Assembly (NCBI GenBank): GCA_024704765.1
Contig: JAKMXF010000066.1
Coordinates: forward strand, 927,883 to 991,882
DNA length: 64,000 bases
Source: Oopsacas minuta
Taxonomy: Eukaryota > Animalia > Porifera
Direction: 5' to 3'
The notes under the pieces: model-generated
Database searches by the model: none
Told to the model about the DNA's origin: nothing
What the model saw: only the letters and a program-made list of their open reading frames with translations
Part shown: positions 1 through 64,000 of the stretch, piece after piece
Numbering within the stretch: the stretch's first letter is position 1
How the letters are laid out: each line of letters starts with the position of its first letter
Position numbers and translations under genes: made by a program

Positions 1-2178
1 TCATCTACTTGAAATAACCTTTAAGTCCTCCTCTATGGTTCAGTTCATAACTAATCAAGTCAACACTCCGATCAGCTAGTCAACTAGCACAGAAATCCAC
101 ACAGCCGTCCCCTTGGTTCACCCTTTTCAGCTAGAATCCAATCAAAGTCTCGCTCGTCCATATTTGAAACACTTTCGTGTATCTCATACTTCGACGCATT
201 AACACACATCATCGATTGTCTAGTTATCTAGAATACTGGGAAGACATTCTCGCTCCTTTCCTTGTTTTCCAAAAAATTCTCACGCCCCCCGGTTCACCCT
301 TTTCAGCTAGAATCCAATCAAACGCCATCCGCCTACATTCATCTACTTGAAATAACCTTTAAGTCCTCCTCTATGGTTCAGTTCATAACTAATCAAGTCA
401 ACACTCCGATCAGCTAGTCAACTAGCACAGAAATCCACACAGCCGTCCCCTTGGTTCACCCTTTTCAGCTAGAATCCAATCAAAGTCTCGCTCGTCCATA
501 TTTGAAACACTTTCGTGTATCTCATACTTCGACGCATTAACACACATCATCGATTGTCTAGTTATCTAGAATACTGGGAAGACATTCTCGCTCCTTTCCT
601 TGTTTTCCAAAAAATTCTCACGCCCCCCGGTTCACCCTTTTCAGCTAGAATCCAATCAAACGCCATCCGCCTACATTCATCTACTTGAAATAACCTTTAA
701 GTCCTCCTCTATGGTTCAGTTCATAACTAATCAAGTCAACACTCCGATCAGCTAGTCAACTAGCACAGAAATCCACACAGCCGTCCCCTTGGTTCACCCT
801 TTTCAGCTAGAATCCAATCAAAGTCTCGCTCGTCCATATTTGAAACACTTTCGTGTATCTCATACTTCGACGCATTAACACACATCATCGATTGTCTAGT
901 TATCTAGAATACTGGGAAGACATTCTCGCTCCTTTCCTTGTTTTCCAAAAAATTCTCACGCCCCCCGGTTCACCCTTTTCAGCTAGAATCCAATCAAACG
1001 CCATCCGCCTACATTCATCTACTTGAAATAACCTTTAAGTCCTCCTCTATGGTTCAGTTCATAACTAATCAAGTCAACACTCCGATCAGCTAGTCAACTA
1101 GCACAGAAATCCACACAGCCGTCCCCTTGGTTCACCCTTTTCAGCTAGAATCCAATCAAAGTCTCGCTCGTCCATATTTGAAACACTTTCGTGTATCTCA
1201 TACTTCGACGCATTAACACACATCATCGATTGTCTAGTTATCTAGAATACTGGGAAGACATTCTCGCTCCTTTCCTTGTTTTCCAAAAAATTCTCACGCC
1301 CCCCGGTTCACCCTTTTCAGCTAGAATCCAATCAAACGCCATCCGCCTACATTCATCTACTTGAAATAACCTTTAAGTCCTCCTCTATGGTTCAGTTCAT
1401 AACTAATCAAGTCAACACTCCGATCAGCTAGTCAACTAGCACAGAAATCCACACAGCCGTCCCCTTGGTTCACCCTTTTCAGCTAGAATCCAATCAAAGT
1501 CTCGCTCGTCCATATTTGAAACACTTTCGTGTATCTCATACTTCGACGCATTAACACACATCATCGATTGTCTAGTTATCTAGAATACTGGGAAGACATT
1601 CTCGCTCCTTTCCTTGTTTTCCAAAAAATTCTCACGCCCCCCGGTTCACCCTTTTCAGCTAGAATCCAATCAAACGCCATCCGCCTACATTCATCTACTT
1701 GAAATAACCTTTAAGTCCTCCTCTATGGTTCAGTTCATAACTAATCAAGTCAACACTCCGATCAGCTAGTCAACTAGCACAGAAATCCACACAGCCGTCC
1801 CCTTGGTTCACCCTTTTCAGCTAGAATCCAATCAAAGTCTCGCTCGTCCATATTTGAAACACTTTCGTGTATCTCATACTTCGACGCATTAACACACATC
1901 ATCGATTGTCTAGTTATCTAGAATACTGGGAAGACATTCTCGCTCCTTTCCTTGTTTTCCAAAAAATTCTCACGCCCCCCGGTTCACCCTTTTCAGCTAG
2001 AATCCAATCAAACGCCATCCGCCTACATTCATCTACTTGAAATAACCTTTAAGTCCTCCTCTATGGTTCAGTTCATAACTAATCAAGTCAACACTCCGAT
2101 CAGCTAGTCAACTAGCACAGAAATCCACACAGCCGTCCCCTTGGTTCACCCTTTTCAGCTAGAATCCAATCAAAGTCT
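1..2178. repeat. 338-bp tandem satellite, about 6.4 apparently identical copies, truncated by the window's left edge
   Basis: Unit start TCATCTACTT recurs at 1, 339, 677, 1015, 1353, 1691 and 2029; identity ends at 2178. Each unit holds two copies of the 32-bp box GGTTCACCCTTTTCAGCTAGAATCCAATCAAA (115-146 and 291-322). Confidence 0.98.
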
Positions 2179-2710
2179 TGCTTGATTTGAATAAATGAGT
2201 GACATAACTGATCCCATAAAGATCTCTCCACTTTGTACATGTTCTGCTTCTCCTTGACTGATTTGTGCGCCTTTAGTTACTTGTGAGCTAGAATCTAACA
2301 AACATCTCTAACATGAATACACATTATCCATTGTATCCAATTAGCTTCCATTTATGCAGTGAATTGTTAGCTAGAATCGAAAAAAGGTCTCCCTTGGGGC
2401 TTCAGGTATCTCCATTTGTATCCATTTAGTGACTTCTCCTTGTGTGGAATAACGATCTTCAAGTAACTTGAGCTTGAATTGATTGTATTTAATACAGTGA
2501 AGACACTCTCCTTGGAAACAATTTAATACAGTGAAGACACTCCCCATTCTTTCCTTGTTTTCTCAAAAAATCTATCGTTCACTCCTATCCACCCACGTCT
2601 ACTCAAATGCACTGCTTCCCCCCCAGCCGCAAAGCTAGACATATCATCCTGTCCCCCTGGTTCACCTTTTTCACTTAGAATCCAATCCAACGCCATCCAC
2701 CCTGTGCCAT
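2179..2710. repeat. Degenerate satellite-related edge sequence
   Basis: GCTAGAATC cores at 2287 and 2370, a diverged box GGTTCACCTTTTTCACTTAGAATCCAATCCAACGCCATCC near 2659-2698, and a diverged GAAGACA..TTTCCTTGTTTT..AAAAAA segment at 2523-2570. Confidence 0.85.
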
Positions 2711-2749
2711 AGGTACTTCCAATCACACTACTCCCCTGTCTATCCTGGT

Positions 2750-3020
2750 TATTAGAACGTGTTCTTATACGACATGGTGGTTGTAAGAACATGCTCTTAT
2801 CCAATACATACTGGTTATAAGAACTTATTTTATACGACATGCTGGTTTTAAGAACATGTTCTTACACTATGCAACCTGGTTATGAGAACATGTTCTTTTA
2901 TAAGACATGCTGGTTATAAGAACTTGTTGGGCTATGAGACATACTGGTTGTAAGTTCATGTTATTATATAAAACATGCTGGCTATAAGAACATGTTCTTG
3001 TCTAAGAGATTCTGGTTTTA
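2750..3020. repeat. ~34-bp minisatellite, about 8 copies, consensus ACATGCTGGTTATAAGAACATGTTCTTATA
   Basis: CTGG core at 2842, 2876, 2910, 2944, 2978 and 3012 (34-bp period). Perfect 16-bp palindrome TAAGAACATGTTCTTA at 2849-2864. Confidence 0.9.
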
Positions 3021-3287
3021 CGGCCATTATTTCCAGTTCTCGACGATGTTCTTATAACCTGCATTGACTGTACTACTTGTTTCATCTATTTTATGACTGT
3101 TTTGTAGTATAACCATTCCACTACCCTATCCATTATAAGTTCCATAATATTTAAATATTCACAATTATAAGAATCAATTAACATGCGCAATACTTCTATT
3201 TCCAATCACTTCTTTATCATCTCCAATGTTTCTTGGTTCAGTTAGATAGGAATTTATATTTGGAACGTCTGAGCTGATTGACACATC

Positions 3288-3552
3288 GAGAGAATTCTGC
3301 TAAAATTTGAGCAGAGGTGAGGGAAATAATGAGAGAATTCTGCCAGAAAATTGAGCAGAGGTGAGTGAAAAAATTCGTGAATTCTGTCAGAAAATTGAGC
3401 AGAGGTGAGGGAAGAAATGAGAGAATTCTGTCAGAAAATTGAGCCGAGGCGAGTGTCGAATTGACACAATTCTGTCAGAAAATTGACCAGAGGTGAGTGA
3501 CGCATTGACTGAATTCTGTAAAGATGTTCAGCAGAGGTGAGGGAAGAATTGA
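3288..3552. repeat. ~44-bp minisatellite, 6 copies (GAATTCTGTCAGAAAATTGAGCAGAGGTGAG...)
   Basis: AATTCTG at 3293, 3336, 3380, 3424, 3468 and 3512. Confidence 0.92.
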
Positions 3553-3695
3553 GAGTACGACAGCGGCATTGCAAGAGATAGAGTGAATAGGAGCATGGAG
3601 GACGAACGAGAGTGAATAGTTGTGACATCTGTGAGAGAAGTAGAATATATTTACAAATAAACAATTATGCTCGTATTTATACTCTTTTCACTAGT

Positions 3696-3826
3696 GCAGG
3701 TGTTGCATGCAGTGCAGTTGTTACTAGTATAGCAGGTGTTGCAAGTGTTACAGACATTTCTGTTTTTGCAGGTGGTAACAACTAAGGAAATAGTATAGTT
3801 TATACTAAACATGTTGTGACACCTGC
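3696..3826. repeat. Degenerate 36-bp repeat carrying GCAGGTG E-boxes
   Basis: GCAGGTG at 3696, 3732 and 3768 (exact 36-bp spacing), plus an inverted CACCTGC at 3820-3826. Confidence 0.65.
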
Positions 3827-3878
3827 AACTCACTAACAAGTATATATACGATCAGAATTGAACATGATAATTACAGTT

Positions 3879-3902
3879 TTCTCTTCTCTTCTCTTCTCTC
3901 TG
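3879..3902. repeat. (CTCTT)n pyrimidine microsatellite
   Basis: TTCTCTTCTCTTCTCTTCTCTCTG read directly from the sequence. Confidence 0.8.
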
Positions 3903-4392
3903 CTCAACTGCCCTTCCTTCCTCTCATATTCTACCTCTTTTGTTTGAGGTTGACCGGGGCAATTGTGAAGTGTCTCAGACGTGTCCACTTACAATCAAGC
4001 TACTAAGCTGCAGCCTTGAGAACCTACCGCAGATGATTCATATATTTTATGCGATTATTGTAATACAAATTCCTGTAATAATGATAAAGATATTCGATAA
4101 TATACCCTTCAATATCTTGAGTAATCCGCTAACGTATTGATATCATAATTTAATTATACCATTTCTTTCTATTTACTGAGCTTTACCTTATGATCTTTGC
4201 TTTCTTATTATTTGTTATATGTTTACTTCAAATATGTCTAATCGATATTCATCTTATTTCCTTGCTTTTCTATCCTCTTGTACTTATATTAAATATGCAC
4301 AAACATGAAACTAGATAGTTATACTTTTTCTTAGTCTAAATATATGATATTCCATATGTCTGACAAATATATCTTGCAAATTTATATTGTTG

Positions 4393-5754
4393 ATGGCAAA
4401 TTATATTGAGGTAGACGCATTGAATAGGCAAAAAGAGAATTTTCTTGCTATAGAATCATTATGTGAAACTATTTCCAAATTACAATCAGGTACAAGTTGG
4501 ATTATCATTGGCTACACAAACAAAAGTGATATCAATTCACTTTCCGTATTAAAACAAGGGCAACAATGGAATATTCTGCTACAAATACTTCCTTCTGATC
4601 ATGTATGTTATGTGTATGCAAGGGTAGAGTTTGGGAAATTTCCTGGTTCTTGTTTCCTCATAAAATGGACTGGTGAACAAGTTACTGAAGAAAAGAAAAT
4701 ACATGAAAGCGTTCACGAAAATATCATCATTAGTTTATTCTCCCGTTATGAAAGAATTATTTACGCACATTCACAAGGAAATCTGAATAAACAGGTTGCA
4801 GACTGTTTCAAATCAACACAGACAAGACATGGGAGTATCCGTAGCAGTACCACAATTAGAAAGTCAGGTAAAGTTCCCAAAAGGCATTCAAGTTTTCATC
4901 ATACAAGACATTTAGCACATCCTACATTTTTCTTAAAGCCTACTGAGGATAATTCACAGCTTGGAATTACCAGAACTCACGAAGAACCAATTGGTAAGTT
5001 AAAATCTTAGATTTGGGTTTGCTTATTTCCTTAATGAGTAATATTCTTGATATATTTAGGAGAAACTGCAATACAGATTCTCCGAGCTAAGGTCATTGTT
5101 GTTGGAGATATAGCTGTTGGAAAATCTTCTTTAATCCACACATACATTAATAGATCACCAGAATTCTCCACAGCCAAACCTACATTCCCCGTAGACTATT
5201 TATTCAAGACTGTTAATGTGCAGAAAAATATACACCTGAATTTAGAGATTTGGGATACCATGGGTGAGGAAAGATTCGCCTCTTTAGCCCCTATTTGGTA
5301 TAGATATGCAGCAGCTGCTATACTTGTATACGATAAGACTAATGAAGAATCATTCAAACATATAGAGGATTGGCTGCAAAGAGTCAAAATGTATTCAGAA
5401 CCTCATATCATAGTTCTGGTAGGAAATAAGTCAGATTTGTCGCAGGATGAAGTTATTCCAAAAGCTGAAGGGGTAACATATGCATTTGAAAAAGGTCTTA
5501 TGTTTATTGAGACTAGTACCATGGATGTTGATACGATTGATCAGATATTCTACTTGATGACTAGAAGGCTATTACCTAAATTATTAGAACTGGAAGAAGG
5601 CAGTCAATGCTATATGAGATGTAGAGGCAGGACAATATTGGATTTCGAAGAAGGAAGGGCTCCTCCCAGTCGTTCTGATACAATAGACTTATACTCAAGT
5701 TTCAAACTCACCAATAAACGAACTCATAAGCATTCCAATAAATGTTGTAATTAA
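4393..5754 (+). CDS. ADF-H (coactosin/drebrin-like) domain fused to a Rab5/21/22-like GTPase, about 431 aa, 2 exons
   Basis: Exons 4393-4993 and 5060-5754; GT-AG intron 4994-5059 is phase-1 compatible (G+GA=GGA). ADF-H motifs WIIIGY, YVYARV, FLIKWTGEQV. Rab motifs GDIAVGKSS, WDTMGEERF, LAPIWYRYAAAAILVYD, GNKSD, ETS and C-terminal CCN. Confidence 0.85.
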
Positions 5755-5872
5755 TTCTGTAATTACTATATAAGTGCATAAGGTCTGAATACAAGGTCAT
5801 TGATTTATTATAGTCTTTATCAGTTTTAAACTCTCTATAACTAGTCATTGAATTCCTGTTTGCCTATTAGAT

Positions 5873-8800
5873 ATGAGTAGAATACTACTCTTACTTCTGT
5901 TTATCCATATTCTTATAAGTCTCCTCCTGGTTAATGGACAGATAATATTCGATAATGAACCATACAGAACTGACCTGAATGAAGAAACTCCAATAAACAC
6001 AGTTGTGCTGACAGTATCCGCTATCGACCTGAGTATTACATCTACTACTGGGATGTACTCTATAACATCAGATGAGTTCATCATTGATTCTCTTGAAGGT
6101 TCTGTTAGAACTAATTCGATTATCGATAGAGAGGAATCTGGTACTCCTTTACTGTTCGCATTTGATGTTACTTATGTATCTGATATTGGTAAGCTTATCA
6201 TAGATCAATTGTACTATTGATTATTTCAATGTTCTATTGCTATCAGGCTTATCTTAATTCTTATTTTCTATTTAGGTAATGTTGGCACATCTACCATTAC
6301 AATATCGATAAAAGATATTAACGATAATACTCCCTCCTTCACTAACTCCACTTTCTACATAACTATACCTGAATATACTCCAGTAGATACTATTATCCAC
6401 ATAGCTGTAGCAACAGATGCTGATACTGTGTCAATACAAGAGTCTGTGGATGGAAATGGCATCTCTGTGTTTAATTATACGATTGATTTTGGTAGAGTTC
6501 TGTACTATATTGTAGGAGGAAATGGAAGTAACTATTTTAATATTGATGTGGATTCGGGTGAAATCAAGGTTAGTTTACTAACTCAATTCTTAGAATAATT
6601 TACAGTTTATTGTTTGTATATTTTCTGCTTAGCAACTAAACTTCATAAACAATAGATATTATTATCAGGAATAGTACACCTAACTCCATGATTAGTAGAA
6701 CAGAAGGTCATTAATATATGAGTGATGCAGAACACTGATAAGATGTATTAGTTTCGAATTAGCTATGTATTATTGCATCAACCTTAGTTAGTTATTATAT
6801 TGAACTATTTCATTATTTAGACTATGGTTGGCGATATCGATTTTGATTCTATTCCCTCTCTAACACTTAATATCAGTGCACAAGACGGACCTGGCTTAAC
6901 TGCATACGCCTTATTAGTAATCACTATAGAAGATATCAATGATAATACTCCCATTATTATATATCCTAACTCTTTCTCTATTACACTGAGTGAGGCTGTT
7001 AGTGTAGATCTTATATTGGTAGAGAATATTACTAGTATGGATCTGGATCATGGATTGAATGCTGACGTCACGTAAGTTATATTATCCGTGCTATGTAATG
7101 ATTTTTGTCTATAATATATTACCTTAATTTAATTTAGGTACTCTGTATCAATATCAAATCAATCAGACAGCTTCTCTATAGATCCCACTTCCGGTAGAGT
7201 GGTACTAATATCACCTCTGGACAGAGATTTAGACTCTGTAGTATCATTAACAATACTAGCTACTGATGGAGGTACACTAGCTCTCAGTAGCTCGATTATT
7301 ATTACTATAATATTAACTGATGTAAATGATAACACTCCTACATTCTCTAATGATGTGTTTATGTTTGATTTGATGGAGGATATTGTGAATGGCAGTACTG
7401 TATATGAATTTATTGCTGTTGATAACGATGAAGGTTTGAATGGCACAGTTAGGCAAGTTGTTATACGAAATATAGTATCATAATATGTATTCAAATATGC
7501 CATTTATATTTTCAACAGGAGTATACATACATTTACGATCTATTCAATTTTATAAATTAGCTATAATGTGTTTCTACGTGAAAACCCTTACTGGTCAATC
7601 TATACCAATCAACCTAGACCCAAATGTTACTATAGAAGATGTGAAAGAGTCTATAGAAGAGAGTACAGGTATTCCTGTACTCTCACAGCGTCTGTTATTT
7701 GCCAGTCACGAGCTAGATGATGAATTAACTGTACAAGAGTGTGGGATTGTTTCCGATACTACTGTACACCTGAATCTAGAGCTCAGCGGAGGTGCGAAAA
7801 AGCGCAAAAAGAAGCAATATTCTACACCTAAGAAGAACAAACATAAGAAAAAGAAGGAGAAGTTATTAGCTCTGAAATTCTATAAAGTTGATGATAACGG
7901 TAAAGTTACTCGTCTTCGTAGAGAATGTAATCGTGAGGAGTGTGGAGCTGGTGTATTCATGGCAGCACATTTCGATAGGCAGTACTGCGGGAAATGCGGA
8001 CTTACTTATGTCTTCACAAAGGAAACTTAGTTGAATTTATAGCTTTATAGCTTAGGATTATTAGATTTGACTTTATTAGTTATTCGTTGATTACTATGGT
8101 ATTTCATTAATTGTAGAATTTGTATCCGGTACAGGAGTAGTTCTGATTACGTTATAATTCTGAATAGAAATTTATTTATTCGATTTATTTCGCAGGTATT
8201 CTCTTTCTCATTCACATTTCCACCTATCTCCAGATACTGGTGTACTCTCATTGATACAAACACTAGACAGAGAGACTACTGGAGAATATACCTTTGCTAT
8301 AATTGCATTTGATTTCGGTACTCCAATACCTACCACTGGTAGTGCTATTGTAAATGTAACAGTACTAGATGTTAATGATAATTTTCCTATCTTTAATTCC
8401 AGTTATTTTGAGTTACATATATTGGATACAGAAATTCCTATACTACTCATATCTACCGTTACAGCTCAAGGTATAATATTTGTATTAATATTTGTTTATA
8501 CTATTCGTATTTGCATTAATTATAATTGCTAGATAATGATATCGGGACAAATGGTGATATAACATATTCCTTCACACCAGACAGCACAAATCCATTTGCT
8601 ATAGACTCTATTACAGGAGATATAACGCTTACAAATAGTGTATCATACTCCCTGAGTAATGAATGGCATAACTATACTGTTAATGCTATGGACAGTGCTG
8701 CAGCTAGTGAACAGAGAACTGGCTTTACACAGTTATCTATCCGGGTAGGTTATTATATTTAATAATAATCCTATGGCTAGATGAGATCCTGAGTAACACT

Positions 8801-11800
8801 GTATGTTCTTATAGGTACACGAGCCAGATTCATCTCCTCCTGTCTTCTCTCAGAGTTCATACAACACTACAGTACCTGAGAATACTACTGTTAATACAGT
8901 TATACTGACTGTCACTGCTACTGACATAGACAGAGGTATAAATGGAGATATTAGATATTATATTGTAGAGGAAGATAATGCGTTCTGTTATAACCTCAAT
9001 GAATGTGGTATTGCTGGTACTCTTGGTGTTAATCCTATTACAGGGAATGTGATTGTTAGCTCTCCTCTGGATAGAGATATAAGGTATAGTTTAGTTTGTA
9101 TGTTATATGACGCAATATTTCTAATCATATTTCAATATAGGGAATCTCTATCATTCCAGATAATAGCATATGATGGTGGATACCCTGTAGCAATGAATGA
9201 TACCACTAACGTAACTATTTTCCTGTCAGATTCTCCAGACACTCCTCCACAATTTCAGTCATCTTCTATCAATGCTTCTTTACAAGAGAATATTCTACCA
9301 CCTCACTTTATAACTTCTATAGTAGTTACAGATCCTGATTTAGGAGATGCTGGGCTACTCTCATTGCAGATTGATTACTCTGCATTGGATGGTATACTGT
9401 TTATATTAAATTCTACTACAGGTGAGCTATTATAAGAGATTATATTCTCCTTTAATTATCTTTACTTGTATATGCTATTCAGGTGATCTATACTCTAATT
9501 ATACATTTGATCGTGAAGCAAGTGATTCCTACCAACTTTCAATAATTGCAATAGATTTCGCTCAAATTCCCCTTACTTCCTATCTTCTGGTTAATATTAC
9601 TATTCTAGATCAAAATGATAATTCTCCATTCCTTCTACCCAACTCTTTCAATAGAATTCTTGAAGCTAAGCCAATTGCTACAGTTGTAGATTCAAATCTA
9701 ACAGTACTTGATAACGATATAGGTTTGAATGCTCAACTTTCTTACTCAATCTTGAGTATTTTACCAGAGAATCATTTTACAATAAACAATAATACAGGCC
9801 TCTTGTATACAGATTTTGTATTAGACATCACGGTAATATCTTCCTATAATATTTGTATACTAGTTCAAGATAATACATTGCCTTATTATAATTTATCATT
9901 CTGTATTGAAATACAAGTATTGGATGGCAATTTTAACCCTCCGATATTCTCACGAACTCAGTACAATACTACTTTATTAGAATCTTCTCCTATTGGATTT
10001 GTGTTAATAGATTTGTTGGCAACAGACAGTGATTTCTCTGATGATAATAACCTCATTTTCTATTTTTTAAACTCTACTTTCCCTACCGAATTTAACAGTA
10101 CATTTTCTATTAACAATTTGAATGGCAGCATTAGTTTGATTGGAGAGATAGATCGGGAGTATATTCACGAAATTATTATTCCAGTTATCGCTATAGATCA
10201 ACCGCTATTTGATTTACCTAAATCAGCTGTTACATATGTTACAGTGTATTTAGAAGATGTGAATGAATTCCCTCCTTATTTCAATACTACAAATGCTAGC
10301 ATAATTATATCAGAAGGAGTTCTACCAAATACTCTAATATTCAATTTGTTAGCTGCTGATAATGATGCTGATACTCCTAATAATGAGATTAGATATTCTA
10401 TTGCTCCCTCCCCGTATTCTTATTGCTTCTATGTAAATGAAATCACTGGAAATGTAAGTCTATTTATCTTGTGAGAATATTCGTATTAATTATCTGTTCT
10501 TAATTATTTTGTAGGTATACACTCAGACAGTGTTAGACCGCGAAACAGTACGATCTCTATCTCTTACATTCTATGCTTCAGACTTGGGTATTCCATCCCT
10601 AAACTCTACATTTATTCTATTTATTAACCTTTCAGATATTAATGATAACTCTCCTCAACTCTCAAATACCACTCTATACTCAGCTGAGAATCAGCTGTCT
10701 CCTTATACAATAGATTTCCTACAAACAGTAGATAATGATAGAGGAAATAACGGAACAATATACACAATGTTCTTACAAGATAATTTGTATAATTTCACAC
10801 TGAATAACGTTACAGGAGAGCTAATATCTTTTATAACATTTGATCGCGAAGATACACCATTTTATAACTTAACTGTAGTCCTAATTGATTCAGGAATACC
10901 TCAGTTACAATCTGTTATACACATTATTATAATTGTGACAGATGTTAATGATAATCCACCAGTATTCATACAAGAATCATATAAGGTATTTGTACGAGAG
11001 GACACAACACCAAATACATTCATTATGTCTGTAACAGCTACTGATTATGATATTAACACTAATGCTATTATATCATACACAATTGGTAGTCAAGATTTCT
11101 TTCAGATTGAGTCAGATACTGGGAATGTGAGGTCAATTGAGTTTCTAGACTTTGAATCTGTCACTGAACATGTTCTGCTAGTATACGCTACTGACGGTAT
11201 ATTCATTGAGAACACAACATTGACAGTATATTTGATTGATGTTAATGATAATCCTCCTGTATTCATACTTGGGTACCAGTTTACTATTAAGGAATGTGCT
11301 TCAGCACATACATATCTTGGTTCAATTGAAACTACTGACATAGATTCATATGAGAATAACACATTCACTGAGTATACGACTGATTCACAGTATTTCTCTA
11401 TACATAGTGAGTCCGGTCTGCTTAAAACTTTGCAGGCATTTGATCGAGCTATTCAAAAGCAGTATATTATCACGGTTATAGCGAATAATACATTAGCAGA
11501 GTTCCCGCTATACTCTGTGTTGGATATTTATATCTTTATTGAACCTGTAGCTGATAGTCCAAAATTCTCTGAGCAATTACAAAACATTGAAATTAATGAA
11601 GTTACACAAATCGGTGCTCTTATATACACATTTCAAGTGCTGGATTATCCTCACGATAGTTTAGGTGTTTCATATTCTATTCAGGCTGGGAATATTGATA
11701 ACCAGTTCTATCTTAACAGTTCTACTGGGGGATTGTTTCTACAGGAACAATTATCTTACTATAAACAGCCTCTTTACGCTCTGTCTATTGTTGCTATTGA

Positions 11801-14800
11801 AAACTCTCTATTCAGGAATGCATCTACTATTCTGAATATTTACATTACAAATTATGAACTCAAATTTCCTATATTTCATTATCAAATATCTCTAATGGAT
11901 TCTTATACCGACACACTGCCATTTTTAGAATTCTATCTACACGCTTCTGATCATCCCTTACGGCAAACTGATGCGCTTATGTTTGAAATTACTAGTGGAG
12001 ATATTGATGGAATATTCTCACTTACTAATTCTGGTTCTCTTAGTGTAGTTAATTCTTCGCAGTTACAGCTAACCACTCAACCCACTTCTCTTACAGTCTC
12101 CGTTGCTAATTATTTGGGCCAAACAGCTCAGACTAATGTTACTATTTCAATCAGTTCTATTGCTCTGATAGAACCAGTTATTAATTTCATAATCTTGGAG
12201 AATATAACTGATAATTCTGTTGTTGGGTATATCCCTGTTTATGATAGTATCTCTATCCTTTCTGGAAATGATGATAATATATTTCAAATTATTTCTGGCG
12301 AAATTACTGTTATAAATTCCATAACATTAAATTACGAGCTACAATCTCTCTATACTCTTTCCGTATTCTTACAAAATACAACTCTACAAGTTTATGCAAT
12401 TGTAAATATAGAATTGATTGATGTCAATGAATTCGATTCAGTTTTTGCTTCGGACATGTATTATTTTTCTTTCCAATTCCCCAAAGAATACCAAAATATT
12501 TCATTTCCACTCGCTATTTTTGATAAAGATTCACATGAAGATGATTATTATCTAGACATTGAAGATAATGATAATTTAATTGTTTCTATAAACTCTAATA
12601 GATTTATTATCAACCAAACTGCCACGAATATTACCAAAACTCTAAACATTTCCTTGAAAACAGACAACGCAATAATAGACTTTGCTTACATAATTATTTA
12701 CTTTCAATCTTATGAAACTAACTCAAATCAACCAATTTTTAACAATTCAGTATTTTCATATATTATCAAAGAATCTGATAGCTTCATAGGACAACGTCTT
12801 GACGTCATAACAGCTACAGATGCTGACCAGGGCATATACGGTCAGTTAACCTACGGATTATCAGGTGATCATAATGATAGAGACTTTATTGTCCATCCAT
12901 TTACTGGCCTTATAACTATCAATTTCCCTTTGGATTATGAAACACAGTCTGATTATAACTTAGTATTATACGCCTATGATAGTGTTAGTCCATGTCTATC
13001 TGCTTCTACTCGTATTACTGTTACTGTGTTAGATTCTAATGATCATTCCCCAATATTCCAGCAAGGATTATACTCTAGTGTAATACTTGAGAATTCTACT
13101 GTCAGTACTGAGATATTACAGGTAGTAGCTGATGATGGAGATTCTATATTTGAAGATTTAACTGGTATAACTGGAGATTTCGGGTTAGTAATGTATAATT
13201 TATCCTCAAATAACACGGACTTCTCTATTAATAGTTTAGACGGGATAATATCAATTGCGCTACCATTAGACCGTGAGATGACGTCAGAGTATAATATTAC
13301 TGTAATAGCTACAGACGGAGGAGGTCTGTATGATAAAGCTATCATAATTATAACGTTATTAGATGTTAATGATAATCCTCCTATGTTTGAGAATTCTACC
13401 TTAAGCACTGAGTTATTAGAACATGCAGTGGTTGGTACTGAAATTGGCTTATTTCTTGCTACAGACCCTGATGTAGGGGTTAATGCATTTATTAATTACG
13501 AAATAATAGAAGGAAATGATGGAGGATTATTCTACCTTGATCCTGTAACACAAGCATTGTATTCTAATACATCATTTGATCGTGAGATTGTTGATACATT
13601 AATGATTACGATAGAAGCCAGAGATGCTGGAGAACCTCAGCTAACTAGCCAAGTTAGTATTGAGATTAATATTATTGATATTAATGATAATTCTCCTGAG
13701 TTTTCACACTCTCTTTATAATATTAGCATTATTGAGACTCTGCCTGTTGATAGTATTGTGTTCAATATCACTGCTACTGATCTAGATACTGGGCATAATT
13801 CTATGTTATTTTACTCGATTTTGAGTGGTAATCTGTTCGATATATTTAGCTTAGATCCTCAATCTGGTTCTTTATATCTTGAATCATCACTTGATTATGA
13901 AAGTATTCAGGATTATACACTGATTATACAAGTCACAGATGCTAATGTATTACAGTCCCGTAGTGCTAATACTACTCTATTAATATACGTTATCAATGCT
14001 AATGATAATTTCCCTGTATTTTCCCAGTTAAATTACACAGAATTCATCCCAGAATCAATTCAAGCAGATACATTTATTCTACAAGTTATGGCGTCTGATA
14101 ATGATCAAGGACCAAATGCTAGTTTGTTATATTTTCTAGACTTTACTACAGAACCTTCTACTCAGGGGTTATTCTATATTGAGTATAATACAGGAAGGAT
14201 ATTTGTTGGTAATTATAACTTTGATTTTGAGGCTATTCAAGTGTTTTCTTTTCAAGTTGTCGCTAGCGATTACAGTACTACTCCTCTAACAACTGCTGTA
14301 TTCGTATATATACTGCTTGAAAATGATAATGATAACGTCCCTATATTCCCTCAGAATATTACACAACTATTTATAGAAGAAAATTTAAATTTCCCGAATT
14401 TTATAACAACATTTAACGCAACAGATTTAGATGGAGATTCTTTAGTATACACTCTACACAAATTTACTACAGTATCAGGATGTATACAGCTATGTGGGGA
14501 TGGTTACCAATGTCAAGAATCTATTACTGATCCAAATGATTTATATTATTTCAGTATACTCGAGAATTCAGGTGAATTATATTCAAACACAACATTTGAT
14601 AGAGAATTAAGAGAAAATTATCTATTTATCTTATCAGCAAGTGATCTATTTAACGACCCTTCATATGTCTGTCTATCAATTGATATTATCGATATTAATG
14701 ATAATCCCCCTATACCCGTACAGACAGAATATTACATTGATTTAGGTGAAGAATTGTCTGTTGATGAATTTCTAACTCTACAAGCTACGGATGATGATGG

Positions 14801-17800
14801 AGGACAAAATTCAGATTTATTCTGGATGATCTCATCTATTTCCCCTCCTTATCAAGGATTCTTAATCCACCCTATGATAGGAGCTCTATCCTTGATGTAT
14901 GGACTAGACAGAGAGATTGTATCTTCCTACCAGCTCAATATAACTGTATCTGATAGGGGATTAATTCCTTTACAAGCTATTATCGCGGTTTTTATCAATG
15001 TTACTGATATCAATGATAATGAGCCTTTATTTGCTATTAATAACCAGACTATTGATGTACTAGAGAGCTCTATCCCTGGAGATATCCTTATACTATTAAA
15101 TGCTACAGATAATGATATAGCAGGCAATGCTATGGTAATATACTCACTAACTCCCAGCATATTCTTTGATATCTACCCTGAAACTGGAGAGGTTTATGTA
15201 GCTTCTGAATTGGACTATGAATCTATTACAGTTCATAACCTAATTGTAACAGCAAGGGATAATGGTATACCATCTCTTCACAGTAATATCACTTTAGAAA
15301 TATTAATAATAGACTCTAATGATAATCCACCTGTTTTCTCCTCTGACGTATATAACACTACTCTTATTGAGAATATTATTTATAACGAATCTATAATAAC
15401 TCTAATAGTAACAGATGCTGATACACTGTATGATAATACACATGTTAGTATTCAAATTATACAGATTGAGCCGAATGAACCTAATTTCTATATTTCCGGT
15501 AATGAGTTAATGTTATCTGACAGCTTAGACGCAGAAACAAGTTCAGTGTACAAACTTACAATACAAGTAACTAATGACATTCCTATCAACAATCTCGTTA
15601 CTATGACTACCATATACGTGTATATTTCAGATAAGAATGATAATCTACCTACCTTTACTTCCTCTATCTTCTTTGGATCAATTAACGAAGCCTCTTCTAT
15701 AGGATATTCTATCCTACAAGTTATTGCTATAGATAATGATGTTGATGTTAATAATTCTGAGATTTCATTCTCCTTAGAAATCAATTCTAACTCTTCCTTC
15801 TTCTCGATCAATAGTATATCAGGTGAATTAGAGTTGATAAACAGTGTAGACTTCGAAATAAATGCATTATTCACATTCAATGTAATCGCTACTGATAATG
15901 GATTACCAGCTCTAACCTCTACTTCTATCATCCAAATTACAGTAGTAGACAGTAATGATAATCCTCCTTATTTCACACAAATATTCTCTTTCTATATTCC
16001 AGAGAATACCATAGGATTATTAGGCAATATAACCGGTAGTGATGTAGATAATAATACTATTATTGAGTATGCTATTAGCTCTGCCAGCGTGTATGACGAC
16101 TCTATTGGTATTTACTATGTAATATCCTCTGACATATTCTCTATTGATCCTGTTAGCGGGATGTTAAGCTTGCTACAGGAATTAGATAGAGAATCAGCTG
16201 ATACATATTTAGTTGAGATTACTATTTCAGATTCTATACACTTTACTTCTGTTAATGTTACAGTATATATAACTGATACTAATGATAATACCCCTGTGAC
16301 TGGACAGCCTAGCTATACCCTACAGATATATGAAGGTAATGACGTATTAGATTCTGTATTTATACCAGAGGTAATAGATTTAGATATCGACATTAATGCT
16401 GTGCTTATATTCAAATTCTCATCAAGATATCCTTCTGATGGATTTAGCATAGATATCAATACAGGTGAAGTTCTCGTCGAATTTGTATTGGACAGAGAAA
16501 GCGAGGAGGTTTATACTTTGGAGATAGAGATCACAAATTTGGGTACTCCTGCATTGTTTTCTTACACTGTATTAGATATACAAGTATTAGATGTTAATGA
16601 CAACATTCCTGTGATATCACAACCTAGTTACCAATTCAATATTCTAGAAAATTCTCCTTTTGGCTTGCATATTGAAAATTTTAACGCTACTGATGATGAT
16701 ATTGAGCTCAATGGGGAATTGGAATTCTTCCTAAATGACTTGTCTTTGCCATTTCATGTATTCACGAATGGTAGTCTGTATCTTGATAGTGATATTGATT
16801 ATGAAACTTTACGATTTTATAACTTCTCGTTATTTGTCAGAGATCTAGGCTCACCACCTCTGACAACCTCCTCACAATTATCAATACATATAATAGATAC
16901 AAATGATAATAATCCTATGTTTGAGAATACTCCGTTAACCGTGTCCATTAGCGAATATACCCCTACGCTATCTACTGTATTCACGTTAACTGCTAGTGAT
17001 ATTGATGCCACAACCAATGCAGAATATTATTTCGCGATTAATCAAGGAAATACAGAATTTAAATTCTCTATTGACGAGCTTACAGGAGAAATATTCACGA
17101 TAGATACAATTGATTATGAGTTGACTGAGTCATATGAATTATCTGTGCTGGTTATTGATAGAGGGACACCAACTTTATTCTCAACAGAGCAATTGGAGAT
17201 ACAATTAATTGACGAGAATGATAATATCCCAATGTTTTCTGAATTTGAATATCAATTTTCTATTCCAGAGGATTTTCCTATTCATACATCCATCTATAGA
17301 GTATATGCTAGTGACTTAGATAGCGGATTGAATAGTTTGATTGAATTTTCAATAGATTTGGAGGATATTTTCAGTATTAATTCAACTTCTGGTGAAATAC
17401 AATTACTTCAAGAGTTAAATTTTGAAGAAAAACGCATTTATTCTCTACAAATTACTGCCAAAGATAATGGAAATCCTCAGCAATCATCTTCAGCTTATCT
17501 ACATTTACAGCTATTGGATGTTAATGAATATCCTCCATATTTCCCTTTGACAGAAGTTGTAATTTTCATTTCTAACTCTATCTTAATTGGATCACAAATA
17601 TTCCAAACAACTGCGTACGATTTAGATTATTATGGAACTCCTATTTCATATGAATTACTATCAAACCCCCTCAATCAGTATATTAATATTAACTCACAAG
17701 ATGGTGATATATACCTAGAGAATTTATTTTCTGGTTTGACCGGTAATTATTCTCTAATAATTCAAGCCTCTGACGGTGATTACTACTCACAAATGTCTTT

Positions 17801-20800
17801 GAAAATTGTCCTACATGATGCTAATGCATTTTCTCTATCATTCAGTCAACCTTCCTTCTATTTTTTAATACCAGATAACTCTAATGTAGGGAGTATAGTA
17901 GCTGACGTCACTGGTTATAATATTGATATATTTGATATTTCTACTAACACTGAATCCAGTCAATTATTCTCAATAACAGCTGATGGGGATATTATATTGC
18001 TGGATTTTCTAGATCCACAGACTGTCTATTCCTCTAATTTATTCGCTATGAACTCACAAGACACGATACAGACTGTAATTACTATTGAAGTATTTGCAAC
18101 ACAGAATAATCCCCCGATATTCTCATCATTGAATTACTATGTACATCTGTCAGAAGCTTTACCAATAGCTACAACCTTCCTAACAATATATGCTATAGAT
18201 AATGACGTCACTGATCAAGGTGTAAGCATTTCTTATACGATTTCCGATGGAGATGAGTTTGCTTTGTTTTCTATTGACAGTCAAACTGGTAGACTTTCAA
18301 TAGCCGAGAAAATTGACAGAGAAATAACTCCACTATTTAATCTTACTATACAAGCTGCTGGTAATGGAATAGGTATGACGTATGTAGTAATTATTATTGA
18401 TGACGTTAATGATAATGCTCCAGTATTCTCAGAAGACGTTTACCGTGCTACTGTCGTATCCGATATACCTGCAGGTACTTTGATACTACAAGCTATAGCG
18501 AATGATAATGATGCGGGAAGGAACAGTGACATATCTTATGCAATTGTATCACAGCCCATCCCCAGCTTGTTTGCTATAGATCCTTACAGCGGTGATATCA
18601 GACTGAATAGTAGTCTTATTGTGTACGATTACAAGAGCTATGCTTTCTACATTTCAGCAACAGATAACGGTCTGCCTTTACGACTAACTACAGAAATACA
18701 GGTGTATTTTACTATTGATCATCCCAACCTATATGATCCTGTGTTCACTACTCTATCTACTAATAGTACTATCCCTGAGACAACTCAAGATGGAACTCTT
18801 ATAGCAATATTCTATGCATTTGATCTTGATACTAACACCAGTGATGGAGTATATTACTCTTTATCTAATTATGAAAACCTTCCATTCTCACTGAGTAATA
18901 AGGGAGAGTTATACTTGACAAGTACGCTAGATTATCTGCAAGCTATAGTGTACAGGTTTGTAATTACAGCAACAGATAGTGGTACTCCTACAAGAAATTC
19001 GACGTTAGATTTTGCAGTATTCGTTGAGGATATCAACAACCATCTTCCTATCTTCTCACAGGATTCATACGAAATGATTCTCTCTGAGAACTATCAAATA
19101 CAAACTCCCTTTATAACAATCTCTGCTACAGATTTGGATGCAACCTCTATAACATATATAATCTCCCTAAATAGCTATATAGAGAATGGCGAGGCTATCT
19201 TCTCTATTAGCTCTGATACAGGAGTTATGTCGTTAGCTATTCCATTAGATTACGAAACCCTGGTGACACATGAATTGCTGATCACTGCAAGAGATCAGGG
19301 CTACTCTATTACTCAATTCAACAGCGTAACGCTTACAGTTATGGTACAAAATGTGAATGATAATCCTCCTATATTTTCCCCCACCACAAGCATTACAGCA
19401 ATCGTACCTAGACTATCTATGGCTGGTATATTTGTTAGCACAGTATCTGCTACTGATTTGGATAGCGTATCTATTCTATACTCTATTCTGTCTGGGAATG
19501 GAGATGGTTTGTTTGCTGTTGACGGGGAAACTGGCGATGTTACACTAGCTAGAGATGTTGGGGCATTTGCTGATAGTTTGTACAATGTGCAGTTGTTAGC
19601 TTTTGATGGAGAGTTGAGTTCTACTGGCTTATTACAGATTGAGATTAGTGATAATGCAAGTTATTGCTATGGTAAGTTTGCAGTACATTTACTACTCAGA
19701 TGAACATTGGGTAAATTCAATTTTATGATTATCTGACAAGGTGGCCGAGTGGTTAAGGCGATGGACTGCTAATCCATTGGGCTCTGCCCGCATGGGTTCG
19801 AATCCCATCTTTGTCGTAAACCTTTTGCTCGGCTTCAGAATAACCCCAAATATATTGTAATTATGAAACTAAGGATGCTACTTTTTCTACTTTTCTTATT
19901 TTCTAATTTAGATGGCTTATGTACTGATGTGTTACCTAGCGTGATCTGTACTACAGCTGATTGTACTACTTGTCCTCTTGACTTTGTAAGTTCTGGTATT
20001 TTTCATGTACTTCAATGTTTCTTTTATCTTTTGTTTCCCTCTTAGATCTTATCAACTACATCTACTTTTTGCTTCCTTTATACCTGCTTCTCTTCAGATG
20101 AGGTACAATAGACTATCATAGCTCTAACATTATACTGTAATTGTTTGTTTATATATTTCATTTAGTATCTTTGTGGAGAACAACAACCAGGCTGTATATC
20201 CTACTCATTACAATGCAATGGAGTTTGTAGTTTAAACTACTCGTTATGTGCTGCAGACAATCTCTGTTATCCAAACACTATTTCATCATTACCATGTGAT
20301 AATCAGAACACCATATGTCTTAATGGTTATATTCTAGTTCAGCTTTCTGATCAATCTCGTGTATGTACTCACCCTTCAGATCTACCAGCTATGGGTCAGA
20401 TCTGCAATACCCTCGGGAAAGTATATTGTGATGAGATTGATTCTTGTCAGAATATTCAAAATAACCCGTCTCTATGTCAACTGTGTTCTTCCCAAGAATT
20501 TCAGTGTCCAGACACAAATGAGTGTGTATCTTCTTCCAAAATGTGTTGTAGTACTAGTGACTATTTCTGTAACATAACAGATTCATGTCTATCAGCTGAT
20601 CTCTCATGTCCTCCTGTATCCTCTAATATAGCACCAACAATTCCTTCTAAAGCTATTCTACTTCCCTCCAGCTCCCTAGGATCCGTCATAGGATTACTAT
20701 TAGGCGATGGAACAGCTGTAGGAGTAGACACTCAGATGGAAGAGGTTGCGATTGCTATTATCTGTCAGTTCCCTGTAGATAATCTATCAGGTTATTGGCA

Positions 20801-23800
20801 GTATATAAAGTGTAGAGATGGTCCTACAGATGTGTATGGCGCCTGTAGTGTACTAGAGTATCCGTGGATAGATTTACCAGTCACAACCTCAATAGATAAT
20901 GCGTTTATCCTCCCTCCCAATTATCGTATTAGATTTGTCCGTATGCAGACAGTACTTGAGGGTAGTGTATGGTTACGAGCTCATCTCTGGGACGGATTTA
21001 ATGAAGCTGTAGAGACTGATTCATTGTCTGTAGTACGTGAGGCGGATCCTCATTTTGCATTTCTTCCTCCATTCGAATCTAATTCTGCTTTCAGTCAGGA
21101 ATATTTATATTTTGTTTCTATTTTCAATCCGGTTACTTCTTTCCCAGCTTTTATATCCCCCAATATAGTATCATTCCCAGATATAGAAGAAGATTATTCT
21201 AGTTTACAGAATAATGGTGTGTTGTTGAGTGAGCTGTTGGGTGGAGTGTACTCTCCCAATCTGTATGTGATTAGCACTACAGTTGTATTGGGTAAGTACA
21301 CAAATACTTTGCAATCAATTCTTCATTATATAACTTTACTTCTGTTTAGGTCTCCCGCCATCAGAAGCTACAGATATACAGAATAGTTTACCATCATCTT
21401 CACTGACATCTTATTTCAGCTCTGTAGTATCCACTAACATAATCAGAAGTAGGAGATTATCTGTTACTGCTGGATTCTTGTTAGCTAGTGTTAATGATGA
21501 CCAAGGGGTGTGGCAGGTAATTTATAGCTACTGTAGGTTGTTCTTATACCAGAAGATAAATAATAATTGTATCCTCTAATTAGGTGACAGCTACTGGTAG
21601 ACAATCAGACTGGTACCCGATCACTTCAATACTCGACAATACAAACCAATTATTATATATACCACTAGAATCAAGAGTTAGATTCATACCGAATGAACAC
21701 ACACACAGTACTGCTACAATATCGATACATCCATGGGATGGTACTAGCCAGGGCTTATCAATGCAAACTGTAACAATTCGTGACGTAACCTATCAAGTAG
21801 CTAATGTGTTACCTACAGCATTCGCATTAGGAGATGCTAATAGCATGTCACTACATATAATCAGTGCCCCAGATAATCCAGTAGTTATTATTAATGAGTT
21901 ATTACTACCTACTATACCATATTTTATACAATATCGGAGAGATAATGTGTTTGTTATTGAGTTAGAGATGAGTGTTGATATGTTTAAGCAACAGCAGGAT
22001 TTGTTAAGTAATTATTTTGCTGTTTTATTCCACTCAACTGTAAGCATTTTATACTTTGAGCCTCTGGCTAGTATCAGGTAAGTTTGCACAATAATAGCAT
22101 TTACAAGTACTTTATTATTGCAATATTTTAGGTGTTTAGCTAGCTTCCGAGTAGAAGAACTACAGCTATCACTCTCTGATATATCTACTGAGCTAGAGCT
22201 AAGTAAAGATGTGTTAGTTAGCTTAGGATTTAATATAACACAAGTTACACAAGGTAAGTTAATTAAATATAACAAATAATGAGGTAATTGTTTATACTTG
22301 TATCATATAATCAATTAGATACATTTGTGGGACAGGGACATGGCTGCTTTGATTCCTCTCTGTATGCTCCTAACACCGGAGAATCTGCTGGAGTAATAGC
22401 TAATACTAACGGATATGATGGAGATGATGATATTATGGGATTAGCAGTAGTTCAGTATACCGGTGATATGCATGGAATATGGCAATACTATAGGTCAGAT
22501 GTACCTCCAAGTGTATGTAACTCTCTGGTAGTTAACTGGATAACATTACCTGATTCTATTTCTGAGACGAATGCTTTCCTGCTACGTCCATCAGATTGTG
22601 TTAGATTCTCTCCTCACCCTCAATCATACTGGCTAATCAGTACAGCTCCAACTCTAACAGTGAAGTTATGGGATATTTCTGTAGGGAGTATTACACAGGA
22701 GAATGATATGTATCATGCTAATACAGATCCTTATACTACAACTGTACACTCTACCATTAATCCTATAGGTTTGTTAGTTATATAAACTTACGTAGATACA
22801 CGTCATCTTAACTTTTTATATTCACAGGGCTATTCAGTACAGATACTATACGAGTAATAGCACACAGACAAGACTGTACTGGATCAGCTGATTCTAATAA
22901 TGTGTATGATGCATGCTGTATCTGTGGAGGGTCTGGTACTACCTGTATGGGATGTAAGACTAATGTATCTATAGCAGTACAGTATGATACATGTCGTGTG
23001 TGTGGAGGAGATGATTCTACTTGTGCAGGATGTGATTTAGTACCATTCTCTTATTCACAAGTTGATGAGGGAAACATTTGTAGGTAAGAACGTTTTATAT
23101 CAGATCTATCCTATGAGATTTATATTATTAATATTTTAGGTCTGATTCATCCAACCTCGCTCCTGGTCAAGTAACAACATACTTTGACTGTGAAGATACT
23201 CCCTTTGGGCTAGCACTTGTAGATGATTGTAATGCTTGTACAGAGGGAGATTCAGTTAAGGAATACAATTATCTAAAGTGAGTTATTCCCATTCATATTA
23301 CCTTTAAATGAATATTTAATTAACACTATTATACTCATTAATAATACAAACTCTATATAGCAACACTCTCAGTAAATGGAATAATAATAACAGTATTATT
23401 TAACCTTTCTTTTATGACTGTGAATATGGGTCTGTCATCAGCTGATTGTTTCCAAGTTTCAGCCATCAAACTATACACATCATCCGGACAACCATCTGGT
23501 TGTAATGGTATTTCACCTCCTTGTATGAAATCTACAATCTCTTCGTTAGTATTTTCCTGCCATGGCTTGCGACCTAACGTCCATATTTCATACAGCGTCA
23601 TTCCAAATGCCCAAACATCCGATTTCTCTGAAAACCTATTATATAAAACAGACTCAGGCGCGCTCCAACGTAAAGGTATCCTCCCGCCTTTAGATCTGTA
23701 GTAATCATCTGATCTTAGGTCTCTTGACATACCGAAATCAGCCACTCGACAAGACATATCATTAGCTATTAGGATATTCCTTGCTGCCAAATCACGATGG

Positions 23801-26800
23801 ATGAATTTCTTCATTGCTAAGTGCTCCATACCATCAGCAATATCTCTACAGAATCTGAGTAGCAGCTTTTGAAGTTTGCTAGCGTTTTGGTAGTTATATT
23901 CCTGTGAATGACATAACTGCATTAAATACTGCCTTAACTCAATGTTAAGTAGCTCTGTAACAATCATATGAGGCTGTACTGTAGTGACGACACCAATAAA
24001 TTTGAGGATGTTTGGATGATCGAATTGTGAGAGAATCGCCGCTTCCCGAATAAACGCAACTTTAACATCGTTATTAACTTCTTCCCGTAACGTTTTTATA
24101 GCAACTTTTAAATCCCCGTACTTACTAGTGTAAACTGCATGACATATTACTCCGAAATTTCCTGTAGCAAACACGTCGCCTATCTTAAGATTATCCAATG
24201 ATATTTCATATGATCTAGGTCCTATACTGTTAGATAGCTCAGCTAGATTATAGGGTGGGTCTATGTATTCTAACTGCTCTCTCTTCCTATCTCTGAGTAG
24301 TTTGTTTATAATGTCATTCTCTTCTGATATTGTTTCGAGGTTACTTGATTGAGTAACTAGCTTATGGTAGAAGCTAACATTACTACCATGGCTTGCTGTA
24401 AGATCCTCCTGTTGTGTTAGAGGGATAATGTTGTTGTTTTGAAATACTGTGCAATTTCCCTGCTGTGATGTATTATTCCCTGAATATATACAGTTGTTAC
24501 TGCTAAGCTCAAAATAGTTATTCTCTCCTTGTCTATTCAATGAATGATGTCCTATTTCCGGACCAGGGACTACCTCATATATCCTCTCACTATGTTCCAT
24601 CCCCTGATCTACTACGTTAGAAAAATACGTGGAATCTGCTACTGCAGATCTGTCGAATGTTTGGTTAGGGCTGTTCATTAAATTATTTGATTCCGTCTGT
24701 AAGGTTTGAATCCGTCTGTTAGTTCTCTTATATCTCCTCATTTTCACGTATGTACGGGTTAAGCAACAAATTAAGATTACTATTATCACTATGGATAGCA
24801 GTAGGAAAATTATGAAAATTATCGAAAGGATTATCCGTACTGCTTTTCGTCTCTCACTTCCTGTACAGTCATCTTCTATACAATCTTGTGTAGGAAATTG
24901 AGTGCTATTAGTTTGTGTAGAGTTCATAAAGACTGTTGTGTTGCTTGTTAGATTAGTGGTAGTATTTGTATAGGATTGTGGAGTGTAAGTACTAGCATTT
25001 ATTGATATAGGTAGAGTTGTGCTTACGTTCTCTGTAGTTATATTAGTTGGTGAAATTTGTGTTGTATTATTTTCCGGACCAAGTGTTGTTGTTATTGTTG
25101 CATTTGTTGCCATCATAGTTGTTGTGCTCCTAGTTTCACAGCTATTCCCTGAATACCCATCCGTACACACGCATCTCTCTTCAAAACAGAATCCTCCGTT
25201 AATACAGTCATCTTGACATAAACAGGTTTTGAATTCATTCACTCTTTCACACATCCCTAATGCTTCACACTGAGCCATGCTTGCGCATTGTTGACACTGT
25301 ACCTTACTAACCAGCTGACATGCTGATAGTTCCTTTGTGTGATTACATTGTGTTAGAGAAGTTTCATTACCAATACAATCTAAAGCTGATAATTTCAATA
25401 ATCCATCACATAGCAGTGGAGTTATTGTTATATCTCTCTCTTTAGCTTCCAAATATCCAAATCTTTTGCAGTATACTTCATTATTTTGATATATCCCATC
25501 ATTCCATCCAGCTGCACAGATATATGTCCATCCTAGATATATTCCATTATTATAACATACTTGTATTACGTCATGAGGTAGTCCTATATCAATGGTTCGT
25601 TCATCACCTTCCCTACTGCAGATTTCAGCATTATTTAACACACAAATAGTGACTAGAATTGTCAATAAGGTAATCAATCTTTTAAGCGACATTCCTTCAG
25701 TTTAGAATGAATAATCTTTTCTAATCTTTTTATACTTGTTATTTTTGGATGCTTATTTTCTGAGAATTAGACGCCTTCATTTTTAGTTAATTAATGGTCC
25801 AATTATCGGTCAATATATTTTTCATGATACATAGATATATCAACATACATCCTTGTGATTGCATTTTCCTCAGAAATACCAAATTACTATTATGTGATAG
25901 AATATATTCTTCCAATGAGGATTACTTTTTGGTTAATTTTTATCATTAATTTGGTTGCTTAACTTATTCCAATTACAAAGATCTTCTATGCTTACGTAGA
26001 TTTCTATTTAGTATTTCTAAGCACTTTCCGTGATACTTCCAATCTGTACAGATTATCCTATTTCATAGAATAATACATTATAAGTCTGTGTGTGTGTTAT
26101 ACATCATCCAATTACTGATTATTTCTATGTATTTTCTCGAATTCTGTCCCACAGGGATTGCGATGGAGTATGTGACGGTACAGCTTCTATTACTTCCTGT
26201 GGGTTATGTACTGGTGGTACAACAGGATTACCAGTAGATTACCCACTAGATTGTAGAGGTATTTGCTTTGGTAACTATACTACAGATTCTTGTGGAGTTT
26301 GTCAGCTAATTTCTAATCCGATTGATTACAGAGATTGTTCAGGAGAATGTTTTGGCAATGCAAAGGTATGGAGCCTTGCGTATTATTTAATCACATGTAA
26401 TTCATTTTTTTCTATTAGATCGATCAATGCGGTACTTGTTACGGAGGCTCATCAGCTGTTCCATCAGCGGATTCACTATTAGACCAGTGTGACATGTGTG
26501 GAGGAGACGGCACTAGTTGTATTGGATGTGATAATACTATTGGTTCTGAGGTTGATAATTGTGGAGAATGCGAGGGAGATAATTGCGATTGTATAAAGGT
26601 AAGAATAATATCTTACGTATAGTGATCTTTTTATAATAATCTACTATAGGTAACTCAAGTCTATCCTACAAGCATACTATCAGGAGAGCAGACCTATGTG
26701 ATAGTGGATGGAGCTGGTTTATTCTTCAAACCTGATCCTCTATCTCCATCAACATATGATAACGGATCATATCTTCCTTTATGTGGCGGAATCAGACAAT

Positions 26801-29800
26801 ACCCTGGATTGGATATATTCGTACCAGTTAGTTGCATATTCTCTGATAACGATGCTAAAGAGTACAATCTAGCTGTAGAATTTTATATAAATCAGTCAAG
26901 AATAGTCTGTAAAACTCCATCCGAGGTTCTTATGGGCGATTATTTCGTGCTAATTCAATTTGAGGATATTCTTAATAATATTCCTATCCTACGCACACCA
27001 ATTAATACATCTTTGCCATTGCGGTTTTTCGATAATTCAGTACATCAGCTGTCTGTTGTAGCTGCTAGTTTGAGTGAGAATTCTATTGGTATTGAAACAG
27101 AGTTATTTTTCGATGTTATTAGCTTTGAGTCTTTTCCCCAGCTATCTTGTATTATAAATTCCTTTGATTCTTGTGGAGATATATACTCAAATCCTTATAT
27201 AGTATCTGCTTTGTTTATCCATTCAGGGAAAATAATGTGTATAATCCCACCAGCTGATTATCCCTGTCAGGTGTCTATCAGTATTAGTATTAACAACCAA
27301 ATTGCGGGTATTATTCTACAGAGAGATTTCCCTTTCTCTTTCTTTAACCCAGAACCTGTTGTTATACAGTGTAAGTTGGAGGAAAATCTAAATTCTATTC
27401 TGATACAGTTTGATCACCCATTGTATGTGACTGATGTATCTAATGGATGCTCTGCGTTATTTGACAGCTCTACATTAACTGAATTAGCATCATCTCTGTG
27501 TTATTTCATCGGTACTAGCAATGAGTATATTCTAATACAATTATCTACTGATGCTATGCTTACTTACAGTAGTGAACTGATTTGGAAAGAAGACAGTATT
27601 TATGCTATTTCACAGACCAATTCCTTCCCATTAACTACTCCTACAAAAATACAATTACCTGACTCTATACAGAATCCTATGGCCATTATACTGGGCCCTG
27701 AAATACTCCCATTAACCGGTAGTACATACTTTACTGCTCATTTATCATATCCTTGTGGGTATAAACCGTTTATATATGTTTGGGATATCCGTGCTTCTAG
27801 CTTGGATTTTGATATCTCTGATGCTTCACTGAAGTTATCTGAACTAGATTCTACTGCTGATACTCTTGTATTAGATTCTAGTGATATTATTACAGGAGAG
27901 GATTATACATTGATTCTCTCTATTATTAATTCCTTCGGTATTTCTAGCCAAGTTGAGAAACTACTCACCAAGAGTATACATATAACTTCTCCTGTCATTT
28001 TAGCCTCAAACCCAGTAGATAAGTTTAATTCAGTGCAAGATATACACTTATATGTACTGGTAGATTATCCCTCTAATGATATTGGAGGTTATTCACTTGC
28101 TTATGTATGGAAATTGGAACAAATTCTACCATCAAATGAAGCGATAAGGATAGATCTGAATGATTTGATTTCTAATTCAGGTACTCTATTACTCCCATCT
28201 GGGTTCCTGGAACCTAATTTCAACTATGTAGTTTCTGTTACAGTCAGTTTTATTGAATTATCGGGATCTGAAACAGTTTCTAAGGATATTTTTGTTGAAA
28301 CACAATCTCCTATCTCAATTATTGAGGGTGGAAATAGACAGATTGGGTTTAATCAGGTCTTAATGCTTGATGCTACTAATTCAATACAACATTATGGATT
28401 ATATGATTGGGAATGTTTTAATACAGATACAATGCTACCCTGTACACATGCTATTAATGGTATAACTAGTGTTGTAGAGCTAAATACCTCATCTCTGATA
28501 CAGGAAATACAACCAAATACTCTAGGTAAGTAATGTGCAGTATTGCCAAAGGTTACATGCGGTTTCGAGAGTTTCTTATCCATGGTTTGTTTTGCATCTT
28601 AGTTTACGTCATATTTTATCTAAACAATGAAATCTCAACATTTTCACAAGCCCGACACGTTATGCATATTAACTTGGTTTAACATTATATTGTAACAAAA
28701 TTTGTAATCTATCCACGCATTTACTCAAGTAATAAACTTACAAATTGATCGGTTGAATTTTATAGCGGGTACATGTCAGCCAAATCATTTATTCTCCGAA
28801 TTACTGCCATGAAATATTTATTTGTTTATTTCAATTTGATTCTTTGATAAATCAAATTATCACCCATTTATATGCAATACCTGACCAATTGACCTTTACA
28901 TACAAGTACAGATTATTGCTTGAATTGCCTACGTTTGTATTGGTGGATATTTTATAACCATATTCATTCTCTATAGCAATTGGTAGCTCATATGTATTCA
29001 TACTAACTCAATCCTTATCCTCTCATGCTGTAACTATATCTATACAGAATAATGACGTCATAGGTTTATATAATAGTCCTCTGATGTATGAGCTAATACA
29101 GGATGATGTTATAGTGATATCCTCTAGGCTGTATGGATATGAGGATATTGTTAGTGCGTATTGGCAGTGTGAACAGATTGAAGGTAAATTTCATTATTCC
29201 TATATTTCTATAGATAAATTTATATTTTAACAACTATTCGTTAGGTCAAGGCTTTATAACTATCTCTTCTCTGCCGATTCAATCCGTGTATCTATCAAGT
29301 ACACAATCTGTTCCGTTGTCCAGAACTCAAGAAACAGTTATATACAGGTCTCTATGGAATGAGCTGAATCTATTCCTGCCAGTATCAGCTGTTTCGTTCT
29401 ATCAGAATTACACATTCAGTATAAATGTCAATAATTACAAATCTTCAATTACTCTTTATAGTAATACAGCTCCTAAATCAGGTCAACTTGTGTTAAGTAA
29501 ATCTAACGGACAGCCTTTGACCAGTGAGATTCAATTGGAAGCTAAAGACTTCTGTGATTATAATCCTACTTATGAATTCTATTACATTATCGATAACTCA
29601 ATCAAACTTATCATACAGCCACGCTCTGTACTATCATCTGCTATATTTATTCCTCCTCTCATTAGTACAACACAACAAACCTCCACTACTATATTCGTAG
29701 ATGTGTATAGCACAGCTGGAAAGTTTGTGAGTACTTCTAACTCTTTTAGAATTGATATATTACAAGGAAGTGCTACCTCAAAGATTAGCTCGCTGCTGGA

Positions 29801-32285
29801 AATAACAGATAAACTAATATCCAATCAGGAATATAATAAAGTTATATCACGTGTATCTACACTGATTATAAGCCATAATTATAATTCAATACATTTCCCT
29901 CCCAACTCAACAGAAAATCTATTCACAATGCTGAATACATTATCAACAACACCAACTATCCCTGCATATTCAAATGCACTATACTTAGATCTGATCAGAC
30001 ATATTAAAGTTGATTCATTGCCATCAGATCAAGTGAATAATTATTTGGAATATCTACTCAGAATAGCGAGGGATGTCTTTTATACTTTAGAAAATATTAA
30101 AGTTACTCCCTCGCATAATTTTCCCTCTCCAGTTATAGTACCGTATGACAAGGCTATTGTATTGCAATTTATTGAGATTATTCGCGAAATTCCAATCACG
30201 TCACAACTAGATGATACTCTATATTTCACGATTTTGGATGAGATTTCCAAAATATTATGTTTGACCTCATTCTTCGGTCATCAACCTTTGAATATTCCAT
30301 ACTCAAATCTGGGATTATATTTTACCAACGATTATTTATATTCTGAAGATAACTATTGCATTAGAGATAGGTGTGAAATGAATTATATACAATTTCCATT
30401 GAATTTAGCAAAAGAATATTTCAATTGGGAATGTAATACAAATTCTCAATACAGATGTAATGGAGTTTGTGTAACTTTATTTTCCGTGCTTTTTGAGAAT
30501 TTAACCGAAAATTCAGTTGTTGATCTCAGCCAAACAGCTCAGAATACTATTGATAATTCAAATCAAACTAAGACAGGATTCTATTTCAATTACAACAGTA
30601 CTTCAATCGTTACAGAAACATTTGTATTAAGTATGAAGAATCCTATTACTGGTATCAATATTGAATTATCTGGAAGTGGAATATCTGTTATTTTTGGCTT
30701 GAATCAGACCCAGTTAATTGGAGATGGATTAATTCTATGTTTGTATAAAGAAGAACAATCAACTTATTGGGAAGTAGAATCTTTCTTTCCAATACAAACA
30801 ATCACTAACAGTATACATTGTGTATACACTCATTTCACTCAATATACCGTGGCTAGACTCAACTACTCCCCTATAATAACACCAGCCCCTACAACTATAA
30901 CTCCTACTCCTACTAACTCTACTACTAGACCTCCTGTAGTTACTACTGTAGCTCCTGTGGTTCAAGAGTTCCCTGTTGGAATAGCAGTTGTACCAATCAT
31001 CATACTAGTGTTCGTTATTCTAGGTGAGTTGGTATAAGGCCGAGGTCCTGAGTTCGAGTCTCACTCCTGACATATTTTTGTTGCTCATTAACATTACTTA
31101 TTTATTTACAGGTATTATAATTGTCCTTTTAATATTATTCTGTCTGTGGAAACGCAAGAAATCCAGATTAATGGAATTGGTATCACCCTCTGAAGAGAAG
31201 TTATCAGAAGAATCTGTTGAAGTCAGTGACAGAATGTACTTCAGTATTTGTACCATCTCTAAATCAGGACAGGAGGATCTAATTGGTAAACTACAGTTCC
31301 CTCCTTCCTCACGACTGAGAGAGATTAGAAATTCTTTGTTAGAATCTTTCCCAGAAAATTTTGAGAAGAAAGCGTTTTGCTTTTTAACTAAACAAAGAGA
31401 ACGGGTAAATATTTCAAACAATCTTAGTCATTGATAACTCTAACAATTGTACCAGAATTGTTCAGTTAAAACCCAAAGAGTACTATTTGATATGTTTTAT
31501 ACATTAACAATGTGTTTAATGCGTAGGCGAAATGCCATCTTATTATTAGCTGCTCAATATAATAACCTAATTACCCAATCAGCCGTAGTTCTAACTTTAT
31601 TTATATATAATCTGTATTGAATTGATAGATTGATCCTGGTACAGAGAATAACCACTTCTTACGTATTGTCTATGACTCTGAAGTATTGGTTAGATTTGTT
31701 GATGCTAAAGACGAACAATTCAGGACTGTATTCTGTTGGTGTGGTAAGATAGCATTCTTTGAGTGCTCCAGATGTCATGGACAAGCATACTGCTCTGCAG
31801 AATGTCAGCTGTCAGATTGGGGTTTACATAAGAGTGAGTGTATACTACTTACAGAGAGGAAGAAGAGGTAATTATATAACACTGTTAAATTAGCTTATTA
31901 ACCATATATGGTATTCTTATTCTTTATAGGCAAGATGTATTGAGGAAGACACAGAGTAGTGTATTACGTACTAGTGTAGATCTGAGACAGAAGAGAGAGT
32001 TAGATCCACCGCAGATTAGTCCCAAATTTGATACTTGGAGAGGTAATATACAATTTATTGTGTTTATTTATGAATCCTTTGATTACATCTTATCCCACTG
32101 TAGCATTTCTACAAAGTCAAGGAGCGCCATCTGATCTATCTTCTTCATTTCCAATTCGTGAAGAACCTAAACTCAGCATGACAGATACGCAAACTGAAAT
32201 TCCTCGTATCTCTGTTGCAGCAGCTCGTCCTCTACCTCCTATTCTAGGGACTATACAGCACCCACTCAATAAACCGGCTCCTTAA
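5873..32285 (+). CDS. Giant single-pass cadherin / polycystin-REJ / GPS-like / MYND protein, about 6767 aa, 28 exons
   Basis: Exons 5873-6188, 6276-6568, 6821-7071, 7138-7452, 8196-8470, 8533-8744, 8815-9083, 9141-9421, 9483-10453, 10515-19671, 19912-19985, 20046-20102, 20166-21291, 21350-21516, 21584-22077, 22132-22253, 22319-22768, 22828-23083, 23140-23277, 26155-26365, 26419-26598, 26650-28525, 28977-29183, 29245-31023, 31112-31404, 31629-31867, 31930-32042, 32104-32285. Total 20304 nt; all junctions phase-compatible. Signal peptide; repeated DRE/DYE, DxD and DxNDNxP motifs over about 4100 aa (roughly 35-38 EC-sized units); TM segment [27 protein letters not shown] followed by KRKK. Confidence 0.85.
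7566..8030 (+). CDS. RPS27A: Ubiquitin-like domain fused to ribosomal protein eS31/S27a, 154 aa, intronless, nested sense in cadherin intron 4
   Basis: The 76-aa UBL ends in LSGG and is followed by [40 protein letters not shown]...[23 protein letters not shown], the canonical eS31 zinc ribbon. The ATG at 7566 aligns with ubiquitin Met1. Confidence 0.96.
19735..19816 (+). tRNA. tRNA-Ser(GCT): tRNA-Ser(GCT), nested in cadherin intron 10
   Basis: 82 nt. Acceptor stem GACAAGG/CTTTGTC, D-loop TGGCCGAGTGG, anticodon arm ATGGA-CTGCTAA-TCCAT, long variable arm, GGTTCGAATCC, discriminator G, TTTT terminator at about 19823. Confidence 0.98.
23353..25692 (-). CDS. Receptor tyrosine kinase (SRCR-like, EGF, Thr-rich stalk, TM, Eph-like TK), 779 aa, intronless, nested antisense in cadherin intron 19
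   Basis: Signal peptide; SRCR-like [33 protein letters not shown]; [23 protein letters not shown]; hydrophobic TM; kinase motifs [36 protein letters not shown]. Confidence 0.95.
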   Translation of the reverse strand: MSLKRLITLLTILVTICVLNNAEICSREGDERTIDIGLPHDVIQVCYNNGIYLGWTYICAAGWNDGIYQNNEVYCKRFGYLEAKERDITITPLLCDGLLKLSALDCIGNETSLTQCNHTKELSACQLVSKVQCQQCASMAQCEALGMCERVNEFKTCLCQDDCINGGFCFEERCVCTDGYSGNSCETRSTTTMMATNATITTTLGPENNTTQISPTNITTENVSTTLPISINASTYTPQSYTNTTTNLTSNTTVFMNSTQTNSTQFPTQDCIEDDCTGSERRKAVRIILSIIFIIFLLLSIVIIVILICCLTRTYVKMRRYKRTNRRIQTLQTESNNLMNSPNQTFDRSAVADSTYFSNVVDQGMEHSERIYEVVPGPEIGHHSLNRQGENNYFELSSNNCIYSGNNTSQQGNCTVFQNNNIIPLTQQEDLTASHGSNVSFYHKLVTQSSNLETISEENDIINKLLRDRKREQLEYIDPPYNLAELSNSIGPRSYEISLDNLKIGDVFATGNFGVICHAVYTSKYGDLKVAIKTLREEVNNDVKVAFIREAAILSQFDHPNILKFIGVVTTVQPHMIVTELLNIELRQYLMQLCHSQEYNYQNASKLQKLLLRFCRDIADGMEHLAMKKFIHRDLAARNILIANDMSCRVADFGMSRDLRSDDYYRSKGGRIPLRWSAPESVLYNRFSEKSDVWAFGMTLYEIWTLGRKPWQENTNEEIVDFIQGGEIPLQPDGCPDDVYSLMAETWKQSADDRPIFTVIKERLNNTVIIIPFTESVAI
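31033..31072 (+). pseudogene. tRNA 3'-half relic (tRNA-Ile(TAT)-like) or tRNA-derived SINE fragment in cadherin intron 24
   Basis: TATAAGGCCGAGGTCCTGAGTTCGAGTCTCACTCCTGACA resembles the anticodon-to-3' part of eukaryotic tRNA-Ile(TAT), with a T-arm TGAG-TTCGAGT-CTCA. No 5' half or D-arm is present. Confidence 0.5.
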
Positions 32286-33099
32286 GTATCTATTACACAT
32301 ATTTGTGAGTTTTACTTTTCAGAGATAGATGGACCTCTTTATTTATATTATTATTATTTCTAGCAACACTTCACCCAAATGAAGAGAAGTAATGTTTATT
32401 TGTTTAAACTATTTTAGATTATTTGTAATTTTATATTAACATTTTCTATTTTTATATGATTAATTATCTTTTTTATAATTTCTTCTTTCTTTACTATTAA
32501 ATGTAATTTCTGTTTAACCGTTTAAGTTTCATATACGAGATATGTAAGCTTGGATATGTGGGAATATTGTCAGTTACCGGCGAATTATTTACGTCATAAA
32601 TGTGCTTGTCCTTTGGTTTTAATATTAGATATTTATAATTGTAATTTATGTTCTGTGATGAAATATTTAATTTCTTTGAAATTTGAGATACCACTTTCTT
32701 TCCATTCCATATACTTTATGAATTATCTTCTATAACTACTTGTCTAATCACAGGACTCAGTTATAATTCATCTTTTAATTTGAGTGTTTAATTAGTAGTA
32801 ATACTAAACGTTGCATAGTTGAGGGGGATAAGTATTTGAAGGCTTTTGAATAGTTACACTCATGGACTTCATTACACCTACATTAGAATTATTTATCAAA
32901 TTTTGTAGAAATCAGTGTTAATTTCCTTGTCTTCCATCACGTAATTAGCCACACACATGTTTCTATCTCGTAAAAACGATTGCATTATTTAATTTGTTTT
33001 ATTCTGAACCATTTTAACACGAATTAATCTGTATTATTTGCTTTATATAATATGAATGTGTTTAGAATCGTAAGTGTATCATTAACAATTTTATATGAA

Positions 33100-36000
33100 T
33101 TACAGAAAACAAACTTCTCCAACAATTACAGAAAATCCTGAATCATCATAAGTCCGTGTCGGTAATATATCATAAATTGGTAGAATATATGGCGAATCTG
33201 TTATAAACTCAAATGTAGCATATCCCCATGTATGATTCAAATTACAGCTGTTTGCTAGTACTCTTGTTGGTGTTATTAGTTTCATATTCTTGTAGCCTCT
33301 GAATTGGAGAATATTTGGCATTTCACCATTGATTTCTGCCGATGTTCTGTAGCATTTGTATGTAAGTCTTTGGCGAATTGATTCACTGTTAAAACTAAGG
33401 AAATTTATTTGAGAAAGTTCTGCTTTATAAGTAATCTTTGAAGTTGGTTGGAGTTTGGAGTACCAAGAAACACCAATATGACTCCATTCATGTTGTAGAT
33501 GACTCTCAGTTGTAGATATACACGTCTCTCCTTCTGGGAAATTGCATCTGACATAAATCGCGTCATTAGTGGCTCCTATATTAGGATCTACCCAGTAATA
33601 CCCAGATTCTACTTCATTGTTAATCGTGTGTATATGCTTGCAGGAGATAGCACTTTTGTTCGCTATCTTCCCAACTTCTTCTTGATCCATTGTGTATGGG
33701 GGATAAAGCAAGCTTTTAATATTATCAATGTTAGAATGGACTCCTGACAGAAATCTGGTGGGTACACTCTGTCCTTTCTCCCCTGGGGGTCCTGGAGCTC
33801 CTACAATTCCAGATTCACCTTTCCTTCCCTCTCCACCTCTATCACCTTTCTGACCTTTGCCCCCAGTTTCACCAAGTATTCCGATACCGCCTGGGTTTCC
33901 GGTAGTTCCCTGTGCGCCCATCTGACCAATCACCCCAGGGAGTCCTGGATCCCCCTGGAGTCCCTGTCGTCCCGGGTATCCAATACCACCTGGAGGACCA
34001 ATCGCCCCTTCGTTCCCAGGATCTCCTGGAATACCTTTTGGACCTCTTTGTCCTATTAGTCCTTGGTCCCCTCGCACACCCACTTCTCCAGGGGGACCCT
34101 GACCACCTCTATCTCCTTCATTTCCCTTTCTTCCCTTTATACCAGGCAAGCCTCTATTCCCCCGATACCCCGGGGATCCCTTGACCCCCTGTACGCCCTT
34201 ATCACCAAATAGGCCAATTGGTCCTCTCGACCCTCTGTCACCAATGCCTCCTTCAATTCCTTTCTCACCTTTAATACCTTCTACTCCTTTCATACCTTTA
34301 TTTCCAATATCTCCTAGTATACCTATATCTCCCAAGTATCCTTTCTTCCCTCTCAATCCTACTCTACCCTGATCGCCATTATGACCATTCGTACCTTGCT
34401 TTCCATTGATTCCCACAGGGCCTTTCGAGCCTTTAGGACCCTCCAATCCTTTGTATCCCTGAGGACCTACGCCGCCAGGTATACCTTTCCTTCCTGCTGT
34501 TCCAGGCTCTCCTTTGCTCCCAGGAATACCGGACACTCCTCTCTCTCCTCTATCGCCTTTGAACCCTTTTAATCCAACTCTTCCAGGCAGACCGAATTGT
34601 CCTAGGTAACCTTTGGGTCCTGTATTCCCCTGATCTCCTTTAACACCCTTGTATCCAGTAATTCCGATATTTCCAGGTTCTCCAGGCCATCCTTTATCGC
34701 CGACCCATCCCCGCTCACCTGGGAATCCTACTTCACCTGTTTTTCCCTTGAATCCATCTTCTCCATCAAATTCAGCATTTCCTTTGAATCCTTTGTTTCC
34801 TTTTCTTCCTACTAGACCCTTGGGTCCGTCATCTCCCTTTATACCTTTATTGGAGTGATTAGATTAATTTCATATTCTAGAGATTTCTAAAATTGTCTAG
34901 GCTTACCTTTGATTCCTTTTGATCCTATGTTTCCTTTTGGACCAGGAGGGCCGTGATCTCCTGGTCTTCCCTGTAATCCAATAATACCAATAACTCCTTT
35001 ATCACCCAGATCTCCTTTGATACCCTTATCGCCTACTGAACCAATTGGTCCTACGGGTCCCACACGTCCTGAGTTACCATCTCTCCCATTCACTCCTTGT
35101 TGACCTAAATATATTTTTATTCTGTAATTACACTATTTCGCTGTTATAGTCACAATCTTACCTGCAATACCCAGTACTCCTTTCTCTCCCTTTATCCCAT
35201 CTTCACCACGTACTCCCTTATAGCCAGTATTACCATACTCTCCTTTATTACCGTCTATGCCCGGATCTCCTCTGATCCCTACCGGTCCCTGATTCCCATT
35301 CTCTCCAGCTACTCCTTTGATACCTTTCTCTCCTGCTTTTCCATTCGACCCAGGACTTCCTTGTGATCCTATTTTACCCTTTTGACCTCTCTCCCCTTTC
35401 GCTCCGGGTGGTCCTATAGTTCCAATTGGCCCAATCTCTCCTTTAGGCCCTGCTAGTCCTTGGAATCCTTGTGGCCCTCTCAATCCCGGCTCTCCTCTCC
35501 CACCAACAGATCCTGTCTCACCCTTGATTCCTTCATCTCCATCCATCCCGTCAATTCCTGGCAATCCGATAGGTCCAAGTCTACCTTTACTCCCCTTATT
35601 CCCTACCTCTCCAATCGATCCAACCCTCCCTTTCATACCAGGGAGTCCATTCACACCCTTTGGTCCTGTAGTCCCGATCATACCTATCGCTCCTATTTCT
35701 CCTTTAGGTCCAACATCTCCATAGTCTCCTGTATAGCCTTGTGGCCCAATTAGACCAATTTTTCCTACTATTCCTTGCATCCCTGTATCCCCGCTAAGTC
35801 CTTTCTCCCCCTTTGCACCAACTGGTCCTGGATCCCCAATCACTCCAATTCCTCCTGGTCCTCCACGTACTCCAGGTACACCTGGATGTCCTAATGGTCC
35901 TTGCATCCCCGGTAATCCCTTCTCTCCAATAAGACCAATATCTCCAACTTGACCCTTTGGCCCTTTATTTCCTTCAATTCCTTGCATTCCCTTGAATCCC

Positions 36001-37901
36001 TTTGTACCTTCTTTTCCATCTTGCCCAGGCAATCCAGGTAACCCCGGGAGACCATCTACCCCTGTTAACCCTGGCTCTCCATCCAGACCATCTCTCCCCT
36101 TGATACCAACATCTCCCTCATCTCCGCTATCACCTGGTAGACCCTTATCACCGTTTATACCAGGTAAACCTATCTTTCCTTGATCACCAATCGTTCCCTT
36201 CTTCCCTACACTACCATCTCTCCCCTTTTCACCTACCACCCCTTTCTTTCCATAAATACCTGGATCTCCGTGCGTGCCCTGAAATCCTTTCAATCCTTCT
36301 ACTCCTTTGCTTCCTTTCTTCCCAACAGGTCCATCTAGTCCTACTTCTCCGATATATCCTCTATTGCCCTTCTGTCCCTTTATTCCTTTCAATCCTTGAT
36401 TACCCTTCTCTCCAGACTGCCCCTTTAATCCGTAATCACCGGTTCGGCCTATTAGTCCTCTTATCCCCTTGTGACCTAGTCCCCCTTTCTTTCCCATATC
36501 TCCTATCGTACCCTGAGGCCCCATCATTCCCTGTGCTCCTTTATCACCAGTAAGACCCACAATACCCTTTTCAGCTGGAGGTCCAGACGGTCCTGCAACG
36601 CCCTTTATCCCTACAGCCCCCTTCTCTCCATATTCTCCAGTTTTTCCCTTTTCTCCTTTTTCACCTTGTGGCCCTGTCTTACCAGCTTTTCCTGATCTAC
36701 CTTCACTTCCATCGATACCCGGAGGTCCAATTGGTCCTGCTAACCCAAAGAACCCATCTGGTCCGCTTTCACCTTGCTCTCCCTGGTCTCCTGTATCTCC
36801 TTTCATACCAGGACCTCCTCTAGCACCCTTTCTACCTGGAATACCCATACTACCTTTGTTACCAACAGGTCCAGGGGGGCCTACTCCACCATCAGGTCCT
36901 GGGGGTCCTGGCGAACCAATGTTTCCAGGATTCTCTAAACAGTTTGCAGTTATTCCTTTAGTTGGATATGGTTGACTGTTTGACCCTAGTGTTTCTGATG
37001 ATACATTTCCTATATAAAGGTATAGCAATTGAAAATATGTGTTAAGGATACAATACAGTGCATAGACCGTTTTACTATTTTATATTGACTTACCTTGATT
37101 TATCAAGCAACACTTGGTGTAATTATCATTCAAGCATGAATGCTGCCATCCACTGCCTCTAATTAACGTCCATGATATAGCACATAGAATAGGAGGAGAA
37201 GGAGATTCAGGATCTAGCAGTATTATATCTGGACTTATGAGGCTGATGTTTGAAGAGTTGTTAGTGCTGTTTGTATTGTTACTGGTGGTGATATCGATAT
37301 TGGGGTGATAACCAAGCAATGGTAGACTGTATTTAGAACCACGAATGCACGCTTCTATTGAGAAAGGATTTGTTTTGATGAAAAGGCTAAATGCTTGCGA
37401 TTCAGCTGAATAATTGAGCAATAATTGTTGTAAATCTTCTTGGATATTCCTCCAACTTGTATCAGCATTTGTTAGATTCGTACCATTTCTATCTGCACAT
37501 TCTTCAACAAATAATAACTCAGTTCCAAGCTGTAGAGATAAAGTACAATTATAATTCGAGTCATTATGCAAAACTGAAAATTTTAACGCGAAAATAGTAA
37601 CCAAGTTTTCCAAACTCGATCTTTGTCTGTTTAAAAAGCAAAACCGAACATAGAATGTGAGAGGTTCTAAAAACGAACTGTTTGTGAATGTTGTAGAAAT
37701 ATATTTTGGTGTGTCTTGATAATAACTTGTATTAAAACTGTAGACTTGTAATTGTTGGATGTCAATCAGAGAATATGAGAGTTCTTCAGCCTCCAAAAAT
37801 GTTGGAAAACCATCAACTTGATCTCGTGTATATGTTAAAAATACAATTATTATCATTAGAAGTGAGCAAGTTAGGTTGTGGCTTGTTTTCATATTAATCA
37901 T
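33100..37901 (-). CDS. Fibrillar collagen alpha chain (TSPN-like N-domain, 1014-aa triple helix, COLFI), about 1532 aa, 4 exons
   Basis: Exons 37901-37094, 37009-35162, 35104-34907, 34844-33100 (last acceptor is AAG). Gly-X-Y runs from 36926 to 33766 = 3042 coding nt = 338 triplets. COLFI motifs SCKHI..SGYYWVDPN..DAIYVRCNF..GETCI and VGEVCFL. Confidence 0.93.
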
Positions 37902-38551
37902 GCTTTCTCAATTTATTTTCGTGCATATACTTCTGCAAAGAATCTCGGATGCATTGGCGAATAGACTAGCTAGTACACACGTCTGCTTCAATCTGCTAGC
38001 AACTTCGTTAACTACAATAATGTTAAAATATAACCAAGGATTCAATTTGGAATAAATCCTCAACTACAGCAAGTTATAGCTAATATTATTAGTGTTATAC
38101 AATTTATATTGAAATTCCTGCAGTAAGACTCTAATATACTGGTGGTAGTGTATTGTCTATTGAAACATGAGCCTTCTAATCGTAATAGCCTTATTAACCC
38201 ACTCATGTATAGGGCATTTTAATTATAGCCACTAATATTATGCGATCTTATATGAAACCCCAAGCAAGTCTATCTATACCTCAGTTACTTGTTTGTAATA
38301 TATGTGCATACATAGAATTATATTCTCTTAAGTTTAATAAGGAAATTCTGCATATTTCTATATTTGATGATATGCAATTCGCTGATAAATCTACATATAT
38401 ATATACATACATACATTTAAATACAACTCGTGGGAAATCTGAATGAGAGCCTCTTTATCGGGTAGATATAGTTTGTAGAAATCTTTGACTTTATATTTGT
38501 TTTCAATATCAGGCATAGGCCTTGTCACCCACGATCTTTCAGAAAAAGACC

Positions 38552-38848
38552 ATGAATCAATGTGAGTGTATTTGTTGGTATATTCGTGCAATGCAACGTA
38601 TCTTCCAGATGATTTTATCAGGAAATGGTTACTGTACACAGAACCAATGCTTCCCTACTACACAACAACAAATGGACACTAACACGATATTACAACCTGG
38701 AAATGTAATACTGTTTGTACTGTTTATTTTATGGCTAATCCTCTCATTCTATTATTTCCTGTTTCTAAGACCAAATCTTCGCTCAAGAAAGCTTCAAATT
38801 ACTAAGATAGAGACAATGAAGGAATTATGTAATTTGTTCTATGAATAA
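38552..38848 (+). CDS. SMIM14: Small integral membrane protein 14-like, 98 aa
   Basis: CECIC..RAMQRIF.....GYCTQNQC, one TM helix, then FLRPNLR, matching the SMIM14/C4orf34 pattern. ATG at 38552. Confidence 0.8.
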   Translation: MNQCECICWYIRAMQRIFQMILSGNGYCTQNQCFPTTQQQMDTNTILQPGNVILFVLFILWLILSFYYFLFLRPNLRSRKLQITKIETMKELCNLFYE

Positions 38849-39025
38849 CAATTTCAATATGTAATGTTGCATTTTCAAATAATTATTTACTATCGTAACT
38901 GATATTAAATAGCATGCTATGATCCTTGGTTATCATAGATTGGGCTAAAATATTTATGAATCTTCTCCCCTATTTATCCCAAATAATATTCTGTTGTAAC
39001 TCTTGAAACTTAGCCAAATAATATT

Positions 39026-40081
39026 ATGTCAGAGACTCCTGTTCCATTATCCTCGTGTCCTTGTTGTGGGCGGAATTTCCATCCTGACGTCATCGATCGG
39101 CACGTAGGTATATGTCAGAAAAACAAACAAAATTCAATGAAAAGGAGAACTTTTGATTCATCAAAAATGCGGGCTAGAGACACAGAAATAGAAAAGTTAA
39201 ATGAAGAACGGAAGTTTCTGCCCTCTCATATGCGAGAGAAACCTAAATTGCCTGCGAAAAAATCAAATTGGAAGGCAAAGCATGACGAATTTATACGAAC
39301 TATCCGTGGAGCAAGGGGTGGAGATGGAAGCGATTATGCTTCACAGAGGGATGCCCCTAAGTTTGAAAATCCTGATTACGTACAGTGTGAGATCTGTTCT
39401 CGTCGGTTCAATGAAGCTGCAGCTGAGAGACATATCCCATTCTGTAAGGAACAACAGAATAGATTGAAACAGAAAGGATGTAACCAAGCATCTGCCGCTG
39501 ACAGAGTGACAAAAAGAACTCAGTATAAAGCACCTGTACCTAAATCAAGCCAGAAACGAGCTCTCATTCCAACTCCAAAACAGACTAGAACCCGACCACT
39601 TCATGAGGATACTGATACTGATCATATATCTACACAGCAATATGATAGGAGAATTGCACGTGGAGAGAGATCACGAGGTGAAACACATCAAGACTTATCA
39701 TCCACCAGGGATATTAACAGAGATAAACGGCATCCTTATACAAAGAATAATGAGCGTACAAATGACCATGAAACTATGATTGATAGAAAAAGTAGTCATA
39801 ATTCAGGATATGATATGACGTCAGGTACGTCAATGTCAAACACAGAATCTTCACAATCAGTTCAACATGTCAGAGGTTATCCATCACAGCTACCTACACT
39901 CCGTAACAAAAGTCATTCAGCTAGCTCAGTAGGCAGTAACGGTAGTAATGGCAGTTCTAATAGAATTATACCACTGAATGAATACGGTACCCCTATGTCT
40001 AAATTCTGTTATGAGTGTGGAGGGAGTTATCCTGTCCCACAGGCTAAGTTCTGCTGTGAGTGTGGTACCAGACGTATTTAA
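39026..40081 (+). CDS. ZC2HC1A: Zinc finger C2HC domain-containing protein 1 (FAM164-like), 351 aa, intronless
   Basis: CPCCGRNF..DVIDRHVGIC, SNWKAKHDEFI, YVQCEICSRRFNEAAAERHIPFC, C-terminal KFCYECG..YPVPQAKFCCECG. Confidence 0.92.
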   Translation: MSETPVPLSSCPCCGRNFHPDVIDRHVGICQKNKQNSMKRRTFDSSKMRARDTEIEKLNEERKFLPSHMREKPKLPAKKSNWKAKHDEFIRTIRGARGGDGSDYASQRDAPKFENPDYVQCEICSRRFNEAAAERHIPFCKEQQNRLKQKGCNQASAADRVTKRTQYKAPVPKSSQKRALIPTPKQTRTRPLHEDTDTDHISTQQYDRRIARGERSRGETHQDLSSTRDINRDKRHPYTKNNERTNDHETMIDRKSSHNSGYDMTSGTSMSNTESSQSVQHVRGYPSQLPTLRNKSHSASSVGSNGSNGSSNRIIPLNEYGTPMSKFCYECGGSYPVPQAKFCCECGTRRI

Positions 40082-40486
40082 TATTATCATTCAAGCACTT
40101 GAATACTACTAATACATTCAATTGATTGTGTAATGTGTTCTACATATTCTCAAAGAACATTCTTATATGACGATACTAATGTGTTTATAATTCGTCGATA
40201 ATGATATAATAATTCCTCAACTCTCCCATCCATTATTATGAATATATTCCCCTCTAACTGATTGATATTTTGATGCAAAAATGGAAGTACTACCGCGTAG
40301 AGAAACCTCCATAAACGTGGGCTGTGGGAACGGAGTGAATAATAATTAATGCGAATCCCTAACACCATACAAATGAACCGTCACAAACTGTGAAACTGGG
40401 TAGCATTTCTGCGTCCCTGACACCCTCTTTGTGGAAGTTACATTTATTAAATTATGTTATTTGTATTTACATACTAACACTTTAGC

Positions 40487-43400
40487 ATGACAACAGAACT
40501 GGACCTAGCAGACTTAGGTCTACCTATAAATTTGAAATCAGAAATAGAAAGTAAACTCAAGGAACTAGATGTGTATATTGACGAGGAACTACCTGATTAT
40601 ATTCTAGTACTTTTGGCTAATAAAAAGTCTCAAGCACAAATGTGTAAAGATTTGAGATTATTCTTTGGTTCTCTTACTGAGACATTTGTTGATTGGGTAC
40701 ATGTGAGGGTGAAGGATTTGAAAATTGAACAGCAAGGGAAACAAAAGGAAATTATTGATACAAAAAAGAATAGTGAAGAGAATTCGAATACAGAAAATAA
40801 GGCGGGTTATTATACGACCCCCTATAGCTATTTTACACATCCTGTAGACCCCTCCCATAGAATGCAATACAAATTTTGAGATTCTGTGGACCCCCTTGTG
40901 TTGTTCGTGGACCACTATGGGGATCATGGATCAAGATTGGTGAATGTTGGTCTTTCGAATAGCGAAATATTCCACTTGAATATCAGTCAAATTGTGTAAC
41001 TATTTGTCTTTTCTCTTTCTAGTCAAAACACAGAAGATTATCAACTCATTCAGAAAAATCAGATACAAATAATCAATCAAAAATCAAAAGTCCTTTAAAT
41101 AGTCCTAAAACTAAAAACCTAGAAATATCATCCAAAGAGAACTCATCTTTACGAAAAAGGAGATCTAGAACTCCTGAACCAATCAGGAAATCTAAGCCAC
41201 GAATACATCAAGAAGGTAAATTGCTATAACACATATTATATGTGTATTGAATACTTATAGTTGTAGACTATCTTACGTCATCAAGACGCTCTTACTCTAC
41301 TGATAAATATAAAACACAACAGAATAATACTGTGGTTGATAGACAGATAGAAAATAAGGAAATATCACAAAACACAAGGTTAGATATTGGTGTAACAGGC
41401 AACTCCCGTTATATCTAAGTCCAAGAGACCGTGATAATTACTTCGATAGAAAAGATGAAATATATTTCACTTTGACGGTTTGGGACCATCTTTGTACGAT
41501 TTAAGACTTTCTATATAAGCGGGTATTTCAATATATCCTTGTTATAACGAGAGTTGACTGTATGTATATATCCTATTGATTATAGACACTCTAACAGATA
41601 CACTACTATATCATCACCTCCTGAATCAGTTAATAATTCCATTCAAACAAGTCCTATAAGTACTGTGACGTCACCTGTTAGTAAAGAGTCACGTGTTAGA
41701 GATAGAGGGAGGGGGAGAGACCGTCAGGTAGTTGTACAGGGAGACAGGAGAGAAGATAAGAGAAGGATTAGATCTAGATCTACTCCTATATCTCCTACAT
41801 TGAGGTTCGTTTTGGAGGTTTGAAAATATGTAAATTTACGAGATTATATCCATAGAAAGTCTATGGAAGATCATCATACCAGGCACAACAAGCCACAACC
41901 TAAACTCCGCTATTTCAACAGATCTCCATCCTCTCCTACTATTAAGCATCATTCTTCAAGGAAAACTCCTATAAAGAGAACTCAAGACAATCACCAACAG
42001 CTATCTTCTGTAGTAAGGATAAAGCCTAATAGAGATATAAGAGCTGGTAGAAGTATCACTATACAGGATGAACAGAAAGGTAAGAGTTCATTCGGCTATG
42101 AATAGACAGAGTAACCTTACAAACGGAGTACCATGAACACCTTTTGTAGAGCTATCACTGTACTATTTCATATAGTATCTCTATGTAGGATCAATACGTC
42201 TGGTACATAAAGCACTGAATGAAGCAGCTGCCAGCACAGCTAGAGGGTTTCCTCGAAATCCCATCAGTCCCAGGAAGAGGAGAGGAGTCATGGATAGATT
42301 AGGACCTCATGTAGATAACTCTGATATACTCAGTGATATTACATCTCCTGACAGGAAGAGAAATGCTGTTCTGCATCAACAATCTTTCACAGATGTAAGC
42401 TGGTTATCCCTTTTTTACCAATTTACCATATTCTGTGTACCCCAGCTAAGAACCTCTGAGTTATATTATATCCTATAGAGTATTCCTTCTCAACACCGTA
42501 TGAGCCTATCAGACTCAGAAGCAGACATATCATCACGTACAATAGATCCTATTAAAGCACAATTTGACGTGATAAAGCTATCCCGTACAGATTCAGCCTG
42601 CTATATATCAGATGATGATCTATTCCCTCCCAGACAGGATAGTCCTAAACGTAGAATACTATCCGGTGATATTGATATGTTTGATACAGAAGAAGTACTA
42701 GAAACTAAACGCAGAGTTCTGCCTATTAAGAAACCTACAAAACCTAAGTTTATAGTTACACTAGACGGAGCACAGACTCACTATAGACAAGTTATAGGTA
42801 CTAATACAGGGAAAGAAGATAAGCTAGCAAGTAAGTGTTTATTGACAGCTTAGGACAATCACCGCCATAATATCGACAGGTTGTTACCGTTGAAAGTGTT
42901 AGTATTTTCTAATCTCACTAAATACCTTTTCGGTATTAATTCAATATATTTCTAGATAAACTTGATATCAAACAACGTCTGGGTATCAAGGCCAATGAAC
43001 TCCCTGAGGAGATAACAACACCCCTCTATACCCCACCTGATATATCACCTCTATCTGAGACGCTAAAAACCGCAGTTCTTAAACCGAAAATTCTCACTTC
43101 AACTCCTAAACCAATTGAGGCTGTAGCAGACAGGTGTAAATACTGGCCTAATTGTAAATTAGGTGATAAATGCGATTTTCATCACCCATCTCTTCCTTGT
43201 AAGAGCTTTCCTTATTGCAAATTTAACCAGAAATGCTATTTCATTCATCCTGACTGCAAATTCGATCCATACTGTACTAAAGTAGACTGTGCATTTCTAC
43301 ATAGACATGTACGTACTAATAAACCACCTAATCACTTCAAAAATACATTTTCGTATACTCCAGATAGTAAATCTACATTTCCCGCCCGTTCACAGCTGAC

Positions 43401-43521
43401 CTGGACACCAGGCCAGAAAATAGTTAAAGACAAGGAAGATGAAGGTAATACACATATAAGTGAGCGTAAGTTCGCTCTGGAGGAAGTACAAACTGTTTCG
43501 ACACCTAAAACTGAGAGTTGA
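40487..43521 (+). CDS. ZC3H14: Polyadenosine RNA-binding CCCH zinc finger protein (Nab2 family), about 730 aa, 8 exons
   Basis: Exons 40487-40801 (GC donor), 41023-41215, 41261-41378, 41586-41804, 41856-42079, 42189-42394, 42479-42830, 42956-43521; total 2193 nt, in frame. PWI-like DEELPDYILVLLANKKS; C-terminal RCKYWPNC..C.FHHP..CKSFPYC..C.FIHP.CKFD..C...C.FLH. Confidence 0.88.
41396..41560. mobile_element. 165-bp pogo/Tigger-like (Tc1-mariner) MITE in ZC3H14 intron 3
   Basis: Imperfect TIRs CAGGCAACTCCCGTTATATC (41396) and GTTATAACGAGAGTTGACTG (ending 41560, followed by TA); internal GGGACC motif typical of this class. Confidence 0.7.
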
Positions 43522-43795
43522 ATCAGGTCACCTTATAGACACTTAAGTTAGCTAAGTATACCTTTGTTGGAGATAAAAGAATTCTTAATATGATCAAATA
43601 TAATTAATCAATGGGGGTACTCTATTTACTGAGGTTTAACAGGTCTAATTTGTCCATATAATGGGTTTGTACGCAATGCGTGGTTAAATCACTTTTTTAC
43701 TAATTCCAGCAGATTGAGTTATAAATTCTTCTTCTGTCCTCTAGCTACCTCTACTGTTAATGATATATTTGTTGCTTTTTGTTGTGTTTATTAAT

Positions 43796-43843
43796 GTTTG
43801 TTTGTTTGTTTGTTTGTTTGTTTGTTTGTTTGTTTGTTTGTTT
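43796..43843. repeat. (GTTT)12 microsatellite
   Basis: Read directly; lies between the ZC3H14 stop and the DHFR start. Confidence 0.95.
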
Positions 43844-43909
43844 ATTACTGTTAGGAGAGTTTTTGATTACTAATTGAGTTATTTGCCTAATTTCTGTATC
43901 AGATTAGCA

Positions 43910-44497
43910 ATGGCATGCAAATTACAAGAATTTCCAAACATTCTATTAAACCTAATTGTTATCTATGACAGCAAATTTGGAATCGCGAAAAATGACAAAT
44001 ACCCATTCCCAAGATTCCATACAGACTTTGAATTCATGTGCAGTATAAGCAAACAAATTTCTGATCCTACAAAACGAAATGTGTTAATTTTCGGTAGGAA
44101 GTCTTGGACTGCAGATTGTTCCTTGATTAGAAGAGTATGGAAATCTGAATATATAATAGTTCTATCTAGATCCATTAATTCTATTGAAGGAGTTGACTAT
44201 GTAGCTAACTCGTTAGAAGATGCTATTACACATTTGTTATTACCATCTGCTAGCTGTGAGACAGAAAATATTTGGGTTTTTGGTGGTTCTTTTATCTATA
44301 AACTTGCATTGGAGTCTGATTTTAATTGCAAAATATTCGCTACAGAAATATCACATGATTTTGGTTGTAATGTGTTTTTCCCTTTCCAGTCTCTGCCAGC
44401 TATTAAAGAAGCATATGATGATAGATTACCAACTAAAGATATCGTAAAAGAACACGGATATGAATATACATTTCATGTTTACGACAAGATAGCTTGA
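43910..44497 (+). CDS. DHFR: Dihydrofolate reductase-like protein (divergent), 195 aa, intronless
   Basis: LNLIV...FGIAKN..YPFP, NVLIFGRKSW, IIVLSR, VANSLEDAI, NIWVFGGSFIY, F.C.VFFP, EHGYEYTFHVYDK. Confidence 0.85.
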   Translation: MACKLQEFPNILLNLIVIYDSKFGIAKNDKYPFPRFHTDFEFMCSISKQISDPTKRNVLIFGRKSWTADCSLIRRVWKSEYIIVLSRSINSIEGVDYVANSLEDAITHLLLPSASCETENIWVFGGSFIYKLALESDFNCKIFATEISHDFGCNVFFPFQSLPAIKEAYDDRLPTKDIVKEHGYEYTFHVYDKIA

Positions 44498-44504
44498 ATA
44501 TATA

Positions 44505-44644
44505 TAATCGTTATATCGTGAGTATATTGAAGTCTCAAATTGTGCTAATATAGCTACAAACCTTAAGTAAACATATAATTTATCGCATATTTCGAAGTAA
44601 TTTTCGCGGTTCCTTGAGGTTCGATATAACGGCAGTTGAGTGTA
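44505..44644. mobile_element. Partial MITE of the same pogo/Tigger-like family (right TIR intact)
   Basis: TTTTCGCGGTTCCTTGAGGTTCGATATAACGGCAGTTGAGTG-TA ending at 44642-44644; the left end is reduced to CGTTATATCG. Confidence 0.55.
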
Positions 44645-44694
44645 TATACGAGTTTTCAAATTGTTATATAATATTTATTCAATACATCATAGCA

Positions 44695-62533
<17,839 letters not shown>

Positions 62534-62618
62534 GTCTATAATACTAAATTCCATTCCTCTTATAAATAGCATATTCTATCTTACATACAACAATATTGAC
62601 ATATTTCTAATCACCAGC

Positions 62619-64000
62619 ATGGCAGCTGGCTCAATTAGCGCCCCTACAGTAATTCCTCTCCGTATACCTACTTCATTTTCACAGAGCAAGCTCTGTATAG
62701 ACACAAACACTCCGATAGAACTATGCTCACCCTCTCCAAATGTTAAGATATACTACTCTCTGAATGGAATTAAACCTAATCCTTATAAGAAAGATTTCAA
62801 AAAGTCTTCAACATTTCCTTATACAGCTCCCTTCACACTATGCATAGGCAAACATACGATAAAAGCTCTTGCTATTACAAATGATAAGCAAGCACAGAGT
62901 GGTACAGTAACAAAGGTATTTACTGTGGTTGAGCCTCAGATTATAGTGCATAAGCCTGTTGCAGAAAAACCCGTATCAGAAAATACTCCAGCTGTTGATG
63001 ATATAGGGAAGGCTAGGCCAGTTTCTCAAGAAACTTGTGATATGATTAAACCTTCTATTCTTACTCCACAGTCTCCTAAGGTTATTTCTAGGCCAAATTC
63101 TGGACGTCCATCTTCAGGTAAATCTAAGTACCATCAATTCCCGTTATATCGAAGCTCTATGTATCGCGATAATTACTTCGATATGACGAGAGTTGACTAT
63201 TTTATTTGAATCTCTGTTATAGTGAAGGCAACTTCCATTACCTTCGAAGACAGTCTAACTCAGGCTCAGTCTCAGCTAAAATTATCAACCCGATCTCTTT
63301 CCCATTTATCAAATGCTCCTAGCTTAAAGAGCTCAGAAGTAATGAGCACAGCACAAGATACAATAAAGCTACTACAAGAGACTAATTATTTACAGTGTAT
63401 ATTCTGTTTCTGTCCGCGTCCCTCTGATCCGTTTTCCCGTCACTGCCCTCAATGCGGTTCTCCTCTCCCAACTCTACCATCTGCTTCTAAGGATCTCACT
63501 ATCCCACCTCCTGGTACAATTGGACAGTGTCTTGAATGTAAATGTTCTGTTCCTTTGAACCTCAGTCACTGTGTAGTCTGTGAAGCTAATCTAACTCCCA
63601 GACTACTCCCGCAATCTTCACATGTTTTAAAGGAGAAATTGCTCTGTTTATCATGTGGAACTGCGAACCCAGACGGAACTTTCAAATGTTTAACATGCGA
63701 GAATTTACTATCCACAGAGGAGGGTTTAATAAAGCCTAAGAACATTGGTGATACCTTGAAGTGTCCATTTTGCTCTGCTTATAACGGGAGACGTTATATA
63801 TTCTGTGTAGCATGTGGGTATAGGATTAAACCAAAGTATACAGGAGGTAGTGACAGTGATCATACTCTAGATGTTGATATTATAGAAGATTCTAGAACAA
63901 CTAATTCTATAGCTACACAAACTCAAGGTATATTCTTTCCATCTTCTAAATCAATCGAACTTAAAGGAGAAACTTCCCCTGTAAAAGAGGTTGTTAAAAA
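62619..64000 (+). CDS. DZANK1: Double zinc ribbon and ankyrin repeat protein 1, 5' part (runs off window)
   Basis: Exon 62619-63117 MAAGSISAPTVIPLRIP...KIYYSLNG.KP..FPYTAPFTL; intron 63118-63222; exon from 63223 TNYLQCIFC..PRPSDPFSRHCPQCG with further CxxC ribbons. Confidence 0.9.

Follow-up and report, generated by a model that had tools for sequence, protein, structure and literature searches.

Ordinary Rab GTPases reach the cytoskeleton through effectors that they recruit, such as myosin adaptors, SPIRE, and fascin. The nearest described concept to the gene reported here is that of the large Rab GTPases with EF-hand N-termini, Rab44, Rab45/RASEF, and Rab46/CRACR2A, in which EF-hands and a coiled coil form the N-terminal part of the protein (PMC8303950). 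The likeness lies in a functional N-terminal module that precedes a prenylated Rab domain in the same chain and provides it with a sensor or effector of its own, whereas these large Rabs contain no ADF-H domain and belong to other lineages. On the actin side, Abp1/HIP-55, drebrin, and coactosin carry the same class of ADF-H domain, by sequence and fold, as the protein described here, and Abp1 links F-actin to the endocytic machinery (PMC2169459). Unlike our protein, this group reaches membranes via SH3 or other protein contacts, with no covalently attached lipidated GTPase. On the GTPase side, Rab5, RABF2b (Ara7), and Rab22 are the best-scoring relatives of the G domain, but by a small margin over Rab2, Rab11, and Rab21, and the Rab described here differs from them in an altered G3 motif and switch I and in a 205-aa N-terminal extension.

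The gene in question lies at approximately 932,275-933,636 of contig JAKMXF010000066.1 of Oopsacas minuta (GCA_024704765.1), within the stretch of 64,000 nucleotides that was analyzed as a whole (positions 927,883 to 991,882, hereafter the window). It joins an ADF-H domain to a Rab in one reading frame, and the only Pfam match in the N-terminal 200 aa of its product is Cofilin_ADF, which sets it apart from Rab44, Rab45, and Rab46.

Gene structure and expression

Two exons are separated by a phase-1 intron at 4994-5059 with GTAAGT at its 5′ end and TTTAG at its 3′ end, which splits the codon of Gly201 as G|GA (Table 1). The spliced coding sequence of 1296 nt encodes a protein of 431 aa (49.5 kDa, pI 8.3). 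In exon 2, the earliest in-frame Met is that of the WDTMGEE motif (aa 268), inside the G domain, so exon 2 is unable to make a Rab alone.

The stretch is present in four runs from one sample of one study, three of which are DNA-like and colinear with the window. The fourth, X4, includes a contig of 631 nt at a depth of 679 that covers 4461-4992 and then 5059-5157, skipping 66 nt with GT..AG ends, and the binned X4 depths correspond to exon-only cover with zero depth over the intron. Further X4 contigs span 5128-5796, beyond both AATAAA sites (one of them covers 5501-5796), and in the gene that follows, an 87-nt GT-AG intron is likewise missing from X4. X4 is a single run that is stored as contigs and carries no RNA label on record; from the empty intron, the additional GT-AG skip just mentioned, and a foreign leader shared by two start codons (see below), we infer that it is RNA. 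An alternative intron of 45 nt, with an acceptor at 5038 that is also in frame, was ruled out since the RNA shows the 66-nt skip. The ADF-H-Rab fusion is thus confirmed as a real, in-frame, and expressed gene. A preliminary description made from the letters alone had proposed that a 66-nt GT-AG intron joins the two domains, had named the 4993/5060 junction as one to seek in RNA, and had considered the fusion obligatory for want of a usable start in the Rab exon. The sequence and the X4 contig, which joins 4992/3 to 5059/60 with nothing over the intron, bear out the intron and its junction, and the Rab exons of the orthologs likewise lack a start of their own, in line with an obligatory fusion.

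Searches of protein collections with exon 1, with the Rab exon, and with one mixed profile assembled from pieces yielded no full-length protein of the window subfamily and returned only ORF-level halves from other assemblies, and the neighboring 5209-aa GenBank model has no Ras hit. Since these searches, which ought to have detected it, turned up no high-identity protein with either exon, the public O. minuta proteome seems to lack the gene, as judged from queries with exon pieces.

Table 1. Features of the ADF-H-Rab gene and its surroundings (window coordinates).
Feature	Position	Strand	Evidence
Apparent spliced-leader trans-splice site directly before the start codon; dinucleotide TG, not AG	4391..4392	+	X4 contig
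Start codon ATG	4393	+	Read directly from sequence
Exon 1, 601 nt (start codon, ADF-H domain, most of linker)	4393..4993	+	Sequence; RNA contigs 4392-4992
ADF-H domain core, aa 27-133	4471..4791	+	Pfam PF00241; AlphaFold2; Foldseek
Lys102, long helix after W-x-G-E motif	4696..4698	+	Residue alignment
Basic Ser/Thr/His-rich linker, aa 136-205	4798..4993; continues 5060-5073	+	pI, dN/dS
Phase-1 GT-AG intron, 66 nt	4994..5059	+	Sequence; skipped in X4 contig
Exon 2 (linker end, Rab G domain, hypervariable tail, CCN, stop)	5060..5754	+	Sequence; RNA contigs 5059-5796
Rab G domain, aa 206-378	5074..5592	+	Pfam Ras
G1 GDIAVGKS	5104-5127	+	Rab motif
Switch-I Thr	within 5176-5199	+	Rab G2 motif
G3 WDTMGEE	5251-5271	+	Rab motif
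G4 GNKSD	5422-5436	+	Rab motif
G5 ETST	5509-5520	+	Rab motif
3′ end region, AATAAA at 5713 and 5737; transcript contig end ~5796	5713..5796	+	Sequence, X4 contigs
C-terminal Cys-Cys-Asn, double-cysteine Rab geranylgeranylation-type motif	5743..5751	+	Sequence
Stop codon TAA	5752-5754	+	Sequence

Orthologs and selection

Exon 1 retrieved two close relatives at the ORF level in an exhaustive HMMER search, and the Rab exon retrieved three more, the ortholog contigs coming from six ENA assemblies and one Logan run and representing at least 5 distinct relatives. The gene order kinesin (−), ADF-H (+), Rab (+), cadherin, eS31 is kept in at least 5 other glass-sponge assemblies. Every ortholog offers an in-frame phase-1 donor at the corresponding position (mostly GTAAGT, with GTGAGA or GTATTG in the two remotest orthologs) together with a YAG acceptor, and the homologous intron measures 295-1304 nt as against 66 nt in the window. 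The Rab frames of the orthologs have no start of their own, their first in-frame ATG lying 50-140 codons into the G domain, and the proteins modeled with predicted splicing are 429-440 aa long and can be aligned over their full length.

The closer pairs give dN/dS values of 0.06-0.09 in the ADF-H domain and 0.08-0.14 in the G domain, compared with 0.46-0.66 in the linker. Both domains are under strong purifying selection and therefore functional, and the fusion is old within the group. The G3 motif reads DTMGEE or DTIGEE in 5 of the 6 distinct sequences and DTLGQE in the most divergent one, and the C-termini are CCN, CCS, CCK, or CC in the same proportion, the most divergent ortholog (L003) being modeled to end in ...CNF. 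One ortholog has GHKSD in G4.

In one relative (L002), a second copy of the window-type Rab exon was observed at 11977-12651, 4 kb downstream of the first and 65% identical to it. It is preceded by a 692-aa ORF (9540-11618) without Pfam hits, and could be a duplicated copy that is paired with another N-terminal part.

The ADF-H domain and linker

The Cofilin_ADF profile (Pfam PF00241) matches exon 1 at 34.9 bits, compared with a cut-off of 22.4, over profile positions 5-119 of 125, and the folded domain extends over aa 7-144 with a long N-terminal helix. The domain is divergent, with an identity of only 18-30% to canonical ADF-H and A1-type rows, and its only sequence matches among solved structures are drebrin-like HIP-55 (1x67) and drebrin (5y1z), the nearest of them at E = 0.018. 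An AlphaFold2 model of aa 1-150, built from a 33-row alignment, has a mean pLDDT of 84.3 and a pTM of 0.77. The best 50 Foldseek matches listed for this model are all ADF-H domains (drebrin, cofilin, Abp1p, coactosin, GMF, and twinfilin; TM 0.6-0.8), with drebrin 5y1z first and cofilin, Abp1p (1hqz), and coactosin (1t2l) also at the top, at probability 1.0 and TM 0.66-0.80. Lys102 aligns with the Lys of "VRK" in HIP-55, is at least 90% conserved in our ADF-H alignment (A4), and is what we take to be the equivalent of the coactosin Lys required for F-actin binding; judged by alignment, it would be a conserved basic residue of the actin-contact type on the long helix.

The linker has a pI of 10.2 in the window gene and of 9.8-10.2 across all orthologs, and contains the small conserved motifs TRHGSIR, KRHSS, and FFL; the conserved forms include RHGS and KRH(G/S)S. 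These ~70 aa are probably disordered and look phosphorylatable. A coactosin/drebrin-type ADF-H domain, a basic linker, and a prenylatable-type CCN C-terminus had all been proposed beforehand. The first is upheld by the Pfam score above threshold, the AlphaFold model, and the Foldseek matches, the second by a pI near 10, and the third can be read in the sequence itself.

A further candidate, an ENA protein of 2888 aa (P0003) that matched the ADF-H query at E = 9e-20, was considered as a giant ADF-H repeat protein and judged spurious: it is a tandem-repeat protein in which 19 per-repeat scores of −2 to 5 bits were summed to this E-value.

The Rab domain

The Pfam Ras match has an E-value of 1.1e-40, and a 53-aa tail ending in CCN follows the G domain. 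G1, the G2 Thr, G4, and G5 are intact. In place of the G3/RabF2 motif WDTAGQE the protein has WDTMGEE, which retains DxxG and replaces the catalytic Gln with Glu. The RabF motifs of Pereira-Leal and Seabra are reportedly IGVDF, RFRSIT, YYRGA, and LVYDIT; their counterparts here, FPVDY, RFASLA, WYRYA, and LVYDKT, are recognizable and altered, with only LVYDKT close. Given FPVDY in switch I/RabF1 together with DTMGEE, the regulators and effectors of this protein may differ from those of any known Rab.

The best 60 solved-structure matches shown are all Rabs or Ypt proteins, and not Ras, Rho, Arf, or Ran. With the single sequence as query, the solved structures score 120.7 bits for RABF2b/Ara7, ~113-114 for Rab5A-C, and 113.9 for Rab22A; with the ortholog profile, RABF2b reaches 158, Rab5A-C 142-146, and Rab22A 141 bits as against 142 for Rab2A and 136 for Rab11. 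The lead of Rab5/RABF2b over Rab2/Rab22/Rab11 amounts to ~12-16 bits. We take this to mean that the window Rab may lean towards Rab5, which is a weakly supported tendency and not a placement. The label "Rab5-group-like" of the preliminary description thus agrees with the best solved-structure scores, but the margin is small and no tree groups the window Rab with Rab5; for the same two reasons, an endosomal location remains a guess.

A wider glass-sponge family

The exon 1 search also matched full-length proteins of 375-438 aa, each encoded by a single ORF and containing a Cofilin_ADF as well as a Ras domain, and a profile of seven such proteins retrieved ~48 clusters (at 90% identity) with both domains, from a profile search that was not exhaustive and followed an exon 1 search of low sensitivity. 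The genes of these proteins are intronless and stand in tandem arrays, for example four copies within 9 kb (L004). In O. minuta itself, four consecutive genes of this type, KAI6659150-KAI6659153 (UniProt A0AAV7KE63, A0AAV7KCI0, A0AAV7KCF0, and A0AAV7KE56), lie ~331 kb upstream of the window on the same contig. They have been automatically named "Rab-26 isoform X2," "ADF-H domain-containing protein," and "Rab-30," of which "Rab-30" and "Rab-26" are misnomers for ADF-H-Rab paralogs. A complete Trinity ORF of the ADF-H-Rab type is also present in Vazella pourtalesii (EukProt EP00800_P021333). The two species-named members are glass sponges, most other members are ENA sequences, and the loci inspected share the O. 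minuta gene order or the array layout. As far as these searches show, the pairing is confined to glass sponges, with members elsewhere possible.

The preliminary description knew of no described ADF-H-Rab protein. In the literature this still holds: our searches for the pairing found no describing paper, the genome papers of O. minuta and Aphrocallistes contain no mention of Rab, ADF, or cofilin, and a Rab survey has no ADF, cofilin, or domain-fusion terms. The ESM Atlas look-alikes of an array paralog are only plain Ras/Rab clusters, with EF-hand large Rabs below useful scores. Unique, however, the pairing is not: it is already in the databases, UniProt included, as a sizeable glass-sponge family of ~48 clusters, four annotated copies of which share the contig of the window.

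Array-type proteins resemble the window protein in the order of ADF-H domain, linker, Rab, and Cys-containing tail within 350-445 aa. They differ in being single-exon and tandem, mostly with a canonical WDTAGQE and with tails such as CQRCNN or CCST, whereas the window gene has an intron, a single copy, a conserved neighborhood, DT(M/I)GEE, and CC(X) tails. The array-type ADF-H domains score ~40-50 bits against that of the window, which places them among the best non-ortholog matches and level with multi-ADF-H proteins. The window Rab scores 100-126 bits against generic Rabs and an estimated 85-95 against array-type Rabs (whole-protein score minus ADF-H score), and the array-type Rab domain scores best against Rab30, Rab5, and Rab26. 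In a 58-row maximum-likelihood tree with a weak backbone, the window type forms one clade (100/99) and the array type with neighboring stand-alone Rabs another (100/100) that is not joined to it; this tree lacked named Rab5 and Rab22 sequences, for which the solved-structure ranking was used instead. Monophyly of window and array Rabs is not rejected by the AU test (p 0.275). These comparisons are open both to one ancient fusion followed by divergence and to a second fusion or domain swap. The window gene is, in either case, a second, divergent subfamily of an undescribed but database-visible glass-sponge family.

Plain Rab genes of 212-234 aa adjoin the ADF-H-Rab arrays at three loci (L004, L005, and L014), and similar stand-alone Rabs fall inside the array-type clade of the tree, which suggests either that some copies have lost their ADF-H part or that the ancestral free Rab persists. 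The array at L004 also lies near an Ank-Roc-COR-kinase (LRRK-like) gene.

Spliced leader and neighboring genes

In X4 contigs, the foreign letters AAAACTTACA precede position 4392, and the near-identical letters AAAAAACTTAC precede 5869, ahead of the ATG of the next gene. The window does not contain the leader 11-mer AAAACTTACAG, so no leader gene lies within it. Such a leader is consistent with the spliced-leader trans-splicing reported in glass sponges (PMC10282587). At the ADF-H-Rab gene it appears to be joined right at the ATG, after ...TATTGTTG (4380-4395), with TG instead of an AG acceptor, a join known from 10 loose letters of one X4 contig; the orthologs have ordinary TAG/CAG acceptors 4-14 nt upstream of the ATG. 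Another observation from X4 is a contig at ~40% of exon depth (207 vs. 517) that runs unbroken from 3836 across the leader site, so that many ADF-H-Rab transcripts may stay un-trans-spliced.

The next gene is cadherin-like, with its ATG at 5873. Here the same leader is attached at a TTAG acceptor of canonical type (5869-5870), which lies ~75 nt past the end of the ADF-H-Rab transcript contig (~5796), an operon-like spacing. GenBank models this region (~5873-23281) as one 5209-aa product with cadherin repeats and ubiquitin-like and Ribosomal_S27 (eS31) domains. In the public annotation, the cadherin model thus seems to have absorbed a nested or neighboring eS31 gene.

A candidate membrane-actin tether

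The reading that we favor, with some reserve, is that the 431-aa protein is a kind of large Rab in which an ADF-H domain as actin end and a prenylated Rab as membrane end would together make a switchable membrane-actin tether. The CCN tail would be doubly geranylgeranylated and anchor the protein on a vesicle or endosome-like membrane, where its residence would be controlled by GEF, GAP, GDI, and nucleotide state, and the ADF-H end would bind the sides of actin filaments as Abp1, drebrin, and coactosin do. A single chain would thereby couple membrane identity to actin, a task for which ordinary Rabs need recruited effectors, and the basic linker with its RHGS and KRH(G/S)S motifs would give reach and perhaps a point of kinase control. 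The Gln-to-Glu change in G3 would not necessarily abolish hydrolysis and would probably alter the timing of the switch.

The strongest competing explanation, which we nevertheless regard as unlikely, accepts the fusion as real and concerns its ADF-H domain, which would no longer bind actin and would serve as a partner-binding or autoinhibitory module for the switch regions, another protein, or Arp2/3. GMF, an ADF-H-fold protein, acts on Arp2/3, and GMF folds are among the structural matches of the window domain. The top structural match, 5y1z, is a nonactin complex of the drebrin ADF-H domain with ZMYND8; a drebrin ADF-H domain can therefore also be a protein-interaction surface, and actin binding is not guaranteed here. 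The low identity to actin-binding ADF-H domains fits this explanation too, and the dN/dS of 0.06-0.09 would be equally well explained by any specific partner. On the other hand, the nearest solved sequence relatives (HIP-55/mAbp1 and drebrin) are F-actin binders, the helix Lys and the W-x-G-E core are retained, and this analysis gave no sign of another partner.

Somewhat less probable still is that the Rab is a pseudo-switch, fixed in one nucleotide state, which would do no more than hold the ADF-H domain permanently at a membrane through its lipid. Five of the 6 distinct orthologs depart at two positions from WDTAGQE, which is near-universal in Rabs (Met or Ile for Ala, Glu for Gln), one ortholog carries GHKSD in G4, and switch I is altered, all of which would suit a disabled GTPase, but there is no damage to the P-loop, the switch-I Thr, NKSD, or ETS(T), the most divergent ortholog keeps its Gln, and the G domain is under strong purifying selection. 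TBC RabGAPs, moreover, supply a Gln in trans. In Ras, the corresponding change Q61E raises intrinsic GTPase activity, so that hydrolysis becomes faster and not slower (PMC2987813, PMC10515638), and the Glu in G3 need not inactivate the window switch.

That one protein has been misread from two neighboring genes, from a chimeric RNA contig, or from a pseudogene in decay is very improbable and largely refuted, for although the junction comes from a single contig of a single run, the type of which the record does not state, and protein collections hold no full-length member of the subfamily, the intron has zero depth between exons at 679 on both sides, its GTAAGT and TAG signals are canonical, the same phase-1 junction is available in every ortholog with no Rab-exon start in any, dN/dS is ~0.1, and the intronless paralogs prove the architecture. 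The pairing itself is beyond doubt, given ~48 clusters of intronless single-ORF ADF-H-Rab proteins that include the Vazella transcript.

Returning to the switchable tether, no link between membrane and actin could be simpler than a Rab that carries its own ADF-H domain, which would amount to a natural experiment in effector-free coupling. A broader proposal, which we hold only tentatively and consider doubtful on balance, is that glass sponges evolved and multiplied Rabs with their own actin-binding effector, in at least 2 subfamilies with dozens of paralogs, and that the window gene is the conserved single-copy member, with Rab5/RABF2b as its best matches and a retuned (Gln-to-Glu) switch. 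Glass-sponge tissue is a syncytium, and if the proposal is true, membrane identity would be wired to actin without adaptors, possibly as an adaptation for organizing and moving membranes in a giant syncytium. With its expansion into arrays alongside the conserved single-copy gene, and with no members seen outside glass sponges in these searches, the pairing is in any case a candidate for a lineage-specific cell-biological innovation.

Follow-up and report, generated by a model that had tools for sequence, protein, structure and literature searches.

Conserved acceptor-like sites before start codons point to spliced-leader trans-splicing in the glass sponge Oopsacas minuta

Introduction

In many genes of a 64,000-nt stretch of the Oopsacas minuta genome (the window, which here means this whole stretch of DNA), a YAG trinucleotide stands a few nucleotides before the start codon. 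Are these sites 3' splice acceptors at which a spliced leader (SL) is added in trans, acceptors of ordinary introns in the 5' UTR, or no splicing signals at all? SL trans-splicing in glass sponges is already known. An earlier note on this DNA had stated that it is reported in hexactinellids, and it is indeed published (Douris et al., 2010, as cited in PMC7986045 and PMC5619915; PMC10282587, 2023); the leader of Aphrocallistes vastus is given there as about 37–44 nt (PMC10282587). The O. minuta genome paper contains no mention of trans-splicing. From the data presented below we consider it likely that the YAGs before the ATGs are the footprint of SL trans-splicing and that a second, TATA-type class of genes is not trans-spliced.

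Material and Methods

The window covers positions 927,883–991,882 of the forward strand of contig JAKMXF010000066.1 (assembly GCA_024704765.1), and its annotation is CDS-only. Its 18 genes were scored for a YAG before the ATG, and two nulls were used, letter shuffling and all 2,223 ATGs of the window (empirical YAG rate 0.26). Contigs from sequencing runs were compared with 5,901 letters of the window, using the DNA runs X1–X3 and the RNA-like run X4. Five GT..AG joints inside ZC3H14 were present in X4 alone and in none of the DNA runs; judged by these splice joints X4, which carries no RNA record, behaves as an RNA run of the same sample. For the comparison of orthologous starts, syntenic loci from five further assemblies of glass sponges were used (L013, L017, L018, L019, L020 and L021).

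In the protein index, eS31 (154 and 181 aa), NHL and SMIM14 were absent, and the remaining window proteins matched on the NCBI genome contig only. A homolog search with eS31 returned no O. minuta transcript, its matches being orthologs in other glass-sponge assemblies only. Three Logan contigs with the MOB ortholog (L011, L012 and L016) were considered as transcripts and rejected as DNA; metagenome scaffolds match L012 and L016 colinearly, and an upstream indel distinguishes L011 from them.

Results

The earlier note had counted a YAG 0–6 nt before the ATG in 8 of the 18 genes. This count was reproduced exactly, and recomputation of all its YAG-to-ATG and AAG-to-ATG distances gave the same values. 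The sites considered as acceptors are the following.

5868–5870, plus strand: TAG, 2 nt before the cadherin ATG (5873), the weakest case
7558–7560, plus strand: TAG, 5 nt before the UBL-eS31 ATG (7566)
38540–38542, plus strand: CAG, 9 nt before the SMIM14 (DUF2615) ATG (38552), Oopsacas only
39011–39013, plus strand: TAG acceptor, 12 nt 5' of the ZC2HC1A ATG (39026), the sole junction seen directly in RNA among the matches listed
40472–40485, plus strand: TACTAAC (40472–40478) and TAG (40483–40485), the TAG 1 nt before the ZC3H14 ATG (40487)
43905–43907, plus strand: TAG, 2 nt before the DHFR ATG (43910)
44690–44692, plus strand: TAG, 2 nt before the EFCAB5 ATG (44695)
49616–49618, plus strand: AAG abutting the MAP2K(+) ATG (49619), candidate acceptor
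55197–55199, minus strand: TAG, 5 nt before the PDXK ATG (55191)
58349–58351, minus strand: CAG, 6 nt before the PABP-like ATG (58342), Oopsacas only
62615–62617, plus strand: CAG, 1 nt before the DZANK1 ATG (62619), Oopsacas only

How far the count exceeds chance depends on the null. The chance level of about 3 in 18 given in the earlier note agrees with letter shuffling (mean 3.0, P(≥8) = 0.005), but the null built from all ATGs expects 4.7 (P = 0.07). Any AG at most 2 nt before the ATG was observed in 8 of 18 genes versus 3.7 expected (P = 0.02). The YAG pattern is real; taken alone, the in-window sequence statistics are only suggestive.

Comparison with other glass sponges showed that the acceptor is kept in six of the seven flagged genes that are comparable. 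The orthologs of ZC2HC1A, ZC3H14, DHFR, EFCAB5, eS31 and PDXK have an AG 0–6 nt before the ATG, and this AG belongs to a YAG in 11 of 12 cases. Over the flagged genes, 11 of 14 orthologous starts have a YAG within 6 nt (background 0.206, P = 5.5e-6), versus one of seven in unflagged genes (Fisher P = 0.016). The TAG of ZC2HC1A lies 2 nt before the ATG in both orthologs (L017, L018), so that the spacing across species is 12/2/2, and in the same two loci DHFR has a CAG at 0 nt and a TAG at 4 nt, respectively (spacing 2/0/4). The YAG of ZC3H14 (1 nt) and the TAG of EFCAB5 (2 nt) stand at the same distance in both. For UBL-eS31, AATTAG plus 5 nt plus ATG is kept in L019 and L020 and the remaining upstream sequence has diverged; PDXK orthologs have a TAG at 6 nt (L013) and an AAG at 5 nt (L021). 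Upstream identity (−68 to −9) is at the shuffled level for ZC2HC1A, ZC3H14, DHFR, EFCAB5 and eS31. Variable spacing within randomised upstream sequence fits an acceptor and not a fixed Kozak context. The RNA-confirmed cis acceptors of ZC3H14 are A/T-rich, mostly TAG and without a pyrimidine tract; the acceptor-like sites before the ATGs are of this same type, and their retention in diverged sequence indicates selection.

Two details of the earlier note fared less well. The perfect TACTAAC before ZC3H14 is present but not conserved, and because it is absent from the orthologs it carries no weight. The cadherin TAG was not upheld as an acceptor, no YAG being found near the candidate orthologous starts in L019 (ATG 208) and L020 (ATG 268). 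An ortholog of the PABP-like gene was not found in the fetched loci. MAP2K(+) has a conserved TATA-like block, TTTAAATA, at 49554–49561; its orthologs in L018 and L021 combine the same block with a CAG at 5 nt.

A leader was seen directly at ZC2HC1A. In one X4 contig, 21 non-local letters, AAATCTTCATAAAAAACTTAC, plus an ambiguous AG, abut position 39012, the AG of the TAG at 39011–39013. In this gene and this contig, an mRNA leader that is not encoded beside the gene is joined exactly at the acceptor AG. The search for a common non-genomic leader proposed in the earlier note yielded this one junction, in one gene and one contig among the matches listed, beside which 117 further loose contig ends exist. 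The 3' end of the leader reads ...AAAAAACTTACAG. Its letters had no match in the 64-kb window on either strand at up to 3–4 mismatches, so that a cis exon for ZC2HC1A would have to be separated from it by an intron longer than 39 kb; the mean intron of O. minuta is 341 bp (O. minuta genome paper). They were likewise not found in any fetched glass-sponge locus. An exact search of JGI metagenomes gave eight matches, judged to be chance, in three unrelated contexts and none followed by AG-GT, and a literature search for the letters matched Staphylococcus primer papers only. The loose part of the contig comprises 21 of the k = 31 letters, a length that may reflect branching of the de Bruijn graph at a leader common to many transcripts.

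No hit to an Rfam SL family was found in the window. The minus strand of a 338-bp tandem array at 1–2182 looked SL-RNA-like, with a donor-like GT plus AAUUUUUUGG. This array was considered as SL RNA donor and rejected; it has no leader match, Rfam hit or fold signal.

RNA was also found in unprocessed form at two of the sites.

40043–40491, plus strand: colinear RNA-run contig from the ZC2HC1A 3' end through the 405-nt spacer to the first 5 nt of the ZC3H14 CDS
43853–43997: RNA-run contig, colinear across the DHFR acceptor

These X4 contigs cross the ZC3H14 and DHFR acceptors colinearly, and therefore unspliced RNA exists too. The first is the only RNA contig over 40082–40475 among the matches listed.

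A second group of genes has a TATA motif upstream.

25695–25734, minus strand: RTK upstream region, with AAG 2 nt before the ATG (25692) and TATAAAA at 25728–25734, 42 nt before the ATG
47645–47651, minus strand: TATAAAA of the NHL-repeat gene, 40 nt upstream of its ATG (47611), with no YAG within 79 nt
53264–53270, minus strand: TATAAAT, 57 nt before the MAP2K(−) ATG (53213), no YAG within 35 nt

MAP2K(−) and NHL thus carry a TATA box 40–57 nt upstream without a conserved acceptor. The NHL orthologs (L017, L018) retain the TATA at −48 to −50 and those of MAP2K(−) (L021, L013) at −45/−46; neither of the latter two has a YAG within 130 nt. The AAG of RTK had been listed as a possible acceptor; with its TATAAAA the region resembles the TATA-type genes without acceptors, and judged in Oopsacas alone it is probably an ordinary promoter and not an acceptor.

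Could the packed genes also be transcribed together? Of the co-directional gaps in the earlier note, those of 118 nt (Rab stop to cadherin ATG), 177 nt (SMIM14–ZC2HC1A) and 197 nt (DHFR–EFCAB5) were found, but a gap of 85 nt was not located. With the further gaps of 405 nt (ZC2HC1A–ZC3H14) and 391 nt (ZC3H14–DHFR) in the same run, all five are short, as an operon would require. In addition to trans-splicing, SMIM14 > ZC2HC1A > ZC3H14 > DHFR > EFCAB5 (38552–44695 onward) might form one polycistronic precursor, from which mRNAs would be cut by polyadenylation and SL trans-splicing, giving downstream cistrons capped 5' ends. We think this unlikely. The five same-strand genes do have an acceptor before each downstream ATG (stop-to-ATG gaps 177, 405, 391 and 197 nt), and their order and orientation are conserved in two other glass sponges; the synteny, however, includes opposite-strand genes too and is therefore not specific to the five-gene run. 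ZC2HC1A, ZC3H14 and DHFR lack a TATAWA within 90 nt upstream in all three species, unlike the TATA-type genes, but in the other species a palindromic TCGCGGTTTT motif, promoter-element-like, lies 32–47 nt before the ZC3H14 and DHFR ATGs. For the polycistronic precursors raised in the earlier note, the RNA evidence consists of the colinear contigs 40043–40491 and 43853–43997 over two spacers. Contigs over two genes do not prove a single transcript, as read-through, pre-mRNA and DNA traces are expected to give the same. The spacers are also long and vary between species (215–585 nt). Operon spacers are about 100 nt in nematodes and almost nil in tunicates; those of the window exceed the spacers of known metazoan operons in both length and variability. 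From hexactinellids, according to the cited literature, operons are not known. If the reading were true, the five-gene run would give Porifera its first demonstrated operon, none having been reported from the phylum so far.

Ordinary cis introns in the 5' UTR, with unannotated first exons, would likewise leave an acceptor before the start codon, and the CDS-only annotation would not display them. The earlier note had named such introns with nearby donors as the finding that would speak against trans-splicing. No joint into 39013, 40485, 43907 or 44692 from such an intron was among the RNA joints of X4, although five internal introns of ZC3H14 were seen in this run. Nowhere in the window do the letters joined at 39013 occur, and the spacers (165–400 nt) must already contain the 3' UTR of the upstream gene, of which at least 95 nt are conserved downstream of ZC2HC1A. 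We regard cis introns as a very improbable source of these AGs.

Scarcely credible, too, is that the YAGs are chance or an initiator or translation-context motif and the leader contig an assembly chimera: in favour of this are the empirical null, the single leader contig among the matches listed, the non-conserved cadherin TAG and a TATA-like block 26–33 nt before the EFCAB5 ATG (two TATAWA within 90 nt upstream in Oopsacas), but the YAG is kept at variable spacing within otherwise randomised sequence, the leader junction sits exactly on the AG, and SL trans-splicing is published for hexactinellids.

Discussion

SL trans-splicing, the explanation proposed in the earlier note, is supported by a non-local leader at one of its listed AGs in RNA and by conserved acceptors in six of the seven comparable flagged genes. 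According to this explanation, ZC2HC1A, ZC3H14, DHFR, EFCAB5, UBL-eS31 and PDXK would have a functional 3' splice acceptor 0–12 nt before the start codon, and SMIM14, the PABP-like gene and DZANK1 probably belong to the same class, which would then comprise about half of the window genes. A small SL RNA, encoded outside the 64 kb, would provide a capped leader with AAATCTTCATAAAAAACTTACAG as its last 23 nt. The spliceosome would join this leader to the TAG or CAG, the upstream 'outron' would be discarded, and the 5' UTR of the mature mRNA would consist of the leader plus a few bases. Both the use of this leader at the remaining acceptors and the SL RNA donor itself are inferences. MAP2K(−), NHL and probably RTK would not be trans-spliced and would be expressed from an ordinary TATA promoter 40–57 nt before the ATG.

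For annotating the genomes of O. minuta and other glass sponges this would mean that a genome-colinear 5' UTR or a nearby promoter signal is lacking for many mRNAs, that a YAG directly before an ATG helps to recognise the true start codon, and that gene starts divide into two classes, SL-acceptor and TATA. As to the biology, little is added beyond the publications of 2010 and 2023.

The system would come from the same animal class and use the same mechanism as the published hexactinellid SL, in which the leader at mRNA 5' ends maps away from the gene and is found on a subset of genes or reads only, as here. Those reports rest on ESTs and long cDNA reads, whereas the O. minuta case is a genomic footprint, with acceptors 0–12 nt from the ATG that are conserved across glass sponges and stand beside an acceptor-less TATA-type class.

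With nematode SL1 trans-splicing in C. elegans the proposed system shares the exchange of an outron for a capped leader, at an acceptor usually situated near the start codon. C. elegans, too, has trans-spliced genes beside others that are not trans-spliced. Unlike in nematodes, the O. minuta leader has an unrelated sequence, and an SL2-type second leader and operons are not evidenced here.

The tunicates Ciona and Oikopleura, in which SL trans-splicing was reportedly described by Ganot and colleagues in 2004, are similar in having compact genomes in which co-directional genes are tightly packed and an AG acceptor immediately precedes the ATG. Tunicate spacers are near nil, whereas those of the window measure 118–405 nt, and 215–585 nt in its relatives, and they contain conserved 3'-UTR sequence and possible promoter motifs.

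Candidate acceptors upstream of start codons

Eighteen start codons in the window were fixed independently of an earlier note, which had described splice acceptors directly before start codons, and the upstream sequences were extracted. A YAG lies 0-6 nt upstream of the ATG in 8 of the 18 genes, 9 nt upstream in SMIM14 and 12 nt upstream in ZC2HC1A; AAG is found 0 nt upstream in MAP2K(+) and 2 nt upstream in RTK, and TACTAAC is present at 40472-40478, ahead of the ZC3H14 ATG. These starts confirm the pattern described in the earlier note, and all its YAG and AAG distances were exact on re-measurement. Among the small co-directional gaps that it listed, those of 118, 177 and 197 nt were correct and the one of 85 nt was not located; the ZC2HC1A-ZC3H14 and ZC3H14-DHFR spacers measure 405 nt and 391 nt, respectively.

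When the 60 nt ahead of every start were shuffled, 3.0 of 18 were expected versus 8 observed (P=0.005), which matches the chance guess of about 3 of 18 made earlier. With all 2,223 ATG triplets in the window as an empirical null (rate 0.26), 4.7 were expected versus 8 (P=0.07), and any AG within 2 nt of the ATG was observed 8 times versus 3.7 expected (P=0.02). Counts from the window sequence alone are no more than suggestive of an acceptor signal, and their weight varies with the null chosen.

Gene content

The window is AT-rich (32-41% G+C) and densely packed with genes, and exons are large. Genes were identified by their domains: zf-C2HC_2 (ZC2HC1A), zf-CCCH_2 with a weak Nab2 N-terminus (ZC3H14), DHFR_1 (DHFR), PfkB/Phos_pyr_kin (PDXK), Mob1 (MOB), RRM/MLLE (PABPs), DUF2615 (SMIM14) and Fn3_assoc (DZANK1). 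Pkinase, Cadherin, ubiquitin plus Ribosomal_S27, NHL and Cofilin_ADF domains are also present; Pfam gave no match for EFCAB5 exon 1.

The eS31 gene is nested between cadherin exons in Oopsacas. UBL-eS31 is also found amid same-strand cadherin-domain ORFs in two relatives, between two of them in locus L019 (3230-5192) and after two in locus L020 (3144-4465); the nesting is therefore old. The 9.2-kb open cadherin exon is followed, after 31 nt and in the same orientation, by a tRNA-Ser(GCT) gene (19734-19817, + strand), which apparently sits within the giant cadherin gene.

Conservation in other glass sponges

Syntenic loci in five other assemblies were reached via the eS31, DHFR and MOB orthologs, and orthologous ATGs were located by tblastn with the first 35-40 residues.

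YAG-to-ATG distances (nt). Sources: L017 and L021, ERZ25071281; L018, ERZ25069837; L013, ERZ26869290; L019, ERZ25072730; L020, ERZ20067936.
Gene (ortholog loci): Oopsacas; ortholog 1; ortholog 2
ZC2HC1A (L017, L018): 12; 2; 2
ZC3H14 (L017, L018): 1; 1; 1
DHFR (L017, L018): 2; 0; 4
EFCAB5 (L017, L018): 2; 2; 2
eS31 (L019, L020): 5; 5; 5
PDXK (L013, L021): 5; 6; AAG at 5
cadherin (L019, L020): 2; none; none

Of the 14 orthologous starts of the tabulated genes, all flagged in the earlier note, 11 have a YAG within 6 nt versus a background of 0.206 (P=5.5e-6, species taken as independent; P=0.012 in a conservative per-gene test), compared with only 1 of 7 for unflagged genes (Fisher P=0.016). Identity to Oopsacas over -68 to -9 is at the shuffled level for ZC2HC1A, ZC3H14, DHFR, EFCAB5 and eS31, and the YAG of these five genes has therefore been retained while its surroundings were randomised. 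The spacing of the YAG is variable, which is more in keeping with an acceptor than with a fixed translation context.

The MOB-PABP region (L013, L015) appears to be an inverted duplication on one contig, ERZ26869290 ctg353402, with MOB at 5001-5645 (+) and 8117-8761 (-), and may be an assembly palindrome.

A leader junction at ZC2HC1A

Four sequencing runs (X1-X4) from one sample and study, none of them recorded as RNA, were aligned to 38900-44800 (5,901 letters). Contigs of X1-X3 are colinear with the genome and represent DNA. X4 behaves as RNA, because five GT..AG joints within ZC3H14 (41376 to 41584 or 41596, 41802 to 41854, 42077 to 42187, 42394 to 42479) occur in this run alone; an additional intron (42831-42955) was rebuilt from short X4 loose ends. 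Among the cis acceptors of ZC3H14 that RNA confirms, five read TAG and one, an alternative acceptor for intron 1, reads CAG; they are A/T-rich and lack a pyrimidine tract, and the pre-ATG sites are of the same type.

In X4, a 21-letter loose end, AAATCTTCATAAAAAACTTAC, stands directly before place 39012; the AG at 39012-39013 belongs to the TAG 12 nt upstream of the ZC2HC1A ATG. The order in the X4 contig is therefore leader, AG, CCAAATAATATT and ATG. The two letters AG at the junction fit leader and genome alike; the leader most likely ends in ...CTTACAG, since G is the last letter ahead of the GT in most cis exons of this region. The 21-letter leader has no match on either strand of the window with up to 3 mismatches, and the 23-letter leader has none, at up to 4 substitutions, either there or in any of the glass-sponge loci retrieved. 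A cis first exon of ZC2HC1A would thus require an intron of more than 39 kb, the mean intron of the O. minuta genome being 341 bp. Among the X4 joints listed, none leads from a local donor into the AGs at 39013, 40485, 43907 or 44692, and the leader junction is seen in one contig among the loose ends listed. The loose end falls short of the assembly word length of 31, which may reflect branching of the graph at a leader common to many transcripts.

In the DNA runs, high depth together with loose ends marks two short dispersed repeats within introns of ZC3H14 (40853-40896 and 41448-41543), and a (TTTG)n microsatellite lies between ZC3H14 and DHFR (43783-43852).

Genes with TATA boxes

Four genes have canonical TATA boxes 40-65 nt ahead of the ATG:
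25728-25734, - strand, TATA box of RTK
47645-47651, - strand, TATA box of NHL, conserved in orthologs
53264-53270, - strand, TATA box of MAP2K(-), conserved in orthologs
49554-49561, + strand, TATA box of MAP2K(+), conserved in orthologs

Such a distance implies that the 5' UTRs are very short and that these genes form a class apart from the acceptor-bearing one. The TATAAAT/TATAAAA box of MAP2K(-) and NHL, 40-57 nt upstream of the ATG, is kept in all species compared; a nearby YAG is absent from MAP2K(-) in every one of them, and for NHL the sole case is L017, with a CAG 5 nt ahead of the start. RTK of Oopsacas carries TATAAAA at -42. MAP2K(+) is intermediate. It has a conserved TTTAAATA block; the AAG of Oopsacas lies at 0 nt, and two relatives have a CAG 5 nt upstream of the ATG.

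A possible operon

The earlier note had also proposed operons, which the data do not show. SMIM14, ZC2HC1A, ZC3H14, DHFR and EFCAB5 are co-directional in an order conserved in relatives, and X4 contigs run colinearly across two spacers (40043-40491 and 43853-43997), although a spanning contig does not equal a single transcript. The spacers are, however, long and differ in length (from 215 to 585 nt among relatives), the one after ZC2HC1A contains a conserved 3'-UTR block, and in relatives both ZC3H14 and DHFR have a promoter-like TCGCGGTTTT motif upstream, so that an operon of these five genes is improbable.

The conserved block comprises about 95 nt right after the ZC2HC1A stop (40082-40175; L017 2270-2365; L018 2502-2600) and is near-invariant in three glass sponges, with the core ATTGATTGTGTAATGTGTTCTACAT...AGAACATTCTTAT, while the remaining spacer has diverged. 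No covariation was found in it among the three species, so it counts as a sequence element and not as a proven structure. The motif, a near-palindrome (AAAATCGCGGTTTT or AAAATCCCGGTTTT) 32-47 nt upstream of the ZC3H14 and DHFR ATGs in other glass sponges (L017 2466, 6954; L018 2685), is a possible promoter element. In Oopsacas, a copy (TTTTCGCGGTT) is located at 44604, 91 nt before the EFCAB5 ATG, within a short dispersed repeat (44595-44646) that recurs in DNA contigs derived from other parts of the genome.

Probable spliced-leader trans-splicing

The best reading, and a likely one, is that about half of the window genes undergo ordinary spliced-leader (SL) trans-splicing. An SL RNA encoded elsewhere would supply the leader, which would be joined to a TAG or CAG 0-12 nt upstream of the ATG, and compact TATA promoters would drive the remaining genes. 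The same leader is presumably used at the other acceptors, and an SL RNA gene is expected to exist.

A 338-bp tandem array at 1-2182 (at least 6.5 copies, 99% identical, continuing past the window start) reads in each unit, on the minus strand, ...GATTCTAGCTGAAAAGG, directly followed by GTGAACC... and then ...AGAATTTTTTGG..., that is, a donor-like GT and a Sm-site-like run. Its likeness to SL RNA genes is superficial; it has neither the X4 leader nor an Rfam match or fold signal, and it was rejected as the leader donor.

The words trans-splicing, spliced leader and operon are all absent from the O. minuta genome paper. The leader junction at ZC2HC1A and the conserved acceptors support the trans-splicing put forward in the earlier note, a process already known in hexactinellid sponges, where it is established according to citations (PMC7986045, PMC5619915) of Douris et al. 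(2010). For Aphrocallistes vastus, the genome paper (PMC10282587) describes a trans-spliced leader of ~37 bp that a minority of the long cDNA reads carry, with skipped read ends peaking at 44 bp.

What the first reader, a model, noticed from the sequence alone, without database searches (positions are those of the whole stretch)
5873..32285. ~6770-aa cadherin-polycystin chimera: EC repeats + REJ + GAIN/GPS-like + single TM + MYND
Twenty-eight phase-compatible exons join, in order: about 35-38 cadherin-sized repeats, Cys-rich and unknown modules, an IPT-like segment, a REJ module ([10 protein letters not shown]; IEGGNRQ..LMLDA..YDWEC; [18 protein letters not shown]), a GAIN/GPS-like region, a PTT stalk, one TM and a cytoplasmic zinc finger. 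Known large cadherins (Fat, Dachsous, Flamingo/CELSR, hedgling, lefftyrin, coherin) do not have this architecture, and polycystin-1 relatives have 11 TMs and no ECs. It is a candidate new class of mechanosensing or adhesion receptor.
Basis: partly seen in the sequence, partly recalled or inferred. Interest (0 to 1): 0.92.

Follow-up and report, generated by a model that had tools for sequence, protein, structure and literature searches.

The report
Giant sponge cadherin with REJ-GAIN-MYND end
This is one real 6,767-residue membrane protein of the glass sponge Oopsacas minuta: about 39 cadherin repeats joined to a polycystin-type REJ/GAIN module, one membrane helix and a MYND zinc finger. The genome annotation wrongly splits it into two genes, but the same architecture was already reported in 2013 for the sponge Amphimedon, so it is not a new class.

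Summary
Window 5873-32285 (+) encodes one 28-exon, 6,767-aa type-I membrane protein. In order it has: a signal peptide, about 39 contiguous cadherin repeats, Cys-rich and unassigned modules, a TIG-like region, REJ, a GAIN domain with a GPS-like H-F/T site, a P/T stalk, one TM helix, a ubiquitin-like segment and an intact MYND finger. RNA-seq contigs confirm the critical 23277->26155 splice across a nested antisense tyrosine-kinase gene, plus four more junctions. The window is Oopsacas minuta (GCA_024704765.1), whose NCBI annotation splits the gene into 5,209-aa and 1,698-aa proteins. REJ scores just below Pfam's cut-off here but passes in orthologues. An AlphaFold model of the juxtamembrane region matches PKDREJ, PKD1L2, sea-urchin suREJ1 and crystal GAIN domains.

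The novelty claim does not hold. BMC Evol Biol 2013;13:76 drew Amphimedon XP_003386184.1 ("dachsous") with EC, VSP, IPT, REJ and MYND domains. I found the same exon order in at least six other ENA assemblies. It is therefore the Oopsacas member of a conserved, functionally unstudied gene family. The additions here are the GAIN/GPS assignment, the corrected gene model and the nested genes. The mechanism (adhesion with a force-sensitive GAIN joint and MYND-mediated signalling) is inferred, not shown.

The parts
5873..32285 (+). Whole coding region: 28 exons, 6,767 aa. Exons: 5873-6188, 6276-6568, 6821-7071, 7138-7452, 8196-8470, 8533-8744, 8815-9083, 9141-9421, 9483-10453, 10515-19671, 19912-19985, 20046-20102, 20166-21291, 21350-21516, 21584-22077, 22132-22253, 22319-22768, 22828-23083, 23140-23277, 26155-26365, 26419-26598, 26650-28525, 28977-29183, 29245-31023, 31112-31404, 31629-31867, 31930-32042, 32104-32285.
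   Evidence: Model built and refined. It equals P0007 without the ribosomal-protein exons, followed by P0001 from residue 8. Five junctions were seen in RNA contigs.
5873..5938 (+). Signal peptide (aa 1-22)
   Evidence: N-terminal hydrophobic segment, one of only two in the protein.
5939..19658 (+). About 39 contiguous extracellular cadherin repeats (aa 23-4109), spread over exons 1-10
   Evidence: Pfam Cadherin at E=0. The self-built repeat HMM gives 38 hits head to tail plus one divergent unit.
7453..8195 (+). GC-AG intron 4, which holds a same-strand ubiquitin-like/eS31 gene
   Evidence: Sequence read. Cadherin repeat 4 (aa 352-453, 96 bits, full length) spans the 7452/8196 joint. P0007 wrongly fuses the PF00240/PF01599 exons into the cadherin.
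19671..20684 (+). Cys-rich region 1 (aa 4114-4330, exons 11-13)
   Evidence: 25 Cys in aa 4101-4300. No Pfam match.
20685..22767 (+). Conserved modules of unknown fold (aa 4331-4943)
   Evidence: No Pfam match. 28-31% identical to the ~600-aa ORF and 34-37% identical to the start of the ~300-aa ORF of loci L004-L007.
22768..26598 (+). Repeated D-x-C-G-x-C-x-G-D Cys motifs (aa 4944-5205, exons 18-21). They continue across intron 19. This is the 'VSP' region of the 2013 paper.
   Evidence: ADAMTS_CR_3 22.7 bits. Motif run read.
23278..26154 (+). Intron 19 (2,877 nt, GT..AG)
   Evidence: RNA joint 23277->26155 at depth 174. The orthologous ORF break falls at the same residue in L004-L007.
23353..25692 (-). 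Nested 779-aa receptor-type tyrosine kinase gene inside intron 19. It is not part of the cadherin.
   Evidence: PK_Tyr_Ser-Thr 262 bits. The same position and strand are seen in L002 and L003.
26650..27669 (+). TIG/IPT-like beta-sandwich region (aa 5206-5545)
   Evidence: No Pfam TIG hit in the window itself. The orthologous ORF in L004 scores TIG 27.4 bits against a cut-off of 20.9. Atlas neighbours carry TIG/Big domains.
27670..29753 (+). REJ module (aa 5546-6069, exons 22-24)
   Evidence: REJ scores 23.1 bits here and 61.2, 34.4 and 30.1 bits in orthologues. Fold matches to the PKDREJ, PKD1L2 and suREJ1 REJ-GAIN region.
29772..30872 (+). GAIN domain. Helical subdomain A is aa 6076-6240 and beta subdomain B is aa 6248-6442.
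   Evidence: AlphaFold model with pLDDT 71.9 and pTM 0.67. Foldseek hits to GAIN crystal structures 4dlo, 8oek, 8vy2, 4dlq and others, E=2.6e-8 to 2.7e-5, probability 1.0.
30819..30854 (+). GPS-like motif [12 protein letters not shown] (aa 6425-6436). The candidate cleavage bond is F6430/T6431.
   Evidence: Alignment. Distant orthologues have H-L/T or H-L/S. This is the last strand of the GAIN model.
30873..30968 (+). Pro/Thr-rich stalk (aa 6443-6474)
   Evidence: Sequence read. Low pLDDT in the model.
30969..31146 (+). Single TM helix (aa 6475-6504), split by intron 31024-31111 and followed by a K-R-K-K stop-transfer
   Evidence: helix at model residues 584-619.
31237..31700 (+). Conserved cytoplasmic ubiquitin-like (beta-grasp) segment (aa 6535-6614)
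   Evidence: Invariant P-S-x-R-L-R-E-x-R and K-x-F-x-F-L-T columns. AlphaFold core pLDDT 75-88. Only weak Foldseek hits, to ubiquitin-like domains, E about 1e-3.
31725..31841 (+). MYND zinc finger with all eight Cys/His ligands (aa 6623-6661)
   Evidence: zf-MYND 35.4 bits. Conserved in P0004, P0005, L005 and L007.
31842..32285 (+). C-terminal tail (aa 6662-6767) and stop codon
   Evidence: Identical to P0001. Conserved in the spliced orthologue P0004.

Best explanation
**Shown.** Window 5873-32285 is one gene of the hexactinellid sponge Oopsacas minuta. It encodes a 6,767-aa type-I membrane cadherin with this order of parts:
- signal peptide;
- about 39 EC repeats;
- Cys-rich and unassigned modules;
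- TIG-like region;
- REJ;
- GAIN with a GPS-like H-F/T site;
- P/T stalk;
- one TM helix;
- ubiquitin-like segment;
- MYND finger.

It belongs to a gene family with the same exon order in other ENA assemblies, probably sponges. By its published description, that family includes Amphimedon XP_003386184.1.

**Inferred.** The EC array mediates calcium-dependent adhesion. The polycystin-type REJ-GAIN unit forms the membrane-proximal joint. If it self-cleaves at H-F/T, it would hold a roughly 6,400-aa N-terminal fragment non-covalently on the stalk-TM-tail fragment, and tension on the cadherin array could then shed it. The cytoplasmic ubiquitin-like plus MYND module would couple the receptor to partners that carry PxLxP-type motifs, as MYND fingers do in ETO, BS69 and DEAF-1 (general knowledge). 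There is no 7TM or 11TM body, so any signal must pass through the single-pass C-terminal fragment.
For: - **One transcript.** RNA-seq run X4 has a 15,269-nt spliced contig that crosses 23083/23140 and 23277/26155. Four further junctions are seen. The modelled mRNA from the ATG to 23277 is 15,224 nt, against 15,239 nt in the contig.
- **Domain continuity.** The Cys motif repeats run across the 23277/26155 joint.
- **Comparative support.** In L004-L007 the ORF break lies at the same residue, with gaps of only 130-1,045 nt and no kinase ORF called in them.
- **Annotation artefact.** P0001 starts with an invented six-residue exon and has no signal peptide, although it is an ectodomain.
- **Domain assignments.** Cadherin; MYND; REJ in orthologues; REJ-GAIN fold; Atlas neighbours carry REJ/GPS; GPS motif conservation; tail conservation.
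- **Organism and published orthologue.**; literature.
Against: - **REJ and GPS profiles.** REJ is below Pfam's gathering score in this protein, and Pfam GPS (PF01825) does not match.
- **GPS motif.** It lacks the second Cys of the canonical C-x-C-x-H-L-T. It has Phe at -1. In close relatives it reads H-N/T or L-F/T (P0002, P0004), so self-cleavage may be lost in hexactinellids.
- **Models.** The GAIN model has moderate confidence (pLDDT 72, TM 0.42-0.53 to hits). The tail model is poor (pLDDT 56).
- **Possible second isoform.** Exons after 26155 have about twice the depth of the upstream contig, so an extra shorter isoform is not excluded.
- **Amphimedon orthology.** I could not retrieve the Amphimedon protein, so orthology rests on the paper's description.
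- **No functional data.** None exist for any member of the family.
Confidence: 0.7

Rival explanations
1. There are two independent genes, as in the NCBI annotation: a 5,209-aa secreted or truncated cadherin and a 1,698-aa REJ/MYND protein. The observed joint would be a minor read-through splice.
For: The annotation GCA_024704765.1 calls them separately, with a kinase gene between them. Depth downstream of 26155 (about 380-416) is twice that of the upstream contig (174).
Against: The spliced path carries depth 174, against 25 for the only other path into exon 20. P0001 begins with a six-residue invented exon and has no signal peptide. P0007 would have no TM helix. The Cys-repeat module is cut in half at the split. 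In L004-L007 the two halves are adjacent ORFs broken at the same residue.
Confidence: 0.05
2. It is the sponge orthologue of Dachsous (or Fat), as the 2013 paper proposed, and it works in a Fat-Dachsous planar-polarity pair. The REJ-GAIN-MYND part would be a lineage-specific addition.
For: The 2013 paper (PMC3620549) found that Drosophila Fat and Dachsous both hit XP_003386184.1 best, and that Trichoplax Dachsous favours it. The best non-sponge hits of the EC exon are Fat4 and Fat-like cadherins at about 27% identity.
Against: The paper's own tree did not place the protein with either group. There are no LamG/EGF domains. Cadherin_C_2, the only cadherin cytoplasmic-tail family to appear, is not significant (13.5 bits, E=0.12, cut-off 31.5). 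EC-repeat similarity alone does not resolve orthology among giant cadherins.
Confidence: 0.15
3. The GAIN domain here is a non-cleaving structural spacer. The protein would be a purely adhesive or matrix-binding cadherin, and its tail would only anchor it.
For: The -1 and -2 positions of the GPS vary among hexactinellid relatives (H-F, H-N, L-F). The second GPS cysteine is replaced. From my own knowledge, several adhesion GPCRs have intact GAIN folds that do not cleave.
Against: Distant orthologues keep the canonical H-L/T or H-L/S (P0005, L005, L007). Oopsacas keeps His at -2 and Thr at +1. The tail is the best-conserved non-EC part between the distant lineages (32-35% identity), which argues for a signalling or docking role.
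Confidence: 0.35

Closest known systems
Amphimedon queenslandica XP_003386184.1, called 'dachsous' in BMC Evol Biol 2013;13:76 (PMC3620549)
   Same: It was drawn with many EC repeats followed by VSP (Cys-rich), IPT, REJ (aa 5114-6215), a TM helix and MYND. The order and positions match those here: Cys repeats at aa 4944-5205, TIG-like at 5206-5545, REJ at 5546-6069 and MYND at 6623-6661.
   Different: It comes from a different sponge class (demosponge, against hexactinellid here). The paper did not recognise a GAIN/GPS domain or the ubiquitin-like segment, and it filed the protein under Dachsous. I could not fetch the sequence to align it.
Polycystin-1 family ectodomains (PKDREJ, PKD1L1, PKD1L2) and sea-urchin suREJ1 (Q26627)
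   Same: The REJ beta-sandwiches are followed by a GAIN domain with a GPS just before the first TM helix. These are the best fold matches, at E=5.8e-15 to 5e-13.
   Different: There is no PLAT domain, no 11-TM body and no channel-like part. There is one TM helix, and about 39 cadherin repeats lie upstream. suREJ1 is the nearest in topology (single-pass, from my own knowledge), but it has EGF and C-type lectin modules rather than cadherin repeats, and no MYND.
CELSR/Flamingo (ADGRC) adhesion GPCRs
   Same: Cadherin repeats and a GAIN domain occur in one polypeptide. The CELSR1 GAIN structure 8vy2 is among the PDB hits.
   Different: CELSR has 9 EC repeats, EGF/LamG/HormR domains and a 7TM body that reads the tethered agonist. 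Here there are about 39 EC repeats, REJ instead of HormR, one TM helix and a MYND tail.
Fat and Dachsous giant cadherins
   Same: They have very long EC arrays, one TM helix and a huge exon. The best non-sponge sequence hits of the EC exon are Fat4 at about 27% identity.
   Different: There are no LamG/EGF domains, no significant match to a cadherin cytoplasmic-tail family (Cadherin_C_2), and the REJ-GAIN-MYND end is extra.

Membership tests
Cadherin superfamily | Tandem extracellular cadherin repeats of about 105-110 aa with calcium-binding linker motifs | tested here: met
   PF00028 at E=0, 1013 bits, 23 stretches in one exon. There are 24 D-x-[ND]-[DE]-x-x-P linker motifs and 38 head-to-tail HMM hits.
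REJ module (PF02010) | The sequence profile matches at or above Pfam's gathering score | tested here: inconclusive
   The window protein scores 23.1 bits against a cut-off of 25. The aligned orthologous ORFs score 61.2 (L004), 34.4 (L003) and 30.1 (P0003) bits.
REJ module (PF02010) | Fold and position: beta-sandwich repeats directly upstream of a GAIN domain, as in polycystin-1 relatives | tested here: met
   Foldseek aligns model residues 70-545 to PKDREJ 433-968, PKD1L2 762-1268 and suREJ1 806-1334, at E=5.8e-15 to 1.6e-13. All 23 top AFDB cluster hits that carry a name are REJ, PKD1-like, PLAT or GAIN/GPS proteins, and latrophilins follow.
GAIN domain | Helical subdomain A plus beta-sandwich subdomain B, whose last strand follows the GPS | tested here: met
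   The AlphaFold model has helices at residues 182-346 and strands at 354-548. PDB GAIN structures 4dlo, 8oek, 8vy2, 8vti and 4dlq match at probability 1.0, with E down to 2.6e-8.
GAIN domain | GPS motif C-x-C-x-H-L-T/S with two disulfides (Pfam GPS, PF01825) | tested here: inconclusive
   There is no PF01825 hit. The motif is C-V-Y-T-H-F/T: the first Cys, the His and the Thr are kept, the second Cys is replaced by Tyr, and Leu is replaced by Phe. Distant orthologues have C-x-[YF]-x-H-L-[TS].
GAIN domain | Autoproteolysis at the GPS | not testable with these tools
   This needs protein chemistry.
Polycystin-1 family | PLAT domain and an 11-TM body after the GPS | tested here: not met
   There is only one TM segment after the GPS. 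There is no PLAT or PKD_channel hit.
Adhesion GPCR (including CELSR) | 7TM domain directly after the GAIN domain | tested here: not met
   A single TM helix is followed by a roughly 260-aa cytoplasmic tail.
Dachsous / Fat | Family-specific conserved cytoplasmic domain (and LamG/EGF for Fat) | tested here: not met
   There is no LamG or EGF. Cadherin_C_2, the only cadherin cytoplasmic-tail family to appear, scores 13.5 bits (E=0.12, cut-off 31.5). The tail is instead ubiquitin-like plus MYND.
zf-MYND (PF01753) | C4-C2HC ligand pattern and a profile match above the cut-off | tested here: met
   35.4 bits against a cut-off of 22.7. All eight ligands are present and conserved in orthologues.
Sponge EC-TIG-REJ-MYND cadherin (Amphimedon XP_003386184.1 type) | Collinear order: giant EC exon, Cys-rich/unknown modules, TIG, REJ, TM, MYND | tested here: met
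   The window protein aligns collinearly with the consecutive ORFs of L004-L007, whose Pfam content is Cadherin / - / - / TIG+REJ / REJ+MYND. Identity with the Amphimedon protein itself was not tested.

The most novel reading that the evidence does not exclude
This would be a sponge-wide family of single-pass cadherins that uses a polycystin-type GAIN domain as a force-triggered release point, in a Notch-like way. Tension on the 39-EC array would shed the N-terminal fragment. The remaining stalk-TM-tail fragment would then be processed or re-localised, and its ubiquitin-like plus MYND module would deliver the signal, for example to co-repressor complexes. That would be a route from adhesion to signalling distinct from both adhesion GPCRs and polycystins, and possibly close to the ancestral use of REJ-GAIN with cadherins.
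Probability: 0.12. Interest if true: 0.8.

Novelty: new member of a known kind. Interest (0 to 1): 0.45.

Why it matters
- **Annotation.** The result corrects a mis-annotated locus in the only published glass-sponge genome. One gene was split in two, and a nested ribosomal-protein gene was fused into it.
- **Conservation.** The cadherin plus REJ plus MYND architecture was previously only drawn for Amphimedon and filed under Dachsous. It has a close counterpart in a second sponge class (Hexactinellida) and in several more distant assemblies of unknown taxon.
- **GAIN domain.** The architecture contains a bona fide GAIN fold. GAIN domains are otherwise known in front of 7TM (adhesion GPCR) or 11TM (polycystin) bodies. 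A conserved single-pass cadherin with a GAIN joint and a MYND tail is a natural system for asking what GAIN did before it was coupled to those bodies.
- **Open point.** It also bears on how early animals linked adhesion to signalling. No function is known for any member.

Tried and rejected
- **Gene model.** A codon-trained DP finder first skipped Cys-rich exons and invented exons in the kinase intron. A looser scoring swallowed the nested ribosomal-protein gene. I rejected both after the RNA joints, the repeat-HMM continuity and a comparison with P0007 and P0001.
- **Sequence searches.** Both large juxtamembrane exons found nothing useful in PDB sequences. HMMER of exon 24 against 1.84 billion representatives gave only 5 hits, so this region diverges fast. 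A profile search (A2) added only close hexactinellid-type fragments.
- **Internal repeats.** Self-BLAST of aa 4133-5900 found none at E<=1e-3. The 'three copies of an adhesin-like module' noted by another reader was therefore not reproduced at that sensitivity.
- **Alignment.** A combined alignment that included the TIG/REJ ORFs misaligned them (A3), so I did not use it for folding.
- **Tail.** The AlphaFold model is poor, and its Foldseek hits to ubiquitin-like domains are weak. The Atlas search of the tail gave no relative.
- **Literature.** The Nichols 2012 cadherin paper is not held in the library. The Oopsacas genome paper does not discuss this gene.
- **Contig length.** The length of the 15.2-kb RNA contig fits my 5' model (a start 15 nt before the ATG). 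It cannot exclude the P0007 variant, because only its last 170 nt (141 aligned plus the 30-nt overhang into exon 20) were laid on the window.
Full report
**Locus and organism.** The window is AT-rich (about 33% GC) with short introns. An exact-match look-up of the 1,698-aa protein P0001 places the locus on Oopsacas minuta GCA_024704765.1, contig JAKMXF010000066.1. The neighbours are an ADF-H ORF and a Rab-like GTPase ORF upstream, and a fibrillar collagen gene on the minus strand downstream.

**Domains found by profile search.**
- Pfam finds Cadherin at E=0 (23 stretches) in the 3,057-aa ORF at 10530-19700, and further repeats in the upstream exons.
- A repeat HMM built from the protein's own clean repeats tiles aa 23-4109 head to tail, about 39 repeats.
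- zf-MYND scores 35.4 bits.
- REJ scores 23.1 bits, just under the cut-off of 25.
- An ADAMTS-type Cys motif scores 22.7 bits in exon 18.
- Only two hydrophobic segments exist: the signal peptide and one TM helix, which is split by a short intron.

**Gene model.** I built the model in four steps: a splice-aware DP search, manual reading of doubtful junctions, the RNA joints, and a comparison with the public proteins P0007 and P0001. The final model has 28 exons and 6,767 aa.
- Intron 4 is GC-AG and holds a same-strand ubiquitin-like/eS31 gene. Cadherin repeat 4 reads through the 7452/8196 joint at full length (96 bits), so the ribosomal-protein exons fused into P0007 are an annotation error.
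- Removing a 57-nt intron inside the former exon 7 merges two split repeat hits into one 70-bit hit.
- The exon 23/24 joint follows P0001. It also fits the conserved W-x-x-x-x-x-x-G ends of the orthologous ORFs.

**One gene or two.** The NCBI annotation calls a 5,209-aa and a 1,698-aa protein, with a 779-aa tyrosine kinase on the opposite strand between them. Four lines of evidence say it is one gene.
- **RNA.** One of four runs from the same sample (X4) is RNA-seq. It holds a 15,269-nt contig whose last part is exon 18, then exon 19, then 30 nt of exon 20. That gives joints 23083/23140 and 23277/26155, both GT..AG, at depth 174. The only other path into exon 20 (23302-26184, unspliced or kinase antisense) has depth 25. 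Joints 26365/26419, 26598/26650 and 28525/28977 are also seen.
- **Domain continuity.** The D-x-C-G-x-C-x-G-D motif repeats run on both sides of the 23277/26155 joint.
- **Annotation artefact.** P0001 starts with an invented six-residue exon and has no signal peptide.
- **Comparison.** In four more distant assemblies (L004-L007) the homologous ORFs break at exactly this residue, with gaps of only 130-1,045 nt and no kinase ORF called in them.

Depth after 26155 is about twice the mean of the long contig. That fits 3' bias, but an additional short isoform cannot be excluded.

**REJ and GAIN.**
- REJ passes Pfam's threshold in the orthologous ORFs, at 61.2, 34.4 and 30.1 bits, and TIG passes in L004.
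- The protein-language-model Atlas places both large exons next to REJ and REJ+GPS clusters, at 0.91 and 0.86.
- An AlphaFold model of P0001 residues 826-1445 was built from a 12-sequence alignment (pLDDT 71.9, pTM 0.67). It shows a beta-sandwich, a helical bundle, a second beta-sandwich whose last strand follows the GPS-like motif, a disordered P/T stalk and a TM helix.
- Foldseek matches the crystal GAIN domains of BAI3, BAI2, CELSR1, latrophilins and CD97, with E down to 2.6e-8 and probability 1.0.
- It matches the REJ-GAIN region of PKDREJ, PKD1L2, PKD1L1 and sea-urchin suREJ1 even better, at E=5.8e-15 to 5e-13. AlphaFold DB cluster hits are all REJ, GAIN or GPS proteins, with best TM 0.53.
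- The GPS motif reads C-V-Y-T-H-F/T here. Distant orthologues have C-x-[YF]-x-H-L-[TS]. Some close relatives have H-N/T or L-F/T. The fold is therefore secure, but cleavage competence is open.

**Cytoplasmic tail.** The tail is the best-conserved non-EC part between Oopsacas and the distant orthologues (32-35% identity). It has invariant P-S-x-R-L-R-E-x-R and K-x-F-x-F-L-T columns, followed by the MYND ligands. The AlphaFold model is weak overall (pLDDT 56). It gives a beta-beta-alpha-beta...beta core at pLDDT 75-88, whose only matches are ubiquitin-like domains at E of about 1e-3.

**Distribution.**
- Giant EC exons 50-61% identical to this one occur in six ENA assemblies. Two of their contigs also carry the TIG/REJ and GAIN exons, with a nested minus-strand kinase in the same place (L002, L003).
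- About 30%-identical EC ORFs of 3,400-4,250 aa occur in many more assemblies. The four I opened have the order Cadherin, about 600 aa, about 300 aa, TIG+REJ, REJ+MYND on one strand.
- The taxa of these assemblies are not given.

**Prior knowledge.** PMC3620549 (BMC Evol Biol 2013;13:76) drew Amphimedon XP_003386184.1 ('dachsous') with EC repeats plus VSP, IPT, REJ (aa 5114-6215) and MYND. It reported the aa 4900-6300 region in two Monosiga EC-rich proteins and in a 2,603-aa Branchiostoma protein. Its own tree placed the protein with neither Fat nor Dachsous. No other paper in the library mentions this architecture, and the Oopsacas genome paper does not discuss it.

**Verdict.** The architecture is unusual but has already been published for another sponge, so I rate this a new member of a known kind, though one that has never been studied. 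The contributions here are the GAIN assignment, the conserved ubiquitin-like plus MYND tail, the evidence for conservation beyond Amphimedon, and the three nested genes. The mechanism (adhesion with a GAIN joint and MYND docking) is inference from domain knowledge. The identity and architecture part of the explanation is close to certain. The mechanism part is perhaps one in three.

Noticed in passing
window 19734-19817 (+): A tRNA-Ser (anticodon GCT) gene lies inside intron 10 of the cadherin gene (19672-19911), on the same strand.
   Followed up: partly
window 7453-8195 (+): A ubiquitin-like/eS31 ribosomal-protein gene is nested on the same strand in a GC-AG intron. The NCBI protein P0007 fuses its exons (PF00240, PF01599) into the cadherin, adding 138 residues (134 of them from the nested gene).
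   Followed up: yes
window 23353-25692 (-); L002 218-2656 (-); L003 2050-4401 (-): A 779-aa intronless tyrosine kinase gene lies antisense inside intron 19. A kinase ORF sits in the same place and orientation in two related assemblies, but no kinase ORF is called there in the four distant orthologous loci. The nesting therefore looks conserved within the hexactinellid-type group.
   Followed up: partly
window 33100 to about 36000 (-): A fibrillar collagen gene (Collagen repeats plus the COLFI C-propeptide) lies on the minus strand just downstream. It accounts for the GC-rich, strongly skewed block at 34-38 kb.
   Followed up: no
window 4348-5751 (+): An ADF-H/cofilin-like ORF is followed within 30 nt by a Ras/Rab-type GTPase ORF in the same frame. 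It ends 120 nt before the cadherin ATG, so the intergenic spacing is very tight.
   Followed up: no
L005 2354-4268 (-): In one distant orthologous locus, ORFs with weak PKD_channel and mucolipin-ECD matches lie about 6 kb upstream of the giant cadherin, on the opposite strand. This is probably coincidence, but it is a polycystin-2/TRPML-like neighbour.
   Followed up: no
window 24493-24513 and 26451-26468: DNA-run contigs (X1, X2) of 1.9-2.7 kb touch the window only over 18-21 nt and run on unlike it. They look like short chance or repeat matches rather than structural variants.
   Followed up: no

Follow-up and report, generated by a model that had tools for sequence, protein, structure and literature searches.

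In the canonical fusions RPS27A/UBA80 and Ubi3, ubiquitin (~76/76) is joined to the ribosomal protein eS31 (S27a). In yeast, Ubi3 ubiquitin helps its partner in cis, giving more eS31 and less aggregation, and SUMO can in part stand in for ubiquitin in Ub-eL40 (Ubi1), the parallel precursor; a fully functional 40S subunit needs the ubiquitin moiety to be removed (reviewed in PMC8122580). The FUBI-eS30 fusion of holozoans (FAU) is comparable. FUBI is 36% identical to ubiquitin, keeps the Gly-Gly end and only the lysine equivalent to K27, and has been proposed to be a cis chaperone for the basic eS30 from which it must be cleaved; the promiscuous protease USP36 does this, and cuts ubiquitin fusions equally well (PMC8354635).

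The ubiquitin part of the eS31 fusion is not canonical everywhere. A divergent S27a-linked ubiquitin was described in Caenorhabditis (Jones & Candido 1993, by citation in PMC10457151) and then in 12 further species, nine of them protists from six phyla (Catic & Ploegh 2005, by citation in the same paper). In all mammalian Plasmodium the ubiquitin part of UbS27a is divergent, with 24/76 identical residues in P. falciparum, and S27a differs by less than 10% (PMC10457151). Divergent UbS27a is restated in PMC6332867 and PMC4197634, and all three papers attribute it to failed recombination or escape from homogenisation.

Here we describe a eS31 precursor of glass sponges (Hexactinellida) that falls in the divergent UbS27a class: its ubiquitin-like domain (UBL) is 45% identical to ubiquitin with the length kept, and its eS31 part is 93-100% identical among sponges. 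Like Caenorhabditis ubl-1 and the Plasmodium protein, it has a 76-residue ubiquitin-derived domain on a conserved S27a/eS31; unlike them, it belongs to a sponge lineage, whose sequences form a clade of their own in trees with mite and metagenomic fusions.

The gene and its ubiquitin-like domain

The window, a 64-kb stretch of the Oopsacas minuta genome within which all positions are counted, carries an uninterrupted, intronless open reading frame of 154 codons plus stop (7566-8030, + strand). Pfam recognises a ubiquitin domain (PF00240, residues 4-73, E 3.6e-20) and Ribosomal_S27 (PF01599, residues 103-147, E 4.6e-25) in its product. The features of the locus are as follows.

7453..8195, + strand: predicted GC-AG host intron of a large cadherin gene, 743 bp, with the entire UBL-eS31 gene inside it in the same orientation (frame and motif continuity)
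7555..7565, + strand: conserved AATTAGCTATA, candidate 3' splice or trans-splice acceptor (sole conserved upstream block)
7566..7793, + strand: ubiquitin-like domain, 76 codons, acidic and lysine-poor (PF00240; 34/76 ungapped identity; fold model; pN/pS)
7788..7793, + strand: Gly75-Gly76 codons, with the predicted cleavage site before Ala77 (invariant in the alignment)
7794..8027, + strand: eS31 (S27a) (PF01599; identity among sponges; dN/dS)
Residues 77-104, + strand: N-terminal basic extension of eS31 (15 Lys/Arg, one acidic residue)
7926-7997, + strand: eS31 zinc ribbon with Cys121, Cys126, Cys141 and Cys144 (all four invariant in the alignment)
8028..8030, + strand: stop codon TAG (reading of the open reading frame)

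The cadherin frame and motif continue across GTTAG/GCAAGT ... TTTCGCAG/GTATTC, and it is this continuity that predicts the GC donor (GCAAGT) and AG acceptor of the host intron. The opposite strand carries only short open reading frames at the locus. A 181-codon frame beginning at 7485 was rejected as the gene, given that its N-terminal extension is not conserved in orthologues and that the DNA upstream of the ATG at 7566 cannot be aligned except for a short motif just before it. When eight orthologous upstream regions were compared (window 7555-7565 and loci L001, L002, L003, L010, L011, L013 and L015), they were unalignable apart from this block, which contains (A/G)ATTAG and ends 5-6 nt before the ATG. 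The block resembles a 3' splice or trans-splice acceptor and is a candidate for such a site. A spliced leader of ~37 nt has been reported in the glass sponge Aphrocallistes (PMC10282587).

An ungapped alignment of the UBL with canonical ubiquitin gives 34/76 identical residues (44.7%), the value that had been proposed for this DNA in an earlier note, and a comparison with solved structures puts ubiquitin itself first (E 1.2e-15, residues 2-76 on 2-76). The canonical fusions that we recovered have 72-76/76. Substitutions in the UBL include K11Q, K29S, K33S, K48H, K63S, R54L, R72E, R74S, V70N and I44L, and K6, K27, R42, L8, I36, H68, L71, L73, G75 and G76 are retained. The earlier note had listed the loss of the same five lysines (with K48H and K63S), R72E, R74S, V70N and a preserved GG, and every one of these residues was read correctly. 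Of the features that define canonical ubiquitin, namely seven lysines, the R42/R72/R74 set and the L8-I44-V70 patch, the sponge domain therefore keeps two lysines (K6 and K27, 5/7 being gone), R42 and L8. No other ubiquitin was found within the 64-kb window.

R72 is the main determinant of E1 selectivity, as established by work on ubiquitin and NEDD8 specificity. From R72E we may reasonably infer that the UBL would fail to be charged by E1, and from the loss of lysines that it would fail to form chains.

The description of the fusion partner as an acidic ubiquitin-like protein agrees with the Pfam domains and with a net charge of -10 (pI 4.1), compared to 0 (pI 6.6) for ubiquitin. This acidity comes mainly from the loss of Lys and Arg, 8 of ubiquitin's 11 being gone, and not from a gain of acidic residues: ubiquitin has 11 of the latter, and in the sponge UBLs ten columns are always Asp or Glu and two more are mostly so. 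As the charge shift is mostly Lys/Arg loss, it does not establish that acidity as such was selected for.

An AlphaFold2 model based on a 28-sequence alignment places UBL residues 1-70 at a pLDDT of ~91, with strands and helices in the order of ubiquitin. The eS31 half is modelled with low confidence, which is expected because this protein folds on rRNA.

In architecture the sponge precursor is like the canonical RPS27A/UBA80 and Ubi3 proteins. It has the GG-AKKRKKK junction, which is invariant, and an eS31 that is ~82-84% identical to theirs. What sets it apart is the UBL, which lacks K11, K29, K33, K48, K63, R54, R72, R74 and V70.

Glass-sponge orthologues and selection

Besides the gene in the window, we found ten distinct orthologues, which fall into three clusters at 90% and come from no fewer than seven other ENA/Logan assemblies of glass-sponge type, sponge-associated metagenomes being among the sources. 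A word search with the UBL returned only two of the 90% clusters, and the third came from the search with eS31. All of the sponge proteins start with MCFYV and have a UBL ending in LSGG, and all of the genes are intronless. Most of the loci examined place the gene between cadherin exons, and several have an ADF-H/Rab gene upstream, like the window. At L002 the cadherin exons called lie downstream only, and at L010, the most divergent locus, where the neighbourhood is only partly alike, they lie upstream only and are weak. A single contig of 7.5 kb (ERZ26869290 ctg310550, loci L005 and L006) bears two inverted copies of the gene with its cadherin flank, one at each end, which is probably an artefact of fold-back assembly.

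Identity between sponge sequences ranges from 68 to 99% in the UBL and from 93 to 100% in eS31. Nei-Gojobori dS exceeds 1 in most species pairs, so that silent sites are mostly saturated and the sponge lineages must be old. By the same method, dN/dS is 0.04-0.24 for the UBL and 0.006-0.04 for eS31. In four unsaturated pairs the UBL has a pN/pS of 0.10-0.29 (Fisher p 3e-4 to 1e-7). A decaying retrocopy or pseudogene is thus excluded by the conservation of orthologues, partial synteny and purifying selection, and the view that this is a working gene, not a silent retro-pseudogene, is borne out by the ten further orthologues.

Across the sponges 41/76 UBL positions are invariant, and 16 of these are derived relative to ubiquitin (C2, F3, Y4, D25, E31, E32, T34, L44, H48, E49, E53, E57, C58, G59, S63 and S74). 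That so many positions are derived and yet invariant points to new constraint, beyond mere decay.

In several unsaturated pairs, silent divergence is lower in UBL codons 1-76 than in eS31 codons 77-150 (e.g., 0.31 vs 0.81). With ~50 silent sites, the difference may be noise, or Lys-codon composition may be behind it.

Diverged fusions in other lineages

The rarity that the earlier note implied for such a gene does not hold, given that divergent UbS27a was already known in Caenorhabditis and 12 other species and that many more cases were found here. About 45 of the 120 best eS31 matches carry a UBL that is only 26-42/76 identical to ubiquitin. They include proteins of the mites Tetranychus urticae (P0017), Panonychus citri (P0040) and Dermatophagoides farinae (P0109), and a large metagenomic family of ~30 JGI proteins with a 73-residue UBL (e.g., P0066, P0074 and P0087). 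We found no paper describing the mite cases in the literature searched, and no mention there of sponges or Hexactinellida in the context of divergent UbS27a.

The mite and metagenomic proteins are like the sponge precursor in that their UBLs are 26-41/76 identical to ubiquitin and have a net charge of -3 to -15, with R72 and R74 lost and L73 and the Gly-Gly kept. They differ from it in forming separate clades in both halves and, in several cases, in having small deletions, whereas the sponge UBL has exactly the length of ubiquitin. Divergence in P0017, P0040, P0109, P0103, P0083 and JGI metagenome proteins is at least as great as in the sponge UBL, and these UBLs are likewise acidic and without R72/R74. 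Several mite and metagenome UBLs have 73-75 residues and end in LVPTLPGG.

Trees of each half recover a single sponge clade (support 99/94 for eS31 and 100/99 for the UBL). It lies apart from the mite and metagenomic clades, and each diverged group branches off the canonical ubiquitin node on its own. Because cnidarians, molluscs, echinoderms, hemichordates, chelicerates, crustaceans, fishes and yeasts have canonical fusions, the sponge state is derived. The suggestion that the sponge domain diverged independently is upheld by the sponge clade in both halves and by the canonical fusion kept in cnidarians, molluscs, echinoderms, chelicerates and yeasts. Nematode, Plasmodium and other protist sequences lie outside the alignment and trees, and independence from nematodes and Plasmodium rests on taxonomy and on the canonical copies of cnidarians and bilaterians. 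We also considered a burst of change followed by stasis. This was rejected, since the ratio of UBL to eS31 branch length is several-fold on the stem and roughly similar inside the clade.

Two proteins from unknown hosts are intermediate in their identity to ubiquitin, P0036 (L018, run DRR256869) with 49/76 and P0097 (sample ERZ25070167) with 56/76. The GH-LEDELT stretch of the sponge UBL also occurs in P0036, whose grouping with the sponges is weak (87/72).

A probable ribosomal role and its alternatives

When 28 canonical and independently diverged fusions are aligned, the only invariant UBL positions are M1, L50, L73, G75 and G76, with L43, G47 and T66 near-invariant. Every truly diverged UBL is acidic (net -3 to -15) and lacks R72 and R74, and the greater part of the Lys and Arg residues has gone in these lineages. 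L73, G75 and G76 correspond to P4, P2 and P1, which we take, from substrate profiling, to be the positions on which deubiquitinases depend most.

These comparisons, together with the selection results, make it probable in our view that the sponge gene encodes a diverged-ubiquitin eS31 precursor whose UBL is a cleavable cis chaperone and not a source of ubiquitin. In this scenario, the precursor of glass-sponge eS31 carries a ubiquitin-fold domain at its N-terminus, as that of other eukaryotes does. In an ancestor of the sampled glass sponges, this copy of ubiquitin would no longer have been held identical to the other ubiquitin genes, as in the published model, in which gene conversion with the polyubiquitin locus no longer reaches the copy. 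The sponge copy has since diverged to ~45% identity and lost most of its Lys and Arg residues, including K48, K63, R72 and R74, so that it would no longer supply ordinary ubiquitin. Selection would still hold the beta-grasp fold, the negative surface and the Leu73-x-Gly-Gly tail, and because these are what is retained, the likeliest job would be a ribosomal one, as a cis-acting helper in the basic eS31's folding and solubility. A deubiquitinase would cut after Gly76 before or during 40S assembly. Cleavage, the chaperone role and the status of this gene as the single eS31 gene are the parts of the scenario that we infer.

FUBI-eS30 offers a close parallel, with a lysine-poor UBL, a Gly-Gly end and a small, very basic 40S partner. 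K27, whose equivalent is the one lysine left in FUBI, is present in all sponge UBLs. The partner differs, being eS30 in FUBI-eS30 and eS31 (PF01599) in the sponges, which sets the sponge gene outside FAU, and the sponge UBL is a recent derivative of ubiquitin, 45% identical to it as against 36% for FUBI. The earlier note had suggested that the diverged domain needs a different protease. There is no need to assume a special one, given that L73-x-G75-G76 is invariant in every diverged lineage and that USP36 also cuts ubiquitin fusions (PMC8354635).

The 16 derived invariant positions may mean that the UBL does more than a generic solubility job and binds a specific partner. It seems to us unlikely that the acidic domain, once released, has taken on a separate function in glass sponges, as a lineage-specific conjugatable modifier or as a dedicated escort with a specific partner; if it had, these positions would reflect that function, and the domain would be made 1:1 with each new 40S subunit. 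In one form of this idea, the free 76-residue protein would be a new glass-sponge modifier, attached through its Gly-Gly by a non-canonical or dedicated activating enzyme. The retained Gly-Gly end and the clear purifying selection on the UBL are consistent with such a modifier, the invariant derived positions would suggest a specific partner surface, and conjugation of FUBI has been suggested in mammals (PMC8354635). However, the need for cleavage alone explains L73-x-GG, the same three residues being the only tail residues kept in the other diverged lineages. Residue 72 is Glu in O. minuta and Gly in one orthologue, and no E1 or E2 gene lies near the gene at the loci examined. We therefore regard the modifier as an improbable reading.

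It is similarly doubtful that the gene is an extra eS31 paralogue, specialised or redundant and derived from an old intronless copy, with a canonical Ub-eS31 elsewhere supplying most of the eS31 and the ubiquitin. Such a copy might lack introns and lie within another gene's intron, as this gene does, but glass-sponge genes are mostly single-exon (table in PMC10282587), so the intronless state says little. Five sequencing runs contain the stretch and none is recorded as RNA. In four of them the contigs have a flat, DNA-like depth of ~60-100 across introns and exons, and the fifth, which belongs to a related organism (~95% identity), covers the flanks but, of the gene, the eS31 part alone. DNA-like runs are what a paralogue would allow, but an eS31 dN/dS of ~0.01-0.03 is unlike that of a redundant copy, and from this extreme constraint we argue that the gene in the window is the working copy. 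Furthermore, when 5.8 billion protein clusters were searched for eS31, the top three matches were each of this diverged type. None of the near-canonical or less-diverged fusions that we traced comes from a sample with sponge orthologues: P0013 was recovered from a Tara Oceans marine metagenome, P0012 from an unrelated run, and P0097 from a different sample.

A collection of 15 billion proteins lacks this exact protein of 154 residues, though it contains orthologues of other assemblies. Probably the public Oopsacas annotation misses the gene, the likely cause being that genes nested in introns were not predicted. That annotation lists only 83 nested genes, compared to 2432 in Aphrocallistes (PMC10282587), which fits with the gene being unannotated.

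The least credible reading is that the UBL is left uncleaved on the mature 40S subunit, as Ubi3 naturally is, by report, on Giardia ribosomes (PMC8122580): R72E and R74S could make the domain harder for deubiquitinases to recognise, but L73, G75, G76 and the GG-AKKRKKK junction have stayed strictly unchanged despite saturated silent sites, uncleaved Ubi3 causes translation-initiation defects in yeast (PMC8122580), and uncleaved FUBI-eS30 impairs 40S maturation in human cells (PMC8354635).

If the cleavable cis chaperone is the correct reading, glass sponges must draw their ubiquitin from other genes, and we assume that canonical polyubiquitin and Ub-eL40 genes are present in the O. minuta genome. 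The comparison with mites and metagenomes delimits the minimum for the ribosomal job to the fold, L73-x-G-G and the loss of basic residues, and this minimum supports the cis-chaperone view of ubiquitin-ribosomal fusions. The phenomenon itself has been known since 1993 and 2005, and glass sponges are a new lineage for it. The result leaves existing understanding unchanged, and it adds an early-branching class of animals to the lineages in which S27a-linked ubiquitin has turned into a UBL that is no longer ubiquitin.
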